Source of the DNA: a virus
Lineage: Duplodnaviria; Caudoviricetes
Reading direction: 5' to 3' (one strand)
Virus record (IMG/VR): IMGVR_UViG_3300033463_000075
Coordinates: 1-64,000 of that record
Length of the DNA stretch: 64,000 nucleotides
Shown here: positions 1-64,000 of the stretch, one piece after another
Layout of the letters: each line of letters starts with the position of its first letter
Position numbering within the stretch: the first letter of the stretch is position 1
Position numbers and translations under genes: made by a program
Notes under the pieces: model-generated
Told to the model about the DNA's origin: nothing
Seen by the model: only the letters and a program-made list of their open reading frames with translations
Database searches by the model: none

Positions 1-9
1 TTTCGTAAA

Positions 10-297
10 CTATCTTACCTCGCTTTCCCAAATAACTTCTTCACATTCGCTGTATTCAGGATTACTTACATTAACCTTTTCTACTCTAATATTAAAATAA
101 TCACCTTCTAGTTCGTCAAACTTTTTAATTTGATCATAATAATTATCAACTACATCTTGTAAAGTTTCAAAGCACTTAGCAAATTGTATTGCTTGATCTA
201 CTCTTGGAAATTGTGCCATTTGCACTTCAGTGTCAATACACATATCTTCCTTGTCATATCCTAATGCCCAAACCATATAAGTATATTCCTTTTCCAT
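10..297 (-). CDS. small acidic hypothetical early protein (95 aa)
   Basis: ORF with GGAGG RBS, ends TAG; part of a tightly packed cluster. Confidence 0.8.
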   Translation of the reverse strand: MEKEYTYMVWALGYDKEDMCIDTEVQMAQFPRVDQAIQFAKCFETLQDVVDNYYDQIKKFDELEGDYFNIRVEKVNVSNPEYSECEEVIWESEVR

Positions 298-300
298 AAC

Positions 301-477
301 TTAGTCCTCCTCTAGCATATCTATTGCATTATCTATATATCCCATTGCTTCACCAATGTTCCAGATAAATGTATCATCACTACCATCATCAGTATCTTGT
401 GCATAATCAGTTTCTTGAATTTCATCAAGTGCTTCATATAGTTCTACTAACTTATCTTTAATTTCAGGCTTAGTCAT
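301..477 (-). CDS. small acidic hypothetical protein (58 aa, MTKPEIKDKLVELYEALDEIQ...), not in ORF track
   Basis: Read manually; ATG at 477, TAA at 301-303, fills the gap between neighbours. Confidence 0.7.
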   Translation of the reverse strand: MTKPEIKDKLVELYEALDEIQETDYAQDTDDGSDDTFIWNIGEAMGYIDNAIDMLEED

Positions 478-721
478 TGAAATTGTCCCTCCTTCCTAAT
501 AAGTAATCTAGTGCTTGTGGTCTTTCTGTCATATCTGGCTCATAGTCAAAAATAACACTCTTGCCAGTTATCCACTCTTCTTCTTCCATATTAACTTTAA
601 CTACACCATCTTCTATAGTTAATCCCCAAATATAATCACCTTCTTGAAGTTCAAATACTTCTTCTGCTCTTTTATTTAGTTCGTCTAAATCCAATGTTGT
701 TCTAATAATCATATTAGTCAT
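470..721 (-). CDS. hypothetical early protein (83 aa)
   Basis: ORF track; operon-like packing. Confidence 0.75.
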   Translation of the reverse strand: MTNMIIRTTLDLDELNKRAEEVFELQEGDYIWGLTIEDGVVKVNMEEEEWITGKSVIFDYEPDMTERPQALDYLLGRRDNFND

Positions 722-724
722 TTA

Positions 725-952
725 TTAGTCCTCCAAATTTACACAATGATAGTCATAATCGTAATCACCGACGTCTTTGTCCCAATAAGAATTGCAGATT
801 TCAAAACAGCCATCTTCTTTATAGGTATTTATATTTACTATATCAAAACTACCAAACTTACTTGGGATTTCTCCAAATGCTTCTTCTAATTCATCTTTTG
901 TCTTAAACTGATCTAGATAATCCCAGCAATCGTTAATATGCTTAAATTCCAT
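725..952 (-). CDS. hypothetical acidic early protein (75 aa)
   Basis: ORF with GGAGG RBS. Confidence 0.75.
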   Translation of the reverse strand: MEFKHINDCWDYLDQFKTKDELEEAFGEIPSKFGSFDIVNINTYKEDGCFEICNSYWDKDVGDYDYDYHCVNLED

Positions 953-961
953 AATCCCTCC

Positions 962-1243
962 CTAAATATTGTGTTCCCAAACTTTGCCTTTGTAAATGGT
1001 AGTTAAACCATCAGCATCTTCTAATTCAATAGAGTATTCAGTATCAGTTAATTCTTCGTCTACAATTTCGCCATAGCCCTTTAGTTGTGACTTAACTGTT
1101 TTGAAATCTCTTTTTAATTGTTCTTTTGCTTTTTCAGTATCTATAAACATTCTTTGTGAATCTAATGATAGATTTGTAAATGATCCACCAACTGGTGAAT
1201 ATTGTTGTCCTGAACTATAAGTTGTATAAACTGCTATTAACAT
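962..1243 (-). CDS. hypothetical early protein (93 aa)
   Basis: ORF with GGAGG RBS directly below a sigma70/sigmaA-type promoter. Confidence 0.8.
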   Translation of the reverse strand: MLIAVYTTYSSGQQYSPVGGSFTNLSLDSQRMFIDTEKAKEQLKRDFKTVKSQLKGYGEIVDEELTDTEYSIELEDADGLTTIYKGKVWEHNI

Positions 1244-1269
1244 ATAATTACCTCCATTCCTATACTTAT

Positions 1270-1298
1270 ATTATATCACTTGCAATACAAATTGTAAA
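1270..1298 (-). promoter_or_regulatory. host-type early promoter TTTACA-N17-TATAAT
   Basis: Minus strand: -35 at 1298-1293, -10 at 1275-1270. Confidence 0.8.
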
Positions 1299-1333
1299 CT
1301 ACTTTTTGTAAAGTTATTGTAAAGTATACTCAT

Positions 1334-1558
1334 TTAATTATGTTGTTTGTAGTAATAGTTAAGTGCTTCTTTAACTCTTGCTTCATCTTTAGCATTCTTG
1401 AAAACCCATTCTTCTTCATTCTCAACCATATCTACTCCAATCATATCTGCAATTTCTTGTAAGTCGTGTTGATAGTCATCAAAGTCACAAAAAAAGTGTC
1501 CTGAATTTCTTTCCATTTCAACTGCTTCATCTATTGCTTTGTAATCTTTCTTTAACAT
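1334..1558 (-). CDS. hypothetical early protein (74 aa)
   Basis: ORF with GGAGG RBS and own promoter. Confidence 0.75.
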   Translation of the reverse strand: MLKKDYKAIDEAVEMERNSGHFFCDFDDYQHDLQEIADMIGVDMVENEEEWVFKNAKDEARVKEALNYYYKQHN

Positions 1559-1593
1559 AAGTATTTATCCTCCATTACTTATCTTCTATAATA

Positions 1594-1622
1594 ATTATAT
1601 CGCGTTTTATATAAAAAGTAAA
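1594..1622 (-). promoter_or_regulatory. early promoter TTTACT-N17-TATAAT
   Basis: Direct sequence match. Confidence 0.75.
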
Positions 1623-1638
1623 TATATTTATGTAAAAT

Positions 1639-1899
1639 CTACGCAAGATTGCTTTCATAATCTTTTATATAATCTATTACGCCATTTAATAGGTCCTCTA
1701 TAAAAGCAGCACCAAATGAATAGTTAACTAATTCAGTATAACCTTGTTCTGGATCAGTTGCCATAATAAATACTATATCACTAGAGCACTTACCTCTGTA
1801 AGATATACCTTCTAATAAATCATATACTTTACCTGTGCGAATACTTTTAATAGAATATCCTTCTTTTTCATCAAAAATAACTTCAAAATTGTCTTTCAT
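1639..1899 (-). CDS. hypothetical early protein (86 aa)
   Basis: ORF with GGAGG RBS and own promoter. Confidence 0.75.
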   Translation of the reverse strand: MKDNFEVIFDEKEGYSIKSIRTGKVYDLLEGISYRGKCSSDIVFIMATDPEQGYTELVNYSFGAAFIEDLLNGVIDYIKDYESNLA

Positions 1900-1924
1900 A
1901 CTTGACCTCCATTCTTATACATAT

Positions 1925-1954
1925 ATTATAACACAAAAATAAGCGGCTTGTAAA
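1925..1954 (-). promoter_or_regulatory. early promoter TTTACA-N18-TATAAT; the -35 lies in the loop of hairpin AAGCGG/CCGCTT (probable nrdG terminator)
   Basis: Direct sequence match. Confidence 0.65.
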
Positions 1955-2006
1955 CCGCTTATCTGTAAAATTTCTGTAAATTTTTATAGTTTTAGAAGAA
2001 ATCTGT

Positions 2007-2528
2007 CTAAAGAATAGTGCTCTTCCAATTGTTTATCTTGTGCTTTCTAAACTTATCAGTGATATTGATCCACTTATCTCCTACGCGCTTAAACATCACT
2101 TGGTTACTTACTGGAAGTACTATAGGTCCTGCTGTCTGGTCCTTCCAAGTTGATTCATCACCAATAAAAGGTCGAAACTCTCCAATCTTGTAGTAATCTA
2201 AACAATTTAGAAGGTTTATGTCTAAAAAGCTAAATCCAGAGTACATCCCAACCCTTAAGTGGTGCTTTTCGTGCACATAATGTGCAAGCTCTTCTACAGC
2301 TTGGTGATCATTATCACCACCCATTAGGCCGACTAACGTGATCCCTGGATGTGATCTGATCTTTTCATCCAGAGCTTCTTTAGTAAGTAGCTCACCTACA
2401 TCAGCACGTAATTCTGGCTCTGAGCATTGCTTACAAGTTCCAGGGCAATTACTAATATTAAATATTAGAGAGATTTCGTCTGGAAATTCAGCAAAGGTTA
2501 TAGTTGGCTCACCAAGGTACTTAAGCAT
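2007..2528 (-). CDS. nrdG: anaerobic ribonucleotide reductase activating protein (radical SAM)
   Basis: CPGTCKQC CxxxCxxC motif, TFAEFPDEISL N-terminus, adjacent to nrdD. Confidence 0.9.
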   Translation of the reverse strand: MLKYLGEPTITFAEFPDEISLIFNISNCPGTCKQCSEPELRADVGELLTKEALDEKIRSHPGITLVGLMGGDNDHQAVEELAHYVHEKHHLRVGMYSGFSFLDINLLNCLDYYKIGEFRPFIGDESTWKDQTAGPIVLPVSNQVMFKRVGDKWINITDKFRKHKINNWKSTIL

Positions 2529-3510
2529 TAGTCTTTAGCTCCTTTAAGTAATTTAATATTTCTTGCTCTGAATAAAACATTAGATAATTTAACTTATTAT
2601 TCTTTGCACATAATTGTTTCTCTGGATCAAGTTCTGTCCAAACTCTAATTGCATTTTCAAAAAATTTAGAAGTATCTGCCTTAGCTTTCCAAGTATTAAG
2701 CAATTTAATATCTTCTTCATTTGTGCTATCATATGGATGTCCACCATGTGTGAAGAATAAATTTAACTCAATAAACTGATCTAGTGACTTAATATAAATG
2801 TCACAATGATATGGATACCTTTCTTCTTTATATTCAGTTAGTATATCATCTGCACCATAAATTTCTTTTAATACACTAACTGTATTAGCTTGAATTTTAG
2901 AAGTATTTGTTGTTCCATTTTGCTTTTTTGTTTCAAATACTTTTTCGCTTATTTGCTTAAAATCATATTTAGCTTTCACTATATCTGACTGCATTGGATA
3001 CTCTACACCATAATGCTCTAAACATGACTCTTTTTTTCTTTCCTTAATTAAATCTAATTTATTAACACTTGTTACACCATATTTTTCTAAACAAGTTTCT
3101 TTAGCTTTACCTGGATTCACATAGTGTGGATTATTATATCTGTCTACCTTAGTTTGCTCTGCTTTTTCTTTAAACTGCTCGGCTTGAAATGGATTTTCAA
3201 CACCATATTTTTCTAAGCAAGTTTTTTTACCTTGATCTTTATTATTATAATTTGGATCGCCATATTTAGCTAAACAAGTTTTTTTATTATGCACTTGGCA
3301 TAAATTCTTTGGCTTTCTAATTCCATAATGATTTTGAAAAACTGTTAAATTACCTAGCGTGATATTAAAATGTTTTACAGTTTCTTTTGCTGAATGATTT
3401 TCAGTAATATAGTATTGCACAAGGTCGTCTATACAAAGAACTTTACTACCATTTCTAAAAACTTCTCTGCCTATATATTGAAATGGCTCACCAAATTTAT
3501 TTTTTATCAT
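2521..3510 (-). CDS. free-standing homing endonuclease-like protein with KTCLEKYGV repeats
   Basis: Several CLEKYGV-type repeats; C-terminal CDIYI...FIELN (PD-(D/E)XK/Vsr-like); inserted between nrdD and nrdG. Confidence 0.65.
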   Translation of the reverse strand: MIKNKFGEPFQYIGREVFRNGSKVLCIDDLVQYYITENHSAKETVKHFNITLGNLTVFQNHYGIRKPKNLCQVHNKKTCLAKYGDPNYNNKDQGKKTCLEKYGVENPFQAEQFKEKAEQTKVDRYNNPHYVNPGKAKETCLEKYGVTSVNKLDLIKERKKESCLEHYGVEYPMQSDIVKAKYDFKQISEKVFETKKQNGTTNTSKIQANTVSVLKEIYGADDILTEYKEERYPYHCDIYIKSLDQFIELNLFFTHGGHPYDSTNEEDIKLLNTWKAKADTSKFFENAIRVWTELDPEKQLCAKNNKLNYLMFYSEQEILNYLKELKTNA

Positions 3511-3593
3511 AAAAATATACTCCTGCTATAATATTATACATTAAATTTAGCATAATTTTCAGCAGGAATATATTCAAATCACAGAAGTTTTTA

Positions 3594-5528
3594 TTAGTCT
3601 TGCTTATATTTATAAGTTACACCTTGGTTAATTGCCTCTTGCCAATAGCTTCTAGTATTAAATTCTTGTTGTCTTGCAGCACTGAAGCTAGAAACTCTCT
3701 TTAGGTAGCCTATAATTCTAGTTGCATAATCTAAATTATGTGACTTACAATTTGGACATTCACATAATGGCTCTTTGTAAATTTTATTACATTCATTGCA
3801 TACCGTCATTGGAATATTAAATGTAAAATATGAACAGCCACAGTTAATAGCAACATCCATAAGCTTTCTATATTGCTCTTGACTTAAATGTTCATTAAGT
3901 CCTATGTGACAAGCTGATCCTCCATCTAAATTAGCAATAAAATCACTACCATGTAAGCGCATTTTAGTTATAGGGTCATAGGTTAAGTTTTCCATTGGGA
4001 AGAAGTAAGAATTATAAAGCACCCTATTTTCAGGAACCCAGTATCCATCACGCTTATCCCACTTATAAAGTTTATTTCCGGCTGATTCTGCTGGCACAAA
4101 TTCCGAATTATATCTTAAGTGCTCTGTTCTAGCAGCAGTATTTAGATCCTTCATTGTGCTAAGAATATCTTTAGCATATGCTTTGTAAGCTTCATTATCT
4201 GGCTTTAGTTCTAGGTTTTTATATGCATCTGGAATATAATCATTCATGCTAGCTAGGAATTCAGCTCCTTCAATGAAGCCATTTACGCCTAGTGTTAAGT
4301 ATTGCTTGTCTAAGTCTATGAAGCCAGCATTATACACTGTAAGCAAACCATTGTTATACATATCCCATAAGTGATCATTCCATGCTTCAAGATACTTGTG
4401 CACTCTTCCAACTACTTCAGTAATGTATTCAGCCAAAGATCTTCTGTTTCTCTTGTATTTCTTATTAACTTCATCATTAAACCAGTTTTGAACTATTCTA
4501 TTAATGTTTAAAGTAATAACTTTCTTTGATCCAGTTTCTACACCACCAGCACCTAGTGTGTAGCTAAATACGTTTTCTTCGATCGCATTCTTTAGTCTGC
4601 AGCATGAAGATAAGGCATCAGCACTATCAGAGTTGTATAAGAAGAAGCTATGTCCTTCAGCCCACATCTCTGCAGTGAAGTCAGCCATTTCTGAATCCAC
4701 ATATTCATGTGTGTCTTTATCCCATAATAAGTTCATTGTTTCTACTGGGAATGTAATAACTTTCTTAGTTCTTTCATTATTAAACCACTTCATGAATAGC
4801 TTTTGTAGCTCTTTAGTGCTTTCCCAATTAGGTTCGTCACCGTCTGGGAAGAAAAAATCCTTAAAGATGCTTTCAAAGTATCCCTTGTCAAAGTAAGCGA
4901 TATTAGTGAAAGGTGATTGGTATCCTCTTGCAGCTGCTGGTTGATTAACACAATAAACAAATTCCTCAAATAATGCATATACAGTTTTTCTTAAAGACAT
5001 GCTACCTAGAAGGTTTTCGTCTAAATGCTTAATGTAATCCTCACCATAATCAGCTCTTAAGAAGTGATCCAAATATGGTATAAACTCTGGAACTGCTACT
5101 GCACCAGCAAATTGTCCTGCTATTAAAAAGATCAGATTGCATAGGCCGCCTACGAAAGACGATGCATGTTTAGGTGCACTAGAGCTACCACCTAGCTTTT
5201 CTAATCCGTCTAGTAAAAATGGGTATAAAGAAATAGCTACACAATATGGCATGATACTCGTCTCATCATGACTATAAATAATATGGTGCTTTAAATCTGA
5301 ATCAAATTGATCACATAATTCTTGGCCATATTTAGCTAGTAAGTATTTCTTTACAATAGCTCTATTTACGTCGATGAAGTCAGGCTTAGAGATCTCTGCT
5401 GACATTGTAGCTATATTCTTACTTGTTACGTTTGCATTAGCATCTACTTCTGATCCTGATGCAGCGTTAATTGCTGTTTTGTAGTTATCAATAAATTTTA
5501 ATTTTCTTTGTAATGTTCTTTCATCCAT
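3594..5528 (-). CDS. nrdD: class III anaerobic ribonucleoside-triphosphate reductase (no ATP cone)
   Basis: YCVAISL, CCRL, C-terminal CNEC...CPNC zinc site and TRIIGYL glycyl-radical motif; all 10 Trp are TGG. Confidence 0.95.
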   Translation of the reverse strand: MDERTLQRKLKFIDNYKTAINAASGSEVDANANVTSKNIATMSAEISKPDFIDVNRAIVKKYLLAKYGQELCDQFDSDLKHHIIYSHDETSIMPYCVAISLYPFLLDGLEKLGGSSSAPKHASSFVGGLCNLIFLIAGQFAGAVAVPEFIPYLDHFLRADYGEDYIKHLDENLLGSMSLRKTVYALFEEFVYCVNQPAAARGYQSPFTNIAYFDKGYFESIFKDFFFPDGDEPNWESTKELQKLFMKWFNNERTKKVITFPVETMNLLWDKDTHEYVDSEMADFTAEMWAEGHSFFLYNSDSADALSSCCRLKNAIEENVFSYTLGAGGVETGSKKVITLNINRIVQNWFNDEVNKKYKRNRRSLAEYITEVVGRVHKYLEAWNDHLWDMYNNGLLTVYNAGFIDLDKQYLTLGVNGFIEGAEFLASMNDYIPDAYKNLELKPDNEAYKAYAKDILSTMKDLNTAARTEHLRYNSEFVPAESAGNKLYKWDKRDGYWVPENRVLYNSYFFPMENLTYDPITKMRLHGSDFIANLDGGSACHIGLNEHLSQEQYRKLMDVAINCGCSYFTFNIPMTVCNECNKIYKEPLCECPNCKSHNLDYATRIIGYLKRVSSFSAARQQEFNTRSYWQEAINQGVTYKYKQD

Positions 5529-5531
5529 AAA

Positions 5532-5738
5532 CTAATTGCCTCTCTTAATAAATTCCATGATCTCTTTTCCTACTAATCTTTTACCATCTTCTAATTCGAT
5601 AGTTGGTGTGTGATTAATGCCTAATTCAATCATCTTATCTTTATCTTGGCAATCTTCGTAAGCTATGTTTGCCTTGTCTAACATCATATGGACTAGCTTA
5701 CATTGTCCACATGTAGGTTGTGAGTACAACTTAATCAT
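5532..5738 (-). CDS. glutaredoxin/NrdH-like redoxin
   Basis: YSQPTCGQC CxxC motif and TP motif, next to nrdD. Confidence 0.8.
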   Translation of the reverse strand: MIKLYSQPTCGQCKLVHMMLDKANIAYEDCQDKDKMIELGINHTPTIELEDGKRLVGKEIMEFIKRGN

Positions 5739-5744
5739 AAAATT

Positions 5745-5954
5745 TTAGTTAATCTCCTTTAAATAATTCATTGCGTCTTCATAACTTAGAAAGTTTTCTT
5801 CTATTTGCAATATTGGTGCTAATGTTTTTGTTTTTTGTTCTATTTTTATTATTGCTTTCGAATCATCTTCTAACTCATATGCAATGTTTTTTTCTTTTAG
5901 TAAAGTTTCTAAATTTTTACTTTTAGTTCCCCCGATACTAAATAGTTTTATCAT
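5745..5954 (-). CDS. glutaredoxin-fold protein lacking the CxxC
   Basis: Aligns by eye with the neighbour (MIKLF/YS..., K(N/A)IAYE, AP/TP) but has no Cys. Confidence 0.55.
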   Translation of the reverse strand: MIKLFSIGGTKSKNLETLLKEKNIAYELEDDSKAIIKIEQKTKTLAPILQIEENFLSYEDAMNYLKEIN

Positions 5955-6130
5955 TATATACCTCGTCGAAATTTCATTAATTACCTACCTATATAAGGCC
6001 AGGTATATATTTTAGCACTTAATTTTGACCTCAAATTTGAAATAAATTGGACCACATTGGTGCCCAATTTTTAATAGCCAAGATATGTCTGAAATTATAT
6101 AAATTCAGAAGGATTACGTCTGTTTAGCTA

Positions 6131-6544
6131 CTAAAATTTCATTCGCTTTTCTCTGTAGTCGATCAGATGCTCTTGGGGTCTTTCTTCTCCAGCTAAGATG
6201 TTTACTAAGTTTCCGCTAAGTAAGCAGTAGCAGTAAAATTCATCTAATATATCATGAGTAAGCTCTTGCTCTTTTGTGTAAAATTTAATACAAGTATCCA
6301 ACTGATAAACACCACCTACTGTGATAATGTCATTGTTGTTTCCTTCACTTACATCTATCAGATACTGCTTATACATAGCTTTGTGTGCTTTCTTGATAGC
6401 TTTGATAACCTTACGCATAGTATGGTAATATTCCACAACAAAAGCAGCTTGAGATCAATTCTTTATGAACTCAAACTTGGAATGCTCGCCTTTTATTGCT
6501 CTTGCTATTAATTCTGTAATTTCGTCTTTATTATTTGCCATCAT
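6131..6544 (-). CDS. hypothetical protein (137 aa with TGA=Trp at codon 30)
   Basis: ATG at 6544 is in frame with track ORF 6131-6436 through one TGA (6455-6457). Confidence 0.6.
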
Positions 6545-6575
6545 TATATTATACATTATTTTTATTAATAAAAAT

Positions 6576-6608
6576 AAAAACCTGGTCCGTCGACAACCAG
6601 GTTTCTTT
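6576..6608. terminator. intrinsic terminator hairpin AAACCTGGT/ACCAGGTTT
   Basis: Inverted repeat flanked by A/T tracts, downstream of 6693-8141. Confidence 0.65.
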
Positions 6609-6692
6609 GTTGCATCTGATAGGAGGTGTTTCAGATGCTCATTATATTATACAATGTCAAATTTGAAATTTTAGTAATTTCGTTTAAATTTT

Positions 6693-8141
6693 TTAAAATG
6701 CATTAAATGGGTCTATTTCAGCTTCCTCATTTAATGTTAAATTCTCTGATTTGTTTTCTGTAGCTAATTCAGAATTTTCTTCTGCTTCTTTTTGAAATTC
6801 AGAGTTGTTTAGTGATTCTTTAGCTTCTTCTTTAGGCTCTTCTGGTAATTCTGGCAATTCTGAAACTTCGGCAGTTTCGTTTTCCTCTTCCTTAGGCTCT
6901 TCTTCTTTAGCTTCAGGTTCATCAGTAACTACATCTTTAATAGCTTCTGGAAGATCTTTGTCTAAAGTAGCTTCAGTTTCTTCTAAATCCTTCTTAATGT
7001 CATTAGCAATTAGCTCATTATCAGCTTTTAGAAGATCTTTTTCTAATTCTGCTTTCTTAGCAGTTAAAAATGCAATATAGTCATTATATAAACCAAGCTT
7101 TTTATCAAGATCAACTTCTTTTTCAATAGCTTCCTTGAAGTATTCCTCTGTAAGTGGCTTCTCAAGTGGCTCTTTCTTCATTAAGCAGTCTAGTGGCTTT
7201 TCATCTTCTGAGTGTGTTACTACTTTATTTGGTGCTTGGCAGTCTACTACTGCATTATCAATACCTTTTAGTTCTTGAGTGCTCTCAACTGGAGGATGTT
7301 CTTCATTAACATGCTCTTCTAGTGATTTATCGTTATCAGTTTCGTCAGTAAGTAGTCTTACTTCTGCTACACCATCATATAAGCCATATGGATATTCTGG
7401 AAAGTTAGCTTCCATTTGTGCATATGCTTCTTCATCGTTTTGTGCCATTACTGATCCGATTACTCTACCATCAAAAATACATTCATATTCTTTATCACCA
7501 ATATCTTCAACTATAGGTTTGATGCCTGCTTCATGTGCTCTCATGTCAGTTCCATCTGTAACTTCTACAATTTCTGGCTCTTCCAATTCAAATTTAGTAA
7601 TTCTTGGGTCATCATATTGAAGATCAGTTGGATCTTTATCTACTAAATCTAAATTTGTTCCTTGATGTGAAGTAAGTTCTTGTCCACAAATAGGACAAAT
7701 GTAGCCAACATCTAGCTTTTTACAGTCAGCTTTAGGGAAAAGACCAAAGCAAACTTTGCATTCTACTTGATCTTCATTTTCTTCTAAAGCCTCTACCATG
7801 TCTACATAGTCAATATCGACATCAGTGCCATCAGCTTCTACAGGGTCACCTGGAATATCAGCACTAATACCATCAGCTGTAATAGCAAAGACAGATTCAT
7901 TAACACCTTCTGCACACTTGGTATAAACTATTTCTTGACCTTCCATAACTGGGAAACCAGTATCATCTGGAACATCATAGTAGTCAGCCCTAACTGCAGT
8001 GCTTAATCCTGTCTTGGCAAATTCCTCATCAGCATAAGCTTTAGCATCATCAAAGTTTTCGAAACCATAACCTAGTGTAACATTTACAAGCTTATTCTTA
8101 GCTGCATCAAATTTCAAAACATTGTAATCAGTTGTTTTCAT
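6693..8141 (-). CDS. acidic late protein with zinc ribbon; putative prohead core/internal head protein
   Basis: Very Glu/Asp-rich, CKVC...CPIC, many L-x-E motifs, late-promoter motif upstream, shares a 31-aa module with 46277-48496. Confidence 0.55.
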   Translation of the reverse strand: MKTTDYNVLKFDAAKNKLVNVTLGYGFENFDDAKAYADEEFAKTGLSTAVRADYYDVPDDTGFPVMEGQEIVYTKCAEGVNESVFAITADGISADIPGDPVEADGTDVDIDYVDMVEALEENEDQVECKVCFGLFPKADCKKLDVGYICPICGQELTSHQGTNLDLVDKDPTDLQYDDPRITKFELEEPEIVEVTDGTDMRAHEAGIKPIVEDIGDKEYECIFDGRVIGSVMAQNDEEAYAQMEANFPEYPYGLYDGVAEVRLLTDETDNDKSLEEHVNEEHPPVESTQELKGIDNAVVDCQAPNKVVTHSEDEKPLDCLMKKEPLEKPLTEEYFKEAIEKEVDLDKKLGLYNDYIAFLTAKKAELEKDLLKADNELIANDIKKDLEETEATLDKDLPEAIKDVVTDEPEAKEEEPKEEENETAEVSELPELPEEPKEEAKESLNNSEFQKEAEENSELATENKSENLTLNEEAEIDPFNAF

Positions 8142-8236
8142 TTTTATCCTCTCAGTTTTTTTATAATAAAAAAAGATAGACTAAACTATCACATAATTTA
8201 GCCTATCTAAGGAGGTGTATTATGAAAAAAGCAAAA

Positions 8237-8911
8237 TTAATTAATCCATTTTATAGTTGGATCACCTTGGTAATCAGCACTAAAGATGAACCATGCATAA
8301 CAAGCAGCTGATCCAATCTTCTTCTTATTACCGTCTTTATCTAACTTAAAACTGCCATCTTCATTCTTTTGATAACGCTCATCATTTTTATAACAAGCAA
8401 CTCTCTTTGAATAAATATACACAGTTTCTAATTGTTTTCTTGAGAATATCTTCTCGGCTCTTTCTTGTCCTTCTAAAAATTGTATCTTCAAGAACAAAGC
8501 CATTTTGTGACCTGGTTGTAAAGCCTTCAAAGCATGCTCTGCAAATTCAGTTTGACACATATAAGGTGGGTTAGTAATAACATCATTGTTAATTACAGTA
8601 TATTCCTTAAAGAAGTCAACTCCTGAAATTCCATATCCATGATCATATAAGTCAGTGGAAATAACTACCTTACCTTTTGCTTCTAAAGCTTTAGATAGGT
8701 TGCCACTTCCGCAACAAGGCTCAAGTATTGTTTCCCCGAATTCTTCTCTTGCTAATAAATCGTTTATACAGTCTGGGTCAGTTGAATAGAAGTCAGTAGC
8801 TTCTCTCTCATCTTTGCAATGATTACTTGCTCCCATTAACCTAAACAAATCTTCTGATGTATGTGCCATTCTGAAATTCCTCCAATTTCGTTCGTCTATA
8901 ATAATATACAC
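8237..8911 (-). CDS. DNA amino-methyltransferase (N6-A/N4-C)
   Basis: EPCCGSG SAM-binding motif I and NPPY motif IV. Confidence 0.85.
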   Translation of the reverse strand: MYIIIDERNWRNFRMAHTSEDLFRLMGASNHCKDEREATDFYSTDPDCINDLLAREEFGETILEPCCGSGNLSKALEAKGKVVISTDLYDHGYGISGVDFFKEYTVINNDVITNPPYMCQTEFAEHALKALQPGHKMALFLKIQFLEGQERAEKIFSRKQLETVYIYSKRVACYKNDERYQKNEDGSFKLDKDGNKKKIGSAACYAWFIFSADYQGDPTIKWIN

Positions 8912-8944
8912 TGCTACTAAGGCAAATTTACCAAATTTCGTTAA

Positions 8945-9349
8945 TTATTTTAGTAGCTTACAGTTATATTTACTCCATAGGTTTCGCATAGTCTCTACTG
9001 ATACTGGATCAGCATCTGGGTCTAAGTCATAGCAGAATAGCTCTACTCTTTGGTCTAAATCATATGGTCTTACGTCTTCAAACTCTAACCAGATAGCTAT
9101 GCTGCCATCAGGTCTTTCAAATTTGCCATAGGCTTTAGCAAATGCTGGGGCTTTTTCTAATAGCTTTTCTAGCTTAACACTAATTTCGCCTGCAGCATCT
9201 GAATCAATGTTGTCAGCTACTCTTAGTTCAAGTATCGCATTGTATTCACCTGATGGTTTTGAAATCTTCTCAATTTCATAAGCACAGAAATCCTTTCCAA
9301 AGATCTCTTTAGTATATACTTCGAATCTTTCTACGTGATAAGCAGCCAT
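8945..9349 (-). CDS. hypothetical protein (134 aa)
   Basis: ORF track; TAATG overlap with upstream gene. Confidence 0.75.
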   Translation of the reverse strand: MAAYHVERFEVYTKEIFGKDFCAYEIEKISKPSGEYNAILELRVADNIDSDAAGEISVKLEKLLEKAPAFAKAYGKFERPDGSIAIWLEFEDVRPYDLDQRVELFCYDLDPDADPVSVETMRNLWSKYNCKLLK

Positions 9350-9753
9350 TATTTAGTCTCCACTATTTCGTAGTCATACTTAAGCACTGGGTACTCACAT
9401 GCCAACTCAAGCTCTTCGTCGATGTAATCTTCTACATCTTGTGTTGATGGGTTGTATCTTACATTTACTTCAAGTGTCTCTGGTAAGCTCTTAAGAACTT
9501 CTTCTACTTTTTCACTGCTACCAACATCACTTAAGTCCCAGTCAATATTGTAAACGTTGATCTTTTGTTCTACTTCAGTAATAGTAATGTCGATATTATC
9601 ATCAAATTTAACATCCTTTACTACGCATCCATTTAACATATCTTCTAAGCTCATTTCCTTAAGCTTGTTAATTAAGTCATCCTTGTCTTTGGCACCTTCG
9701 ACTAAAACATCACTTAGCCAAACTTGCATACTGAAATCTGCATAACCTTCCAT
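9349..9753 (-). CDS. hypothetical acidic protein (134 aa)
   Basis: ORF with GGAG RBS below early promoter. Confidence 0.75.
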   Translation of the reverse strand: MEGYADFSMQVWLSDVLVEGAKDKDDLINKLKEMSLEDMLNGCVVKDVKFDDNIDITITEVEQKINVYNIDWDLSDVGSSEKVEEVLKSLPETLEVNVRYNPSTQDVEDYIDEELELACEYPVLKYDYEIVETK

Positions 9754-9784
9754 AAATAGTTCTCCTTATAGTTTCTCGCATTAT

Positions 9785-9813
9785 ATTATACGCTTTTTAT
9801 AGGCATTTGTAAA
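9785..9813 (-). promoter_or_regulatory. early promoter TTTACA-N17-TATAAT
   Basis: Direct sequence match. Confidence 0.8.
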
Positions 9814-9843
9814 CCTTTTAAAGCAAAATTTAAGTAAAATATC

Positions 9844-9982
9844 TGAAATTGTCACAATTTCGGGCTAAATAATTTAGCAAAAATGAGATTATTGTAATTT
9901 CAGAAATCTCGGTAATTTCAAAAACGAGATTATGCTAATTTCGCTAATTTCGGCAATTTCGTGTGTGTTACGCATATGCATA
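9844..9982. repeat. cluster of imperfect palindromes GARATT-N5-AATYTC plus an alternating purine-pyrimidine tract
   Basis: gaaattgtcacaatttc, gagattattgtaatttc, gaaatctcggtaatttc, gagattatgctaatttc. Confidence 0.7.
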
Positions 9983-10085
9983 AAGAAAAATAGCCAAAAT
10001 TGAGTAAATTTTAGCCATTTTTTGTCTATATTTGCATAAATTTAGAGTTTTTTGCAAATTTCAGCAGAATTTTGCAAGATTTAAG

Positions 10086-11849
10086 CTATAAATTTAGTAG
10101 AATATTGGTCATTTCACGCTTCAAACTCTCAGAAACTTGGTTAGTTTTGTGATCAATTACGTATTCTGCTAAGTCTTTCTTGTAAGTAGCTATATCATGA
10201 ACCCTTTCATCTATAGTATCTTTGCAGATTAAAGTGTAAATAAATGCAGGTCTATCATTATTAACTCTGTGTATTCTGTCATGTGACTGAGCATTTTCAG
10301 TATAATTCCACTTCTCATCTAAGCAAATTTCATATGCTGCTGCATTTAAAGTATGTCCTGTACCCATAGAATCGTGAGTACAAAGTATGATTTTAGTGTT
10401 TGGATCTGTCTGGAACTTGACTTTATTAGCTTCTCTCTCATCTGCTGAGTTATCACCTGTGCAAACTAGCGGATTATAAGACGCTAAAAGATCAGCTAAC
10501 TGATAAACTGGCTCTTTAAAAGTAGACATTACTACTACTTTCTCACCTTTATCAGCTAATTCTTGAGCTAATTCTACACATCGGTCTATCTTAGAAGACA
10601 TTACTGGGTTAGTTGTTAGTATTCCTGGGCAGGCAGTAGCTTGTCTAAGTCTTGTAGTAAGTGCTAATAGGTTGTTACTGTTAAGCTCTATCTTATCTAC
10701 TTCCTCTTTAACGCCATCTACAATAGCATCATAGAAGCGTCTGTGCTCATCTGACATATCTACTAGCTCATAGATCAGTGTCTTCTCTGGTAAACCTTTG
10801 ATCTGCTCTTTAACTCTTCTTACACTACAGTTATCGATCTCTTCCTGTACAGCATCTAAGTTCTTGTAGCCTACTACTTGAGAGCTTGCAAAGCCACCGA
10901 AGACACAGTGTGCGCTCTTGTAGCCTGTAAGTGTGCTATTATCCACACCTATCCAGTGCAAAGGCAAGTAAGCATTAACAGGGTTAGATGTTATCAGTGT
11001 TCCTGTAGCAGCTACTAAATAGTCAGCAGTAAGCTTAAGTAAGTGATCACCCTGGGTAGAGCTTTTGTTAGAACACTTATGTACTTCATCTACAGCTATC
11101 ATTCCAAACTTATTAGGATTCTTCTTGGAATTGTAAGCTTCAATAAAATCAGCTGAACGTAATGTCTCGATGTTAGTAATGATGAAGAATTCTTCTATAG
11201 GTCTTCTTAGTTCATCTATTCTGTCTTTAACTGATCCTATTCTATGTGTTCCTCTTCTAGTCACATATTCGCCAAGTATTCTTACGCTTAAGTCACTGAA
11301 CTTATTAATCTCTGCCTTCCAGTTAGACTTCACTGAATTTACTCCACATATGATGAAGCAGTGATCTATTAAACCTCTCTTGTGTAAGGTCTCGGCTAAC
11401 TGAATAATTGTACAGGTCTTTCCTAAACCCATGTCATCTAGTAGCAACCACTTGTTAGTATTAAGTCCGTAGTTAATTGCCATCACCTGATGTGCTAAAG
11501 GTTTAAGCTTGAAACTATTGTACTCTTCTTGAGTTAAATCCTTGTCGCCGTACTTGCACTCAGAAAGATCAACTGGTTTTGAAATGTCGATCTCCTCTTG
11601 CTCTAGTCTTGGTCTAATGATGCTTTCATCTTGAAGCTCTAGCTTAATGTCATCTATTAAAGTCAGGCTGTCTAACAACATAGCTAAGTCACTTATGCTA
11701 CACTCTCATAACTGTGCTTTCTTATGATAGTATGCCAAAGGTAATGCCTTCAAAGCATTTACAACATCTGGGTTATATTCAGACTTAACTATTAAGCTCG
11801 TTAAACCTGAAACCTTTTGGGGTGGAAATATCTCAAAGATCTCTATCAT
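10086..11849 (-). CDS. SNF2-family DNA helicase/annealing ATPase (587 aa with TGA=Trp at codon 48)
   Basis: DDMGLGKT Walker A, DEVH Walker B, HDRIHR motif VI; ATG at 11849 is in frame through one TGA at 11706-11708. Confidence 0.85.
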
Positions 11850-12152
11850 CTATAGTAAGCTTGTACTTAAATCACTAAAATCTAATTCTTCTTTCTCTGC
11901 CTTTGTCTTAAAGCTCATTGATGCTTCTATTACAAATGGCTTATTACAATTGTCACATACATAATGCTCTACTAAAGCTGGCTCATAATCTTCTTCATAG
12001 TCTAAATAGATGATCTCGCCTGTAGGGCTCTTAACTAAATCTTCTGGTCTGCCTAATATATACTCAGGCAAATAAATCTCACTAGGTACATAATTTCAGC
12101 CGCAATGTGGGCATCTAATAACTGGTAAACCTTTTAAATCAATCTTACTCAT
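11850..12152 (-). CDS. double zinc-ribbon protein (100 aa; CPHCGW with TGA=Trp)
   Basis: ATG 12152 with GGAG-like RBS, in frame through TGA at 12096-12098; CPHC and CDNC pairs. Confidence 0.7.
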
Positions 12153-12244
12153 AAACTCTCTAATTCCTTTATCTCACTTATTTCAGCCATATTTCGGCTG
12201 TTAATCTGCTTTCTTTCTTTTTATTTATTTTTTCTTTGCTTTCT

Positions 12245-12345
12245 CTTAAGCTATACCGCATAGCTATATGCTTAGCTATACATATAAGCTATACTGCTAT
12301 GCTATGTATAAAGCTATATGAAAAAGCATTATATAAAGCATATAT
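12245..12345. repeat. short AGCTAT/AGCAT repeats in non-coding DNA
   Basis: At least five AGCTAT in about 70 bp. Confidence 0.6.
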
Positions 12346-12662
12346 ACATACCTCTGTATATACAATCTAACATAGTTAGATTGTGAAACTATCTATGATA
12401 GTTTCTAAAAAGAAAGAATTAATTACGTAGTAATTATAAGAAAGAAAAAGTGAGCTATTATTTTGCTTTCTTTATTAGCTTTAAAAGAAGCTTTTAAATA
12501 CTAATGAAGCTTCGCTTCATTATATTATACAATGCACATATAGCTAAAATAACAGTTTTTACAAAAATACTTCAAAAATTTTTTTTACCTATAAAAAGAT
12601 CTTCAATAAAAAAAGAATTATTTCGAAAGAAATTTGCTGTTATGAAAGAGAGAAAAAGAGAG

Positions 12663-12808
12663 AAAACGAAATTATCAAAATCTCGGCAATTTCAGAAAGC
12701 TCAAAAACGAAATTGTCACAATCTCGCCTGCTAAAAACGAAATTATCGCAATTTCGCGCATAATTATGCATACGCGCACACGCACATATGAAATTGTCAC
12801 AATTTCGG
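12663..12808. repeat. second cluster of GAAATT-N5-AATYTC palindromes
   Basis: Four clear copies; the 20-nt tgaaattgtcacaatttcgg is identical to that at 9844. Confidence 0.75.
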
Positions 12809-13022
12809 CCTCGTTATTGGCTTTTTAAGGCTTTTTCAGCTATTCGGCAAGATATTTTGCTTATTTTCAGCTATTTTTGCGATTTTGAGCCGAATTTTGA
12901 GCCCAGGGATAGCTTCTACCGCCTGTACGTTATGCTGTACGTACGAATTTCTGCTGATCAGAAGGCATTTTTTCTTCTGCCTTAAATATTTTTTAACTTT
13001 TTTCTGCAGAAAATGAAAAAAA

Positions 13023-13088
13023 CTAAATGAATACTGTATAATATAGTGATGCTGAGAGGAATATAATAAGAATTCAAATGTAATTCAT
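13023..13088 (-). CDS. 21-aa hydrophobic peptide MNYIWILIIFLSASLYYTVFI (TGA=Trp at codon 5)
   Basis: Perfect AGGAGGT RBS 5 nt upstream, TATAAT just above it, ends TAG. Confidence 0.4.
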
Positions 13089-13344
13089 AACAAACCTCCT
13101 TGTATATTATAAAGCTAATGGCACAATGCAGCTTCGGCCGTGCGGTTAACCAGTAGCTAAATAAAGCTGACCCACTCGGCAGTGAGCAGCTATCAAAAAA
13201 AGTGACCTGGTTTTTTCACCTCCTTTTTATAAATTATTTCCCAGGTCCTCCTCCCAGCATTAAACTAAGACACCTCCTATAGAGCTTTAAGTAAAAACTA
13301 TCAATACCTCCTAGATAGAAAAATACTTAGAGCTCTTTCTTTTT
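13049..13344 (+). ncRNA. candidate sRNA with five CCUCCU (anti-Shine-Dalgarno) motifs, at least two in hairpin loops
   Basis: TATAAT at 13037-13042; stems GACCTGG/CCAGGTC, CTATC/GATAG and AGAGCTTTAAGTA/TACTTAGAGCTCT (G-U only on + strand); terminal U-tract. Confidence 0.5.
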
Positions 13345-13459
13345 ATTCGCGGAGCATAAGAATAAAAAAATATTTTCTAAAAATATTTCAATATCTTCAA
13401 TCCCTATATATAGCATAAGGTCTAGCATAGTATGCATTAGGTTGCAGTATAAGCATATA

Positions 13460-13880
13460 ATAGCTTCTGCCTCAGCTTATATATAGCTTTGGTCCCAAGC
13501 TTTCCCTTAGCTTCTGCCCGGTGCTTTGCCCTATGCTTTCGCCTTTGGCATGATGCGAATCTGGGCATGGCTGATGGCGGCGGCTCTGACGACGGCTAAC
13601 CCTGGTGCTTTGGGGCAGGGCTAACGTGCACGCGCACGGACCGACTGCTAAATATGTCTACGGGCGGCAGCAAGACGGCAGTACGCGGCTAAGTGCGCCT
13701 GGGGCCCTATGCTTTGGCATGAAGCTTTTGCACTAAGCTTTCGACTGCTTTTGGTATAGCTTTCGGGATAAGCTTTCGTCCTATGCTTTTCCCTATAGCT
13801 AAGTATAACTGCTTGATATTTCGGCTTCTATTCTGGGAATCGGCCTTCGGCCTTATATGCTTTACTTATGCTTATTATGC
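13460..13880. repeat. two arrays of (A/T)GCTTY repeats about every 11-13 bp flanking a GC-rich core (candidate origin or packaging site)
   Basis: About 20 units; core 13545-13705 with palindrome CGTGC-ACGC-GCACG. Confidence 0.55.
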
Positions 13881-13949
13881 TCTATATATAGTTGGTTCAT
13901 TAATGCAACTTTGCAAAAAATTTTTTTATTGCTGCTGGGAAAAAGAGCA

Positions 13950-13984
13950 AAAAATAAGGACCCTAAATTAATAGGATCCTTTTA
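13950..13984 (-). terminator. intrinsic terminator after the 574-aa gene
   Basis: AAGGATCCTA/TAGGGTCCTT stem then T-tract on the minus strand. Confidence 0.7.
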
Positions 13985-14006
13985 TCTTTGATTTTAGCTA
14001 ATTATT

Positions 14007-15731
14007 TTATGGTCTATAATAATACATTGTAACAACTTTTGGAGAAGCAGTAATTAAATCGCTTTGTGCATATTCTAACATTTCATATCAAAGCAATATA
14101 TCTGAATTCATTACTTCCATATAAAGTCCAATTTGTCCGTAAGCTGTATTACCACTCTTTCGTTTCAAGTATTCACCACTTCAACCTTGTGTTAAATAGC
14201 CTGTATATGATGCTCTCATAGACGATGAGATCATTCCATCATTTATCTCTAAATAGCAATAGGTAGGCGCTGGATTGACATAACTATTACTATGCACTTT
14301 AATTAAACCACTTCTATTGCTTGAACCTGAAAAGATGCTTATCTCGGTTTTACTCATAGTATAATAGCTACAAGTAATTGTTGATGTTATTTGTTTTCAA
14401 TCTGATGCAAGACTACTATTTGCTCGTATGGTAATAGTGCTGCCATAACTTTGTAAATCTCCAAGTGAATAATAATTTGTAGCTACTGTAGCAAAATCTC
14501 ATGATTGATAGTCTGTCCCATTAGTGCTTGATATACTATAGCTTGACCAAGCAAATCTATTTGGCTGAGCATTTCTTGTCAATGTATTTTCAAAACCTGC
14601 ACCAGCTCCTGCTTCTGGCACTTTAGCATTATTATATCCTATGTGGGCGCTGGCATCAACATTAGCTACACTACTTGTTGCTCAAGTTAAACCTGAGTCA
14701 GCTGTAAATGATACTGTATACTTACGTATAGTAAAATCACTATTTTGTTTTAAAAGTCATAATCAACAATCTTGAGACGCATTATAATATCAAGAACTAA
14801 GCATTGTATTTTCTACAACATATGATCCAAAATAAGGATCATTACCATTTATAGTTGGTACATTATTATAGAAAGTACCCTTTAATGCTGATGAGCTTTT
14901 TGTGCTATGTGTAGCTTTTGTATAGGTGCATTTTACACTGTTATTATGTGTAGCCGCTAAATTGCTAGTAGCTGTTGGATTTATAGCTGTAAAAGTTAAA
15001 GTAGCAGCAGCACGCTCACAATCTGGGTCATAACAAATAAGTTTTTCTTGAAATTCAGCTGGATTACTTAGCGTCTTTCAATAATCATTAATTATACCCG
15101 TCTTATATTCTCTATATCTAATTTTATAAACAAGCGATATAGTTAAATCAGTAGTAAGCGTTGTTATACCACTAGAAATTCCTGAGATACTATCTAAATA
15201 GCTAATAGCCTTAGCACTATCTGCGGCAGATATTAGAGATAGTCCTGTAATATCTGTAGCACCATCAAACTGCACTTGATAAGAATCTGGAAACATCTTT
15301 TTTAGGGCAGGATTTTTGTTAATCACGCATTCATTTGCTATAGTGCCGTAATCAAAAGTTAAACTATATGAATATACATTCTCACTTCCATAATATGGCT
15401 TGGTAGCATAACTTGCGCATCTTCCAGAGGTAGATAAAATTTGCTCACGCACAAATGATATAGTAGTTCCATATGGTAAATAGTAAACTGCAGAAGTTGG
15501 ATATGTTATGCTTTCATTATAACCTTTATACTCATCACCATTTTCTCAGTTATATGTAGCATTAATTGTTAACTTTAATGGTTTATGTCAAATAGCAGTA
15601 GCAGTTTCACTTGCTGGGTTTAACTTTATTTGTAATACCTTAATATCTGCAGCAGCACTATTACCATCTATATATTTGATAGCTGTTAATTCTGTAGCTG
15701 TATTACTTTCAAAGATTTGTTCGTCAGCCAT
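14007..15731 (-). CDS. 574-aa Ser/Thr/Asn/Tyr-rich beta-strand protein, probable virion fibre or decoration protein (11 TGA=Trp)
   Basis: Translated by hand: no TAA/TAG for 1725 nt; AAGGAG RBS; the track shows only a 124-aa piece. Confidence 0.75.
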
Positions 15732-15803
15732 ATAATAACCTTTCTCCTTATACTATTTTTATGAATATAGGCTCAGCAGGTAACTGCCAAGCCTACTATC
15801 TAT

Positions 15804-16077
15804 ATGAAGCGTTTATAATCTCAGGGTGTAAATAATTTAAACTTTTCTTTTTCTAAACTAATAACTCTAAAATGCTCTCACTTACACTGGTCTCTCACAT
15901 CTTATTGCTTTACTAACTGTTCATACGGTTTAACTGACCGCCACTTGACTTCAAGCACTTTAAAACTCACTTAACTAGTAGAAACGCTCACAAGTAATCT
16001 CACTATATATAAACCTAAGCTTCAACAAGCTCCAAACGAAACAGACTACACCAAGAGCTTTATTTTACACGCTTCAT
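15804..16077 (-). ncRNA. candidate structured RNA of about 270 nt whose 5' and 3' ends pair
   Basis: 5' AUGAAGCGU/GUAAAAUAA complementary to 3' UUAUUUACAC...ACGCUUCAU; five GUGAG repeats; late-promoter-like TGCTAAAATA immediately upstream; no long ORF. Confidence 0.45.
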
Positions 16078-16188
16078 TTATTTTAGCAGTATTTTTTCTA
16101 AAAATTTCAAAAAAGTATTATTTTTTGCTATTTTAGTCTATAGCTATGAAAGTAAACGTTTGTTCACTTTTTATAAATAGAGACTAAT

Positions 16189-16220
16189 AAAAAAAAGACA
16201 AGCTATTATACTTGTCCTTT
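16189..16220. terminator. intrinsic terminator after coaD-coaE
   Basis: GACAAG/CTTGTC stem with A/T tracts. Confidence 0.65.
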
Positions 16221-16289
16221 ATCTCATAACATTACTATAACATTTGTTTTGTTACTTTGCAATAAAAATGTTACGATTATACATAATAA

Positions 16290-17342
16290 TTATATCTCCT
16301 TCTCTAGCTCATAAATAAGCGCTTGCACAGCAGTTTCTAAGTCATCTTTATTATCAGTGCTATTAACTACTGTAATATCTGCTATATCAATTAACTCTTC
16401 TTCCGTAGGTTGGCTATTCATAATTTTTTTAATAGTCGCTTCACTAAATCCATTTCTTTTCTTAACTCTACTAATTCTTGTTGGAGTGTCTGCAACGATA
16501 GCAACTATCTTATCAAAGAAGTCTTTTGTATTATCATCAATAGCTGATACTTCTACAAATACTATACTGTCGTCTTCAGTAATTAAATCTAATATCTTTC
16601 TTTTAATTAGTGGATGTGATAATCTATTTAGTACCTCTAATTTTGACTTATCAGAGAAAACAACGTCTCTTAAATAACGTCTATTTAATTTATCATCTTT
16701 TACAGCTTCTGGCCAAATTTGACTTAGCTGCGATAGATATGATTCTTCTGCTACTACTTCCTCATTATAAAGACGGTCGGCATCAAGAGCTCTGTATCCC
16801 ATATCATAAATAATATCTCTTACAGTTGATTTGCCACTACCAATACCACCAACAATAGCAACTTTAAGTGGCTTTCTAATTAGTCTATAAATCTCTTCAG
16901 GCACATATTTCTTATAGTCTTCTCCATAAGCTTTTAGTTCTCTAACTAAAGAAGAGCTAATATTTCCACAATTGCCAGCTCTTAAATAAATAGTTTCTAA
17001 ATTAGAAAGTGTATCATTTATTGTTGCAATATTTTCTTCATAAGAATAGTCGTCAGCATTTCTGATGCCTCTAACTAAATAAGTAGCACCAAGTCTTTCT
17101 GCCTCTTTTACTGTCAGTATATCATAGGTCTCAACGCTAACATTATCTAGTTGCTCTCTGCTAAGCACTTTTTGAATAGCACTTTGCATTTTACTAGCTA
17201 GGAAGCTTCTCTTTTTCTTAGAGTTATAGCCAATGCCAATAATGACTTTATCAAAAAGTTTTGCAGCTTTTTTAGCAACTTCTAAGTGTCCATTAGTAAA
17301 TGGATCAAATGACCCCGGATAAAACGCTATTGTTTTTTTCAT
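16290..17342 (-). CDS. coaD-coaE: bifunctional phosphopantetheine adenylyltransferase / dephospho-CoA kinase fusion
   Basis: N-terminal YPGSFDPFTNGH, LVRGIR and ISSSLVRE (CoaD); C-terminal VGGIGSGKST, DAD and SHPLIK (CoaE); likely start MKKTIAF at 17342. Confidence 0.9.
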   Translation of the reverse strand: MKKTIAFYPGSFDPFTNGHLEVAKKAAKLFDKVIIGIGYNSKKKRSFLASKMQSAIQKVLSREQLDNVSVETYDILTVKEAERLGATYLVRGIRNADDYSYEENIATINDTLSNLETIYLRAGNCGNISSSLVRELKAYGEDYKKYVPEEIYRLIRKPLKVAIVGGIGSGKSTVRDIIYDMGYRALDADRLYNEEVVAEESYLSQLSQIWPEAVKDDKLNRRYLRDVVFSDKSKLEVLNRLSHPLIKRKILDLITEDDSIVFVEVSAIDDNTKDFFDKIVAIVADTPTRISRVKKRNGFSEATIKKIMNSQPTEEELIDIADITVVNSTDNKDDLETAVQALIYELEKEI

Positions 17343-17425
17343 ATATGCTCCTTTTATATTTATTGGTATCATTATAATATACATTATTCTATAATAAAAC
17401 TGAAACAGTTATATAAAAATTTTAC

Positions 17426-17456
17426 AAAAAAGACAGACCTTATTTAGTCTGCCTTT
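17426..17456. terminator. intrinsic terminator
   Basis: AAAGACAGAC/GTCTGCCTTT hairpin. Confidence 0.55.
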
Positions 17457-17475
17457 ATATATGCTTAAGTAATTA

Positions 17476-18186
17476 TTATTCATCTTCTTTTGGTAATAAG
17501 TTTAGTTTATCAAATAGTTCCAAGTCAGCAACATTAGCTTTGTATTCTTTTTCCATTTTAGCTAATTGTCTTTCATAAGCTTTCTTAGCTTTTTCTTTTT
17601 CAGCTTCTAAATTTCTTGTAGTAGCTTTGACTAAATCATCTCTTATACCTTTAAGCCATTGTGGTCTATCATAATCCATTATAATAGTTGGCCACTTTTC
17701 TAATGCAGGTGCAGCAACATAGTCATCTACAAATACTTCTACATGCAAATCATTATAATATTGGTGTAAACCTATTTTAAAATCAAACTCAGGACAATGC
17801 TCTTTAATACCTTTAAGTGGAACAATTATTTTTTCAATTAAAGTAATTAACTTTTTTTGTTCTTCATAAGTTAAATCTTTAGCATCTTTAACGGTCATTT
17901 CACAATCATTATATATTCTATCAAATAAGTCTTCACCACTCTTTAAGTTTATCATATTTGATACTCTGCTACCACCACCATTATCCATCACTGATACCTC
18001 ATCTATATTTGTATAACCAGGAACAGAATAACCATCATTAGCAATTAAATCACCAAATTCTTTTTTAGCTACTGTAAGGTAGTCAAGCTTTTCTCTTGTT
18101 GTTCCATCTGACTTTACCATATTATCAGTGTCGGTGGCTAAGTTAGATAGTTCATCATAAGTATCATTAAAATTAATATCTGCCAT
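17476..18186 (-). CDS. hypothetical late protein with N-terminal FNDTYDELSNL motif
   Basis: ORF with GGAG RBS; motif shared with neighbour. Confidence 0.75.
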   Translation of the reverse strand: MADINFNDTYDELSNLATDTDNMVKSDGTTREKLDYLTVAKKEFGDLIANDGYSVPGYTNIDEVSVMDNGGGSRVSNMINLKSGEDLFDRIYNDCEMTVKDAKDLTYEEQKKLITLIEKIIVPLKGIKEHCPEFDFKIGLHQYYNDLHVEVFVDDYVAAPALEKWPTIIMDYDRPQWLKGIRDDLVKATTRNLEAEKEKAKKAYERQLAKMEKEYKANVADLELFDKLNLLPKEDE

Positions 18187-18205
18187 TTTTTATTCTCCCT
18201 CTTTT

Positions 18206-18694
18206 TTAGTCTTTAGTTAGTGGATTTAATATAGGTGCATCTGTCCAAGTAGCTGGTGCATACTTAGGTGCTTTAGATTCATCTGTGTGCTCTTTAATAA
18301 ACTCTGTCTCTTTTTCATCATAGTAGTGCAAACGATATTTTCTTGCATCTTCACTTAAGAATAATATTATTAGCACATATCTTTTGAAGTTAGTGTTTAT
18401 AGCTAGCTTATATTCAAGCCCCTTAGACCACTTCAGAGTTCCAATTAAACCATCTATTTCATACAAGTTATCATTGATGCTATATTCTATATCGGCTTCA
18501 GTTTTTGGTAGCTCCATATAACAGAAGTTATAATCTATAAGACCTTTAGCTTTAGCTTCTTCTTCAGTGCATATAATATCACCATATTGTTCCTTAACTG
18601 CTTTCTCAGCCATTGGTATAAATTCTTCTCTGCTTACTGCCTTAGGTGCTAAATTTGAAAGCTCATCATATGTATCATTAAATGTATCTGGCAT
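18206..18694 (-). CDS. hypothetical late protein with N-terminal FNDTYDELSNL motif
   Basis: Likely start MPDTF at 18694 (GAGG RBS); late-promoter motif at 18723-18732. Confidence 0.75.
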   Translation of the reverse strand: MPDTFNDTYDELSNLAPKAVSREEFIPMAEKAVKEQYGDIICTEEEAKAKGLIDYNFCYMELPKTEADIEYSINDNLYEIDGLIGTLKWSKGLEYKLAINTNFKRYVLIILFLSEDARKYRLHYYDEKETEFIKEHTDESKAPKYAPATWTDAPILNPLTKD

Positions 18695-18766
18695 TTTTAT
18701 AACCTCACAAAAAGTAATCGTATAATTTAGCATATTTATGCAAGAAAAAAGTAAGCATCTTTCAGC

Positions 18767-19159
18767 TTACTTTACTTCTACATCAAATAGCTTATGTACC
18801 TTCTCTTGCACTATCCAAAAGGCTGTCATTAGCTCTGTAGGTTGCTGTTTACTTGAAAGCTTTTCTTCTAAACATTTTAATGCCTCATCAAGTATGAATG
18901 CTTCTTGCTGTGTTAATTCAAGGTTTAATGTTTTGTTATATTGCTGTGTTGGATCATACTTATTACCTTCTTCATCATTATATTCTATATAGCAAGGTTT
19001 CTTGTATCTAATCTTTTCAAATGCTCCTAATTTGCAAGATGGACAAACATAATAATTATTTTGACAGCCCTCAAAGTTATAGTCTACATCATCTACATAC
19101 ATATCATTTCCACAGCGTGGACAGCTTAATTTATGTGTATATTCATTTCCTATACTCAT
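18767..19159 (-). CDS. zinc-ribbon hypothetical protein
   Basis: CPRC...CPSC. Confidence 0.7.
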   Translation of the reverse strand: MSIGNEYTHKLSCPRCGNDMYVDDVDYNFEGCQNNYYVCPSCKLGAFEKIRYKKPCYIEYNDEEGNKYDPTQQYNKTLNLELTQQEAFILDEALKCLEEKLSSKQQPTELMTAFWIVQEKVHKLFDVEVK

Positions 19160-19162
19160 AAT

Positions 19163-19366
19163 TTATTTCTCCTTATTTTCTTTAAGTGATAATGTTTTAG
19201 TTAGTAAATCAAAGCAGTCATTACATAAAGACATTTGCATAATATCATGCTCTCTATTTATAGCATCCACCCAATATGTTGTTATTGTTATGCACTCTTC
19301 ATTGTCCTCAATACTTTTACAGCAACTATTACAACAACCGCCTAATTTCTCTTTTATTCGAAACAT
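19163..19366 (-). CDS. small Cys-rich hypothetical protein
   Basis: CNSC...CNDC. Confidence 0.65.
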   Translation of the reverse strand: MFRIKEKLGGCCNSCCKSIEDNEECITITTYWVDAINREHDIMQMSLCNDCFDLLTKTLSLKENKEK

Positions 19367-19437
19367 TATAGTTCTCCTCTATCACTTAGCGCTCCTACTC
19401 TGCAAAAGCACCCTAATATAAATAGTGTAATCATAAT

Positions 19438-19764
19438 CTAAATCCTCATATTATTTATTACTGACCAAGGTGTTTCCTTTTCAGCCAATTCTTGTCCTGC
19501 TTCTTTTGGCACATCACTAAATAAGTCACTTGGTGATAAGCTTGAAACAAACCCACAATGAGGACATTTCCTTCCTAAAGACTTTAGAGAAAATTGCTTT
19601 GGATCTACCTTATAATCATCTTCAGTTCTATTAGCTCTTTCATAGGTAGCTTCACTTTCTAATGCAAAATAAATCTTATGACAACAAGGACATTCAAGTG
19701 TTCTTATCTTTTCACCTGTTTTTAAAGCTTCATTAGTTACTTCTTCTAAGTTAGTATAATTCAT
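19438..19764 (-). CDS. zinc-ribbon hypothetical protein
   Basis: CPCC...CPHC. Confidence 0.7.
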   Translation of the reverse strand: MNYTNLEEVTNEALKTGEKIRTLECPCCHKIYFALESEATYERANRTEDDYKVDPKQFSLKSLGRKCPHCGFVSSLSPSDLFSDVPKEAGQELAEKETPWSVINNMRI

Positions 19765-19772
19765 ACTTGCCT

Positions 19773-20031
19773 CTATGGATTCACCATTATTATTATGTGT
19801 TGATCATGCACACCGTAAAGTGCAATCTCAGGCTTTCCATCTTTTGGCTTTTGCACAGTAACTATATATAGTTTGTCTATTAAGTCAGGTCTATCATTCA
19901 TTATTCTATGATAATCTATACCTGCTCTAAAGTCATAAATTATAAGCTTTCCTTCTGGTCTAACTTTTAAAAAGTTATCTAATGCATCATAAATATTTTG
20001 GTATCTTAAATCATTTAATTCTGGTGTCATA
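19773..20031 (-). CDS. hypothetical protein (likely start MTPELN)
   Basis: GGAGGG RBS before the ATG at 20031. Confidence 0.6.
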
Positions 20032-20044
20032 TTAGCCCTCCCCT

Positions 20045-20794
20045 TTATGCTGCCATTCCTAAAGCTCTTTTCACTGTTGACATTGAACAAGGTGATACAA
20101 TACCTCTTGCTACATTTTCTGCACAATTACCAGATAAAAATTGAATACCTAATACTTTGCTATGACTATTTATAGCACTAGTTACCTTATCAACCTTTAA
20201 GCCAGCTACAGAAGAAACTACTTTATTTATAAACCATTCTACATTATTCACTTGAATAACTGCTGTCTGTGGGTTTATCTCAACTGCATTTGTTTTTACT
20301 TCTGTATTAGTTGCATCTTTAATTTGCATCTTTGCTACACCATAATCAGCCATAGTAGCTGTCTCTTCAAAAGCAGTGCTGTCATCTTGCTCAGCTTCTT
20401 TGCTTGAATATAGTGTTAAGTCACATAATGCTTTTAGCTTAAACCTACTCTTAGCCGGTATCTCTGGCAGGTCATCTAAGCTTAGCGTATTTAGCTGGCT
20501 AGCTAAAGATTTCATATTAGTTCTAAAAGATAAGTACTTCTTCATTTGCTTTATAAACTTTGCTTCTTGAATAGCAGTTAAATTACCCATTCCAATAATA
20601 TGATAAAAATCTACCATAATTATTTCAGTCATAACTGCTGATTCTTTTTTGCAAAACTCTCTTAAAGCAGATAAATCTTTTAAGGTCATATTAGCTAGAT
20701 CTTCCGTTGTTTTAATGTTAGCTAAATACTTTTCACATTCAGTTATTCTTGTTTCTAATGCAGTTGTAATCTTGTCAAAACTTTCTTTAATCAA
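20045..20794 (-). CDS. hypothetical protein (249 aa)
   Basis: ORF with GGAGG RBS. Confidence 0.75.
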   Translation of the reverse strand: MIKESFDKITTALETRITECEKYLANIKTTEDLANMTLKDLSALREFCKKESAVMTEIIMVDFYHIIGMGNLTAIQEAKFIKQMKKYLSFRTNMKSLASQLNTLSLDDLPEIPAKSRFKLKALCDLTLYSSKEAEQDDSTAFEETATMADYGVAKMQIKDATNTEVKTNAVEINPQTAVIQVNNVEWFINKVVSSVAGLKVDKVTSAINSHSKVLGIQFLSGNCAENVARGIVSPCSMSTVKRALGMAA

Positions 20795-20910
20795 TTTAAA
20801 GCACCTCCATAATCGCTCATAATATTATACAGCACTCCTAAGTCAAAATAACCATTTTGTTTCAAATTTTAAGTGAATAAAAAACTTTGCACAGATTTTA
20901 CATTTATATG

Positions 20911-20939
20911 TTTACTTTTTGTGCATTGTGTTGTATAAT
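20911..20939 (+). promoter_or_regulatory. early promoter TTTACT-N17-TATAAT
   Basis: Direct match upstream of the only clear plus-strand gene. Confidence 0.8.
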
Positions 20940-20963
20940 ATATAAAGAAGGAGATGATGAAAT

Positions 20964-21419
20964 ATGATTAGAGACGAAGCAGTAAAATTAATTTATAATG
21001 TAAAATTAATATCTGCACCTTTATATGGTGAATATAAAGAAAAGTCAGATTTTAGCCATATTCTTTGGGAAAACTGTACTACACATAGTAAAGAAAAAGC
21101 TGAATATAAATATGATGTTTTTATAAAAATAGCAACTTCTAAAGCTTTACATCATGCAAAGAATACACCATTGCATAAATATAAAGTTGTAATGACAGTT
21201 GCTGAAGAAACATTAACTGAAAGCATACAAAATAAAACTATTATAAAAGAAGAAGAAGTCTATGATAAGACTTCTACATATGAGCTTCCTATTAAAGTTA
21301 GAGATAATACAGGTCAAACTGAAACAAAACTTGTAAAAGTTGAGCTTCCTGATATTTTAGATAGAGGACAATCACATATGACCTATATAAATAGGCAAAT
21401 AGAATTAGCTAGGCAATAA
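20964..21419 (+). CDS. hypothetical protein (151 aa)
   Basis: AAGGAG RBS, own promoter, no overlap with minus-strand genes. Confidence 0.8.
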   Translation: MIRDEAVKLIYNVKLISAPLYGEYKEKSDFSHILWENCTTHSKEKAEYKYDVFIKIATSKALHHAKNTPLHKYKVVMTVAEETLTESIQNKTIIKEEEVYDKTSTYELPIKVRDNTGQTETKLVKVELPDILDRGQSHMTYINRQIELARQ

Positions 21420-21448
21420 ACCTAGCTAATTCTTTTGTTATTATTTTA

Positions 21449-22153
21449 TTAAATATTTACTACAAGCTTGCTATTTATAGTATCAATTAGCTTTTCTGCA
21501 GAGGCTTTATCAATAGCTTTTATATCATCCAAAGCTTGTTGTATTTCATTGTCTTCTTCTACTTCTGCTTCTGGGATAAGTTGAAGTCTTATATAATCTT
21601 TTTGTTCATCTGTTAGTGGCTTTCTATATTCATCTTCTAACTTATCAATTCTCTTTTCTATAGCTTTAGCTATTTTGCCTTTTTTATACTTTTGTAGTTT
21701 ATCTACAAACTTATTGTAAAGCTTTTTAATTGCAGCTCTGCCAGTCTTAGAAGTTAAGCACACTCCTGCTGCAGTAAGCCCACTAAATAGAAGTGGCAAT
21801 AACCAGCTTGTAGTTGGGTTTACAGCTATACCTAAAATACCTGCTACTAAAAATATATTTTCTTTAACAAATTCGGCGGCTCCTGCACTTGCAATTCCAC
21901 CAGCAACTTTATCTATAAGTAGCTCAGCATCATCACCTAAAGCTTTATTAGTTTCTTTATCTTTAAGTGCAAGTAAATCAGCTTTCATATCAGACAACTT
22001 TTTAGCTTCAGTTAAAACAGTTTCTAAGCTATCTAAATTAGCCAATAATTCAGCATCACTTATAGGTTTAATTTCTGCTTCTTCATTTATGAATTCAAGC
22101 AAAGAATAAACATCATTAAAGTTATCTAAGTTGTCATATAACTTTTTATCCAT
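21449..22153 (-). CDS. hypothetical late protein with hydrophobic Gly/Ala-rich segment
   Basis: ORF track; N-terminal FNDVYSLLEFINE, L-x-E motifs, hydrophobic stretch. Confidence 0.7.
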   Translation of the reverse strand: MDKKLYDNLDNFNDVYSLLEFINEEAEIKPISDAELLANLDSLETVLTEAKKLSDMKADLLALKDKETNKALGDDAELLIDKVAGGIASAGAAEFVKENIFLVAGILGIAVNPTTSWLLPLLFSGLTAAGVCLTSKTGRAAIKKLYNKFVDKLQKYKKGKIAKAIEKRIDKLEDEYRKPLTDEQKDYIRLQLIPEAEVEEDNEIQQALDDIKAIDKASAEKLIDTINSKLVVNI

Positions 22154-23037
22154 TATTCTTCCTCTTGCTCAAGTGGCTCAGTATAAACTAAGTCATGATC
22201 TTCTTTAACTTTTTCTAAAAATTCCTTATGAGCTATTTCTTCAGTTTTAATCTTTTCTAGTTGCTCTTTAACATTGGCATCTTCATCATCTAAAGCGGCA
22301 ATAATTAAATCATAGCCATCAATAGCTTCTTGTTCATCAGCTGCTAAGAAGTCCATTTTATCTTCAAAGCTTTCTGGTATTTCTGGCTCTTCTTCAGCAT
22401 CCTCAGTTAAGCTTTCTTTTGTAGCTACTGTAGCAGCTTGCACAGAATTTGCAAAGCCTTTAACAGCGTCATTTATAGCTCCATTGTAAGCAGGGTCTTT
22501 AAGCATATCCATTATTTCTTTTTGTATCTCTTCTAAAGTCTTTTTTGGATTCTTCTTAAATAAGTCTTTTAATATTCCTTCATTAAGATCTTCATCAAGC
22601 CAGCCTCTACTCTTTAAGTATGCTTTTGTTTCTTCCATTGTTTTAAAGTCTTTATTGCAGCGTCTCCATTGGCCTTGGTCTCTTATTCAAGCACTATATG
22701 GGTTAGCAATTAAGCCACCACCATCATTGCATAGTATCTTGTATAAGCTTCCTTCTTCAACTACATTTTTTAATTGGACATCTTCATTAATAGGCTCATC
22801 CATAATGCTATTGATTTGGAAGTTTGGGCCCAATTCTTTCTTGTAGTTAATAAGCATAGTTGTTATGTCATCAATGCAATCTGGATGTTCTTTTTTATAA
22901 GCAGCCTTAAATTCCTCTAATTCTTTTAAATTAGTAATACCAATATCATACGCAAGTCTTAATGTATACTCACCTGCTGAAATTGGGCTCTCATTTAATG
23001 CTGTTAGTTCTTCATAAACACTGTTAAATTCTTTCAT
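22153..23037 (-). CDS. acidic putative internal head protein (294 aa, one TGA=Trp), C-terminus ferritin-like
   Basis: Track ORFs 22687-23037 and 22153-22638 are in frame across TGA 22687-22689; MKEFNSVYEELTAL; DEQEAIDGY...EEIAH. Confidence 0.7.
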
Positions 23038-23554
23038 TTATATCTCCTTTCTTGTTTCTTGCATAGCTATCAGTTTGTGTATGGCAATTTGGGCATAATA
23101 TTTGCAAGTTATCTAAAGTATTGTTTTTCTCATTTCCATCTTTATGATGAAGCTGCAAAGTAAGCTCCTTGCCATTTCAAATAGGACCTTGACCACATTC
23201 TTCACATCTATAAGGTCTTCCAGTAGCTACTAATCTTCTTAAAGTATTTTGGTTATTTCTTGCCTGATCTAATGTATAATAATCAGCATCGGAAGTTTCT
23301 CTATTAAACTTACTAAAATCTAAACCAAATTCATTTCCAACAGCTTTTATAAGCTTAGCTGTTTTTTCTGCAATTTTATTTTGTCTTTCACCAATTAAAG
23401 TATAACCAAGATCTTTTGCAAGCTGATAAAAATATTTATAGCTGTTAACTCTATCTTGGTCTCATTCACCACTAGCAAAAGCTCTTCTTGCTAAGCTGTC
23501 AGTTTCTTCTTCATATAATGAATCTAGCTCTTTAAATGTGTCTTTTAGCTCCAT
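23024..23554 (-). CDS. HNH endonuclease (176 aa, TGA=Trp at codon 31), missed by ORF track
   Basis: CEECG...LQLHHKDGNEKNNTLDNLQILCPNCH; GGAG RBS; late-promoter motif at 23587. Confidence 0.85.
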
Positions 23555-23712
23555 TTAGTAACTCCTAAAAACTACTATCGTCGTAATAATTTAGCAAAAA
23601 AAATAGCCTTAATTTTCATTAAGACTATCTTTGTTAAACAAATTGCTTATTATATTCCTTTTACTAGTTCTTGGGCTTATTATGAGCTCATACTAACCTT
23701 TCAGCAACTTGC

Positions 23713-23991
23713 TTATCCTTTTGCAAAAATCTTTGGTCTTATTGGAAAGCTTATATCATCAGCTTTAATAAATTCAGCTATTGCTAAGACTTCATCAAAA
23801 GTTAAATCTGTGCTAAATGAAAAGCCTTCACCTAAAGTTGAATCAGAGCAGTAAACTGTTTTAGCTACCTTATCAATCATAATAGTATGCAAGTATTTTT
23901 CTCTTGCATCATCTTCTATCTCTTTTTCGAACTCAAAATAATCTGGGTCCTTATAAAGTTTTCTTCTAAAACCTAATTCTTCAAATGTCAT
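23713..23991 (-). CDS. hypothetical protein (92 aa)
   Basis: AAGGAG RBS. Confidence 0.75.
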   Translation of the reverse strand: MTFEELGFRRKLYKDPDYFEFEKEIEDDAREKYLHTIMIDKVAKTVYCSDSTLGEGFSFSTDLTFDEVLAIAEFIKADDISFPIRPKIFAKG

Positions 23992-24076
23992 ATTATATCT
24001 CCTTTTATACGTAGGCCCCCGGCATATTATATATTTATAACCTATTAAAAGCTATAAAATAAGGGGGGGGCTATAA

Positions 24077-24157
24077 TTATTTCTTCATTATAAATGCAAA
24101 GTTAATTGCACTAAATACTAAGCTTACTATTGCTAAAATTAAAGCTGTAATCTCCAT
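24077..24157 (-). CDS. 26-aa hydrophobic peptide MEITALILAIVSLVFSAINFAFIMKK
   Basis: GAGGAG RBS, read manually. Confidence 0.55.
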   Translation of the reverse strand: MEITALILAIVSLVFSAINFAFIMKK

Positions 24158-24160
24158 AAT

Positions 24161-24259
24161 CTAATTCTCCTCATCATTATGTTGTTCAACACCTCTCATG
24201 AATAAGATTGCTGAAACCATTATAATAGCTATACAAATAAAACCTACTACTACTTTCAT
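24161..24259 (-). CDS. 32-aa single-pass membrane peptide MKVVVGFICIAIIMVSAILFMRGV...
   Basis: GGAG RBS, coupled to upstream ATPase stop. Confidence 0.55.
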   Translation of the reverse strand: MKVVVGFICIAIIMVSAILFMRGVEQHNDEEN

Positions 24260-24260
24260 T

Positions 24261-24800
24261 TTATTCTTTCTCCCCAAGTATTTGTTCAACTAAGCCTACG
24301 ACCTCATTATAGCCCGATTCACAGCCTTCGGTAGTAAAGTAAGATATTTTCTCAGCATCTAATAATTCTCTTGTCAGTGTGTCAATATCTTTAGCTTCAT
24401 CCTCAGTTTGATTTCGGCCATTAGGGTTATATGGCTTAACTCTTTTTAACATAATATTTATATTGTTATTTTTATATCTATTAAACTCTTCTATCATAGC
24501 AGCTTTAAGCATTGGTCGGTCAGGGCTACAATATAAAGCACCTAAAATAATTGGGCTGTCAGTGATAATAACATCAACCTTACCGAAGCATCTGGCTACT
24601 CTCCAGCTTTGTTTTCCTGTAATATAAAATTGATTTTCAAAGACTTGTTTATTTCCTTCCCATACTTTGTCTTTTGCAAATTCAGGGATATATTCTGCAT
24701 CATATCCTGCCATCTTTAATCTGCTAAAAATGTAAGCTGCTCCTGTGCTCTTTCCACAACCAGGTCCTCCAAACAAATTTACAATAAGTGTATCTTTCAT
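24261..24800 (-). CDS. P-loop ATPase/kinase (NadR/AAA_28-like)
   Basis: NLFGGPGCGKST, EYIPEFAK, ITDSP. Confidence 0.8.
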   Translation of the reverse strand: MKDTLIVNLFGGPGCGKSTGAAYIFSRLKMAGYDAEYIPEFAKDKVWEGNKQVFENQFYITGKQSWRVARCFGKVDVIITDSPIILGALYCSPDRPMLKAAMIEEFNRYKNNNINIMLKRVKPYNPNGRNQTEDEAKDIDTLTRELLDAEKISYFTTEGCESGYNEVVGLVEQILGEKE

Positions 24801-24801
24801 T

Positions 24802-25335
24802 TTATTCTCCTAAAATTATTTTATTCATTTTATCTAAATAAAGCATTCTATTATTTAGTGGTCTAAAATCTGGCGCAGCTTGAAGTGCTAAAGAAAAAAT
24901 ATCTACACACCCAACCGTATTAGCTTCAGCCCAATAAGCTTCATGCTTCATTCCCATTTTATGATAAAGCTTACAAGCATCAAAGTTATCATTTAAGCTT
25001 GTATAAAGCCTCATATAAGCAAATCCTTGGTGTGCAAAATAATTTATGCTATTTGTTAAGATTCGCTTACCATAGCCTTTATTTCGCTTCTCAGGCATAA
25101 CTCCAAACCAACCAAGCCAAGCTTCATCTAGATAGTCTTTATAAACATATATGCCAGTCATTCCAACAAGCTCTTTATTATCATAGACTAAATAATAATT
25201 AGCATACTCAATAAAGTCTAAATCAGTTAAGTCAATTGGTATAGCTTTAGAAAAATCTTCATTAGGAAAAATATCTTGCTGAGCCCTTTTTAAATCTAAG
25301 ACATCTTCTTTAGTAATCAGCTTATACTCAAGCAT
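24802..25335 (-). CDS. GNAT-family acetyltransferase
   Basis: WLGWFGVMPEKRNKGYGK acetyl-CoA motif; ACKLYHKMG. Confidence 0.85.
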   Translation of the reverse strand: MLEYKLITKEDVLDLKRAQQDIFPNEDFSKAIPIDLTDLDFIEYANYYLVYDNKELVGMTGIYVYKDYLDEAWLGWFGVMPEKRNKGYGKRILTNSINYFAHQGFAYMRLYTSLNDNFDACKLYHKMGMKHEAYWAEANTVGCVDIFSLALQAAPDFRPLNNRMLYLDKMNKIILGE

Positions 25336-25523
25336 TATTTCAACCTCACTTTAATATCTAAGTCATATTTATGGCCTGCATTTTCTCTTAGCTGATATAA
25401 GCTTTGTGCTTCCACTTGTAAGCGAGCCAAAGCATCTCGATCATTTTCAAGCATTGCTCTAAGTGTCTTAACAAAAAGCTCTTCATATGCTATTTCTATC
25501 TCTCGTGTATAATCTTTCTTCAT
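25335..25523 (-). CDS. hypothetical protein (62 aa)
   Basis: ORF track; TATAAT just upstream. Confidence 0.65.
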   Translation of the reverse strand: MKKDYTREIEIAYEELFVKTLRAMLENDRDALARLQVEAQSLYQLRENAGHKYDLDIKVRLK

Positions 25524-25588
25524 ACTATATTATACAATAAAAAAGAGCCAGATTTTTAGTCTGACTCAAAATTATTTTAATTAAATAT

Positions 25589-26005
25589 TTAAATTTTTTT
25601 CCTTGATAATATTTTATAAACAGTTTCCATAGGATATTCATACTCATCATCTCAATTAGTATGGTCATAGTCTACTGTATATTCTTGGCTTATATCTTCA
25701 AAAGTAATTGTTATCTCTTTTTCTCTGCCACCCTTAAACTCATGAAACTCACCTGAAAGTATTAGCTCATCGTCTGTCTCATCATAAATATCATCTTTGC
25801 TTAAATAAAAATGACAAGGGTCATAAGCTTCATTCATGTGCTTAAAATATTCAACTTGTTTTAGTCGCTTCTCAGCTTCTTCTTTAGTATCATAAGTGCC
25901 CATGTTTCTGCCTTTCTCAGACTGCACTTGTCACTTACTGCCAAGCTTTACAATACGCTCCTGAAGCTGTGATAGCTCTTCATAAACCTCATCAAATGTG
26001 CTCAT
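25589..26005 (-). CDS. putative internal head protein (138 aa, two TGA=Trp)
   Basis: MSTFDEVYEELSQLQE...IVKLGSKWQVQSEKGRNMGTY; open to TAA at 25589. Confidence 0.7.
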
Positions 26006-26009
26006 AATA

Positions 26010-27197
26010 TTATGTTACTGATTTTTTAGTTATAGTTAGCACACCATCACTGTATGATACATCAATAGACCCATTAATATTAACTGTGCCTTTTATTTGT
26101 GTAGTTACACCATTAGTTCCTATGGTTGTATTACATGCATTTGCACCTGTATTTATGTTAGTAATACCTGTAATTGATGTTGTATCTGTAATGGTTGTTC
26201 CACTATCATTTATTGTAAGCTTATTACTATTATCACGTTGTATATTTACACCTAAGTTACCTGGCGCATTTATGGTTATTGCACCATTTTTTATATCTGC
26301 ACCATTTTTCGCTGTAAGCATGCCTGTAATTTCAGTGCCGCTATCTTTTACTGTAATACAGCTATTTGCTGGGTTTTTGCTCTCAATAGTAATATTATCA
26401 ACATTGTCATTAGCTTTAATTTTTGTAGCATTTATGTTAGTAGTACTTAAACTATTATCTATTATTATTGTTTGTGTCGTGCTGCTGCCTACAGATAGTT
26501 GTTGGCCAGCAGCTATGTTTACAGGTTTATTAAAATTGATTTTATGTTTTAATATCTCTGCACTATATACAGTATTATTGCCAGAGCCACCTAATGCTAT
26601 TTTTGTGTCACCATTTATAAGTGTGTCACCATCATTGCTGCCATGGTTTATCTCTGGAAGTAATGATTTATAATTTATTACGACTTTGCCACTAGTTAAA
26701 GTATCTTGAAATACCTTAAGTGTTATTCCATTAAAATTTGAAGCATCATAACCAATACCATGGAAATAATATTTATCACTATCGCTAGGGTGGTCTGGAT
26801 CAATAGTTTTATCCAAGCATAGTGCAGATCCATCAATAGCACCAGTGTCTTTTAAGTAAGCTAGCACCTTTGTTTGATTATTATCACCGCTACTAATTGT
26901 TTTATCAACTGTATTAATACATAATGTTAATCCAGCTAACTCAGCATCTGTTTTATCAGATAGGTCTATATAAAAATAGTATCCTCCTAAAACACAATAT
27001 AACTTTTTATTATCATTACTTATATCATACTTAATTAAATAGCTAGGTTTTCAGTGGCTGCTTGGTGTATTTGTAAAGTTAAATTCAGACTGAATTATTG
27101 CTTCAGCATTAAAGTAATATGTTTGGTCTCCAACTTTATATGAGCCCCTATATGCACATGGGAATACATTAACATTTTTACTTAAAAAAAATTTCAT
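26010..27197 (-). CDS. tail fibre/spike-like protein (395 aa, TGA=Trp)
   Basis: ATG 27197 with AAGGAG RBS is in frame with the track ORF; Thr/Asn/Gly-rich beta repeats; end of the baseplate operon. Confidence 0.6.
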
Positions 27198-27219
27198 ATT
27201 TATCTCCTTATAGCATTAT

Positions 27220-27795
27220 TTATGCTTTTGATATATCTTGCAGTGTCATTGTTCAGTCAATAACTAACGAATAGTTAGATTTCAAGTCTGATAGGTCGAT
27301 GGCATCCTCACTATCAGCTCACTGATTAGTACTGCTGTCTATAAATAAATATTCAGCACTTCTATTACTTATCTTAGACTCACTGCTATTGGTATCACAG
27401 TACAAAGCTAATTTATAAATAATTTGTTTTGAGCTACCTTCTTTTAATGTTATAAAAGCATAAGGTATTTTAAAGTGGTAAGTAGCACTGCAGCTATCAC
27501 TGGTAGATTCTAAAAGCATACCAGGTTCATGTAGTATAGCAGCAGACCTACATGTTTCTTTTGAAAAATCTGGATTAGCAGGTGTATCTGTCTCTGGGTC
27601 AACTACAGTAAATAGTCTAATTCTGCAAGGTCGTAGTTCATCATAATAAGCGCCAGTTAAGCAGTAGCCTAAAAATTTAAATAAAGGTTCTTTTCCTTTA
27701 TTATGTGACTCTGAGCTAAATAATACTTTATTATTAGGCCCGATAACACTTATTTTTACATGTCCTTCATATGATATTATGCTATTTGTATCCAT
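27220..27795 (-). CDS. baseplate/tail-fibre attachment protein (191 aa, two TGA=Trp)
   Basis: Read-through gives C-terminal ...SLVIDWTMTL and a TAA at 27220; gene order. Confidence 0.6.
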
Positions 27796-27812
27796 ATTAT
27801 AATTTAATCCTA

Positions 27813-28514
27813 TTAATTATTATTATTTTCTTCAGTTTCGCTTTCATCTGCTGGTTTATAAATTGTGCTATTTGAAATATAACCTTCTTTATCTGAAACA
27901 CCAAATCTATTATAGTTATCTGATAATGGCTTAATTTTATCTGGCTGAATAATTTTTGCATAATTATTATAGTCTATATCTTTACCAATAATAGTATGCT
28001 CTACTGAATCGGCTGTATGTGTGTATATCGTAATAGCATTGCTACTTGCAATAGTTTCTTTTACAAAAGTACAAGACATACCAGCTGGAAGTATATAATC
28101 TAGCAAATCCCTAAGTAGAGTAATATCATTAAGAGTACTTGGCAAATAAAGTGTTATATTTGTATTTTTAATTGCATAGGCTGTTTTGCTTCTAATACCT
28201 TCGGCATTTAGCACTGCATTACAGACGCTTATAATACTTTGTATATTTCCTTTATTTTTTAAAGCATAGCTAAATACATTACATAAAGCCGTCAATTGAG
28301 CTATATTATAGTTATGTTTTGACTTAAAGCCTAAAGTCATCGCTACTAGGCTTAGTAGTTGTGAATCAGTATTTCTGTCAAGCGGTAAATAGTTTATAAG
28401 CTCAGTATTTGTTTTTATAGAATTTAAAACTAAATCATATAGTCTTCCAATAAATTGAAAGTCTCTTGATTGTCTATAGTATACATTTGGTGTAAGTTCT
28501 TCTAATTTAATCAT
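27813..28514 (-). CDS. baseplate wedge subunit (P2 gpI / T4 gp7-like)
   Basis: LPAG motif; follows the large wedge gene. Confidence 0.6.
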   Translation of the reverse strand: MIKLEELTPNVYYRQSRDFQFIGRLYDLVLNSIKTNTELINYLPLDRNTDSQLLSLVAMTLGFKSKHNYNIAQLTALCNVFSYALKNKGNIQSIISVCNAVLNAEGIRSKTAYAIKNTNITLYLPSTLNDITLLRDLLDYILPAGMSCTFVKETIASSNAITIYTHTADSVEHTIIGKDIDYNNYAKIIQPDKIKPLSDNYNRFGVSDKEGYISNSTIYKPADESETEENNNN

Positions 28515-28518
28515 GTTA

Positions 28519-31500
28519 TTATATTTTTGAAGATAATGTTAGGGTTATACCTTTTGATAGATAATCAGCATCAAGTTCAGATATTACAAATTTATTATTT
28601 ATATTATTATAGTCATATCAAGACAATGCTGACTTTAATGTTACGGTATCATCATTACTATTTAAATCAATTTGATTAGAGCTGTCTAAATCAGCTGAAT
28701 AGTAAAAAGCATGTGTTGTATCTATTGATCTAATTTTAGCTAAAATATCTGCTAAGCGTTTAACATCATCATCTCCAGCATAAGCCAATTTTGGATTGAT
28801 GCCCTTAACTGTTTTTAATATATCAAATATTAGTGCATAAGCAACAACAGCATCTGTTGGTTGACAAATACTTATATTACAATCTTCTGTAAATTTTATC
28901 ATATTAATTCCAGGCTTCAAGTAATAAAAGTCGCCTATGCTGCTCTCTATATGATAATTAGGCCACCACGTTTCTACAGCTGTTTCTTCTCCAGTTTCAG
29001 GATCTGTCTCATACAGATTATAAATTACTAGTGGTTTTGTTGATGTAGTAGTAATATAACAGTTATTAGTTATATCTGTATCTGATGGTGCAGTATTATA
29101 GATCATCATTAAACCATAGTTAGTCTCAGAAACATCTCGTATATTTAATTGTCTGCTATCAGGTTGACCACCTTTATTAATAGTTAATATAAGTTTAGTT
29201 AAGTTAGTACCATAGTTATTTACTTCAGCTTCTTGAATAGCCTGACTATCCAATGTCTTTTTTCTAATCTTAAAATCACTTACTTTAGTTTCTGTGCCAT
29301 TAGTAGTAAGTTCCCTGTTGCGTGTATCAACATAACTGTTAGCAGTATTACATATATAGTCAGCATTAAGAACAAGTGGATTTGTATCATTACCAGCTAA
29401 TTCTGTAGGTGTATCTACATCTATTTCTTTTTCTTTTCCAGTTTCAGGATCTATTTCTTTTTCTTTATAATAAATAGATATACTATCAAAATTATGTAAA
29501 TATTGATCAATAGCCGGCCCCATATTTATTTGTAATATACTGCGGGCTTCTCATGATATATCAGTCATATTAAAAGTGGATAATGGGGTATCCTCACTAT
29601 CTTTATATTTGTAAGAGGCACTTTTAATTGGTGTAAATGTTTGAGTTAAGCTATTAGCACCAAGGTTTGTAAATTCAATAGCAGTAAGTGCATCACCTTC
29701 ACCTAATGTAATATATTGATATTCATTTAGCGTTAAGTAGTCTGAGTCAACTGTTTGATCATCGCTATGCACAAAAGTATATTGTCGTCATGGAATAGCT
29801 GCAGATAAGCCTTGCTCTAATATCTCTTCGGCACTGATTTCAGTATCAGATAATTCTTTATAAATAGGCTGAACGCCATAGTGCACAATTTGAGTGCCGC
29901 TGCTGTATACTACAAAATCAGTCTTATTAATGTCTGTATAACATAGATATTCGCCATCCTTAAGAGTATAAGCTCTACCATTATCTTCATCAAATGTAAA
30001 TATAATTCTATTATTGTTGTCTACATGTGAAGCCTCATCGTTTCTATGTCAATATAAGAAAGTATATGCTTTGTCTAAATCTACTAATGACTTATTTATA
30101 ACTTCAATTTGGTCATTGGCACCCAATGAATACATTTTTTCTAATGTTTGTTTACCACTTGGAGCATCATTAAATGGACCTATATTTTGAGCATTTACCT
30201 TAGTGCTGCCTGTTTGATTATATAAATCAAAATTAGGTCTAATAATAAGGTTATCATTAGCATCATAATATTCATATTTAATATCAGATGTTGTTGTGCC
30301 ATCAGAATCTGTCGTTGTAGTTGTATATTTAATATATAGCTCATCATCGCCTTGTAGCTTGTAGACTGTACCAGCAGAACATACAAGTGCTCCTTCATTC
30401 ACACGTGTAGTTCTAAAGAAATACCAAACATAAGCAGAATATGTTTTACTTGTTCTAAAGTTTGGAGCTCTAAATTGTATTAGCTCATTTTGTTTTAATT
30501 CTAGTGGTAATGTAATAGCACCTTCTCCGCTAAACTTTGGAGTAAAAGCTGATGTTAAGTGGTCAATAATATAAGCTGGATTTACAACATTAGGATAAAT
30601 AGCTGTTGTATTAATATTATAACTATAAGCAAAGTCATCATTATAAGCTAATAGTGGTATTCTGCCAGCTAAAACGTTATTTAATACTAAAGCATTATAA
30701 GTTTTGTCATATTGCTCTTTATTGTTAACTTCAGTAAGTTCTGTTCCATTTACTAAACAAAAAGCGGTAATTAATTTAGGGTCATCTGACCAGTATACAT
30801 CTTTAATTCTGCTATCAGCATTTTTAATGCACTCAAGCATAACTTCCATTGGTATTTGTTCGCCAAATTCAAGCATTCTCATATTAAATTCTGCATATAG
30901 AGCTTTATATACATTATTTAATATTAGTTGCTCTTCTATACTATTTACTTTTCTTATAGTAACAATTTTAGCATTAAGTCTAACATAGTTTTTAATACAA
31001 GCTATATCAGTAGAATCTGGTTCAATAATATTATGAGCAATAGTTTTATTTGCAGCTAAGTTAGCCTTAATTTCATAGTTATTAATAGCTGTATACTTAA
31101 AAGAATTCAAGTAGTCATCTTTCTTACCTAGATTAAAGTATGTTTTGAATGGGTAAAGCACTAAATCAAAACTATTTATTAAAGGCACTATTTCTTTATT
31201 AGCATTTTCTGCTTCTTTAGCTATGTTTTGATAACACATACCATATTCACTGAATGTACATAATGTAACAGCCTTATTTATATCATCTCTAATATCTGAT
31301 ACAATAATATTAGATACAAGTGGCGTTGTATCTGTATCACTTGTAACCATCTGATAAATCTTATTCATATAATCTCTGCAAGTGACTAAAGTATCAAATG
31401 TGCCAATAGTCTTTTTATAGCTATTATAAGCTTGATTAATCGTCTCAGGATTTGCACCATTTGTAGCAGCTGCAGTGTTTGATACACTATAATCTGAAGT

Positions 31501-32355
31501 AGTGTCTGTATCTGACCAGCTTTCTGGTTTCTCTAGTTTTGTTAAAACACCAGCAGAAATATTACCATTTACCCCATTTGTTCGTGTGTATCTTATATAT
31601 AAGCCATCTTCTATAATATCATTTATATCTTCAGGAAATTGGATATATGGCATTTGTTTAGATGAGCTATATCCAAACTTATATATTTTTTTATCTAGTG
31701 GTTGAGTATTTAAGTTATCAACACATTCCCATAACTCACTTAAAAAGCCATCACTATAATTTTGAACAAATATACCATTTTCAGCAATTTTATCTTCTGG
31801 TAAGTAATATCTGTAATTATCATCTAATAGGGCAACAGAAATAATGTTGTCATCATCTGACTCGCATTCGCAAAGTTCACCTTCCATAACTTCTACAGCT
31901 TTTGATGTTTGCTCTGTTGTTAATGTGATTGGTGCAAGTGTAAAATAGTTTATATCATCTTCATTATTTTTAATATTCGTAAAAGCATCAATAGTTTTAC
32001 CACTACTTGGAAGTGCCCCTTCACCTTTATATGAGATATTAACTGTTGTAGTGGCTGATTGATAATATTTCATAGTATAACCAAGCATATCACAAAGTCT
32101 TCTCATAGATTCCTCTTGTGTAGCTGATGGCATATAGGCTTCAAGTATATTTTTATCAATATTATAATTAAGTTTATCGCCCAAAGCTGCTAAAACTTTT
32201 AATAATACAATACCAGGGTCAGCTTCATTTGTTGAAGTTGGATCTCATCTATTTGATATTTTGCCAGCTGTATCTAAAAGCTCATTCCATATTTGGTAAA
32301 AGTCTTTCTTTGTTGGTGATAAATCTACAGCAGTTATTTCCTTGTTAGTAATCAT
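28519..32355 (-). CDS. large baseplate wedge protein (T4 gp6 / baseplate J-like), 1278 aa with TGA=Trp
   Basis: Three track ORFs join in frame; N-terminus KDFYQIW...WDPTSTNEADPGIVLL...LNYNID, ATNGANPET, TLVTCRDY. Confidence 0.8.
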
Positions 32356-32364
32356 TTATTACTC

Positions 32365-32757
32365 CTATCTTATATTATCATTTTGTTCAAATAGCACTAA
32401 GTTAAAAGTATTAGTTTGATAGTCTATTTGATTAATTGCTCTAAAATTACAATATAGCACACCCTTTTCTTTATCTTGCACGATTTCAATATTAGCTCTT
32501 TCTACTTTTATTTGAGGCACAAAAATTGCAAGCTGTGTATAAATCATATCTGCGATGGTATCTCTAAGTATTGGGCTGTTTTGATTAAATAGATAATACT
32601 TAAAAAGCAAGCCTCAATATGGGTCGCAAAAAAGTTCTCCACGTTCTGTACTCAATGTTAAAATAGTATTTTGTTTAGTAGCAGCTAGATATTCACTGCT
32701 CTTTCAAACTCGTGTGCTATTTGTATTAAACATTTTTGGAAACTTAATTGATTGCAT
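32365..32757 (-). CDS. baseplate gp25-like protein (130 aa, two TGA=Trp)
   Basis: LSTERGELFCDPYWG motif; late promoter at 32782. Confidence 0.8.
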
Positions 32758-32816
32758 TTTATACTTCCTTACTAAACTATATAATTTAGCAATTTATTTA
32801 TATAAATTTAATAAAT

Positions 32817-33587
32817 TTATTCTTCTGTTTTTTTAGTATATTCTATTGTAACATATATAGCTGCTACTCTTCCTTCAGATCCATTTCCATAAGTTATTAA
32901 TTTGCTATCAGTATTATCAGTATGATAAATTACAGAAAAGTATTCGCCACTATTAGCGTAACCATGATTTACAATATATCCATTTGTTGTTTTATAAAAA
33001 GTATGTGTAGGTTCAATTAAAACAGTATCTGGATTTAAGTCTACAATACTCTTTTCTTGATTAGCAGAATAATTTGTGCAAGCAATTTGAATTGTGCGTC
33101 TATATAATTTTTTTCCATCCAATCAAGTTCCAACTACTTCATCATCAGCAGAGTAGAGAGTAGTAGAAGGCTCTGTTGAAAGTTTTTGTAATTGTGCTAC
33201 TATATCCGATAATGTTCTGTAGCTATTTATATCTCCTTCTAATAGTTTATTAGATTTTTTATTTGCTATTATTTTTGTTTCAAGTGGTATTGATAGCTCC
33301 TTAGCACTTATACTAAAGCAGTTAAGCATACCTTTTGGATCTGTATTTTCAGTAGCATTATCAATGTAAAGCTTTCCAATTACTACAGGGCTATTTAATT
33401 GATTATCTTCAAAAGCAACATAGACAATATCATTTATTTTATAGCTATTGTAAAGCCCTGGTATTGTAGAAATTGTAGCCTCGTTAATAACTGCACTAGT
33501 GCTTCCAGCTTGTTCAAAAATTGGTAAGCGTACTTGACAGATATTTGTATTATAATCTATATTTACTATTATTCCTTTTGTTATCAT
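32817..33587 (-). CDS. baseplate spike (gp5/gpV OB-fold) with C-terminal fibre-like domain (256 aa)
   Basis: Two track ORFs fuse at TGA 33123 giving DEVVGTWLDGKKLYRR; N-terminal VRLP...PVVIG. Confidence 0.7.
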
Positions 33588-33595
33588 ATTGCACC

Positions 33596-34894
33596 TTAAT
33601 CAGCTATACGTGTTAAACCTAATGTAGTTCTATAGCCACTTTCACTAATGTCATCTTTTTGGCTTGTTATTAAGTATAAACCAGATGTTATATGTTTTTG
33701 TCCACCTGGAAAAATAACATTAAGCCTAACGTATGTCATAAGTGTGGCAGGTCTTAGCAAACCTTGAATTGTTACTGAAGCACTAATTGGATACTGTGTC
33801 ATTCTTGACCATCATACTGCATCATTAATTTTTGTAGCATGTAATTCATTTTTTGAGGAAATTACTGGTGCATATTCATCTTCCCAGATGCCTTTATTGT
33901 TTAAGCGTCTAACATAGCTCTCAGGGTTAATTTCATTTTGATAGTTGTAATATAATGAATAATTCTCTTGGTCATTTACACTAAAGTTAGTTACTACAGT
34001 AGATGACATAGTTCCAATATCTATTTCATAAGCTTCTGCCTGTTTCTTAGCGCTTGTTACTCTTGTGACTTTAAAATATGGTCCACTTAGGTCTGACATA
34101 TCACTATATAACTTATCATAAATTGATTCATCATGTATGGTTAATAAATAAATGTCTCTATAGCTATTTCCCTCTGAGGCACTTGCTGGCACCATGCAAT
34201 TTACTAAATAAGTTATATAGTCTATTGGTGTAATATTAGTTTTTGTATCAAGCTGAACATATTTATCACTACCATCTATCAGTGTGCTTAATCTATCAAC
34301 TGACATGCCTGAAAATAAATTTTGTAAACCGTAATGTGAATTAGAAAATACACGCTTTATTTCGTCACTTGGTTTTTCAAGTTTACCTTTTATATGATTA
34401 AAGGTATAGCTACCTTGTTGACCCAAGCTTGCTTTTGATACAGCAGACACTGTGTATGTTATAACAGAGTTCATAGCCCCGCCATTTCCAAAGCTAAAGC
34501 CTTGTTTAACATCAGTAATAATAGCTTCTTCATCTTTATAAACATAACTTGGCATAGATGCATCTCCATAGCTAAAAGTTATAGCACGAGTATTGCTCAC
34601 AGATGAAAATACCTTTTCAAAAAAGTTAGGATCGTCTCCAACTCTAACCGGATAGTTTATAGTTAATGTATATTGGTTTACTTGACCATTTATTTTATTA
34701 ATAGATAAGCTTTTTATATAATTAGGAAATTGAACATTATAAGCACTATAAAAGCCTGTGCTTGTTTCTTTATTTATTGCAGATTTGCTAAAGACACCAA
34801 AAGTAAAGCTACCAATAGTAACCTTAACTCAAGGAGCTTGAATACGCGCATTACTTGATAATAAGCTACGTCTATTTCCAGCTGTATCTATCAT
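33596..34894 (-). CDS. baseplate hub protein (gp27/late control D-like), 432 aa with TGA=Trp
   Basis: In-frame join; C-terminal ASVTIQG...SGLYLIT...ISESGYRTTL. Confidence 0.7.
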
Positions 34895-35220
34895 TATCTA
34901 AGGTCTCCAAAACTAATAGAAGATATACTTGGTATTTTTATAATATCAAATTTATTCTTAAGGGGTACTAGTGAATCTTGAATATCATTAAAATAAGCAA
35001 TAATTCACCAATATGTTGGGTTATTATAATATTTTAAGGCTAGGCTATCTAGTGTATCTTCTTGCACAACTTTGTGTGCAACCCAAGGTGTATCCTTATC
35101 TAAATTTTGTCCAATACCAAAAATATCTTTTTCATCTTGTTTGTTGTAATAATAAGGCACACCAGTATATCGGCATACATAATCAAAACTATTATATCTT
35201 TTATTTGTTAATACATCCAT
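34894..35220 (-). CDS. LysM/tail X (gp53-like) baseplate protein, 108 aa
   Basis: EDTLDSLALKYYNNPTYWWIIAYFN with the second Trp from TGA. Confidence 0.8.
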
Positions 35221-35250
35221 AGTTTGTTCCTCGTCGCATTATAAGCCCAA

Positions 35251-35832
35251 TTAAGAGACATTCATCCCATTCTCAAGCGTTTTTACTATTCCTCTGAAAC
35301 CGCCAGATTTATAGACCTCTGATGCATCATATGGATCTACCTCTGATATTACTAATTGTAAAGAAACTTGTGCATATTTATTATTAGACAAAATAGGCTT
35401 TTGGAAAGTTAAACCAATGCTGCTATTTAAAATACCTTTAATAAATATTTCTTCACCAATTCTTAAAGCTAACAAAGGTGGCTCTACAGCTTTATTGTTT
35501 AAATTATATTTTGGTACAACAATAGCTCTTAATGCATTAATTAAGTTATCTATATAATCTTCACCTGCAGCTAATTTTACATTGCTGTTTCCAATATTTA
35601 CATCATCCATCATGTCTCTGTGCAAATTAAGTGTTATTTGTACAGTTCTTGGACCTGAGTTGCTATATGTATAGACTGGTGCTGATCTGCCTAGTGCACT
35701 TGTTGCTTGGAAAGTCGAGCCCATTGAGTCTGTAATACTATCTGGGTATGTTGGTATAACTCAATATTGTAAACCCTCGTCTAAATGCGAAATATATAAA
35801 TAATTATCTGGAAGTGGGTAATTTCTTTCCAT
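35251..35832 (-). CDS. tail tube initiator / CIS tube-like protein (193 aa, TGA=Trp)
   Basis: LGRSAPVYTYSNSGPRT motif; position after tape measure. Confidence 0.65.
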
Positions 35833-37229
35833 TAGCTATCTCCTTTATCACTTTTATAAATATTTGTATATAAGTCTTCGCTAGCTATAGTATGTCAATT
35901 ATTATTAGCATTACCTATTTGTTTATTTTTAAATAAAGTTTCAACATCTTTATCTATATATCCAAGTATATCATAATTGTTGCTAGTTGTATTATTTATA
36001 TTTGCAGTATTCATATAGCTATAAATAATTGGCATCATGGTGTTACTTCAAATGCCTTTATATGGGCTTGTTAATAAATTATTTATTTCTAAAACTTTTT
36101 GAGCACGTTCTATATTATCTGGTAACTTATCAAGCGGTGTAATAGCATTACCAATTAGGTATTCTATCAAACGGTCAGCAAATGGGTAGCTCTCAGTAGT
36201 ATTTAGTTCAAGTAATTGTAATGATGTTATATATTTATAGTTAGCATTCTCATTTAAATATGGCTTCTCGATATTATTTATCGCATAATTTGGGTAAGAT
36301 TTGTACTTATTTTTAGACACATTTATTGTATCATTTCAACCAATATAATTGCCTTCTAAAATAGTAATACTTGAATTTACACCTACAGGCACTTTAATAA
36401 ACATTTTTAAGTTTAGCTCATTTTGAGCTAAGTTATTTAAGAATGTATCCCTATCTTCCACATTCTTAGTAAGTAAATCTATAGTAGCAAGGTTATCATA
36501 TAAAAATGGTCTATTAAAGTTTGTGCTATTTAATTTTACATAAGTTGTAGCTGGCAAGTCTTTTAAGGCTTGATTTGTGCCTTGATATTTACCATATATT
36601 CCGCAGCATATTTCAATAGCCAAGTCAGAGTCAATAGCTATTGTATATTCTTTAAATAGTTTTATTGGTAGCATATAAATCTTATACTTAGTATCAGATC
36701 CGCTGAAGGTACTTATACTGATATTATTTTTTATTATATTCAATGATAAATTACTACAAATTCTGTTACTAAAGCAATTATATAATGGCATTAAATTTAT
36801 ATGATTATAATCTCTTTGAAAGCGTAAGTAATCACCTAAGTATTCATGTGTATATGAATCATATATATTATTTTTTATTTCAAGGTTCTTTGTATAATTT
36901 GGCATGCGCTCATTATATTCATAAAAATGTGTATGAGTTGATAGCTTTTTACTACTTCAGCCCTTTGGCACCCACTCTCAATTATTAGCAGAGGTCTCTC
37001 TATACTCTTCTATACGCCCATTTCTTATATAAGGCACATACATTAAGACTTCATTAGCTTTATTCACATCATCTTTTGTAGTTAGGCCACTATCCCCAAT
37101 TTTATGATATACTAATGTTTTTATTGGTGGCTCATTTTCAACAAATACTCTAACTTTTGGCAAATTAAAAGAATGAAGTAATTGTTTTATGTAGCCTGTT
37201 AATATATGGTTGCTATTAAATTTAAACAT
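35832..37229 (-). CDS. hypothetical tail-associated protein (465 aa, several TGA=Trp)
   Basis: Three track ORFs join in frame to TAA at 35832. Confidence 0.65.
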
Positions 37230-37243
37230 GTTAAATACCTCTA

Positions 37244-39202
37244 TTATACATTATTTATTCTTCAGCCTACTGTTTGTGCCATTGATAATATATTTTTGAT
37301 GTCATCAATTAATTCATGAACAGACCATATACTATCATTAATAGTTTTTGCGGTTATTTCAGCTTCATCTGGATTTTCACCAGTAAGCTCAAGTTTTTTC
37401 TCTTCAGCGGCACCAAATGTTGCAGCTTCAACTTCACCGCCACCGCCACCTATATAGACACTACCAGAAGTGCCTGATCCCAATACAGATACTGAACCGC
37501 CAGATAGTCCTAAAGCATTAAGAATTTGTTTTCCAGAAACACCACCCATGCCTGCGCCAGACGTTCCAGCTCCAAGCATAGTTGCTACACCTTGCAATAA
37601 GCTAGCACTCATTGCACCAGCTTGCATTATTTGTGCAACAGTTGTTTTTAGATCAACACCACTACCTAAAGCATATACTGTAGGAATTGCAATACCGCCT
37701 ACCAAATCTTGTAGCATATTTGCTGCCATCATTGTAGCATATAAAGCTGGATTATTAGCAAGCCCTGCTGAGATAGTGTAGGAAAAGTTTTCTTTAGCAG
37801 TGCTCATTAGCTCACCAATGCTAGTTCTGCCATACATACTGCCTGCCATTTTATAAAGGTTGTCAATAAAACCACCATAATTACCAGTAGTTTTTCTAGT
37901 GCCAGATAATTGGGAAGCACTAATATTACCAATAGCTTTTAAGTCAGAGGCTGATAAGCCAAATACTTTAGCTAATTGTTGACGAGTAACTAAACTAGAT
38001 GATGAGCCATTTAATTCAGCTAAATAACCAACAACATTTTCAAGCAATAGGTTAGTATCATCGGCACTTAAGCTATTATTTAAAATATCACCTAAAGATA
38101 AACCTGCTCTATTTGCAGCCATAATTAGTAGATTTGTAGCTCCACCACCGGTTAGACCTGAAATATCACCAGCAGATAGTTTACCCAAAGCACTAGCAAT
38201 TCCTTGAACACCCTCTTGAGACATACCTACAGAATACATAGAGCCCATTCATTTTTGAACTTGGAATTCAAAGGCAGTAGCTTGCGTAGCTCCCATTAAA
38301 GCTGAAGCTTCGTAGATGCTTGATCTAATATTAGCAGCAGCGTCTGTCATGTATTCAGTAGTAGAGTACATAGAGTTCAAGAACTCATTTAATGCAGCTT
38401 CCATACCTAAACGGCCAGCTGTTGTATCTGCTTGTTGTATACGAATTAACTTAATTAAGCTCGAATCAAAAGAATTAAAAGTAGTTGCAATTTTATCTTT
38501 TAATGTTTCCATTGCAGCTCTTTGCTCAACATTAAATGCAATACCTTTACTAACCATAGTAGAGATATTATTCATAAATGTTTCTTGTGAAATAAGAGGA
38601 GAAACTCCAGCTAAGCCAGTAATATCTTTACTAAAGTTTCTAAAATAAGAACCCATAAAGGTCTTATTATTAGTAGAACCATATAAACGTGTATCTATAG
38701 CTGATTGATACTTGGCTATTTGGTCGGCTTTACTCATTACTTGTTTAGACATATCAGCTATGCTATTAACAAGTGATGTTAGACCAATAGTTAAAGCATC
38801 TTTGGTGCCATAGGTATCTACATAAGCTTTAGCTTTTGAAAGCTTACCATCTAAGCCACGTTCTTTTAAATCATCAAGTTTATCTTGAAGGTCTTGTGCT
38901 TTTTTAATATTTTCTTGTGCTTGCTTAGTTTTAGCAGTTAACTTGTCAAGTTCTTTATTTAGTTTGTCTACTTCTTTTTTGTCTTTAGCAGCTTTAGCAT
39001 CAGCTATTTGCTGTTCTAATTTTAGACGCTTTTTAAATGAGTTTTGTTCTATTTTGTATTGTTTTTGAGCAGTTTCATAGTTTATTTTTTCTCTTTCCTT
39101 AGCAAGATCATTCTCAAGCTTTTTACGAGCTTCAGATTCTTCTGTAAGGCTTTTTCCTAAATACTTTGTAAGTTCATTATACTGCTCTGAATAGTAACTC
39201 AT
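37244..39202 (-). CDS. tape measure protein (652 aa, two TGA=Trp)
   Basis: Coiled-coil N-terminus, Gly/Ala/Ser-rich body, follows the chaperone genes; ORFs fuse at TGA 38249. Confidence 0.75.
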
Positions 39203-39210
39203 TTTAACTC

Positions 39211-39441
39211 CTACTTATTACCTAAATTTTGTTGTTTAATCTGTTCTATACGCTTATTACTTTCTTCAAATTTTTTATTTATTTCATCTATCAAGTATAT
39301 TCTTTCTTGGTAAGATATATCTAATACATCTGTATAACTCATATGTAAGTTATCACTTATGAATCAGCATTCTTTTAATATTTCACGGTATCTCTTTGGC
39401 CCATATGCTTTACCATCTTTAGATATTTGTGGGTCTAAAAA
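39211..39441 (-). CDS. tail assembly chaperone extension (GT-like/gp51-like) in the +1 frame, one TGA=Trp
   Basis: ...RYREILKECWFISDNLHMSYTDVLDISYQERIYLIDEINK...; no ATG with RBS, overlaps UUU UUU at end of upstream gene. Confidence 0.6.
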
Positions 39442-40189
39442 ACTCGGGCCCGAAGCGAAAAAATGTTTTGAATTCTTCGCCACATTCTTTACAAGTTAAT
39501 GTAACAGATGTGTCTAAGCCGAAACAAGTATTTAGCTTATCAACAGTATTTAGTATCTTTAGCATATCCATAGCAGGTAAGCTATTAATAAATGTTTCTA
39601 ACTTGCTTGAATTTAGCTTTTCTCCATCAACTAGATCAATAGTTGCAAGCATTTTAGCCATAGGCTCAAAGTCAATTTCGGCATCTTTAAATCTAGCTTT
39701 AAATTCTTTAACCTTAATAGCTTGCTCATCAAGCATTCTTGGTGTTTGACACTTAAGTGTTACTATATGACCACTTTTTGGTAAGGTAAGCTGTTTTAAT
39801 TCATTGTACTCAGCTATATCAAAGTCCTTTAGTGTAAGTTCTTCAAGGTGGGCTTCACCCTCAATTAATGACCCACAATTAGTGCAAATAGCTGACATCT
39901 TATATAAATCGCCATAAGATACAATTCTTAGCTTATGTAATAAAAATTCATAATCAGCTAAAGCCATATCATAAACATGCACTTTTGGCTTTTCTATCAT
40001 GCAACCTTCAATAATATCAGCTAATAGCTTATATGGCATTGTAGATGGGCCAGTTCTTTTCATTTCATCCCTAGCAGTCATGCTTCTTAACTCAACGTGG
40101 CTATCTACAGGTACATCATAGATTAAACCTTTTGAAGGTAGCTCATAGCCTTCTGCAATAGTATAATTTTGTTGTCTTTCCATTTCCAT
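39419..40189 (-). CDS. tail/baseplate assembly chaperone (T4 gp26-like)
   Basis: YELPSKG, MTARDE, CTNC/CKEC zinc pairs, terminal FF motif; precedes tape measure. Confidence 0.75.
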   Translation of the reverse strand: MEMERQQNYTIAEGYELPSKGLIYDVPVDSHVELRSMTARDEMKRTGPSTMPYKLLADIIEGCMIEKPKVHVYDMALADYEFLLHKLRIVSYGDLYKMSAICTNCGSLIEGEAHLEELTLKDFDIAEYNELKQLTLPKSGHIVTLKCQTPRMLDEQAIKVKEFKARFKDAEIDFEPMAKMLATIDLVDGEKLNSSKLETFINSLPAMDMLKILNTVDKLNTCFGLDTSVTLTCKECGEEFKTFFRFGPEFFRPTNI

Positions 40190-40204
40190 ATTATATTCCT
40201 TTCC

Positions 40205-40375
40205 TTATTTAATATAATGTCTATTTTCTAAATAGTCTTCAAGAATCTCACGCATTAAAGCTGAGACAGTCTTTTGTCTTTCCTTTGCCAACCACTCTAA
40301 ACGTTGCTTAAGTGGTTTAGTTAATTCCAGTGATTGCATTACTTTGTCACTTCTATCTACTTTTTTTCTTCCCAT
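40205..40375 (-). CDS. ribbon-helix-helix (CopG-like) DNA-binding protein, 56 aa, not in ORF track
   Basis: MGRKKVDRSDKVMQSLELTKPLKQRLEWLAKERQKTVSALMREILEDYL. Confidence 0.7.
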   Translation of the reverse strand: MGRKKVDRSDKVMQSLELTKPLKQRLEWLAKERQKTVSALMREILEDYLENRHYIK

Positions 40376-40465
40376 GCTATTATATTCCTTTTACTAAGCA
40401 TTTTTTCGACTACTTAATTTAGCAAATAATATAAATAGATTTATTAAATTTATTTTAGATGCAAA

Positions 40466-40499
40466 TAAAAAATATCCATACAATTTTGTATGGATATTT
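40466..40499 (-). terminator. intrinsic terminator after tail tube gene
   Basis: Perfect 12-bp stem AATATCCATACA/TGTATGGATATT with tract. Confidence 0.8.
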
Positions 40500-40521
40500 C
40501 ATATAATTTTAATAGTTGTTA

Positions 40522-41130
40522 TTAGCCTTCAATTTGTTCTGGTAATACCATTACAGCTCTGTCATAAGCAAAGTTAACAGTAATTTGACGCTTACCATCT
40601 GAAGCTCTATCAAATGAATCTTCTGTTAAGCCTGTAATAAAGCAACCTTCAAGGTCCCAACGTCTAATTTCTTCATAGTCTTGTGTATACTCAATTAAGT
40701 GGCAAGTTTTCTTATAGTCTTTCATTCTTCCACCCTTACGTGTATATGGGTCATAAGCAAGACGTAGCCAAGCCATAAGTAATGACTTTGTATCTAATCC
40801 TACATAGTCATCAACTGTTAACGAACCATCACTGAATGTTGGAACACCTGCAAAATTGATAACGTCATTACCACGTCTATATTGTAGTTTTTCAACTGAA
40901 TAATGTGGAACGTCAGCTTTAGTAACTGCTAACTTAATATCTTCAAAAGCTTCTGAAGCAGCGTATTTATTAGCTTCTGTTGCATTAGCAGGATCTCCTG
41001 TATATGTAGGCTTTAATAGATTTCCTAATTCTTCTTGACTTACTGTGAATAGGAAGAAACCTGTTCTGGCTGATTCATAGGCAGCAAGATTTGCACTTAT
41101 GTGATCGACATTTAATCCATTTAAACTCAT
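40522..41130 (-). CDS. tail tube protein (T4 gp19-like)
   Basis: VINFAG...TVDDYVG...AWLRLAYDP, WDLEGCF; follows sheath; Trp are TGG only. Confidence 0.85.
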   Translation of the reverse strand: MSLNGLNVDHISANLAAYESARTGFFLFTVSQEELGNLLKPTYTGDPANATEANKYAASEAFEDIKLAVTKADVPHYSVEKLQYRRGNDVINFAGVPTFSDGSLTVDDYVGLDTKSLLMAWLRLAYDPYTRKGGRMKDYKKTCHLIEYTQDYEEIRRWDLEGCFITGLTEDSFDRASDGKRQITVNFAYDRAVMVLPEQIEG

Positions 41131-41149
41131 TGTTCTATTTCTCCTTTAC

Positions 41150-42658
41150 CTATTCTAATTCATCCATATTTACAGCAACACCTTTAATTGAGTCTTCCAT
41201 ATTAATACCAATTTTAAAGTCTTCAACACCTTCAATTGGCACAATTCTGATTAAACCTTTCATTGTTGCTTTTAATTTTGTATTAACTTTTACAAACTTA
41301 TAATCTTCAACACCTTCATCAGCTTTCATTCTCTTTAATGTTGGTTCTATAGCATCGCAGAATTTAATCCATAATAATGAACTATTTGGATCAAATGTAA
41401 ACTTCTTGCAGGCATAATATGTTTGTTTCTTTAATGTAGCTAGTAATTGTCTAATATTTAGGAAGTCACTAAACTTTAGTTCATCCCCAATAGCATTAGC
41501 TGTTCTATTACCATATAAATAATAATTATTATGTGATTTAATAATTAAATTAACAGCTTTTTTAATATTACCGTTGCCATTTCTTGGTTGTAATAAATCA
41601 GCAGCTAATTCACCAAAGTTATAGCCCGTTTGTAAAATGGTATATTTGCTTACGCCTCTTTCATATCCAGCAACTGGCCACCATTCATTATAACCTAAAT
41701 TACCAAATGCATTTGCAGCACAAGCTAAATAATAGAATGAACCTGGAAATACTGTATTTTCATAGTATTCGTCTTTTATATCTAAGCTAACATATGGTGC
41801 AAAGAAAGATGAAAACTTATTACTATCTGAAATTTTTGAAATATCAGCATTAATATTGGCAATAGTTTGTGATAGTGTTGTAGCACTACTAGGTGCATAA
41901 TTTATTTTAGATATATCCAATAAAGCGATAATATCTCCACGACCTGATGTTGTGTAATCCGCATTATTTATATAAGTAGCTAATTGTGCTATAGCATTAT
42001 TAGCTATTGTATTATTTTCAAGTAAACCAGTTAAAATATATCTAAATTGATAAACTGATTTATCCTTTAGTGGTTCTAGAAAAGCAATAATACTTTCACT
42101 ATCAGTTATATCAGCTATTGTTTCCAATTTTTTATATAAAACAGTATAGCCAAGACCAAGCAACTCATAGGCAATCTGATTACCATAATGAAGCTCACCA
42201 TCTGTACCTTCATTTCCCGGTGTAATTATAGCATAAAAAATTTCAACGCTACTTGATACACTTGGCTCAACTACTGCACGTTCATATTTATATTGCTTAT
42301 CGTGTAAATAGCCAACTGCAGGGCTACTTGCTTCAACAGCTATATAAAGTTGATTATTTCTAAAATATTCTAAAGCAAGGTCTAAATTAGCAGCAGTAAT
42401 AGTATTTTGGTTGCCAGACCAGCCATACTCAACATTTTCATAGAAATCAGGTCCTTTTGGATCATATCTTTGAGAAAGTTTTCCAACATACTTGATAAAA
42501 TCAGCCTGTGTGCTACACTCAAAAACACCGCTACTGTCAGCAACTTCTGCATATTTTTCAGTATTTTTTACAAAGCCTGGTACAACAACTGAAAAGTTAG
42601 CATATGCAGCTACGCCTGTTGTAGAAAGATCATATTCATTAATTATTACATTAGGCAT
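41150..42658 (-). CDS. contractile tail sheath protein
   Basis: MPNVIINEYDLS, WWPVAGYERG, YGNRT, LNIRQL, FDPN; Trp are TGG only. Confidence 0.9.
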   Translation of the reverse strand: MPNVIINEYDLSTTGVAAYANFSVVVPGFVKNTEKYAEVADSSGVFECSTQADFIKYVGKLSQRYDPKGPDFYENVEYGWSGNQNTITAANLDLALEYFRNNQLYIAVEASSPAVGYLHDKQYKYERAVVEPSVSSSVEIFYAIITPGNEGTDGELHYGNQIAYELLGLGYTVLYKKLETIADITDSESIIAFLEPLKDKSVYQFRYILTGLLENNTIANNAIAQLATYINNADYTTSGRGDIIALLDISKINYAPSSATTLSQTIANINADISKISDSNKFSSFFAPYVSLDIKDEYYENTVFPGSFYYLACAANAFGNLGYNEWWPVAGYERGVSKYTILQTGYNFGELAADLLQPRNGNGNIKKAVNLIIKSHNNYYLYGNRTANAIGDELKFSDFLNIRQLLATLKKQTYYACKKFTFDPNSSLLWIKFCDAIEPTLKRMKADEGVEDYKFVKVNTKLKATMKGLIRIVPIEGVEDFKIGINMEDSIKGVAVNMDELE

Positions 42659-42708
42659 TTTTTTCTTTTTCTCCTTAAAATTTGATAGGTGTTATCCTAA
42701 ATATCAAT

Positions 42709-42718
42709 TAATTTAGCA
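42709..42718 (-). promoter_or_regulatory. putative phage late promoter TGCTAAATTA (representative copy, upstream of sheath)
   Basis: Same motif 25-55 nt upstream of at least 10 late genes. Confidence 0.65.
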
Positions 42719-42736
42719 AATGATTTGCTTTAATTA

Positions 42737-43486
42737 TTACTTTTTTGTTTGTATAAGTTCTATATCCTCTATCTCACCAGACTCAGTAATTTTATTACTT
42801 ACTTCAATACCACCTTCTGTCTGACTTAATAGCTCTAATTCAGCTTCTGTAAAGATGCTGTCATCATCGATAAACATTCTTCAATTTTTTCTATATGGAA
42901 TACTAAATAAGAAGCCATCTTGAAGCTCAATAGATATTGTTCATCTAGTAAATTGACCTGTAAATAAACGCTCTGCAATATCACTTGTATCAGATACAGT
43001 GCTTAGCACTCTAAGGTTAGCTGTATGTTGTATAGCAAGATTATTATAAGGTATCTCAATGATTATCTTAGGATTATTTATAAGCTTAAATAAAAAGTTT
43101 CTAAGGTATTCATCGCCCTCTTCATATTTTTTAGTATAAATATCAAGTTTGTATTCAACAGTTACAGGTATAACATTCATCTGAATACTGTATTCTGCAT
43201 GCTTAGCTGTAGCTGGGTCTAGTAAGCGGCCATCTTTAGCATTTGCAAGACCTATTTTTAAGCCATCATAAGACATTGGTGTCTTAATATTTGTATCAAT
43301 ATTAAAGTCAGTATTACGTGACAAAGCTATAATGGGCAAGTCTATTGGCTTATCCTTTGAGTCATCTGCTTTTTCTTCAAACAAACGCTTTGTTTCATCA
43401 GGCTTAAGCACTCTAAGCTTGGATCCATCTGGTATTCATTTTTTTAGTTTTGCAACTATTATGTCATCATAATATCTAAAAGCCAT
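42737..43486 (-). CDS. tail terminator/sheath stabiliser (T4 gp15-like), 249 aa with TGA=Trp
   Basis: In-frame extension at both ends through TGA; LPIIALSR; position between neck and sheath. Confidence 0.65.
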
Positions 43487-43499
43487 TAATTATATTCCC

Positions 43500-43838
43500 T
43501 TATAATAAAAGTGGTGCATGTAATGCCATTAAAAAGATTTTACTACCAAAGTATTCACTATTGCCATAGGTTATAAAATTGGCGATATCTTCATATTTTT
43601 TTGTTTTAAATGTTAAAATTAGTGTCGCATTACCATCTGTGTTAAACTGTAAATCGTTTAATAATTGTAAGCATACTAATTTCAAATTAGTTTTATAGTG
43701 CATAAGCAAGTATTCATCAAGCTTTATTTCAGCTGCCCCATTATTATAACATAAGATAGCACTTTTGGCAGCTTTTTTTAGTCTTGGCTCAACATATGCT
43801 ATATTTTTATTTGGTGGATAGTCAAGTCTTATAACCAT
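43500..43838 (-). CDS. hypothetical protein (112 aa)
   Basis: ORF track. Confidence 0.65.
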   Translation of the reverse strand: MVIRLDYPPNKNIAYVEPRLKKAAKSAILCYNNGAAEIKLDEYLLMHYKTNLKLVCLQLLNDLQFNTDGNATLILTFKTKKYEDIANFITYGNSEYFGSKIFLMALHAPLLL

Positions 43839-43839
43839 A

Positions 43840-45753
43840 TTACTTTTCTATTATTTTAATATTACCAGCGTTAGCTATTTCATCACACAATGTTTGACAG
43901 TTTGTTCTATTAATATCAGTCCCAGCAAGTTTTTTATTAGCTATGTGTAGACCTTTAATAGTTGTAGGAGGTACACTATCAAAGTTGTAATCATAGCGCT
44001 CTAGCAAAGCATTTACATCAAAACCTTTATCATCTGTCGTGATAATATTAGCTATAAGCACAATATATAATGCAGCATCATTAGCATTTTTAATATTTAA
44101 GCTTTCTACATTGAGTGGGGCTTTTTCTTTCTTTACAAAATTATTAGCATCTGCTGGGAATAGTGTTTGTAGTGTAGTGATAACTGTTTGAATAGGCACA
44201 AGGGTATTGCCTCAAGTAGTAAGTACTTGTGTGTCATCCAATAAGTTGCCTGTAAATAAAGTTTTAATAAACACATCATCTGTTAATTTTTGTAAACGTT
44301 CATCATTTGTGCTTGCTTTACTATTTAAGGCTTGCTTTTGTACTTCTAAATATTGTTCGGCTAGCTCTTGGTCAAGACTATAGAATAGCTTGCAGAATAT
44401 TAAGTTTCCAGCATTAAGTATATCTGGATCCTTTAAGTCAGTGTCTTTTAAATTACCTTTTCTGTAAGCCTCATATATAGCTCTAAATCCATCACTAGTT
44501 ATATCTATAGTGCTAATTGTATTTTTTAGAAATGCTAAAAGTGGATTAGTAGCGCTATTAAAACCAAGCGCCATTAAGACATGTGTTAACGCAGCCGGGA
44601 ATCGACTAAGCTTTTCAAAAGCTTTAATATAAGGAGGGTCTGGCCATTCGACTTTTAGATATAAATCAAAAGCTTTATTAGAATCATATACTGTATTTGT
44701 TGGCACATTTAATAAAATAGTTTTGTTTTTTCCATTTATACCAGCAATTTCTGCTGCAGTTAAGGTTGTTTGTCCGCCTTGGCTCTTAGCAATTCTATCA
44801 AACAATGCAGCTCAGTCTATTGCAGGTGCGTCTGCTTTTTCAGCTCTACGTTGTATATCTCCTTTATCTTCTTTTCCAAATTCTTTGGCAGAATTTTTAT
44901 TTGCCTTTTTTCGTGCTTGTTGTGCTTGTATAGTCTTTATGTCAGCTAATATCGGATAGCATACTTTATATAAGTCATTAATTTTATTAGCTAGTGCAGT
45001 AATGTTCTTATCAAGAGCATCAGATACTTTAATGCTATTAGCATCATTGGCATTTAATAGACTTTTTATTGCAGCATTATTTAATAAACCTTGACTAAAT
45101 GCACTGATATTGTCAGCAAGTTCTGTAAGCAATTCTTTATAGTTTTCAAAAACAGCAGGAGATCTGAAGCTTAAACCATTCTTACTATTAACTGAAATAA
45201 TATTATATATTGCATCAAAGTATTCTTTAGCTGTATTTAAGCTTTCTTTAGTATTATCTTTAATAGTTAATGTTCTTAATACAGCGAGTATTTTATTTAG
45301 GTCTGTTTCAAATTCTTTTATGCTATCTTTTGCCACATCACCTGCGTCATCTCTATCTTGCCACTTTCTACATAAAGTTTCTATATCTGCTCTATTTTTA
45401 ACATTATCAGCTACATTATTATCAAAAAATTTTCGTATCTCAGATATAGCACCCATAATTTTTTCACGGCTGCCTTTATTTGATTGCTCCGTTTCAAGTT
45501 TTGCAAGATAATTATTTGCAAGGTCATCTGCAGCATTGTCAGTTCTTGAAATAAGGTCTTGTATATGATCTAACGCATATTTTACTGAATTTAATTGTTT
45601 TGTTACAGTAGTTATAATACTATCAGCTTCAGCTGTATTTACTTCTTGTGTTTGTGTAGCCGCTTGTGGCTGAGCCTCTGCTTCGCCGGCTTCAAGCAAA
45701 ACAAATCTTGCTTTAGATTCATCTAATATAAACTTTTCGTTTAACTCAAACAT
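43840..45753 (-). CDS. large helical late protein (637 aa, two TGA=Trp)
   Basis: Three track ORFs join in frame; start MFELNEKFILDE with L-x-E motifs. Confidence 0.65.
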
Positions 45754-45754
45754 A

Positions 45755-46264
45755 TTAGTCGTCTTCCTCGTTATCAATAAGCATTGTAAAGTTTTCTTGC
45801 TTGAAGTCGTGCACTAAGTTAGGCTCGTCTCTATCAAAGTATTCAGGAGCAATAGCACAAGTAATAGCATAAGGATATACCATTATTGTTTGCATACTGA
45901 TTACACGGAATACTCTTCCTTCAGCATTATCTATACCACTTGGCACAATAAATAAAGCACCTACTTGAATATCAGCTAAGTCATAAGGTACTTCTATTAG
46001 TATTTCATTCTCTTGAAGCTCAGCTACCCAGCCCATCTTTTTCATTGTCTTTTGGTCTGGGTGTTCATGGAATATAGTAGGCACTATAACACCAGGTTGA
46101 TAGTTAGCTTCTAAGTCTCCATGGGCATCAAAAGTCTTTCCTTGGATAGGAGCTCGATAAATGCAATTTATACCATGAAATTTTGCAAATTCCTTAAAAT
46201 GTTTTCTATGAAGCTTAATATCTTTATTAAGCAGTATACCGTACTTATCGAATTCCTTTTCCAT
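45755..46264 (-). CDS. neck/head-closure protein (T4 gp14-like)
   Basis: Position next to head-tail adaptor; GALFIVP...FRV. Confidence 0.5.
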   Translation of the reverse strand: MEKEFDKYGILLNKDIKLHRKHFKEFAKFHGINCIYRAPIQGKTFDAHGDLEANYQPGVIVPTIFHEHPDQKTMKKMGWVAELQENEILIEVPYDLADIQVGALFIVPSGIDNAEGRVFRVISMQTIMVYPYAITCAIAPEYFDRDEPNLVHDFKQENFTMLIDNEEDD

Positions 46265-46276
46265 TATTATATATTA

Positions 46277-48496
46277 TTATTTAATTAGTCCTTCAACTAA
46301 TGTTTCACCAATGTGATAGTTGTATGAGAAGCTTTCTGCCATCATAGGTGCATCTTTACATCCTTTGCAGTTTAATACAAACACACCATCATCAGCTAAG
46401 TCATTATTTACGCCCTTAAGTTCAATAATAACAGCATCTGGTGTTTCATCACATACGCATTCATTAAAGATATATCTTGTTGCTTTTTGTTTTCCAGACT
46501 TAAAGTTAATTGTTCCTTCAACTACTAAATCTTTTTGTTCATTAATAGCTTTAGAAGCTAACTTAAAGTTTTCTACATTTGAATAAACTTCTTGTAAAGA
46601 TTTATTTAAGCATTCTTCAATAGAAGCATCATCAATTTCACCTAATAGAGCAACTACTTCTTCATCATCATTAGCTTCTTCTTCAGCTTCTTCAGGTTGC
46701 TCTTCTTTTACTGTCTCTTCAGCAACTTCTTCAGTTTCTTCATCAGCTTTTGCTTCAACTGCATTATCTACAGCTTCATCAGCTAAATCAGCAACTCTAT
46801 CTTGGATTTCACCATCAAGCTTAACTTCTTCAGCAGGGATGTCATTTTCAATAGATACTGTTTCTTCAGCAGCTTGTTCAGCAACATCTTCTGCAATATC
46901 TTTAACTTCTTCAGCTGTGAATGTGGCATCTTCTGTAGGTTGTTCTTCAGTTTCTGTATTAGCTTCATCTTCAGCTGTTTCTTCTTCGGCTGGTGTTTCT
47001 TCTACTTCAGCTACTTCTACTTCTTCTTGGGCTTCTGGTGCGTCCTCAGCAGCATTTTCCTCAGCAGCTTTATCTTCTTCAGCTTCTTGTAGAGGTTGCT
47101 TATCACATTCTTCTAATGGCTTTTCTTCACCTTTACCATTTTCACAAGCTTCAGACATTCTGTTTAATGCTTCCAAATATTTTGAAACTTCTTCATCAGA
47201 AATTGGCTTCTTGAATTCTGGGCTATCTAATAGGTCATCTAATTGTCCTTCAGCTTTAGAAGCTTCTGTTAAACCTTCGTCAACTTCTTCACCTTCAGCA
47301 AGGCCTAAGTATTCTAATACTTGATCTCCATCAAACCATAGAATATCATTAATCTTTGTTAATGTTAAGTCATTGCCATCTGGGAAGCTATCTTTTAGGT
47401 AATCTTCAAATGCTTCAACTGCATCAGCTTCTACAATTTTATTCCAAGTATCTACAGCTCCTTGCCATGGTTCATAAACATCAGCTAAATCTACTTCAAC
47501 TGTAACACCTTCATTAAGTGTTAAATTTTCAGATTTATTTTCTGTTGCAAGCTCTGAGTTCTTTTCAGCGTCTTTTAAAAGCTCTGAATTATTGATACTT
47601 TCATCCATATCATTCAAAGCATCTAATACTTTTTCTGTAGTCTCATCAGTTGCAGTTTCATTATCAGCAACTTCTTCTTCAGCTTCAATTTCAGCTTGTG
47701 CGTCAGCTACATCATCAGTTGTAATTTCTTCAGCTGGAAGGTCTTCATTTAATGTAAGATTTTCAGACTTGTTTTCAGTTGCTAATTCGCTATTCTTTTC
47801 AGCATCTTTTAATAGTTCTGAATTATTTAAGCTTTCATTAGTTTCTTCTTTTTCTTCCTCTTCCTCAGCTGGAAGTTCTGGTAGTTCTGGAAGCTCTTCT
47901 GTATTTTCTTCTGCAGGTGCTTCTTCTTGTGCTGGTTCTTCAGCAGGTTGTTCTTCATCATTTGCTTCAGCCTTAGCATCTAAGATGTCTTCTACTTCAT
48001 CAGTATCATACTTATCGGCTTCGTCTTCACCAACTTTGTCTACCTTACCAACTAATGTATATCCTGAAGTATTTCCGCAGTGTTGACAAACTTCATTAAT
48101 GTTTACAACATCTGGGTTCTCCTCAGAGTATTCAATGTCTTCTGGGTTTTTGTAGAATAATGTCATACATTGTGGGCATTGCACAATCATCTTACCAACA
48201 TAAGAAGGAAGAATATCATCCTCTGTTTCAGCATCTAAATCAACAATCTTTTCGATTCTTGCCAATTTAGCTTTAGCTACTTCAGCCTCTCTTTCTTCCT
48301 TAGCTGTATCAACATCTTCTGCACTGTTTAGGTCATAGTATTCTTCAAACAATACATCTGTTTGAGGCACTACTCTCATTGATTCCTTTAGGTCAATTCT
48401 ATTTGGCACAATACCGCCAGATACCTTAGGAACATCAATTTCCTCTAAAGCTTTAAAAGCGGCTTCCATATTAAATTTGCTAACAGGCTCTTTCAT
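46277..48496 (-). CDS. very acidic prohead core/scaffold-like protein with zinc ribbon and internal 31-aa duplication
   Basis: CPQC...CQHC; ES(L/I)NNSELLKDAEKNSELATENKSENLTLNE twice; many L-x-E motifs. Confidence 0.55.
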   Translation of the reverse strand: MKEPVSKFNMEAAFKALEEIDVPKVSGGIVPNRIDLKESMRVVPQTDVLFEEYYDLNSAEDVDTAKEEREAEVAKAKLARIEKIVDLDAETEDDILPSYVGKMIVQCPQCMTLFYKNPEDIEYSEENPDVVNINEVCQHCGNTSGYTLVGKVDKVGEDEADKYDTDEVEDILDAKAEANDEEQPAEEPAQEEAPAEENTEELPELPELPAEEEEEKEETNESLNNSELLKDAEKNSELATENKSENLTLNEDLPAEEITTDDVADAQAEIEAEEEVADNETATDETTEKVLDALNDMDESINNSELLKDAEKNSELATENKSENLTLNEGVTVEVDLADVYEPWQGAVDTWNKIVEADAVEAFEDYLKDSFPDGNDLTLTKINDILWFDGDQVLEYLGLAEGEEVDEGLTEASKAEGQLDDLLDSPEFKKPISDEEVSKYLEALNRMSEACENGKGEEKPLEECDKQPLQEAEEDKAAEENAAEDAPEAQEEVEVAEVEETPAEEETAEDEANTETEEQPTEDATFTAEEVKDIAEDVAEQAAEETVSIENDIPAEEVKLDGEIQDRVADLADEAVDNAVEAKADEETEEVAEETVKEEQPEEAEEEANDDEEVVALLGEIDDASIEECLNKSLQEVYSNVENFKLASKAINEQKDLVVEGTINFKSGKQKATRYIFNECVCDETPDAVIIELKGVNNDLADDGVFVLNCKGCKDAPMMAESFSYNYHIGETLVEGLIK

Positions 48497-48534
48497 TTTA
48501 TTTCTCCTTATTTAATAAGTTTTATTTTTTATTT

Positions 48535-49257
48535 TTAGTAACTTCCTGAACTTATAGGTCCAATTAAGTTAGAATTATCTCTTAATCTGTCTCTTAATTC
48601 TTTTAGCTCTTCATTGCCCTCGGCAAGAAGTGCATCACCATCTTGCTCCCATTGAGCACCTGAATGTTTAAATCTTGATCTAATCCTGCCTTCCCAGATC
48701 TTTGCTGTTGCAACACACATTCTTGTTATAATATCAATCCAGTAATCACTTTCTACATCTTCAATAGTTGGTATCTTTGGAATATACTCAATAGTTACCA
48801 TTCCAGGGTTTGCCATATAGTTATTGATGTATAGCTTTTTTTCATGTGTATCTTCTATAAAAGACATATCTGTTGAAAGTGTATTTCTAATTTGGTTTAG
48901 TGTGCTCCAAGAAGCATAGTTTAAAATATACTCGCTTAGGTTATACATAGTTCCGCCAGAGCTAAATAATAATCATTGTTGAGCATAAGCAGGGTCAAGC
49001 AAGTCAGTGCCACCTGTAGAAGATCCTACAGCAGCTGTTCTATAAACCTTTACAACTGAGCTGCAATTAAAGTCTTTCAAGTCAATGCACTTAGCAAAAG
49101 GCACAGTAATGAACTTTGACTCATCCCAATAGCGGCCAACTTCTCTTAGCACTTGGTTTACAATAGCTTTATATTGAGCATCTTCTAAATCGCTTTCAAG
49201 CACACCGCCACCAGTAATTGCATTACGAGTTTCTTCTATTAAATCTTGTAGCTCCAT
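48535..49257 (-). CDS. neck/head-tail adaptor protein (T4 gp13-like), 240 aa with TGA=Trp
   Basis: Two ORFs fuse at TGA 48973; KIWEGRIRSRF...DGDALLAEGNEEL; late promoter at 49311. Confidence 0.7.
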
Positions 49258-49340
49258 TAGTTCTCCTCTTATATTTTATATAAGTTTGTGTATATCACAA
49301 ACCAGCTAATTAATTTAGCAGAAAATGCAGCTAAACAAAT

Positions 49341-49372
49341 AAAAAATAAAGCAACTTGCGCTGCTTTATTAA
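49341..49372 (-). terminator. intrinsic terminator ending the LRR/glycosylation operon
   Basis: AATAAAGCA/TGCTTTATT stem with tract. Confidence 0.65.
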
Positions 49373-49392
49373 AATGTGGCTGATATTTAGTT

Positions 49393-50241
49393 TTATTTTA
49401 AGTTATTAGCATTTGGTATAACCATATGCAAATTATAAGCTTCATTAAATTCAATAATAGTATTAGCTATACTTGCAACTCACTCTTTGAAGCCTACATA
49501 AGTTTTTGGTAGCTCCACTCTACTGTAGAAAGGCCAATCTGTTCTATTTCTTGTGGTGAAGTGTCATACTTTAATAGAAGGGTCATCTCACATGTAGCCG
49601 CAGTTTTCTAAGTGGTTCATAGCTCCATAATGATAGTCTAAGTGAAGCTCTGGGTGCTTATTCCAATCTCTGTACCAGTAGTTTAAAACACTTTGATCAT
49701 GTCAAGAAACATTTGGGTTTAAGTCATCTATGTATCTAACTAAGTTATGTCCTAAATGAGGGTTTTCTTTAAAGTCTCATACAAACATACCTGAGCAAAA
49801 AATAGAAGCTCCCAAAGTATACTCAGTAATAAGTGGCTTTGGTGATCTATCTATAACTGCTGTCATGTGTGGCATATCCATAACTTCATCTATATTTTGC
49901 TTAATTCATTGGTCAGTGTCTAAATAAACTATCTTGTCAAACTTTTCCTCAACTTGTGTGTCAAATAAAGCTAGCTTAGGGAATGCACTTTTATATCAAG
50001 CTGTTAATCCACTTTCGTTAGTATTCTTGAGGGTACTTGTTGATAGTATAAAATTTGTATTAAGCTCTAATATGTTTATACCAACAGCTTGTAAAATCTG
50101 TCTTGTATTAGCATTAACATCTTTTGTTATGGCACAATAAATAGGGTACTTAGTTTTAGTATCCAATAGGTTTTTATACGCACCTAAAAGCATATAAATA
50201 TAATAGTCATTAGAGCTTAAGAAAAACATTCAAGCATTCAT
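49393..50241 (-). CDS. glycosyltransferase family 8 (282 aa, many TGA=Trp)
   Basis: YLDTD DxD motif, FCSGMFVW, WHDQSVLN, HF; open only with TGA=Trp. Confidence 0.85.
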
Positions 50242-50254
50242 ATTAAATTATACA

Positions 50255-51133
50255 TTAAAAATATAAATAATTAGTTTTATGAGCACCTGAAACTTGTATA
50301 CCAATTCTTGGCTTAGACTTAACAAATATCCTATCGTCGCTTGTTTTTGGAGGAGCCAGTGTTGGGTTAACTTTAACTTCAGGTATACTTCTTTGATAGT
50401 CTTCAATAAATTTATGAATATCTGTAGGCAGTTCTCCATGCTCTTTGATATATCTTAAGATAGCATGAGTATTGCTTACTAAGTGGTTTGTTCTAAGGCC
50501 TGGCTGTCTGTTTCAAGTAGAAGGCACAGGCTCATTTTTGTTTAGAAACTGCACATGAGTTATAGTTTCAGGAGGCATAAACTCGCAAGCAGCAAATTTA
50601 ACATGCAAATAATAAGCATATGTATGGTCTTCAAAAGCTTCGTTCTTTTGCGGATCTACATCAACATAAGGTGCTTTTTCAAATACGTACCTAGAAATTG
50701 CACATAAATTTAGCTGTGCAGCCTTATAATCATCAAATGTATAGTTCTTAATTCCTGAGTGAATAAAGCAGAAGCCATTTGGGTGAGCATCAATAGCTTT
50801 CATATAGTCATCTGCTGCAGTCTCTGCTGAGCATTCTATAATGGCATCATCATCAAAAGTAATTATATAATCATAGTCAAGATTTAAAAATTCCTCTCTT
50901 AAAGCTTTTCTTGCACCTAAAATTCCAAGCGGATTATATCTTTTAACTATTATTTTATTACTCACTTTTGGTACCTTTAGTCTGCCTCAGTTTTGAGCTA
51001 CTATTAAGATGTCAATATCTGGTCATAGCTCATTAAGTTGCTTAATAAGTCTATCTAATCTTGCTTTTCTTTCTTTTCTAGCTTGTTCTTCATCTGGAAG
51101 TCAGCTAATAATTCCAAAACATTTTTTTAACAT
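50255..51133 (-). CDS. GT-A fold glycosyltransferase (GT2-like), 292 aa with TGA=Trp
   Basis: ILIVAQNW, GILGAR, ITFDDD, FED. Confidence 0.7.
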
Positions 51134-51142
51134 TATATTCCT

Positions 51143-54007
51143 CTAAAAGTATAAGTAGTAGTTTGATTTATGAGCATTGTGTGTTTCAACTCTTATAGCT
51201 GGTTTTGATATATGTGTTATATTTGATATAGGTGCTAATGGAATGCACTTTGACTGTGCAGTTATTGTTGGCTTTTTGTGAATAATATTTTTAAGGTTTA
51301 TAAGTGGAAGTTCAAAGCCGCATTCATGCATTAAACTAATAACAGATTTATTAATTTCAGCATAGTACTCATCAATAATAGGTAAATCGCATCAATCTTG
51401 TAGATAAAATTTTGAAGCTATAAAAGGCATCTTAGTCTTTTCTCCTTGACCAGCTATATAGTGAATAACTTTTGGCCAGTTAGTTTTACGATTAGGGTTT
51501 ACATATTTAAATTTAGGACCAGTAGTCATAAGGCCGTATGTATAGTCAAGGTGCAATTCATTTTTTTCTTGTCAATTATTAAAATAGTAGTTTAATACAT
51601 TTTGATCATGTCATGCAATGTTGTCAGGTAATTTAGGAAGCAGCTTTAAAATTTTATTTGCATCATTAGTATTTTTAAAATCTCAGACAAATAGTCCACT
51701 ACAGAAGATAGAATCTCCAATAACATAAGGACCTGGCTTTCTATTTGGTAGTGGTGCACCATCAAGCACTGCACTCATATGCGGTTTATCAAAAAGCTCA
51801 TCTATGTTTGAATAAATGCCCAAGTCAGAATCTAGATAAACCATTTTATCAAGTTTAAGCTGATTCTTAAATAGGCCTAGCTTAGTAAAAGCTTTTACTC
51901 AATTTGATATTTTTTTAAGTGAAATACCATTTGGAATTATATTTTTTGTATCTAACTTAAAAGTAATTATGCCACAGGCATTTAAAATATCTATAGTATT
52001 TTGACTAACTTCATCAGTATAGCCGCAGCATACAGCATACTTTGTGCCATGTGTAAGAAGAGACTTATATACATTTAATACATAATAAATATAATTATCA
52101 GAGCTCAAAAAAAGCATTCATGCCTTCTTATTATTAGCTTGCCAATTTAATTTGTTAGCGTTAATAGTACTTAATGTTTTAGGTGTGCTATTTAAATTAG
52201 TAGATAAATAATTCATACTATTAGCAAGTAACTTAGAATAGCTAATATTAGGTGGATTAAGTATCTCTTTAGTTAGTACAAAAGTGCTATTATTAATATT
52301 TCTATCAGCTATTTTAAACATTGACTCCAAAGATTCAAAGCGTATGTTTCCGTTGTCTCTATTGCTTCAGTATATAAAAGGTTTATTAAAAATAATAGCA
52401 AATAGCACACCATGGAATGAGTCAGTTATCACAAGTGAACAGTCTCTAAATGATGCTAGCCAGTCTATAACATCAGTTTTGTTGTGTTGGAATACTGACA
52501 TATTTGTGTTTTTGCTTGTAGTGCTTATAAAACTATCTTTTTCTGATGTGGGCTGTAAAATATATTTAAATATGCTATTTGATTTCTTTTTGGGGATACC
52601 TTTACATAGTTCAAGATAGTCTGTTGCTGCTAAAAGCATTGTAGGGTCTAGCACTTGTGCAGCTTTTATACCAAAATGCTTTTGGCAGTCAGCTTTTGAT
52701 ATAGCTTCTCTTATAGACACGCCATTAAATTGTTGTAATAGACTAGCTAATTGCTTATCTTCCGTAGGTGTATATTGTCAGTTATCATTGCCTAAGCCAA
52801 AAGATGCTCCATATGAAAAGCGAACCTTATTTCAGCCAGCTGTAAAAGCTAAAAATGGATAGCTTATATAGTTATCCTTATAGTCATTAATACTTGTATT
52901 TTTTCTTCAGATTTGGTCGCTTCCAACTATAAAAATATCATAATCAGTAGCTTTTATAGTATTATAATCTGCCGCTGTAGGCAAAATATTCATTTTTATA
53001 TATTTGTCACAAAAGCTAAGTCTATCTGGTCTTCTTCATGTAATTATATCACAGTCATATCCAAGCTTATTAATTGTTTTTTGTAAAGCATATGCTTGCA
53101 ATGCTGTGCCTATATTAAAGTGTAAATTCATAGTGACAACAGCTACTTTTTTATTAGCTTTTAATAAGCTTTTATATGGCTCAGGTTGCACATTTAGCTT
53201 ATCTTGAATACCTTTATTATAAGGCTGTATAGCAGCTATACTTGTTTCAGATAATGCTAAGCTATTAATTTTAAATAGCAAGTCATTGCCAGAAGTTGTA
53301 TTAGCTATTATAAAGCTAACACCCTTTTTGTCATCAATTGTTGGAAAACTTTTTTTAACACCTCAAAAATCGCCAATAGTTAAGTCTGAAGCTATATTAG
53401 TTTTAGCTTTACAGTTATAACAGCTACTATTAAAATACTTTGCAGATAGGTATGTTTTTGAGTAGCTATTATTTAAGTGATTTTCCTCTAGCCTACTACC
53501 GTCAGTGTATGTTACTACATAATTATAGTTATTTCAGTCTGTATTAGCTTTACTACGCATGTTGATACTGCTTATTGTAGCGTTCTTTTTAGAAATACTA
53601 TTTAAATATTCTTTTCAAATAGAGACAGGTAAAGTGCCATAGCAAGCAATATTAATTGTTATTAGATTTGTATATGGTTTTTTTAAATAATATTTTAAAG
53701 CCATTATCTGACATGGTGTACCAGTATATAATACTAGTTTTCCTATATCTAAAAAATGTTTGCATTCTTCAAATGTGTGTTTATTATCAGCTTTAACATA
53801 TTTAGACCCCATTAATTTTGGTAAGTCAGCTAATTTATCTACGTAGCACATATCTACAAGCCAATCTTTATTTCAAGCAGCTCCAAAAACAATACCATTA
53901 TTTTGCAGTATATATTCTGCAATAGCATAAAAAACACCACCAGAAGAGCTCATTGTTCTGATTGCATCATTTTTATTTATAGCTAAATATGTCTTATCCT
54001 TTTCCAT
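51143..54007 (-). CDS. 954-aa fusion: FrhB-like (F420 hydrogenase beta C-terminal) + polysaccharide pyruvyltransferase + GT8
   Basis: SSSGG, GSKY, GTPCQ, SDLTIGDFWG; NIGTALQAYAL, GSDQIW, SIRE, VLDPT, DSFHG; YLDSD, WHDQ; six track ORFs share one frame. Confidence 0.85.
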
Positions 54008-54019
54008 TTTATATTCCCC

Positions 54020-54694
54020 TTAATCTAATTTTGCATCTATAAATTTTCCGTCTTCTACCTTGCCTTTTTGCCATTTGCCATATTTATTTTTATATAGGCC
54101 AAATGTTTCAAAAGTGAAAAAAAGTAGGTCTGAACAGTCATCAAAAGTAGCTTTTACATTATTTAGCAGTTTTATTTGACTATCACTCGCAAACTTAACA
54201 CCCAATAAACCAGAGCAGTATTCAAAAGCTGTCGGGTGTATAAAGTTCATATCTGGCCCAAATGTTATTGATAGCAGGTCTTTGCAGCCCTTAAAAGTAA
54301 AATCACGTAGCCTTGTGCAGCCATCAGGTATTATTATCTTTAATAGTCCTGTATGAGCAAAAGCATACATACCAATATCAACTGCCTTTCCATCTGTGTC
54401 TTCACTAAAGAAAAATCTTCTTAAGCTTTTGCAGCCACTAAAAGCCATAACAGCTATTTTGTGTAGCGTCTTAGTGTTAGATAAGTTGACATCAGTTAAT
54501 CTTGTGCAGTCTTTAAAGGCTCTGGCACCTATCCATTCAAGCTTAGATCCTGCCTCTAATGATATTTCCTCTATATTAGTGTTGTTATTAAATGCTTCTA
54601 ATTCTATAGCTTCAACCTCAGCTGGTATAACAACCTTAGTCTCAATACCATTATAAGCATATAATATGTTGTCTCTTATATCAAAATCACGCAT
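54020..54694 (-). CDS. BspA-type LRR (LRR_5) protein a
   Basis: IGxxAFxxCxxL repeats; shared N-cap and C-cap; no TGA. Confidence 0.9.
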   Translation of the reverse strand: MRDFDIRDNILYAYNGIETKVVIPAEVEAIELEAFNNNTNIEEISLEAGSKLEWIGARAFKDCTRLTDVNLSNTKTLHKIAVMAFSGCKSLRRFFFSEDTDGKAVDIGMYAFAHTGLLKIIIPDGCTRLRDFTFKGCKDLLSITFGPDMNFIHPTAFEYCSGLLGVKFASDSQIKLLNNVKATFDDCSDLLFFTFETFGLYKNKYGKWQKGKVEDGKFIDAKLD

Positions 54695-54707
54695 TAGTTA
54701 TATTCCT

Positions 54708-55388
54708 TTACCAATCTGGTGTATAGTTATCTGGTAGCTTATCAAGTATCCATGTATCATGAGCATATTCTTTAACAAGCTGTATATTTCCAAATCTTAA
54801 GTATCTTATGTTTGGACATCCTTTTAGTCAGTCTAAGTTTTTATCAAGTAGTTTTATATTCTCTCTGCTCTTAAAAGCTATTAGTTGAAGCTCTTTACAG
54901 TCAATAAAAGCTGTATCATCAATGTAGTCTATTTCAGGACCTAGATATACATTTTTAAGCTTTCTACAATAAGCAAATGTAGTAGTCTTAATTGTATGGC
55001 AATTATCTGGTAAAACTATTTCTTCTAATTTAGAGCAATTTATAAAAGCACCAAGTCCAAGGTCTAGCTCTTCTTTAGGTGGGTTTGTAGAAAAATAAAT
55101 ACGTTTTAAGTCACAGCAATTATTGAAAGCATACATGCTAATATGTGTTAGAGGTGCATGCTCAAGATATATTTTTTCAACATTTAAGCAGTTAGCAAAA
55201 GCATCTGTACATATTTTTCAAAGCTTAGAGTTTGGCTCAATATCTACACTATGTATTTGTATGCAGTCTTTAAATGCATTTTGTGCAATTACTTCGGTTT
55301 TTGCTGGAATATAAACACCATGATTTTTGCTTTTATAGTGTAGTATCATTGTGCCATTATTTAATGTGTCAAAATCTGTATTAGACAT
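54708..55388 (-). CDS. BspA-type LRR protein b (226 aa, TGA=Trp)
   Basis: In-frame extension of track ORF 54828-55136. Confidence 0.85.
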
Positions 55389-55391
55389 TTA

Positions 55392-56054
55392 TTACCTCAC
55401 ACTAAAATTACCTTTTTCATCTCGCTTAGCATAAAACCATTTGTTTTCAGCCGGGTTTCTAATAAGCCCAAATGTAGCAAATGTAATAAAGTCTGGTTTA
55501 GCTGAGCCCAATATTCTAGCAGGGTTTTCAAATAATCTTACTGCATCATCACTCGCAAACATGATATACTTTAAGTTATCACAGCCATTAAAAACATCGT
55601 CATCAAATTCAATGTTGTCAGTGGCATCAAATATAGCTGTCACTAAGTCTTTGCAGTCTTTAAATAATTCATGCGGAATCTTAGTAACTTTTTCTGGTAT
55701 TCTAATATTTATTAACCCAGTCTCCCAAAATACATTTGGTTTTAATGTAGCTAATGTTGGTGGTAGTGTCATAGTTTCTAATTTTTCGCAACCTGCAAAA
55801 GCACAACCATCTATATAAGAAAGCTTAGTTTCATGTAAATGCACAAATCTTTCCAAGTTCTTACAGTCTGAAAAAGCTCTTATATCAATTTCTTCTAAGC
55901 CCTCTGGCAAGATTACTTGTTTTATATAATTATTTTGCTCAAAAGCTGACTGACCAATTCTTACAACATTGGCAGGTATTACTACAGTAGGGTCTTTGCC
56001 ATTATACTTAAATAGTGTTCCATCTAATGTTATTCTAAATTTTTGTTCTGCCAT
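55392..56054 (-). CDS. BspA-type LRR protein c
   Basis: LRR_5 repeats; no TGA. Confidence 0.9.
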   Translation of the reverse strand: MAEQKFRITLDGTLFKYNGKDPTVVIPANVVRIGQSAFEQNNYIKQVILPEGLEEIDIRAFSDCKNLERFVHLHETKLSYIDGCAFAGCEKLETMTLPPTLATLKPNVFWETGLINIRIPEKVTKIPHELFKDCKDLVTAIFDATDNIEFDDDVFNGCDNLKYIMFASDDAVRLFENPARILGSAKPDFITFATFGLIRNPAENKWFYAKRDEKGNFSVR

Positions 56055-56057
56055 TTA

Positions 56058-57131
56058 TTAAAACCTCATAATCTTTCAAGGATCTTTGTCTGTTGTGTTA
56101 TATAGTTTCTTATTAGACTGATCTGGTCTAAAGAAGCCAAATGTTTCAAAAGTAATTTCATTTAACATTCTGCAGCCCTTAAATAAGTCAGTAGCTTGCT
56201 CTATTATATCTACTTGAGCATCTTTTGTAAATACTAATTTAGTTAGATCAAAACAGTTTGCAAAAGCTGCATCTGCAATATAGTCTACCTTATCTGGTAT
56301 CACTATACTTTTTAATCTTGTGCAGTATTCAAAAGCATGCTCTTTAATATCAGTTAATACACTGCCTGCTTCAATAAATACTCCTGTTAAGGCAAGGCAA
56401 TTCTTAAATGCTCTTTCACCAATAGTGTCAACAGATTGTGGTATAATTATTGACTTTAATTCAAAACAGTCTCTAAATGCGCTATTGTCTATAAATGTTA
56501 ATGTATCAGGTAGCTTTACATCTGTTAGATGACGACTTTCTAAAAATGCTGCAATACCTAAGCTTTCTATAGGGCTGTTTATAACTACTTTTTCAGCTCT
56601 GCAATGTTGGCATAGTCTTGGTGGAAAATCTGTTATATCAGCATTTATTGTTAAGCACTTTGTTTTTAAGTGGTCAAATGCTTGTCCCCCAATAGCAGCT
56701 ACACTATCAGGTATAAGCACATCTTCTGTAAAGGCTGTTCATTTAAAAGCTTCATTACCAATTTTAATTAAGTCAGGTCCAGCATTAAACTTACCCAAGC
56801 TGGCACATTGATAGAAAGCACTATTGCCAACATCAACTAATTCTTTTGGTAGGCCTTCGATTTTTAAGCTCTTACAGCCATAGAATGCATCTTCAAGTAT
56901 ATGTATAACGCTATCTCAATTTTTAATTGTTGTTAAGTTCTCACAACCCTTAAAAGCATTTTCTCCAACTGTTGTTACATGATTGCCAAAGTCTACGCTT
57001 TTAATTGTAGTATTAGGATAAAAAGCACCATTGGCTATTATCTTAACTTCATCAGGTAAAATAATATCCGTGTCTGTGCCTTTATAATCTATTAAGGCTC
57101 CATTTAATATTTCAAAATCTGTATTAGTCAT
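56058..57131 (-). CDS. BspA-type LRR protein d (357 aa, TGA=Trp)
   Basis: Track ORFs 56916-57131 and 56076-56720 join in frame. Confidence 0.85.
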
Positions 57132-58366
57132 TATCTTGAAACCTCTTGTGTATCTTTAATAGTTATATTTCTGCCATCAAATACACCAATTGTATCGGAG
57201 TACCTATTGCCAGAGTTATTATATTCAACTGCTTTTATGCCATCATAACCAAGATTTTTAGCTATATCTCTGAAAGCATTTGAGCGTAAAATAGTGTATA
57301 CATATAAGTCTTTTTTGCCTTTTACCATTTCAGCTGCAGCATCACTTACTAGCTTTTTAGTTTCAGCTAAGCTAATATCAAGCTTACTTATTACTTTTAG
57401 AAAAGCCTCTGAATAATCATTGCCTACAAATACCTTGTAAGAGCTATCACCTACATCTAAAAGTTTTAGCTTCTTTATATTGCAAGTATATAAATAGCCT
57501 TTGTCAGAGTCGCCTAAAGCATAAGACTTAGCATATAGCTTATCATCTGTTAGCCAAACTGTATGGTTATTGTTAGCAAAGCTTTCTTTATATTTGCTAC
57601 TGCCATTATAATATACAGGTCCGTCTAGAGCAGCTCCAATACCTGGAATAGTAGATAAATCTAAAGCTTCATCTACATCTTCTTTTATTGGAATGACTTT
57701 TCAAGTGCCAGTACGGTTTGATAAAGCAAAAGTCTTAAATCTTATCATATATAATTTATTACAGCCCTTAAAAATTTTTTCTGGTTGTGCCACTAAGCCT
57801 ATTTGTTTGTCTGACTCAAAGCGAACTACACCAAGGTTTTCGCAGCCTTCAAAAGCATCTGACCAAATGCTGTCAACATCAGCCGGAATATGAATGGCTT
57901 CAAGTTGCTTACAATTCGCAAACATTTTAGCATCTATTATATGACAATTTTCTGGCCAATCAAAGAACTTAATACCGGTGCCTGCAAAAGCAGCTTTCAT
58001 GATACATCTGGGTGTATCATGATATTGTCAGTCCCATTTTATAGTAGATAACTTTTCACAGCCCTCAAAAGCAGAATAACCAATATTAACAGTATTAGGT
58101 CTTAGGTATACAGCTGCTAAATTAGGCATCTCATTACAAGAAAGTTCATTAATTTGTTCTGTATATTTAAAGTCTATTCTCTTTATCTTCTCTTTTCTGC
58201 TAAAACAGCCTGTTTCAATAGTTGAAATTGTATCAGGAACATATACAGAAGCTGTAGGTAAATCTTGTGAGCCATCTCAACCAATGGCTCTATCTTTGCC
58301 ATTAATGCCCGTCCCTTTACTTATTACTCATGGCCCTAAGTTAATAGTTTTACCTACGTTGCTCAT
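57131..58366 (-). CDS. BspA-type LRR protein e fused to a C-terminal ADP-ribosyltransferase-like (ART-PolyVal-like) domain (411 aa)
   Basis: In frame through TGAs; C-domain VYYNGS...VWLTDDKLYAKSYA...YLYTCNI...LGYDGIKAVE...TIGVFD. Confidence 0.7.
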
Positions 58367-59307
58367 TAATTATCCACCTTTATTCATCTCTTTAATAAGC
58401 TATCTTTTACTAACATAAAATCTGGGAACTCAAGTATTCTAAGACTTGGACATTCTGTAAAGATTTTATCAACTCTATCCAATAGCTTTATTTGTGTATT
58501 ATCCTTAAATACAACATGCTCTAAACTCTTGCAGCAATTAAAGGCATCTTCACCAATTATTTCTACTTTAGCTGGAATAACAATAGCTTTTATTTTCTCA
58601 CAGTTGCAGAAAGCATTTGCACCTATTATTTTTAGTTCTGACTTATTTGCATCATCTATCTTGAAGTAAGTCATATTAAAACAGTTCATAAAAGCACCTG
58701 GGTATAACATTGTAGCTGTATTTGGCAAGTCTATATGGTCTAAGTTTTTGCAGTTAAAGAAAGCGTTAATACCAATTGTTTTTAATGTTTTTGGTAGGTG
58801 TATTGTTTCCATAACTGAGCAGTCATAGAAAGCATTTGCTCCAATATATTCTACAGTAGACCCAGTTAAATTAAATTCGTCTATGCGTTTACAGTCATAA
58901 AAGCAGCCCGATGGCACCGAAGAACAACTTGCTTCAAAATCAACTGAAGTAAATGTTAAGCATTTTGCAAAAGCACTTTGCCCAATTGATTTTACAGTTT
59001 TTGGTATAACTTGGTTATAAGGTGATGAGTTATCCACATCAATAAGTTCTAGTTTTTTACAACCATAAAAAGCATTATCTCCAATTAGGTCAACAGTCTT
59101 TGGTATTACACAGACTTTTAGCTTATCGCAGTCATAAAAAGCTGAGCTACCAATTGTTCTTAAGCCATCAGGCAAAATTGCATGCTGTACCTCTGTGCCA
59201 GTAAAAGCATCATAGCCAATAGCTTCAATATCAGCTGGAACTCTGACAAGAGTAACATCTCTGTCAGCTTTTTCATATATCTTTTTTTGAGTGTCTATTT
59301 GTGGCAT
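58366..59307 (-). CDS. BspA-type LRR protein f (313 aa)
   Basis: LRR_5 repeats; terminal LLKRWIKVDN uses TGA. Confidence 0.9.
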
Positions 59308-60227
59308 TATTTATCTACCTTTACCCATTTTCTTAATATTAAATCTTTTTTTAGTGCGAAGCTTGGAAAATCTATTTCAGCTAATTTTTCACAGCCAAAA
59401 AATATCTTATCACATTCACTTAATATATTTATATTTCTGTCATCACCAAAAGATACTCTTTCAAGATTATGACAATTCATAAATGCGCCTCTTCTTATTT
59501 CAGCAATATTTTTAGGGAAGTTAACTTCTGTTAAAGCATTACAACCAGCAAAAGCATATTCACAAATAGCTAACCCTCCACTATTATCGTCACCCATAAA
59601 TTCCAGCGTATGTAAGCTTCTGCAACCATTAAAAACACTTGTGCCAATATAGTTAACCTTTGCTGGAATAGTTATATGTGTTAAGGATTCGCAGTCAAGA
59701 AAAGCTTGACTATAAATTCTGATTAAATTATTTGGTAAGTTAATAGCCTTTAGGTTTTTGCAGTTGTGAAATGCAAAGCCACTAATAGTTTCAGCATTAA
59801 AAAGCTCAACATCATTTAAGCTTACACAACCTTCTCAACAGCTACTTGGCACAGTTTGAATATTAGCTTCACACCAAACATTTGTTAAGCTTTGACATTC
59901 TCTAAAAGCATTATCACCAATCTTTTCTACTGAGTCAGGAATAATGCCTGTATAGTTTAATTTTGTGCAGCCATAGAAAGCACTATTCCCAATTTTTGTT
60001 AGCTCATGTCTTGTGCCCAATGTTATGCCAGTTAAATTTTCGCAGTGATGAAAGCAATCGTCTTCTAGCTCTTTTACACAAGTTGGCAGCTTTACAAACT
60101 TAATTCAGCTCTGACCCTCAAAACAGTCTGAAATTATTTCAGCAGGTTCATTCACCATATTTACTTCTGTTGCTTGGCCTGAGTAAGATACTAATTTATG
60201 GTCTTTGTCTGTTATTGTAAAATTCAT
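59307..60227 (-). CDS. BspA-type LRR protein g (306 aa, TGA=Trp)
   Basis: Two track ORFs join in frame. Confidence 0.85.
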
Positions 60228-61072
60228 TAGTTAAATATAGTCTCCCATTTCTTTTCGTCTGCTTCTTTTCTAGCATAAGCATGCCACTTGTCATCATCTT
60301 CTTTAACAAAAGCTTTAGATGGAAACGCTAATCTATGCAAGCTGTTACATCCACCAAAAATGTCATTAACTCTATATAATATTTTCATTTGGTCATCTGA
60401 CATAAATTCGACTTCAGTTAATCTTGTGCAATTCTCAAAAGCTCTAGTTGCAATACTATCTACTTTTGCAGGTATTTGTATTCAGTATAAGTCGCTACAG
60501 TTAGCAAAAGCACTACCACCAATATGTTCCAGTGTTTCAGGAAGGCCCACACGGTTTAACTTCTTACAGCCATAAAAAGCTCCAAGTCCAATTGATGTTA
60601 TAGGGCTATTTCTTAGGCCAGCAGTTGTTAAATTAGGGCAGTTCATAAATGTTTGAGACTGTATGACAGACACATTACCTAAATTGTATATATTTTTAAT
60701 GCCAGACTTATTGAAAGCATCTCCACCAATAGTCTGTAAAATTTGTGGAAAATCTAAAGATATTTCAAGCTTAGTGCAGTTTCTAAATGCATGAGGCCCA
60801 ATAGTTTCAAGATAGTCTGGAAAATGAACGTCAAATAAGTTCGTGCAAAGCTCAAAAGATTGTCTATCTATCTCTGTCATATCATTAGGCAAACAGATTG
60901 ATTGTACTTTCTTACCTTTGAATACATCAGTATTTATAGCAAGTACGTCATCTGGCACATCTACTTGGTAGTCCCATGCATGTTGTTCAAAATTTGGATA
61001 AACTTTAAACAATGTATGACTATCATTTATCATATATGTATAATGTGTGCTTCTAACGGCGCGATCTGACAT
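60227..61072 (-). CDS. BspA-type LRR protein h (281 aa, TGA=Trp)
   Basis: Read-through to TAA at 60227; late promoter at 61104. Confidence 0.85.
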
Positions 61073-61187
61073 CTTTAATTATCTCCAAAAAGTTGTTGCT
61101 ATATAATTTAGCTTAAAATACTGCTCACACCATAAAAAATATGAGCCTAAAATTAGCTCATATTATTATCAAAATTTTAAGTATGTA

Positions 61188-62138
61188 TTAGTCTTTTTTA
61201 TTAAATACTCATTTACCAAAAGACTTTTCAAAAGAGCCTGATGGGAATTCAAATTTATTAAGTGAGTCACAGTTAACAAATATCTTATTAGCATCATTTA
61301 GCCTATCTTTTAACTTATCTGAGCTAAATTTGACAGTTGTTAAACTACTGCAGCTATTAAAAGCATTGTCCTCAATTCTCATATTTCAAGCATCTGTCAA
61401 GAAAGTAATATTGTGAAGGTCAATACAATTTTCAAAAGCACCTTCTTCAATAATATACGTTTCTTTTGGTAATGTAAGGCTAGTTAAACTTACACAACTT
61501 TTAAATGCTTTCTTACAAACTACTGAAAGATTTCTTGGCATAGATATATATGATAGCGCACTACAGCAATTAAAACAGTTGTCTCCTATAAATATTAGTG
61601 AATCTGGCAAGTATACATTTTCTAAGCTTGTGCACATAAAGAAAGTCCAACTTGGTAAGTCACCATCATCGGGCTTGCCCATTCAAACAACACTTTTTAA
61701 GCTTAAGCAGTGGCTAAATATACTATGCTCTATATCAGTAACCTTTTGATGCACAACAATGCTTTGTAATGACTTGCAACCTTTAAAAGCTTTTGCTCCT
61801 ATTGTTGTTAATTTATTTGGTAAATGATTTTCAAGTATGTTTTTGCTAGGCATTGCATGGTGTATATAGTTTAATGATTCGCAGTCTTCAAAAGCGCTTT
61901 CTCCAATAACTGTTCAGTTACCATCTTTAACATATCTAACTACCTTCAAATTTTTGCAGCCAGTAAAAGCACCTCTACCAACACTATGCACTGAAGCAGG
62001 AATAAATACAGCTTCTATAGTATAGTTATCTTTGAAGGCCATATCAACAACATCTATTACACCATCTGGTATGACAACATCTTTTTCGTTGCCAGTATAT
62101 TTAAGTAATGCATTATTTGATATAACAAAATCACTCAT
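61188..62138 (-). CDS. BspA-type LRR protein i (316 aa, TGA=Trp)
   Basis: Track ORFs join in frame; ends TAA at 61188. Confidence 0.85.
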
Positions 62139-62148
62139 CTATAACTCC

Positions 62149-63072
62149 TTACTTTTTATATGCTTCTCATTGATTAGTGCCTGGCACTCTATGAAAAGCA
62201 TGCCTTGGAAAATCTATTTTAGCTAATTTTTCACAGCCATTAAATATTTCAACAGTATTAGCAAGCATTGACATTTGTGCATCTGAGCCAAAGCTTACAC
62301 TAACTAAGTTTTTACAGTTAGCAAAAGCATTTTTTTCAATAACTTGTACTGAAGCAGGTATATGTATATCTATCAAGTTTGTTTTAGCAAAAGCCTCTGT
62401 GCCTATCGCCTCAAGAACAGAATCAGCTTCAAAATTAAGCCTTGTTAGGTCTTTACACTCAAAGAAACTACAAATGCCTATAACTCCAGTTGCTTTTGGT
62501 ATTGTAAGCTCTACAAGACCACTATTCTTAAATGCTTCGCTGTCAATTACTCTAAGTGCATTTGGTAGCTTGATAGTTTTTAACGCCCCACAGTACTGAA
62601 AAGCATTACGCCCTATCTCATCCATTTTATCTGGTAAATCTACAGCTTTTAATTGCTCACAAAAGCTAAAAGTATATGTAGGCAATACTGTTAGTTGTGT
62701 TTCGCTAAGGTCAGCATGTTTAAGTTCTGAGCAGTAATGAAAAACTTGATCACCTAAGCTATTTATTGTGCTAGGCATAATCATATATTGTAATTTACTA
62801 CATTGTTGGAAAGCGCCTGTACCTATCGTAGTCACACCAGTTCTTAATATAGCTCTTTGTAAGTTTGAAGCAAAAGCAAATGCAAAGCGACCTATATCAG
62901 TGCCATTATAATAAGTATCAAAATATTTGATGTCAAGATTATTTTTCAAAGCATCATCAGCTACTCCTGTGCAGCCGCGAGGTAGTGAAAGTCTACCAGT
63001 TGGGCTCTTATAATAAGTTAGCTTACCACTACTATTTAATCTTATAACTTCAGCTGGTTGTGTGTTAGGCAT
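62149..63072 (-). CDS. BspA-type LRR protein j (307 aa)
   Basis: LRR_5 repeats; terminal NQWEAYKK uses TGA; late promoter at 63099. Confidence 0.9.
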
Positions 63073-63170
63073 TTTAGCTCTCCTTTTAAGCGATCGTATA
63101 ATTTAGCTTATGAATATGCAAGTATAAAACAAAATCTGGGCTCGTTATAAGCCCATTTTCAAGCATAAAT

Positions 63171-63200
63171 AAAAAAAGCAGCCAAATGTATAACTGCTTT
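63171..63200 (-). terminator. intrinsic terminator
   Basis: AAAGCAG/CTGCTTT stem with A-tract. Confidence 0.6.
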
Positions 63201-63223
63201 TCTGATAATCATATATTGAGCTA

Positions 63224-63999
63224 TTATTTATTCCATACATAGGTAGCTTGTCCACAGTCATAGACTTCAACAAAGTTATGTGTTAGCATTAGCTCCTCAT
63301 TGCTTGTGCCTGTGCCATAACAACCAAATGTTTTTCCAAGCAAGGCATCAAATCCACGCTTAAATAAAAGCTTGTCTGTAATATGGTCTTGTAATTTAAT
63401 ATTATACCAATGTCTACCTATAGCTCTACTAATTTTCTTAAAGTCAAGGTTAATATAAATATTGCCTTCAAACTTGCTGAGATCACAGTAGCTTACTATT
63501 GAATCTGGATTATAATTTTCAACAAAGTAGTTAAATAGCTTTTCGCTGCCACCAACTACTATAGCACTTCCACAAAGTCTAATCAATTCCCATTGATATT
63601 TTTTGCTGTAACGTGGCTTGCCAAATGTCATAAGCATAACTATTTCATCATTATAAATAAGAGCCAGTGCAACATCAGATTTTGTATATCCTTGAAAATG
63701 GTATTTATTTAAATAGTCAGCCTCAGCTTGTGCACTAATAAGCTTTATTGTGCACTTTCTAGCACCTATAACTGGTTTTTTCTTCAAGAATGTATTTATA
63801 ATTTTATCTTGGTCATCCCAGTCCCAAATATGAATACACTGATAGCCATTTCTAACTGCAATATCTGTTTTATCAGCATGATAATATTTATCAATTCCAT
63901 GGTCTTTGCACCAAGGGCTCCAAGTAGCATTATGTGTAGCAGTAGGGTCTATCTCAATTAAAAAGTTTTCGACTTTAAAATCGTAATAGCGGCCTTCAA
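63224..63999 (-). CDS. homing endonuclease-like protein (5'-truncated by window edge)
   Basis: YDFKV...IEIDP...IHIWDWD nuclease domain followed by YLNKYHFQG...WELIRLC...SYCDL domain. Confidence 0.65.
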   Translation of the reverse strand, partial: EGRYYDFKVENFLIEIDPTATHNATWSPWCKDHGIDKYYHADKTDIAVRNGYQCIHIWDWDDQDKIINTFLKKKPVIGARKCTIKLISAQAEADYLNKYHFQGYTKSDVALALIYNDEIVMLMTFGKPRYSKKYQWELIRLCGSAIVVGGSEKLFNYFVENYNPDSIVSYCDLSKFEGNIYINLDFKKISRAIGRHWYNIKLQDHITDKLLFKRGFDALLGKTFGCYGTGTSNEELMLTHNFVEVYDCGQATYVWNK

Positions 64000-64000
64000 G

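Follow-up and report, generated by a model that had tools for sequence, protein, structure and literature searches.

The window, i.e., the whole analyzed stretch of 64,000 nucleotides (positions 1 to 64,000 of IMG/VR record IMGVR_UViG_3300033463_000075), contains numerous genes that are open only when TGA is read as a sense codon. This raises the questions of which amino acid UGA encodes in this phage, whether the changed code is brought by the phage or shared by its host, and why TGA is used in some genes and absent from others. According to the analysis presented here, UGA encodes tryptophan, and the window probably belongs to a T4-like jumbo phage of the cattle gut in which this meaning is conferred by a phage-borne code switch, with the partition of TGA among genes being set by constraints of timing and dosage.

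The phage and the meaning of UGA

The window lies within a contig of 82,163 bp (GC 32%), which corresponds to 41% of a T4-like jumbo phage genome (CheckV completeness 41%), the complete size of which is estimated at about 200 kb. The sequence was contained in two sequencing runs from a single bovine gut sample, which is a possible source of the DNA; none of the data sets listed as containing it was an RNA data set. A Gp23-type capsid protein, a Gp20 portal, and a prohead protease were found (PF07068, PF07230, and PF03420, respectively), and the contractile sheath, tube, hub, and baseplate wedge were matched by PHROG; the contig carries the Gp23/Gp20 morphogenesis set of a T4-like myovirus. Contigs of 100–136 kb bearing tRNA(UCA) were considered as the missing half of the genome and rejected, since they were devoid of the window's helicase and belong to other phages.

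The sequence-only reading had claimed that about 30 genes need TGA as sense and had proposed a comparison of coding density under codes 4 and 11. Estimated from ORFs selected greedily and without overlap along the 82,163-bp contig, coverage was 81.6% under code 11 (123 ORFs, mean 182 aa) and 93.6% under code 4 (89 ORFs, mean 288 aa), i.e., it rose from 82% to 94% with TGA as sense, while reading TAG as sense gave no comparable gain on the same contig. Between positions 6131 and 63072 (minus strand, as are all features below), the code-4 ORF table contained 36 ORFs with in-frame TGA, namely, 31 credible genes open only with TGA as sense, in agreement with the earlier count, and five small doubtful ORFs located at about 6.5 kb and in the 12.2–14.0 kb gap. 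In this table, TGA was never a stop in the contig; it should be noted that stops limited to TAA or TAG are built into code-4 ORF calling. No TGA was seen near the end of any TGA-free gene. TGA encoded about 40% of the phage's tryptophans and was spread evenly along the length of genes.

The identity of the residue was assessed at conserved positions. The 954-aa FrhB-like and polysaccharide pyruvyl transferase (plus GT8-like) enzyme (51143–54007; PF04230, PF04432, and PF04422) contained 15 TGA and 4 TGG codons (15:4; codon counts below are likewise TGA:TGG). In an alignment with 42 distant homologues, its TGA site W215 (GDFWG) corresponded to Trp in all 42, W158 in 41, W367 (GSDQIW) in 34, and W131 in 31, and Gly occurred at none of the aligned TGA sites. 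A relative of this protein (62%) sits on a 273-kb contig; a scan of viral contigs with peptides of the protein gave zero pattern matches, perhaps because of Trp in the peptides, which is often TGA in relatives. All five motifs quoted in the sequence-only reading (GSDQIW, SDLTIGDFWG, WHDQ, VGTWLDGK, and YWWIIA) indeed had TGA at W. For the ten LRR paralogues (54020–63072; PHROG 35892 and 18805), which share a C-terminal cap Trp in the MAFFT alignment, the terminal Trp codon was TGG in five, as had been stated, and TGA in four rather than five; the tenth paralogue had Lys at the cap position and TGA a few residues further on. Swaps between TGA and TGG were also found at aligned Trp sites of the baseplate and tail genes relative to the complete related phage G003.

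That TGA stands for a residue other than Trp (Gly under code 25, Cys, selenocysteine, or Ser), or that pseudogenes or assembly errors account for the interrupted genes, is extremely improbable. The ARAGORN bacterial table labels tRNA(UCA) as SeC, and a long extra arm resembling that of class II tRNAs occurs in some phage tRNA(UCA) genes; however, TGA aligned with invariant Trp and never with Gly, alternated with TGG in both paralogues and orthologues, the tRNAs had Trp-type bodies and G73, and the 116 sites are not explained by any SECIS-type logic. The interruptions were always TGA and never frameshifts, which argues against pseudogenes and assembly errors, as does, for the latter, the presence of the sequence in two runs. 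Thus, the gain in density, the TGA codons at conserved Trp sites, and the TGA/TGG swaps strongly support reading UGA as Trp, the first two being the expected signs of recoding.

Distribution of TGA among genes

The use of TGA among genes was uneven far above chance, as the sequence-only reading had held (G = 184.6 for the partition, with a mean of 92.5 and sd of 11.4 in shuffled data; 0 of 20,000 shuffles as high), and the counts given there were reproduced for nrdD (0:10), the 574-aa protein (11:1), the tail sheath (0:4), and the tail tube (0:2). TGA was present in 40 of the 85 genes (47%; 38% in the complete relative G003), and long gene blocks were strictly TGA-free although rich in TGG; a block structure of TGA-free and TGA-bearing genes was also observed in G003.

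The early and nucleotide-metabolism blocks were strictly TGA-free. They included nrdD, a homing endonuclease (0:2), and an nrdG-like gene (0:3), located at 2007–5528 (PHROG 25611 and 3339), the last being assigned by homology to genes found after bacterial nrdD, as well as a block of nucleotidyltransferase/kinase-like genes and unknowns (16290–22153). The exception among replication genes was the DNA helicase (10086–11849; PHROG 62), with one TGA at the conserved W48, which is TGG in G003 according to pairwise alignment. Thus, the early and replication blocks are compatible with the standard code except for one helicase, which also needs the switch, and the rule that early genes are TGA-free is not absolute. 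The Ser/Thr/Asn/Tyr-rich 574-aa protein (14007–15731) stood alone among TGA-free genes. An HNH endonuclease (23024–23554) had 2:0, and the genes of the baseplate and tail module (27220–39202; PHROG baseplate wedge), which includes a 1278-aa protein, mostly had 1–5 TGA each; the 574-aa and 1278-aa proteins and several of the baseplate proteins matched no family in Pfam or PHROGs. The baseplate hub (0:0), tube, and sheath followed at 39419–42658 (PHROG 150, 4542, and 23). Two glycosyltransferase genes (49393–51133), one of GT8 type (8:3) and the other with a weak GT25-like match (4:0), had orthologues in recoded relatives that were also TGA-rich (31:14 and 21:22). The 3′ part of a homing endonuclease gene of 483 aa (63224–64000, continuing to 64675 of the contig; PHROG 3339 and 559) had 0:9, and its orthologues had 0:7 and 0:9; this gene adjoins the major capsid gene.

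TGA use was unrelated to the general A/G third-base preference (Spearman 0.05), and the frequency of the A-ending third base was 0.73 in both gene classes, which disfavors expression-linked codon bias. The TGA-richest genes were near the TGA share of ~73% expected from AT pressure alone, and even the 574-aa protein (11 of 12) was not significantly above it (binomial estimate, p about 0.12). Consequently, selection appears to act against TGA in some genes rather than for it in others, and the adaptive gate suggested in the sequence-only reading was not borne out. A regulatory reading, that of Borges et al. (bioRxiv 10.1101/2021.08.26.457843; 2022), holds that TGA is positively selected in late or dangerous genes such as those for lysis, nucleases, and surface-modifying enzymes, and blocks their translation until a suppressor is made; for this phage, it seems unlikely. 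It agrees with the TGA content of the HNH endonuclease, the glycan enzymes, and the isolated 574-aa gene, with the TGA-free state of the code-change genes of G003, and with the preferential recoding of lysis genes and a homing endonuclease reported by Borges et al. However, no gene significantly exceeded the AT-pressure share, the two other homing endonucleases (0:9 and 0:2) were TGA-free, no lysis gene was recognized in the window, and the pattern is explained by constraint alone. Early or late promoter class was also considered as a predictor of TGA use and rejected: the GCTAAATTA motif was enriched (15 vs. 7.8 expected) and occurred upstream of TGA-free and TGA-bearing units alike, with no clean split.

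The most abundant virion proteins avoided TGA despite their location in late modules. The major capsid gene had 0:38 across eleven recoded relatives, and the abundant virion proteins together had 9:56 against 214:161 in other late genes (Fisher 4 × 10−11, for pooled related genomes that are phylogenetically non-independent); in G000 alone, the corresponding counts were 0:13 and 34:37 (p = 0.001). Near relatives had 0:3 and 0:3 in the tube and 1:5 and 1:4 in the sheath, and the AT-richer G003 had 2:2 and 5:2, respectively. Since the sheath, tube, and protease/scaffold genes of G003 contain TGA, the dosage rule is graded rather than strict. Thus, the earlier suggestion that TGA is confined to low-stoichiometry parts held insofar as abundant virion proteins avoid it, whereas clade-wide this was true of the major capsid protein only.

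The base after TGA was A in 43% of cases, compared with 26% after TGG and 34% after A-ending Lys, Glu, and Gln codons; this +4 bias was consistent across five genomes, the comparison set being one without a true code-4 organism. A 3′ A is the classical context favoring UGA suppression. The avoidance of TGA in the most abundant virion proteins and the A bias after TGA both suggest live competition with a release factor. It is conceivable, with somewhat less than an even chance, that the switch is never complete, that host RF2 still competes, and that the number of UGA codons per gene acts as a dial for yield beyond a timer. Under such a dial, the highest-copy proteins would be kept UGA-free even inside late modules and the tolerated UGA codons would be selected before A; if this were true, the clade would offer graded, sequence-readable evidence of a phage living with an ambiguous codon.

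Related phages, decoding machinery, and host

The 64 related loci represent a mix of standard-code and TGA-recoded phages, some having no or few in-frame TGA (0:54 in L026, GC 35%). The recoded members were lower in GC, and the clade ranged from the standard code through light recoding at 33% GC to heavy recoding at 29% GC. Complete relatives had 17–33 tRNAs each. A tRNA(UCA) with G73 and a Trp-type anticodon loop was detected in both complete recoded relatives examined (G003 and G006), and none was found in the standard-code G002, G004, and G005 with introns allowed. In G003, a TGA-free TrpRS gene (TIGR00233, 304 bits) lies between the tRNA array and tRNA(UCA), and RF1 (436 bits) was found in G001. 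The sets of helpers in the clade differ, namely, plain tRNA(UCA) with TrpRS, tRNA(UCA) with a spare CCA-loop arm, and RF1; Lon, adjacent to TrpRS, was rejected as a general code-change partner, being limited to the G003 lineage. The statement that the window has no suppressor tRNA or release factor proved correct and extends to the whole 82-kb contig, on which no tRNA (ARAGORN codes 4 and 11, relaxed; Rfam), RF-1 domain, or class-Ib aaRS was found. Neither tRNAs nor TrpRS or release factors were found in the three nearest relatives (G007–G009), nor tRNAs in G010, all of them fragments. The decoder of the window phage is therefore one extrapolated from relatives with 57–72% capsid identity.

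On this basis, UGA would most likely change its meaning during infection through the phage's own tRNA-Trp(UCA), presumably located beside a large tRNA array in the 59% of the genome that lies outside the contig, and possibly helped by TrpRS or RF1. Genes translated before the switch would remain TGA-free, as would those for the products required in highest quantity, i.e., the major capsid gene and, in the window lineage, also the sheath, tube, and prohead protease/scaffold genes, probably because host RF2 still terminates part of the translation at every UGA. Elsewhere, TGG would drift to TGA under AT pressure, up to the ~73% expected for equivalent codons.

The sequence-only reading had left two alternatives, a phage-driven switch and a code-4 host. 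The former is favored because of the standard-code sisters, the tRNA-Trp(UCA), TrpRS, or RF1 in recoded relatives, and the TGA-free early blocks. It is very unlikely that the host itself is a code-4 organism (Mycoplasmatales-like Bacilli) which the phage follows, with uneven TGA use as an expression-linked codon preference. The low GC, the lack of TGA stops in the contig, and Bacillota-type signals together with the Anaeroplasma/Bacilli affinity of TrpRS, near lineages that include code-4 organisms, are in line with such a host. However, near-universal TGA use was not observed (38–47% of genes, against about 90% given by Borges et al. where the host shares the code), and the long TGG-rich TGA-free blocks, the lack of correlation with third-base bias, the sister phages (GC 35%) whose 54 Trp codons included no TGA, the decoding genes in recoded relatives, and the A bias after TGA all argue against it. 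It should be noted that in standard-code relatives TGA stops were found in 0–3 of about 18 genes, and their scarcity is no proof that the hosts terminate at UGA.

The host is most likely a standard-code member of Bacillota. GGAGG/AGGAG was found upstream of about 70% of starts (about 6% in controls), the nearest cultured capsids were those of Bacillus, Listeria, and Streptococcus phages, and the closest matches to the TrpRS of a relative were in Anaeroplasma and in a genome of Bacilli that seems to use the standard code. NrdD had 44–51% identity to proteins of bacterial genomes, mostly Bacteroidales, and its closest matches (48–51%) were those of Bacteroidales and the best match of all, which was on a syntenic 278-kb contig (GC 36%) binned as Christensenellaceae and probably a phage; such matches do not discriminate, and host assignment via NrdD was rejected. 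No direct link by CRISPR spacer or prophage was obtained.

Comparison with known recoded phages

The described lineage adds a T4-like phage of the cattle gut to the known TGA-recoded phages. Its contig and relatives need to be annotated with code 4, or else about a third of genes fall apart. Since the clade includes standard, light, and heavy recoding with differing helpers, the order of steps in the code change, as well as its cost in highly expressed genes, could be read by comparison within it.

The closest known counterpart, judged by features rather than by phylogeny, is represented by the TGA-recoded "Jade"-type gut phages of standard-code Firmicutes described by Borges et al., membership in their clade being defined by large-terminase phylogeny with at least 95% bootstrap. 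The common features are the genome size of complete relatives (about 200 kb), structural modules across the genome in which TGA means Trp, TGA-free replication and early blocks, the presence in clade members of tRNA(UCA), TrpRS, and RF1 (matching what Borges et al. call the "code change module"), standard-code sister phages, near-absent TGA stops, and an animal-gut source with Firmicutes-type signals. In contrast, the module of G003 is tRNA(UCA)-Lon-TrpRS without RF1, RF1 being found in another relative, the window contig has none of these genes, and neither the avoidance of TGA in the capsid gene nor the preference for A after TGA was met in the portion of Borges et al. considered here.

In crAss-like phages (TGA- or TAG-recoded; Yutin et al. 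2021, PMC7886860) and Lak megaphages, the reassigned stop likewise occurs mostly in late genes, suppressor tRNAs are phage-borne, and codes change over short phylogenetic distances. Unlike the window phage, which is T4-like and uses Shine–Dalgarno sites heavily, they have Bacteroidota hosts and a podovirus-like or megaphage architecture, and the major capsid gene of crAss-like phages contains the recoded stop and served as a diagnostic there. Phages of code-25 Absconditabacteria and of Mycoplasma and Spiroplasma also read in-frame TGA as an amino acid, but their hosts share the code and nearly all of their genes are recoded (about 90% according to Borges et al.), whereas in the window phage some blocks are strictly free of TGA and the codon stands for Trp rather than Gly. 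Thus, TGA recoding is an already known habit of gut phages, and the current picture of phage recoding is unchanged.

Gene content and the meaning of UGA

The window is the first 64 kb of an IMG/VR virus record of 82,163 bp (41% complete and without terminal repeats according to CheckV; GC = 32%). Nearly all of its genes are carried on the minus strand, and the sequence was present in two sequencing runs from a single bovine gut metagenome. A T4-type morphogenesis set was identified on this contig, with the Gp23-like major capsid protein, Gp20-like portal and prohead protease lying directly beyond the window edge, together with the tail sheath, tube, baseplate hub and wedge. Also on the contig were nrdD and an nrdG-like gene, genes for a helicase and a methyltransferase, several endonucleases of the homing or HNH type, enzymes that modify glycans and the ten LRR paralogues. 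The region at 12153-14006 (1.85 kb) held no convincing gene, its small code-4 ORFs (three TGA each) appearing spurious; within it lie a GC-rich island at about 13530-13720, numerous short repeats resembling AAGC/GAAAGC and, on the coding strand, several copies of AGGAGG. This region may serve as an origin or encode a regulatory RNA.

Greedy ORF calling without overlaps over the whole contig gave 123 ORFs with a mean of 182 aa (81.6% of the contig covered) under the standard code 11, versus 89 ORFs with a mean of 288 aa (93.6%) under code 4, in which TGA is read as Trp; reading TAG as sense brought no coding-density benefit in the same calling. The code-4 gene table contained 116 in-frame TGA and 152 TGG codons, reproduced the per-gene counts quoted in the sequence-only reading and yielded 31 credible genes between 6131 and 63072 that are continuous only if TGA is sense, close to the figure of about 30 proposed there. 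The proposal that TGA sits at conserved Trp was borne out by the alignment of the 954-aa FrhB/pyruvyl-transferase enzyme with 42 distant, mostly bacterial homologues, in which the TGA columns held Trp in 42, 41, 34 and 31 of the 42 and Gly in none. The C-terminal Trp of the ten LRR paralogues had been described as evenly split; TGG was indeed found in five, but TGA in four rather than five. TGA and TGG exchanged freely at aligned Trp sites between this phage and the related complete genome G003 (portal, baseplate and other proteins), and TGA codons were evenly distributed along gene length. The reading of UGA as Trp is as well supported as sequence alone permits. It should be noted that the LRR paralogue at 57131-58366 continues beyond its cap Trp, encoded by TGA, into an extra domain of ~170 aa, and would give rise to short and long products if UGA were only partly read.

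Uneven use of TGA among genes

When Trp codons were shuffled among genes 20,000 times, the observed heterogeneity statistic (184.6; shuffle mean 92.5, sd 11.4) was not reached once, and the strong partitioning of TGA noted from the sequence was thereby upheld. General codon bias was not its source, since the share of A-ending Lys/Glu/Gln codons was 73% in TGA-free and TGA-bearing genes alike and per-gene TGA share did not correlate with A-ending preference (Spearman 0.05; -0.05 in G003). If TGA and TGG were equivalent, this share would predict ~73% of Trp codons as TGA. The genes highest in TGA lay near this value (TGA:TGG of 15:4, 8:3, 4:0 and 11:1), whereas TGA-free genes with 9 or 10 TGG were far off it. 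Thus, selection against TGA in some genes is clear, while comparison of the richest genes with the 73% expectation gave no significant evidence of selection for TGA in others. The intergenic motif GCTAAATTA, found on the coding strand at 8194, 9870, 18723, 23587, 32782, 40415, 42709, 49311, 61104 and 63099 (minus strand), may be a phage promoter element (GCTAAATTW, 15 matches versus 7.8 expected); it occurred upstream of TGA-free and TGA-bearing units alike and did not cleanly separate these classes.

In the late modules of this phage, a TGA:TGG ratio of 0:13 was obtained for the combined genes of the major capsid protein, protease/scaffold, sheath and tube, versus 34:37 in other late genes (p = 0.001), and the same comparison over five genomes, which are related and not phylogenetically independent, gave 9:56 versus 214:161 (p = 4e-11). 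The capsid gene showed 0:38 over eleven recoded relatives, one of which is G003, where the neighbouring genes have 75-89% TGA. The sheath (5:2), tube (2:2) and scaffold (3:0) genes of G003 do hold TGA, so the dosage rule is graded. Since the capsid gene of crAss-like phages does contain a recoded stop (Yutin 2021, PMC7886860), avoidance of TGA in the capsid gene is a trait of the present clade and not of recoded phages generally.

The base following the codon was assessed in TGA-containing genes of five genomes. It was A in 43% of cases after TGA, 26% after TGG and 34% after A-ending Lys/Glu/Gln codons, with T depleted after TGA and the A bias seen in all five genomes. Classically, suppression of UGA is favoured over termination when the next base is A. 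Taken together, the dosage pattern and the A after TGA suggest that UGA in infected cells remains subject to competition from a release factor.

Decoding machinery of related phages

A capsid protein query of IMG/VR revealed 64 related loci, with complete genomes of 200-233 kb carrying 17-33 tRNA genes in a single array. Recoded relatives had a GC content of 0.29-0.35 versus 0.35-0.38 in standard-code relatives, among which L026 was plainly standard-code (0 TGA in 54 Trp codons). Both complete recoded relatives examined encoded a tRNA(UCA) that has G73 as its discriminator and a Trp-type anticodon loop; three standard-code relatives had none, intron-containing tRNAs also being permitted. In G003, this tRNA lies immediately upstream of genes for Lon protease and tryptophanyl-tRNA synthetase (TrpRS; TIGR00233, 304 bits), and the whole unit (7623-11155; loci L116 and L096) is TGA-free, adjoins the tRNA array and is conserved also in the viral contigs L190 and L197. 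The five further relatives checked, complete or near-complete, lacked Lon, and any action of this protease on RF2 or another host factor would be speculative. Release factor 1 (RF1) is carried by another relative, G001. Because neither the contig under study nor any of its three closest relatives, all of them fragments, includes the tRNA region, we infer the suppressor of this phage from its relatives rather than having seen it.

A scan for Trp-like tRNA(UCA) identified 39 viral contigs that carry one. A long extra arm was found in 26 of them (L102:2900-2995 in the relative G006, with a further 25 viral loci among L174-L212), its loop copying the Trp anticodon loop (UCCAAA) in 23 of the 26, and the other form, a plain 75-nt tRNA, in 13. 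TrpRS co-occurred solely with the plain form, in a single lineage (G003, L190 and L197).

Several other features of these genomes were observed. G001 (GC 50%, partly recoded, RF1 present) had no ordinary tRNA(UCA); a tRNA-like gene with a 6-nt anticodon loop (CUCAAC) was located at L097:10230-10305 of this genome, and one with an 8-nt loop (…UCAC…) at L098:9667-9755 of G002. Several tRNA genes (Leu, Glu, Gln, Asn, Pro) of G005, G002 and G004 (L100, L098 and L099) had anticodon-loop inserts of 63-123 nt and were detected by ARAGORN only with introns allowed. Phage-encoded tmRNA genes occurred at L097:4654-5038 (G001) and L103:6756-7129 (G006). The heaviest recoding of G003 fell at 50-70 kb (L105-L106), in two very large genes with 106 TGA and 39 TGG together. 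A phage-like, TGA-recoded ENA contig of 165.8 kb (L229; density rising from 0.71 to 0.90) encoded a TrpRS with 64% identity to that of G003.

Host and relation to known recoded phages

The evidence on the host is indirect. GGAGG or AGGAG was present upstream of ~70% of starts versus ~6% of internal ATG controls, a frequency of Shine-Dalgarno-type signals that argues against a Bacteroidota host. The closest cultured capsids were those of Bacillus, Listeria and Streptococcus phages, and the sequences nearest to the TrpRS of G003 came from Anaeroplasma and from a Bacilli genome of low GC, which appears standard-code with rare TGA stops in a 21-kb sample. An NrdD search for the host was uninformative, giving mixed Bacteroidales matches at about 48%. 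Contig L117 (JBJEVF010000043.1; 278 kb, GC 36%), which had been binned as Christensenellaceae, has small ORFs and shares the small-gene/nrdD/nrdG arrangement of the window; both features suggest a related jumbo phage inside a bacterial MAG. That the host itself uses code 4 is very improbable: TGA-bearing genes make up only 47% here and 38% in the complete G003, in blocks, sister phages are without any TGA use, recoded members of the clade carry tRNA(UCA), TrpRS or RF1, and TGA use has no link with codon bias.

Phage recoding reportedly received an earlier account from Ivanova in 2014. Stop-codon recoding in phages is established (Yutin 2021, PMC7886860; Borges 2021/22, bioRxiv 10.1101/2021.08.26.457843; a 2026 jumbo-phage survey). 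Borges et al. describe a 'code change module' in the TGA-recoded Jade phages of Firmicutes, and the tRNA(UCA)/TrpRS of G003 and the RF1 of G001 match this module. The phage under study probably belongs to or near the Jade clade. The phenomenon is already known, and the present phage adds one more member.

Follow-up and report, generated by a model that had tools for sequence, protein, structure and literature searches.

The question raised by this locus is why five copies of the hexamer CCTCCT, the anti-Shine-Dalgarno (anti-SD) core, are gathered within 218 nt of phage DNA that carries no gene. The window, i.e. the whole 64-kb stretch that was analysed, is part of an 82-kb record of a large uncultured phage that reads TGA as Trp and is thus recoded. 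On the + strand, CCTCCT is found at 13095, 13219, 13247, 13273 and 13307 (span 13095-13312), exactly where a first-pass annotation had placed it, and a motif scan likewise bore out that four of the five copies are ACCTCCT. Counted over both strands, the 64-kb window contains 13 copies of CCTCCT compared to a shuffle mean of 11.4. The total is therefore ordinary and it is the clustering that stands out, with 5 copies in 218 nt where about 0.02 are expected. The complement AGGAGGT is found four times on the minus strand of the 82-kb record, each time within the element. SD strength was rated by the energy of pairing with a generic 16S tail. On this scale, the complement of the 13219 site ranks first among the SD-like sites of the record (-18.1 kcal/mol), whereas the phage's own gene starts reach -13.9 kcal/mol at best, with a median of -7.6 kcal/mol.

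The element sits in a gap of 1.85 kb without genes. The neighbouring genes are all encoded on the minus strand, on which the phage genes generally run; a single + strand gene is located at 20933. The contigs of several relatives end inside this gap or adjoin it. Inside the element, no + strand frame exceeds 26 codons, and neither a TAG=Q nor a TGA=W code opens a convincing frame across 13037-13344. A 109-codon code-4 frame at 12764-13093 is not conserved in L002, one of two close relatives (L002 and L004), in which it is frame-shifted. A tRNA search of the window and of the 82-kb record found none. The features of the locus, and of a second locus that is described below, are listed in Table 1. 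Judged from the sequence, the element is very probably a non-coding RNA gene of about 300 bases, encoded on the + strand opposite to all neighbouring genes and presenting four open copies of the anti-SD motif.

Table 1 Features of the anti-SD element, its surroundings and the second locus (positions within the window)
Feature	Position	Strand	Remarks
Operator-like palindromes	12667-12805		in the 1.85-kb gap
Promoter	13013..13047	+	-35-like ATGAAA 13013-13018, 18-nt spacer, -10 TATAAT 13037-13042
P1 5' arm UGAUGCUGAGAGGA	13047..13060	+	begins at the predicted 5' end; pairs with 13249-13262
Anti-SD site 1 AAACCUCCUUGU	13095..13100	+	single-stranded; P(unpaired) 0.97
Two internal G+C-richer hairpins	13113-13158, 13165-13191	+	variable middle of the RNA (13113..13191)
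Hairpin H2	13204..13247	+	7-bp stem GACCUGG (13204-13210)/CCAGGUC (13241-13247), 30-nt loop
P1 3' arm UCCUCCCAGCAUUA	13249..13262	+	overlaps site 3 (13247-13252)
Anti-SD site 4 ACACCUCCUAUAG	13273..13278	+	single-stranded linker before the terminator; P(unpaired) 0.96
Terminator hairpin H1 and U-tract	13281..13347	+	13-bp outer stem, internal loop, CUAUC/GAUAG stem, 11-nt loop, then UUCUUUUUAUU
Small frame behind the complement of site 1	13023..13088	-	4 codons in code 11; 21 mostly hydrophobic codons if TGA=Trp
GC-rich core with short repeats	13460-13880		in the 1.85-kb gap
Terminator of upstream operon	13981-13956	-	
Next minus-strand promoter	12530	-	downstream of the element
Anti-SD RNA locus 2	6567..6652	-	promoter GTATAATATAAT, hairpin (6638-6612), terminator CCUGGU..ACCAGG and U-tract; ~70 nt

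The -10 box is embedded in the motif GTATAATATAGT (13036-13047), which scored 10/12 in a promoter scan and from which transcription is predicted to start near 13048-13050 on the + strand. The early-type promoter motif of the phage, GTATAATAT or TATAATATA(A/G)T, recurs before minus-strand genes and before the + strand gene at 20933. GTATAATAT is found ten times on the minus strand, nearly always in intergenic positions upstream of a start, and three times on the + strand, where one copy drives gene 20933 and another belongs to the element. TATAATATA(A/G)T occurs seven times on the minus strand and once, at the element, on the + strand. The -35 element is weak, and chance alone would be expected to produce about 0.7 + strand copies of the 11-mer in 82 kb (as estimated from base composition), close to the single copy observed. 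The argument for a promoter therefore rests on conservation and position and not on the count. L002 and L004 retain both the motif and its distance of 5-7 nt to helix P1, amid otherwise variable sequence. For the late-promoter motif GCTAAATTA, the element offers no convincing copy but only a weak variant, CTAAATGA, at 13023.

At the opposite end, the outer stem of H1 pairs 13281-13293 with 13324-13336 and the inner stem pairs CTATC (13298-13302) with GATAG (13314-13318), enclosing a loop, AAUACCUCCUA, that holds site 5 (13307-13312). The U-tract (13337-13347) follows H1 on the + strand only, and GCUUUUUUAUU is found in its position in L004. H1 was not listed by a consensus terminator scan because its loop is longer than 8 nt. 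The hairpin folds with -19.9 kcal/mol (z -5.1) on the + strand and with -18.4 kcal/mol (z -3.3) on the minus strand. Its outer stem contains one irregular pair, which reads U-G on the + strand but A-C on the minus strand; this wobble is found at the same position in the window and L002 and at a neighbouring position in L004, on the + strand only. Contrary wobbles exist as well: P1 and the hairpin at 13165-13191 of the window each contain one pair that forms a G-U wobble on the minus strand but an A-C mismatch on the + strand. The promoter motif and the hairpin with its U-tract frame a non-coding stretch. The TATAAT and the U-tract had been pointed out in the first-pass annotation, as had the 13-bp stem with its single G-U and the 11-nt loop closed by CTATC/GATAG, and all of these details were borne out.

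The whole RNA folds with a z of -3.9 on the + strand. In the predicted structure, four of the five CCUCC motifs are exposed, with P(unpaired) of 0.96-1.0 in the window and in L004, compared to a whole-RNA mean of 0.5. Sites 1 and 4 are single-stranded, site 2 (UUUUCACCUCCUUUU, 13219-13224; P(unpaired) 1.0) lies in the loop of H2, and site 5 lies in the terminator loop. The CAUAAC in front of site 1 could pair with a start-codon region, to which it is complementary. Site 3 is not displayed because it overlaps the 3' arm of P1, in which it is paired (P(unpaired) 0.11-0.20). The stem GACCTGG/CCAGGTC had been proposed to close a loop with the copy at 13219, and it does so with a loop of 30 nt. The more general proposal that the motifs are displayed in hairpin loops holds in part: four are exposed, two of them in single-stranded stretches, whereas the closing helix P1 takes up the 13247 copy.

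The exact 300-nt RNA is represented by only three close sequences, namely the window, L002 and L004, with L002 being cut inside H1. Helix P1 is retained in both relatives with changed sequence. The inner stem of H1 contains one compensatory pair (U-A to G-C), and its loop is identical in the three phages. For H2, the stem is GGCUUGG/CCAAGCC in L002, with two compensatory pairs, and the wholly different CUCAU/AUGAG in L004, around a loop core that does not vary. Compensatory pairs in H1 and H2 combined with invariant loops are the pattern for which a comparison of related phages had been suggested as a check. Both relatives carry site 1, whereas only L004 carries site 4 (CCCUCCUAU), which L002 lacks. 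An AGCUG/CAGCU stem of the middle hairpins is common to L004; the remainder of the middle is not conserved in L002. A blastn search of the whole gap against a phage GenBank collection gave no match, and a pattern scan for the H1 core in viral and metagenome contigs returned only the L002/L065 contig, plus about 50 chance matches without complementary stems. A 23-nt match in Brevibacillus fluminis was set aside as a chance look-alike upstream of a gene.

These patterns also bear on the possibility that the gap contains a DNA-level element, for instance an origin of replication, a packaging site or repeats at the genome ends, whose hairpins would be DNA structures or protein sites and in which the motif cluster would be incidental. 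The palindromes and the GC-rich repeat core of the gap would suit such an element, as would the contig ends of several relatives in or beside it. It is nevertheless highly improbable. Covarying stems together with unchanged loops mark an RNA whose loops have a function, promoter and terminator frame the element exactly, and a G-U asymmetry is meaningless for duplex DNA.

A second anti-SD RNA locus (locus 2, Table 1) is present in the window. This unit, which contains the hairpin GCAUCUGA[AACACCUCCUA]UCAGAUGC, folds with -26.6 kcal/mol (z -5.6) and has a loop that is identical to the H1 loop in 10 of 11 positions. It recurs in L004, where one pair is changed in a compensatory manner and one is U-G. 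Counterparts of locus 2 are found in at least 13 distinct related jumbo phages, in which an unpaired stretch holds CCUCCUUU and the terminator loop holds UUCCUCC. In this family, CCUCC is always located on the strand of the promoter and terminator. The family covaries: 95.9% of the cells pair and 12 of 17 pairs are changed on both sides, a result that was reached by none of 500 shuffles. A covariance model of the short family (R1) matched neither locus of the window; the window RNAs are related to the family by layout and loop motif and not by alignable sequence. Two distant relatives, L090 and L113 (SNF2 helicase 48-51% identical), carry a similar RNA gene in the corresponding place and orientation; it is situated upstream of the same Zn-ribbon gene, at a distance of about 0.85 kb, and on the strand opposite to it. 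The parts follow each other in the same order, from a GTATAAT promoter and a 5' GUGAGG through exposed CCUCCUU motifs to a terminator. Since related phages carry similar small RNAs, the element is probably a phage tool for controlling translation. The central proposal of the first-pass annotation, a + strand non-coding RNA with anti-SD loops, is well supported by the promoter, the terminator, the compensatory changes, the + strand G-U, the exposure of the motifs and the analogous genes.

The strand bias of the family also helps to assess whether the product could be a minus-strand RNA, i.e. a leader or decoy with five very strong SDs that would soak up 30S subunits or a GGA-binding protein (CsrA), or load ribosomes for downstream genes. 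The minus strand of the element folds well too (z -3.1, with an energy below that of the + strand), two helices contain a G-U on this strand only, the phage genes run on it, and it holds the strongest SD-like sites of the record. We consider such an RNA quite unlikely. The upstream operon terminates at 13981-13956, and between this terminator and the element the minus strand contains neither of the two promoter motifs of the phage; the next minus-strand promoter (12530) is located downstream of the element. On this strand, H1 lacks a U-tract and contains A-C mismatches. With regard to protein sponges of the CsrB/RsmZ type, which carry many GGA motifs in short hairpin loops, two of the five AGGAGG motifs are located in minus-strand hairpin loops. 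At locus 2 and in its family, promoter and terminator are found on the CCUCC strand and not on the GGAGG strand, so that the latter cannot be the product there. The minus-strand GGA/SD sponge, which had been named as the alternative, is disfavoured by the missing promoter motif, the missing U-tract and the strand bias of the family.

A different role for the minus strand would be that of an mRNA. Only its 13100 copy of the SD is followed by a start codon at working distance (ATG 13088), which agrees with the earlier statement that four of the five minus-strand copies lead to no real ORF. This SD/ATG pair could belong to a type I toxin-antitoxin-like arrangement, in which the minus-strand mRNA would encode a 21-aa hydrophobic peptide, the + strand RNA would be its cis-antisense repressor, and the other CCUCC copies would be secondary. 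The SD and ATG are kept at ideal spacing in the window, L002 and L004, which could mean that the minus strand is read; the frame in the window is a hydrophobic 21-mer under code 4, and the opposite strand of locus 2 also contains an SD and ATG frame of 23-26 aa. This arrangement is nonetheless improbable. The peptide is not conserved: the frame has 6-7 codons in L004, where it ends with TGA TAA, and is replaced in L002 by a different, frame-shifted frame of 86 codons over shared DNA. The frame at 13023-13088 is accordingly judged not to be a conserved gene, and the window, L004 and L002 have in common no small hydrophobic frame, opposite the RNA or overlapping it, that could be a conserved toxin. 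The opposite-strand frame of L090, read by eye, is not hydrophobic, and no such frame is evident in the locus 2 family of the relatives. Neither phage promoter motif serves the minus strand at the element, and four further conserved anti-SD motifs would be left unexplained.

To relate the + strand RNA to described RNAs, Rfam was searched with the whole window at the gathering score and with four sub-regions at E limits of 5 or 10. Nothing was found above threshold, and no known class matches the element in the window or the sub-regions. C-rich-loop sRNAs that mask SD sequences are a well-studied bacterial device, and the closest known architectures are LhrC, RsaE/RoxS and the cuckoo RNAs. The first-pass annotation knew of no described phage RNA of this type; the kind is not unprecedented, as bacterial C-rich or anti-SD sRNAs such as these three are well known.

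The CCUCCUUUGUU stretch of the phage family may resemble the CCCCUUUGUU box of RsaE. RsaE and FsrA are among the proven C-rich SD-masking sRNAs (PMC4132741). Like the phage RNAs, RsaE/RoxS and FsrA of Bacillota have unpaired C-rich motifs followed by U-rich sequence, by which these trans-acting RNAs mask the SD; in contrast to them, they are host-chromosome genes tied to metabolic regulons. The RsaE model gave no match in the Rfam searches, including those at E up to 10, and the FsrA model reached 17.1 bits (threshold 80) at locus 2 only.

In LhrC of Listeria monocytogenes (RF00616; PMC4132741), similarly, every site can bind a target at its SD region. The phage family of locus 2 shares the layout of LhrC, here made up of a 5' hairpin, a single-stranded CCUCCUUU and a terminator loop with UUCCUCC, and the 300-nt RNA extends it to four sites. 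Sites 1, 2, 4 and 5 are exposed as in LhrC (P(unpaired) ≥0.96), which is a matter of shared architecture and not of homology. The motif of LhrC is UCCC, whereas the phage motif is the full anti-SD CCUCC(U), and the phage-encoded RNA is three times longer and has a closing helix. The LhrC model (gathering score 110 bits) gave no match on 13030-13360 or 6540-6680 at E up to 10; on the relative L077 it reached 16.9 bits (E 1.7), compared to the threshold of 110.

The cuckoo RNAs of Alphaproteobacteria (CcsR1-4/RSs0680 and alpha-r14 NfeR1), which carry CCUCCUCCC in 2-4 hairpin loops (PMC4615179), are alike in being modular, with stems that vary by compensatory change and loops that keep the anti-SD. 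They differ in being encoded on alphaproteobacterial chromosomes and in having CCUCCUCCC in the loops, whereas the sole phage copy (13247-13255) is paired in P1. The phage RNA displays (A/C)ACCUCCU instead, at two of the four sites in single-stranded stretches and not in loops. A series of 2-4 adjacent hairpins with CCUCCUCCC in the loop is not found in it, the loops being AAUACCUCCUA and UCACCUCCUUU, and the window gave no Rfam match to cuckoo RNAs.

SprD of staphylococci lies on a pathogenicity island. It is named among the UCCC sRNAs (PMC4132741), and the c4 RNA of P1/P7 is a phage regulatory RNA that blocks a ribosome binding site via complementary loop sequences (PMC12197685). Both are, like the RNA proposed here, regulatory RNAs of phages or mobile elements that block ribosome binding sites through loops. 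They act on one defined message by specific complementarity, whereas the phage RNA carries a generic anti-SD core four times and belongs to a lytic-looking recoded jumbo phage.

Taking the locus as a whole, we lean, with somewhat better than even confidence, towards a + strand anti-SD RNA gene whose exposed motifs would mask the SD regions of mRNAs. Transcription would start at the early-type, host-RNA-polymerase-like promoter near 13048, the 5' end of the RNA would pair with 13249-13262 and close the molecule, and the long hairpin with its U-tract would end it near 13345. The fold would then present four unpaired (A)CCUCCU, the core of the anti-SD tail of 16S rRNA. These motifs may pair with the SD regions of mRNAs and block 30S binding, a mechanism that has been shown for bacterial C-rich sRNAs, and flanking letters such as the CAUAAC before site 1 may add specificity for whole initiation regions. 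The sequences themselves show the motifs, the conservation of the fold, the orientation of promoter and terminator and the related RNA genes; from these we infer that the RNA is transcribed, that it pairs with mRNAs and which mRNAs these may be. The phage's own genes have only short, weak SDs, apart from a few strong-SD genes at 10-1900, so that a multivalent RNA with the full-length anti-SD would prefer long, strong SDs. The preferred targets may thus be host messages, whose silencing the first-pass annotation had proposed, or the few strong-SD phage genes. In silico duplexes, computed with phage gene starts alone, give the strong-SD genes at 10-1900 and the start of a 574-aa late gene as candidate targets. 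Counting against this reading, a plain CCUCC would bind nearly any SD.

The same exposed motifs could instead serve as a decoy of the 16S tail, titrating a protein or nuclease that recognises the anti-SD, e.g. a toxin of an abortive-infection system that cleaves the 16S tail, or a factor that binds rRNA. The UCACCUCCUUU of the H2 loop matches 11 letters of the 3' tail of 16S rRNA, and the motifs are multivalent as well as exposed. Toxins that remove the anti-SD exist, such as a MazF of Mycobacterium tuberculosis (PMC12274833). A decoy is nevertheless unlikely: no candidate binding protein or defence system was identified, the characterised sRNAs with such loops that were checked act by SD pairing (PMC4132741, PMC4615179), and the anti-start-codon stretch at site 1 suits pairing with mRNA better.

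If the masking of SD regions is retained as the preferred reading, it could be extended from individual messages to the whole cell. The 300-nt RNA and the smaller family would then be not gene-specific regulators but a means of phage translation takeover: exposed copies of the 16S tail would flood the cell and strip strong-SD host messages from ribosomes, while the weak-SD messages of the phage would escape. We regard this extension as very doubtful. In a further, more speculative version, the RNAs would cover the SD-like sequence that stimulates the programmed frameshift in the prfB (RF2) of the host, lower RF2 and thereby aid the change of UGA from stop to Trp. In the one Bacillota prfB examined, AGGGGG is located three bases before CUUUGA, and CCUCCU could pair with it via one G-U. 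No prfB homologue, i.e. a phage release factor, was found in the 82-kb record.

No description of conserved promoter-to-terminator anti-SD RNA genes in large stop-codon-recoded phages was found in the papers covered. The occurrence of the family at two loci and in many relatives provides an alignment for defining a new RNA family, and one RNA with four identical seeds offers a model that is testable with strong- and weak-SD reporters. If the RNAs are made, these phages would hold a general, multivalent handle on translation initiation, based on the sequence with which the ribosome itself recognises messages and with a counterpart in the unusually weak SDs of the phage's own genes. Beside the code switch, they would in that case have an RNA-based layer of host shut-off.

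Nearly all open frames of the window are carried by the minus strand, and many phage genes have a complete reading frame only with TGA as tryptophan; the 574-codon gene at 14007-15731 contains 11 in-frame TGA codons. The 82 kb of the IMG/VR record (estimated 41% complete, the window being its first 64 kb) hold no tRNA, suppressor tRNA or release-factor gene. Between the recoded 574-codon gene and the Zn-ribbon and SNF2 helicase genes lies a 1.85-kb gap without a credible gene (12153-14006). The candidate RNA gene (about 13037-13347, hereafter the element) is located inside it, and no open frame spans 13037-13344 under code 11, with TAG as glutamine or with TGA as tryptophan. The remaining part of the gap, 13345-14006, has a 160-bp GC-rich core (56% G+C vs 33% for the genome) with short GCTT-type repeats on both sides. 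Because the contigs of several relatives start or stop in or beside the gap, the gap may hold genome ends or assembly-breaking repeats.

The five CCTCCT copies listed in the first-pass annotation (13095, 13219, 13247, 13273 and 13307, + strand) are exact in position, and four of them read ACCTCCT. The total in the window is ordinary (13 copies on both strands, shuffle mean 11.4); the unusual feature is that five of them fall within 218 nt. The complement AGGAGGT occurs four times on the minus strand of the 82 kb, each time in the element. The phage uses Shine-Dalgarno (SD) sequences, with a roughly fivefold excess of GGAG and GAGG on its coding strand, but short ones. Upstream of 85 minus-strand genes, the best SD duplex has a median of -7.6 and an extreme of -13.9 kcal/mol, computed against a generic 16S tail. 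With the same tail, the 13219 site gives -18.1 kcal/mol for its complement, the strongest value of the record, and three of the record's five strongest SD-like sites are found in the element. The strongest SDs of the phage itself (GGAGGT, GGGAGGG, GAGGAGGA) belong to small minus-strand genes at 10-1900.

A TATAAT upstream and a U-tract downstream were located as first annotated. At 13037, the TATAAT falls within GTATAATATAGT. Ten minus-strand copies of GTATAATAT were found, nearly all intergenic and just ahead of a start, and three on the + strand, one of which (20933) precedes the window's only + strand gene and one of which is that of the element. The longer form TATAATATA(A/G)T has seven minus-strand copies and a single + strand copy, again in the element. 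Chance alone accounts for one + strand copy, so the count proves nothing; the promoter argument rests on conservation and on the distance to the first helix. The motif is letter-for-letter identical in two relatives amid variable sequence, and is placed 5-7 nt ahead of the RNA's first helix in all three phages. The form (T)GTATAATATA(A/G)T, seen at 3539, 6554, 6652, 9791, 12530, 13036, 20830, 20933, 25535 and beyond, marks the phage's putative early-type promoters. A late-type motif, GCTAAATTA, is present in 17 minus-strand copies vs one + strand copy, mostly just ahead of genes.

On the + strand, UUCUUUUUAUU trails the last hairpin, H1 (13281-13336; -19.9 kcal/mol, z -5.1); the minus strand has no U-tract after it. 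The outer stem of H1 has a U-G pair at the same position in the window and in the close relative L002, and at the adjoining position in a second one, L004, where the window's wobble is replaced by C-G; read on the minus strand, both wobble positions become A-C mismatches. The wobble evidence is not uniform, with one pair each in the closing helix P1 and in the hairpin 13165-13191 of the window being G-U on the minus strand only. Folds of the whole RNA beat shuffles on both strands (z -3.9 for +, -3.1 for minus). The upstream operon has a terminator at 13981-13956, between which and the element neither early- nor late-type promoter motifs were found on the minus strand; the next minus-strand promoter, 12530, is downstream of the element. 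A minus-strand sponge presenting SD or GGA sequences, the alternative originally offered, would have neither promoter nor terminator there and is incompatible with the related RNA family treated below. A type I toxin-antitoxin-like arrangement, in which a small TGA-gated hydrophobic peptide is encoded opposite the RNA, fails on conservation: the peptide has 21 codons in the window and 6-7 in L004, and lies in another frame in L002.

The exact RNA is carried by three sequences only, namely the window, L002 (the same contig as L065, ending inside the last hairpin) and L004 (a Logan contig of 107 kb, with 86% identity in the SNF2 helicase). The stems and loops of the first-pass annotation are present at their assigned coordinates. 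In L002, hairpin H2 differs from the window by two compensatory pairs, and the H2 loop core UUUUCACCUCCUUUU is unchanged across the three sequences. All five motifs had been assigned to hairpin loops. In partition-function folding of the window and L004, four of the five CCUCC have unpaired probabilities of 0.96-1.0 (whole RNA, 0.5), but the copy at 13247 is buried in P1, so the RNA displays four anti-SD motifs and not five. A DNA-level role, with which the palindromic operators and GC-rich repeat core of the gap and the several relatives' contigs ending there would be compatible, is unlikely in that it leaves the invariant loops on covarying stems unexplained.

Structural elements of the candidate anti-SD RNA and genes adjoining the gap
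Feature	Coordinates	Strand	Observation
Closing helix P1	13047-13060 with 13249-13262	+	RNA's first bases paired; in all three sequences, sequence changed, one extra pair in L002
Hairpin H2	13204-13247		GACCUGG/CCAGGUC (window), GGCUUGG/CCAAGCC (L002), CUCAU/AUGAG (L004)
Last hairpin H1, inner stem	within 13281-13336		CUAUC/GAUAG to CUAGC/GCUAG; 11-nt loop identical in all three
Zn-ribbon gene	11850-12152		Borders the gap
SNF2 helicase gene	10086-11849		Same side of the gap as the Zn-ribbon gene

A smaller unit of about 70 nt, locus 2 (6567-6652), carries the element's promoter motif at 6652, followed by the hairpin GCAUCUGA[AACACCUCCUA]UCAGAUGC, a short spacer and a clean terminator with U-tract (-26.6 kcal/mol, z -5.6). 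CCUCC, promoter and terminator are all on the minus strand, and the loop AACACCUCCUA is one letter apart from the element loop 13303-13313. The unit recurs in L004, with a compensatory change at one pair and a single U-G. Among 80 loci sampled around SNF2 homologues in viral contigs, at least 13 distinct related jumbo phages have a promoter-to-terminator unit of 75-150 nt at the corresponding place, always on the gene-sense strand. In each of them a 5' hairpin comes first, then (G)UUUCCUCCUUUG as a single strand, then a terminator with UUCCUCC in its loop; CCUCC is present twice, once in the single-stranded part and once in that loop. In the short-form alignment, fitted to its model and thereby flattering the pairing figures, 95.9% of cells pair and 12 of 17 pairs show both-side changes, a result reached by none of 500 shuffles; slid controls give 36-45% pairing. 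RNAalifold on a plain MAFFT alignment agrees in direction. These sequence comparisons point to a covarying sRNA family, and the element would be a kind of gene rather than a one-off.

In two distant relatives, L090 and L113 (SNF2 helicase identity 51% and 48%), an RNA gene is located about 0.85 kb upstream of the Zn-ribbon gene on the opposite strand, matching the element in place and orientation. Besides a GTATAAT promoter and a terminator, both genes have GUGAGG at the 5' end and CCUCCUU motifs that are exposed. The equivalent gap of L113 (reverse strand, ~9799-10100) contains two tandem antisense RNA units, each behind TTGTATAAT and starting with GUGAG; the second has a closing helix around two CCUCCUU motifs. 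The predicted genes of L090 and L113 further support the element as an RNA gene.

Palindromes of 17 bp (GAAATT-N5-AATTTC type) are present at 12667-12805 and 6665-6681, one of them bordering the locus 2 sRNA promoter on its upstream side, and many relatives have a similar box, GAGRCAATTT..AAATTTC, ahead of the sRNA promoter. This placement suggests that a DNA-binding protein may control these anti-SD RNAs. A third anti-SD motif, AAUACACCUCCUUAG, is found at 8168-8221 (minus strand) in the 3' untranslated end of a methyltransferase gene, directly ahead of a terminator hairpin, and could be the source of a 3'UTR-derived sRNA. The opposite strand there has a perfect SD and ATG with a 40-codon frame.

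No Rfam family matched at or above threshold. The best sub-threshold scores were 16.9 bits for LhrC (threshold 110), on a relative, and 17.1 bits for FsrA (threshold 80), on locus 2. In cuckoo RNAs, CCUCCUCCC is displayed by the loops of 2-4 hairpins whose stems covary freely (PMC4615179). The phage RNA is alike in its likely mode of action to LhrC, RsaE and the cuckoo RNAs, but belongs to none of these families. A recent phage sRNA review (PMC12197685) mentions antisense RNAs blocking ribosome binding sites, e.g. c4, and a search of it gave no RNA of the present design; anti-SD loop sRNAs in phages appear to be an unpublished theme. A 23-nt match to the H1 core in the Brevibacillus fluminis chromosome (L070:4000-4060), upstream of a gene, was judged to be chance. 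The small hairpin there, AACUA[GGAGGUAUUG]UUAGUU, holds an SD-like motif and is followed by the gene's real SD.

The layout matches that of bacterial sRNAs masking ribosome binding sites, from which the RNA is taken to pair with SD regions, where it would block 30S binding. Less probably, the RNA would act as a 16S tail decoy for a protein or toxin. For the preferred SD-pairing reading, site 1 (13095), preceded by CAUAAC, could also cover a start codon. Its best computed phage partners, ranked in silico by duplex alone, are gene starts: the strong-SD small genes at 10-1900, a start near 27221 and the 574-aa late gene. The genes at 10-1900 are also the best in silico partners of the motif at 8215. 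Given how short the SDs of the phage are, the long SDs of the host would be the more obvious prey.

Follow-up and report, generated by a model that had tools for sequence, protein, structure and literature searches.

An array of ten BspA-type LRR genes beside glycan-enzyme genes in a TGA-recoded jumbo phage

LRR_5 proteins are abundant in gut and rumen microbiomes and almost uncharacterised. In phage T4, the single-gene product Hoc is a dispensable capsid decoration made of Ig-like domains, with a variable outward binding part and a conserved C-terminal capsid-binding part. In mycobacteriophages, phage glycosyltransferases were reportedly found by Freeman et al. in 2023 to glycosylate the virion, a topic also mentioned in PMC11256854. 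BspA-type LRR multigene families are known in Trichomonas and Tannerella (PMC2843621). Tandem multi-RBP systems have been described in the phages RaK2 and phiK64-1 (PMC10253068) and phiKp24 (PMC9700779), and a model for Klebsiella phages includes anchor, branching-domain and docking-peptide receptor-binding proteins (PMC6872550, PMC13352976).

Here we describe an LRR gene array in an uncultured gut or rumen phage of ~200 kb, which reads TGA as tryptophan. The window, meaning the whole stretch of DNA analysed, is 64,000 nucleotides long. The array genes encode small BspA-type LRR solenoids of a single domain and without an export signal, a family that is specific to the lineage and has its own C-terminal cap.

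Composition of the array

Re-annotation under table 4 recovered ten intact, consecutive LRR ORFs of 220-411 aa, located head-to-tail on the minus strand at positions 54020-63072. Under table 11, TGA breaks 8/10 of these ORFs, and tryptophan is encoded in the array by 18 in-frame TGA versus 16 TGG codons. This shows that families of this type are hidden by standard-code annotation in recoded phages. Calculated from the coordinates, the junctions comprise four overlaps of 1 nt, five gaps of 3-13 nt and one gap of 115 nt. An earlier note on this DNA had described ten head-to-tail and mostly coupled genes of this size, eight of them in need of TGA read-through, and the ORFs and their spacing agree with it.

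Unit 1 is opened by P0010 (62149..63072, 307 aa, LRR_5 E 9.6e-96, cap score 68.9 bits), which is followed by P0009 (61188..62138, 316 aa, 4 TGA, E 1e-50). Unit 2 opens with P0008 (60227..61072, 281 aa, E 4e-45) and continues with P0007 (59307..60227, 306 aa, E 2.9e-53), P0006 (58366..59307, 313 aa, E 2e-70), P0005 (57131..58366, 411 aa, E 1.8e-22), P0004 (56058..57131, 357 aa, E 2.9e-61), P0003 (55392..56054, 220 aa, no TGA, E 3.6e-42), P0002 (54708..55388, 226 aa, E 2e-27) and P0001 (54020..54694, 224 aa, no TGA, E 3.3e-26).

The Pfam LRR_5 (PF13306) cut-off is passed by 10/10 proteins, with E values of 1.8e-22 to 9.6e-96 and scores of 80-317 bits against a gathering score of 27.7 bits, which confirms LRR repeats in every member. 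All 25 LRR_5 matches found genome-wide lie inside 54-63 kb. The F..C..L units are spaced by 23-27 aa, and the paralogues share 22-37% pairwise identity. No other Pfam domain passes its cut-off in the ten proteins, and no hydrophobic segment was found in their first 40 aa (maximum Kyte-Doolittle 12-residue mean <=1.46), as expected from the earlier claim that signal peptides and anchors are absent. The AF2 model of P0001 (pLDDT 94.3) has an LRR fold beginning at residue 4, a helix at 171-184 and a beta-hairpin at the end. The best PDB matches by Foldseek are TpLRR (6mlx, E 2e-07) and PcpA (4cp6, TM 0.65), and P0001 is accordingly modelled as a right-handed, TpLRR/PcpA-like LRR solenoid with ~23-residue units.

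The common C-cap, a helix and hairpin with a conserved Trp, is real: its mean column identity in alignment A2 is 47% versus 27% overall. As a complete unit it is private to the lineage, since in our local comparison it was present only in the ten array proteins, P0012 and two genes of the closest relative, L004, and in 0/119 other homologues and 0/150 giant LRR representatives. An exhaustive search with the cap profile was dominated by giant LRR proteins with many repeats, which match at profile positions 2-45, and shows the likeness of the first part of the cap only, not the true cap distribution. The first 45 cap positions resemble two ordinary LRR units, and the C-cap can be explained as a structural end-cap. 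The shared N-cap motif (L..Y.G....V.IP) is present as well, but it is generic to LRR_5, with 106/120 homologues having it, and not special to the array family.

In P0005, the LRR and cap occupy residues 1-225 and are followed by a 186-aa extra domain (57131-57691), which has no counterpart in the other 9/10 paralogues. This tail matches ART-PolyVal (PF18760) with E 0.0015 and 19.7 bits, under the 31.2-bit gathering score, and the Atlas feature score of 0.89 for P0005 to ART-PolyVal/AcrIF11 clusters is a lead only. The ART match is absent from the genome-wise search. No homologues of the tail were found among proteins of near or shorter length, in the PDB by sequence or by tblastn against phages, and its AF2 model (pLDDT < 50) is unusable as a fold.

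Promoters, hotspot and cassette exchange

The two late-promoter units proposed earlier are recognisable by an identical motif, AAGCTAAATTATA, which stands 33-39 nt ahead of the start codons at 63072 and 61072 and is preceded in both cases by a terminator-like hairpin. Upstream of P0010, a regulatory region of 126 nt (63074..63199, minus strand) contains terminator-like hairpins at 63172-63203 and 63137-63155, the motif at 63097-63109 (minus strand) and an AAGGAG ribosome site. It is 89.7% identical at the nucleotide level to L004 14676-14800 and is kept there although the sequences on both sides differ. The second promoter region (61102..61164, minus strand) has a hairpin at 61138-61164 and then the motif at 61102-61114. 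The more general form GCTAAATTWWW has 10 occurrences, all on the coding strand, versus 2.8 expected, and 0/100 shuffles reach 10. It precedes the genes for the prohead protease, adaptor and sheath as well as both LRR units, which use this structural-type motif instead of the sigma-70-like early promoters at 1243-1899.

After its eight LRR genes, unit 2 runs into glycan genes, and no terminator occurs before the hairpin at 49345-49370. The ten genes are predicted to be transcribed from two structural-gene-type promoters, with unit 2 continuing into the glycan-enzyme genes. The first of these, on the minus strand (51143..54007, 15 TGA), starts 12 nt past the last LRR gene and encodes a 954-aa fusion of an FrhB-like domain and a polysaccharide pyruvyltransferase that closes with a GT8-like part (PF04230 E 5.5e-34, PF04432 E 2.3e-22). 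Two minus-strand glycosyltransferase genes follow (49393..51133; 292 aa and a 282-aa GT8; PF01501 E 1.6e-07, phrog_2456), which form the conserved right flank of the cassette with 88-89% aa identity in L004. The terminator-like hairpin at 49345-49370 stands behind them, and next comes a head-tail adaptor-like gene (48535..49257, minus strand, phrog_211 E 1.6e-07) with its own GCTAAATTAAT motif.

Comparison of 64 related loci from a jumbo-myovirus clade shows that the array occupies an insertion hotspot, bounded by the genes for the major capsid protein and the head-tail adaptor. The capsid gene at the edge of the hotspot is gp23-like, and in most relatives the adaptor follows it directly, with only ~130 bp between them. 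In L024, the slot holds a YadA_head and Peptidase_S74 fibre protein. The stretch that separates the array from the major capsid gene has a variable occupant, here an HNH/homing endonuclease gene (63224..64000, continuing to 64675 outside the window, minus strand, phrog_3339/phrog_559 E 1e-45 to 1e-54, DUF7487), and L004 has other genes there. The phage also encodes a T4-type prohead protease (Peptidase_S77).

The flanks and the 126-nt promoter region are 85-90% identical between this phage and L004, while L004 has two unrelated LRR genes with the cap and a GT2+Stealth protein in place of the ten LRR genes and the 954-aa fusion. The swapped part reaches to ~51216, inside the fusion. The LRR genes and first glycan enzyme form a bounded cassette that is exchanged wholesale between phages of such similar flanks. 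The locus is a clean natural experiment, in which a conserved promoter and flanks surround fully exchanged LRR/glycan-enzyme content. Array size is not invariant: relatives have 10 or 2 LRR genes, and one (L077) carries an additional, 50%-identical copy after its P0006 orthologue.

Orthologue dN/dS (omega) ranges from 0.08 to 0.42, purifying but uneven. The orthologues of P0009 and P0008 in L078 are 79% and 95% identical (omega 0.21 and 0.08), that of P0006 in L076 is 78% identical (omega 0.42), and P0007 has an omega of 0.08 over 103 codons. Selection is not uniform within the proteins either, as the proposed check of concave-face residues gave an omega of 0.34 at predicted concave-face sites versus 0.17 elsewhere (Fisher p 0.034). 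Positive selection was rejected, with omega > 1 in no gene or site class. DGR- or shufflon-type diversification was rejected too: positions 53500-63500 hold only degenerate 60-77% repeat-motif matches and no long near-identical direct or inverted repeats. Cassette exchange, varying gene number and this selection pattern uphold the earlier idea of a maintained, diversified LRR binder repertoire with a constant cap, and the fully exchanged cassette suggests a variable recognition set or specificity determinant under arms-race-like turnover.

In other members of the clade, LRR_5 genes share an operon either with genes for a collagen-like protein and GT2 (G004) or with those for GT2_4 and UDP-glucose dehydrogenase (G008). 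GT2 genes are scarce, with 1-2 per 76-105 kb record, and each LRR block adjoins one. Other members encode giant LRR_5 proteins beside Mtd_N, YadA_head, Peptidase_G2 and Ig-like genes, which are typical of fibres and receptor-binding proteins.

Megablast of the array against phage records gave no match, and the related-locus search with the 954-aa fusion found no locus. The P0006 scan returned only an unrelated 1062-aa LRR protein (L002), and one metagenome scan with P0008 only unrelated 54%-GC contigs. A collection of 50,697 phage records held no close homologue in cultured phages; its 20 matching records are all uncultured and all unannotated or labelled hypothetical. Outside phages, the closest homologues are generic gut-bacterial LRR_5 proteins, with an identity of roughly 25-35%. 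No published description of such a phage LRR array or cassette was found in the literature, in line with the earlier view of an undescribed system, to which we now add the linkage to glycan enzymes, the exchange of the cassette and its place in a hotspot flanked by the capsid and adaptor genes.

Possible roles of the LRR proteins

Our preferred but tentative reading, for which we would not claim even chances, is that the LRR proteins are virion-displayed binder modules, co-swapped with glycan enzymes. They would be made late in the cytoplasm and join the assembling virion (capsid, neck or fibres) via the conserved cap or another constant surface. Each would display a concave face of its own and serve as an adhesin or an accessory module for receptor binding, and the targets of the co-swapped glycosyltransferases might be either that virion surface or the LRR proteins. 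Swap or expansion of the cassette could then alter particle sticking to host cell-surface glycans or proteins, or to the gut or rumen matrix. Without a signal peptide, the virion and lysis are the sole ways outside the cell. Counting for virion display are the LRR_5 family and TpLRR/PcpA-like solenoid, the structural-type promoters, the capsid-adaptor position, the fibre protein in the L024 slot, the cassette swap with conserved promoter, the varying array size, the maintained genes and the clade LRR genes near glycosyltransferases and fibre genes. Counting against it, the cap is explicable as an end-cap, the array lies outside the tail-fibre module, and LRR solenoids are mostly monomers while known phage receptor-binding proteins are trimers. 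Likewise, the giant LRR proteins of relatives are without the cap and perhaps have an unrelated role, the candidate ART tail of one paralogue better suits an intracellular target, and the glycan enzymes could target the host envelope rather than the virion.

The absent signal peptide and anchor would also suit intracellular or ejected binders, each of which sequesters or marks a different host protein involved in defence or targeted for takeover. They would act late in infection, or else be packaged first and ejected with the DNA. This we consider unlikely. The genes are accessory, quickly replaced cargo, as in anti-defence islands, and the LRR-ART fusion might be an enzyme-armed member like T4 Alt or polyvalent-protein effectors, given the weak ART-PolyVal match of the P0005 tail and Atlas neighbours annotated as ART-PolyVal or AcrIF11. 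Peptidase_S77 gives a core-packaging route in principle, but an LRR fold modelled from residue 4 would probably leave no space for a capsid-targeting propeptide at the N-terminus. Moreover, the ART match is under the Pfam cut-off, missing genome-wise and without a usable model, the promoters are of the structural and not the sigma-70-like early type, and the repeated linkage to glycosyltransferases and fibre-type genes would be left unexplained. Of intracellular action and virion display, between which the earlier note did not choose, the clade context favours virion display. As a further reading, the LRR proteins could be acceptor substrates, scaffolds or specificity subunits of the co-transcribed glycosyltransferases and pyruvyltransferase and not virion parts, with the enzymes remodelling host envelope polysaccharide late, e.g. 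masking receptors on debris. In unit 2, just 12 nt separate the LRR genes from the glycan genes, the first terminator stands behind the latter, LRR genes and first glycan enzyme are exchanged together, and LRR-GT adjacency recurs at two more loci in relatives. Nevertheless, ten binders per three enzymes are hard to rationalise, adjacency may reflect only common residence in the hotspot, and no glycosyltransferase with an LRR_5 subunit is known to us, which makes this role rather improbable. Finally, gut-bacterial LRR genes could duplicate and drift in a permissive hotspot as accessory cargo without a specific adaptive role, consistent with the generic gut-bacterial character of the nearest non-phage homologues and the homing endonucleases that also gather there. 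We give this very little credence, as all ten frames are intact, strongly coupled and served by their own promoters, the orthologue omega values are non-neutral, and the paralogues, though 22-37% identical, have kept the private cap, as have the LRR genes of L004.

Comparison with described systems

The array proteins share repeat family, fold and generic N-terminal start with BspA/TpLRR proteins (6mlx, 4cp6 and the JCSG gut-bacterial structures 4fs7, 4fdw and 4h09), and they too form a multigene family. In contrast to BspA-like surface adhesins, they have neither a signal peptide nor a lipobox and lack T9SS and Ig-like anchor domains, and they are short, single-domain, phage-encoded, partly written with TGA=Trp and equipped with a private cap. 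P0005 alone resembles T4 Alt, ART-PolyVal and AcrIF11-type effectors as a late-expressed, candidate ART domain fused to a targeting module, but its match is sub-threshold (19.7 vs 31.2 bits) and nine paralogues are without such a domain. T4-type packaged proteins (IPs, Alt) lose an N-terminal capsid-targeting propeptide to the prohead protease; this phage encodes a Peptidase_S77, and the model, with its LRR fold from residue 4, has no obvious propeptide. If intracellular, the array would supply a panel of ten binders for host proteins.

If on the virion, the LRR solenoid would join the known phage recognition folds, linked to virion glycosylation. It is doubtful, though conceivable, that this amounts to a new host-recognition class, in which monomeric, cap-docked LRR modules are displayed on the virion and swapped as a promoter-bounded cassette with the glycan enzymes dressing them. 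In its logic, such an LRR-based recognition repertoire would be like lamprey VLRs or plant NLRs, but its diversity would come from duplicated genes and exchanged cassettes in a jumbo phage with a recoded stop codon. Hoc and virion-glycosylation systems are similar in having non-essential variable genes near the capsid and glycosyltransferase genes in the structural region; Hoc, however, is Ig-like and one gene, whereas the LRR array is ten solenoid genes with putative capsid binding and glycosylation. With multi-RBP arrays of the RaK2, phiK64-1, phiKp24 and CBA120 type, it shares tandem late genes for divergent binders with one constant module, a gene content that varies among relatives and the presumed role of widening or shifting particle recognition. 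Those arrays encode trimeric beta-helix depolymerases or fibres with N-terminal anchors in the tail module, and their virion location was shown experimentally, whereas the LRR array, with its putative virion location, combines solenoids, a C-terminal cap, a capsid-adaptor locus and linkage to glycosyltransferases.

The ten LRR genes and their proteins

With TGA translated as tryptophan, the minus strand from 63072 to 54020 holds ten consecutive ORFs of 220-411 aa (P0010, transcribed first, through to P0001), of which eight fall apart under the standard code. Across the ten genes tryptophan is written 18 times as TGA and 16 times as TGG, and every gene stops at TAA. All ten proteins pass the cut-off of the BspA-type LRR_5 family in Pfam, with E-values from 1.8e-22 to 9.6e-96, and the array stretch accounts for all 25 LRR_5 matches that the 82-kb record contains. 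This re-annotation confirms the ten head-to-tail LRR genes proposed in the earlier note, as well as the need for TGA read-through in eight of them. The junctions in the array are 1-nt overlaps (four), gaps of 3-13 nt (five) and one gap of 115 nt. Pairwise identity between the paralogues is only 22-37%, and the array DNA contains degenerate motif repeats but neither near-identical cassettes nor inverted repeats. The copies are therefore old, as had been proposed. The absence of such cassettes and inverted repeats also rules out a DGR or shufflon-type diversification.

TGA is a sense codon in many genes of this genome and of the related loci L004, L018, L027 and L040, whereas L029, L036 and L059 have almost no TGA in the same structural genes, although they belong to the same capsid-protein clade. 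TGA recoding was apparently acquired or lost within the clade. TGA density is very uneven: the genes for capsid, sheath and protease contain none, compared with 15 in the 954 codons of a fused glycan enzyme next to the array.

P0001 was modelled confidently with AlphaFold2 from the paralogue alignment (pLDDT 94.3). The predicted fold starts with an N-terminal hairpin and continues with about seven LRR strands, a helix at residues 171-184, one further LRR strand and a terminal beta-hairpin. The closest solved structures to this model are Treponema TpLRR, pneumococcal PcpA and structural-genomics LRR proteins of gut bacteria. None of the ten proteins has a hydrophobic N-terminus, which bears out the reported lack of signal peptides, and their pI ranges from 4.9 to 6.9.

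Both ends of the proteins had been described as shared caps. The N-terminal motif is generic to the family, being present in 106 of 120 database homologues. The C-terminal cap is private to the lineage: as a complete unit, with its SDxQIxLL helix and its hairpin bearing a conserved Trp, it was found only in the ten paralogues, in both LRR genes of L004, the closest relative's locus, and in P0012, which comes from a close relative. The first 45 cap positions look like two ordinary LRR units, and for this reason giant LRR proteins swamped an exhaustive profile search. Conservation of the cap needs no docking function, since a solenoid must be capped.

Predicted promoters and cassette exchange at the capsid-adaptor junction

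The record is an IMG/VR fragment with an estimated completeness of 41%. Its head module is T4-type (terminase, gp20-like portal, Peptidase_S77 prohead protease, gp23-like capsid protein), and the capsid gene is followed by an HNH endonuclease, the LRR array, three glycan-enzyme genes, the head-tail adaptor, sheath, tube and baseplate. The first glycan gene is a single minus-strand ORF (51143-54007) for the 954-aa fusion of FrhB/FdhB-like, polysaccharide pyruvyltransferase and GT8-like parts; the second encodes a 292-aa glycosyltransferase (GT292) and the third a GT8. Two DUF7487/HNH homing-endonuclease-like genes flank the head genes (window 63224-64000 and L003 224-1675, 10093-11130). One of them directly follows the capsid gene, where L004 has a NUMOD3/HTH endonuclease-like gene. 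These endonuclease-like genes are reminiscent of the T4 seg genes, which lie around gene 23.

The start codons at 63072 and 61072 each have, 33-39 nt upstream in the intergenic region, an identical copy of AAGCTAAATTATA, and each copy is preceded by a terminator-like hairpin. Within the window there are ten occurrences of the core GCTAAATTWWW, every one on the coding strand, compared with 2.8 expected, and none of 100 shuffles reached ten. The hits (3541-63107, minus strand, e.g. 63097, 61102, 49309, 42707, 32780, 23585) are 30-60 nt upstream of structural genes, among them those for the prohead protease, HNH, adaptor and sheath, whereas the early-looking genes at 1243-1899 have sigma-70-like promoters (TTTACA...TATAAT) instead. 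The core is a clade-wide, promoter-like motif, present also in L003 and relatives; in the relatives it recurs upstream of LRR-containing operons. The first predicted unit is P0010-P0009; the second takes in P0008 to P0001 and continues into the three glycan genes, with no terminator-like site before 49345-49370. Of the two late-promoter units proposed earlier, the two motif-led units hold, and late transcription of both is inferred from the promoter motifs.

With the capsid protein as query, 64 related loci were recovered at 42-90% identity, and complete genomes of 201-233 kb are among them. Judging by its name, one ENA contig may come from a sheep-rumen sample. In most relatives the adaptor gene follows within about 130 bp of the capsid gene. 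Across the clade the inserts at this junction range from 0 to 15.5 kb (1-15.5 kb where present), the hotspot being bounded by the capsid gene (about 64790-66109 in G000) and window position 49257. The insert loci L004, L015, L016, L018, L024, L040, L058, L063 and L066 vary in content, with homing endonucleases, GT2, GT8, GT92-like, Stealth and pyruvyltransferase genes and a DNA methylase; the L024 insert encodes a 1507-aa protein and a fibre protein with YadA_head and a Peptidase_S74 chaperone. The junction may be a variable locus for virion glycosylation or decoration.

L004 (90% identity in the capsid protein, 88% in GT292) is collinear with this genome at 87.7% nucleotide identity down to 64690. 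A 126-nt block at 63199-63074, which spans the first LRR gene's promoter and 5' UTR, is also common to both (89.7%). Below it there is zero nucleotide similarity until 51216, from where identity is again 85%. In between, L004 carries two cap-bearing LRR genes only 33-34% identical to any window paralogue, a 216-aa ORF and a GT2+Stealth enzyme that replaces the pyruvyltransferase fusion. Since the flanks and promoter match while the content between them differs, the LRR genes have been swapped as one cassette with the first glycan enzyme, behind a conserved promoter.

Maintenance and distribution of LRR_5 genes

Short ENA contigs of closer relatives (88% nucleotide identity) keep the orders P0009-P0008-P0007 and P0007-P0006, and in one of them an additional P0006-like paralogue, 50% identical, separates the orthologues of P0006 and P0005. 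With the two LRR genes of L004, this shows that the array is not invariant in size and content. In the small sample of orthologue pairs from these contigs, omega (Nei-Gojobori) was 0.08 for P0008 and P0007 and 0.21 for P0009, two P0006 segments gave 0.42 and 0.12, and no class was above 1. The LRR genes are clearly maintained. Pooled over the predicted concave-face positions, omega was 0.34, and over all other positions 0.17, so purifying selection is not uniform; amino-acid differences were 22% and 14%, respectively (Fisher p 0.034). These values show an uneven constraint, with a predicted binding face that is relaxed or diversifying.

Two complete genomes of the clade lack LRR_5 genes altogether, and at the other extreme stand arrays exceeding 20 kb. 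G004 has LRR proteins of 843 and 960 aa in an operon whose first gene encodes a collagen-repeat protein and whose last gene is a GT2. G008 has a 409-aa LRR gene that overlaps the beginning of a GT2_4 gene, and UDP-glucose dehydrogenase comes next. GT2 genes are scarce, with 1-2 per 76-105 kb record, and still one stands beside each LRR block. In G006, G007, G011 and G012, LRR_5 repeats occur within proteins of 1000-2500 aa, some with Flg_new, YadA_head or CotH domains, adjoining genes with Mtd_N, YadA_head, Peptidase_G2 chaperone and Ig-like domains. Mtd_N, YadA_head, Peptidase_G2 and Ig-like domains are usual for fibres and receptor-binding proteins. In a relative without TGA recoding, giant LRR_5 proteins (2472, 1003, 831, 622 aa and others) fill a block exceeding 20 kb (L074-L075, G012:138000-167800) beside an Mtd_N-like gene.

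Possible roles and comparison with known systems

We tentatively favour virion-exposed binder modules, swapped together with surface-glycan enzymes, as the role of the LRR proteins. The structural-type promoters, the position between head and neck genes, the fibre gene in the same slot of L024, the fibre and receptor-binding neighbourhoods of LRR_5 genes in the clade, the missing export signal and the recurrent linkage to glycosyltransferases all argue for it.

Intracellular or ejected binders of host proteins are a rather unlikely alternative, to which the turnover of the locus, resembling that of anti-defence islands, and a possible ART tail would lend some weight. P0005 is the sole paralogue extending past the cap, with an extra 186-aa C-terminal domain (57131-57691, minus strand). 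This tail matches the ART-PolyVal profile below threshold (E 0.0015, 19.7 bits, cut-off 31.2) and has the ART-PolyVal and AcrIF11 clusters as protein-language-model neighbours (score 0.89); a homologue search by sequence found none, and its AF2 model was of poor confidence and unusable. The tail is a candidate ART domain and serves as a lead only. A role of the LRR proteins as partners in the glycan pathway seems less probable still.

By sequence and predicted fold the ten proteins belong to the LRR_5 family, so the BspA-type label stands in this respect; as surface adhesins in the defining sense it does not, because the export signal and anchor that define BspA-like adhesins are absent. The literature searches turned up nothing relevant on BspA or LRR_5 in phages, and only 20 of 50,697 phage records contain homologues, all uncultured and unannotated, which agrees with the view that no described phage clade already has this system characterised. 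The closest functional analogues would be the tandem multi-RBP arrays that share an anchor in the jumbo phages RaK2, phiK64-1 and phiKp24 (PMC10253068, PMC9700779, PMC6872550). For those arrays the virion location is shown, whereas that of the LRR proteins is a proposal; the LRR array also has another fold and locus, and its constant module has a different polarity.
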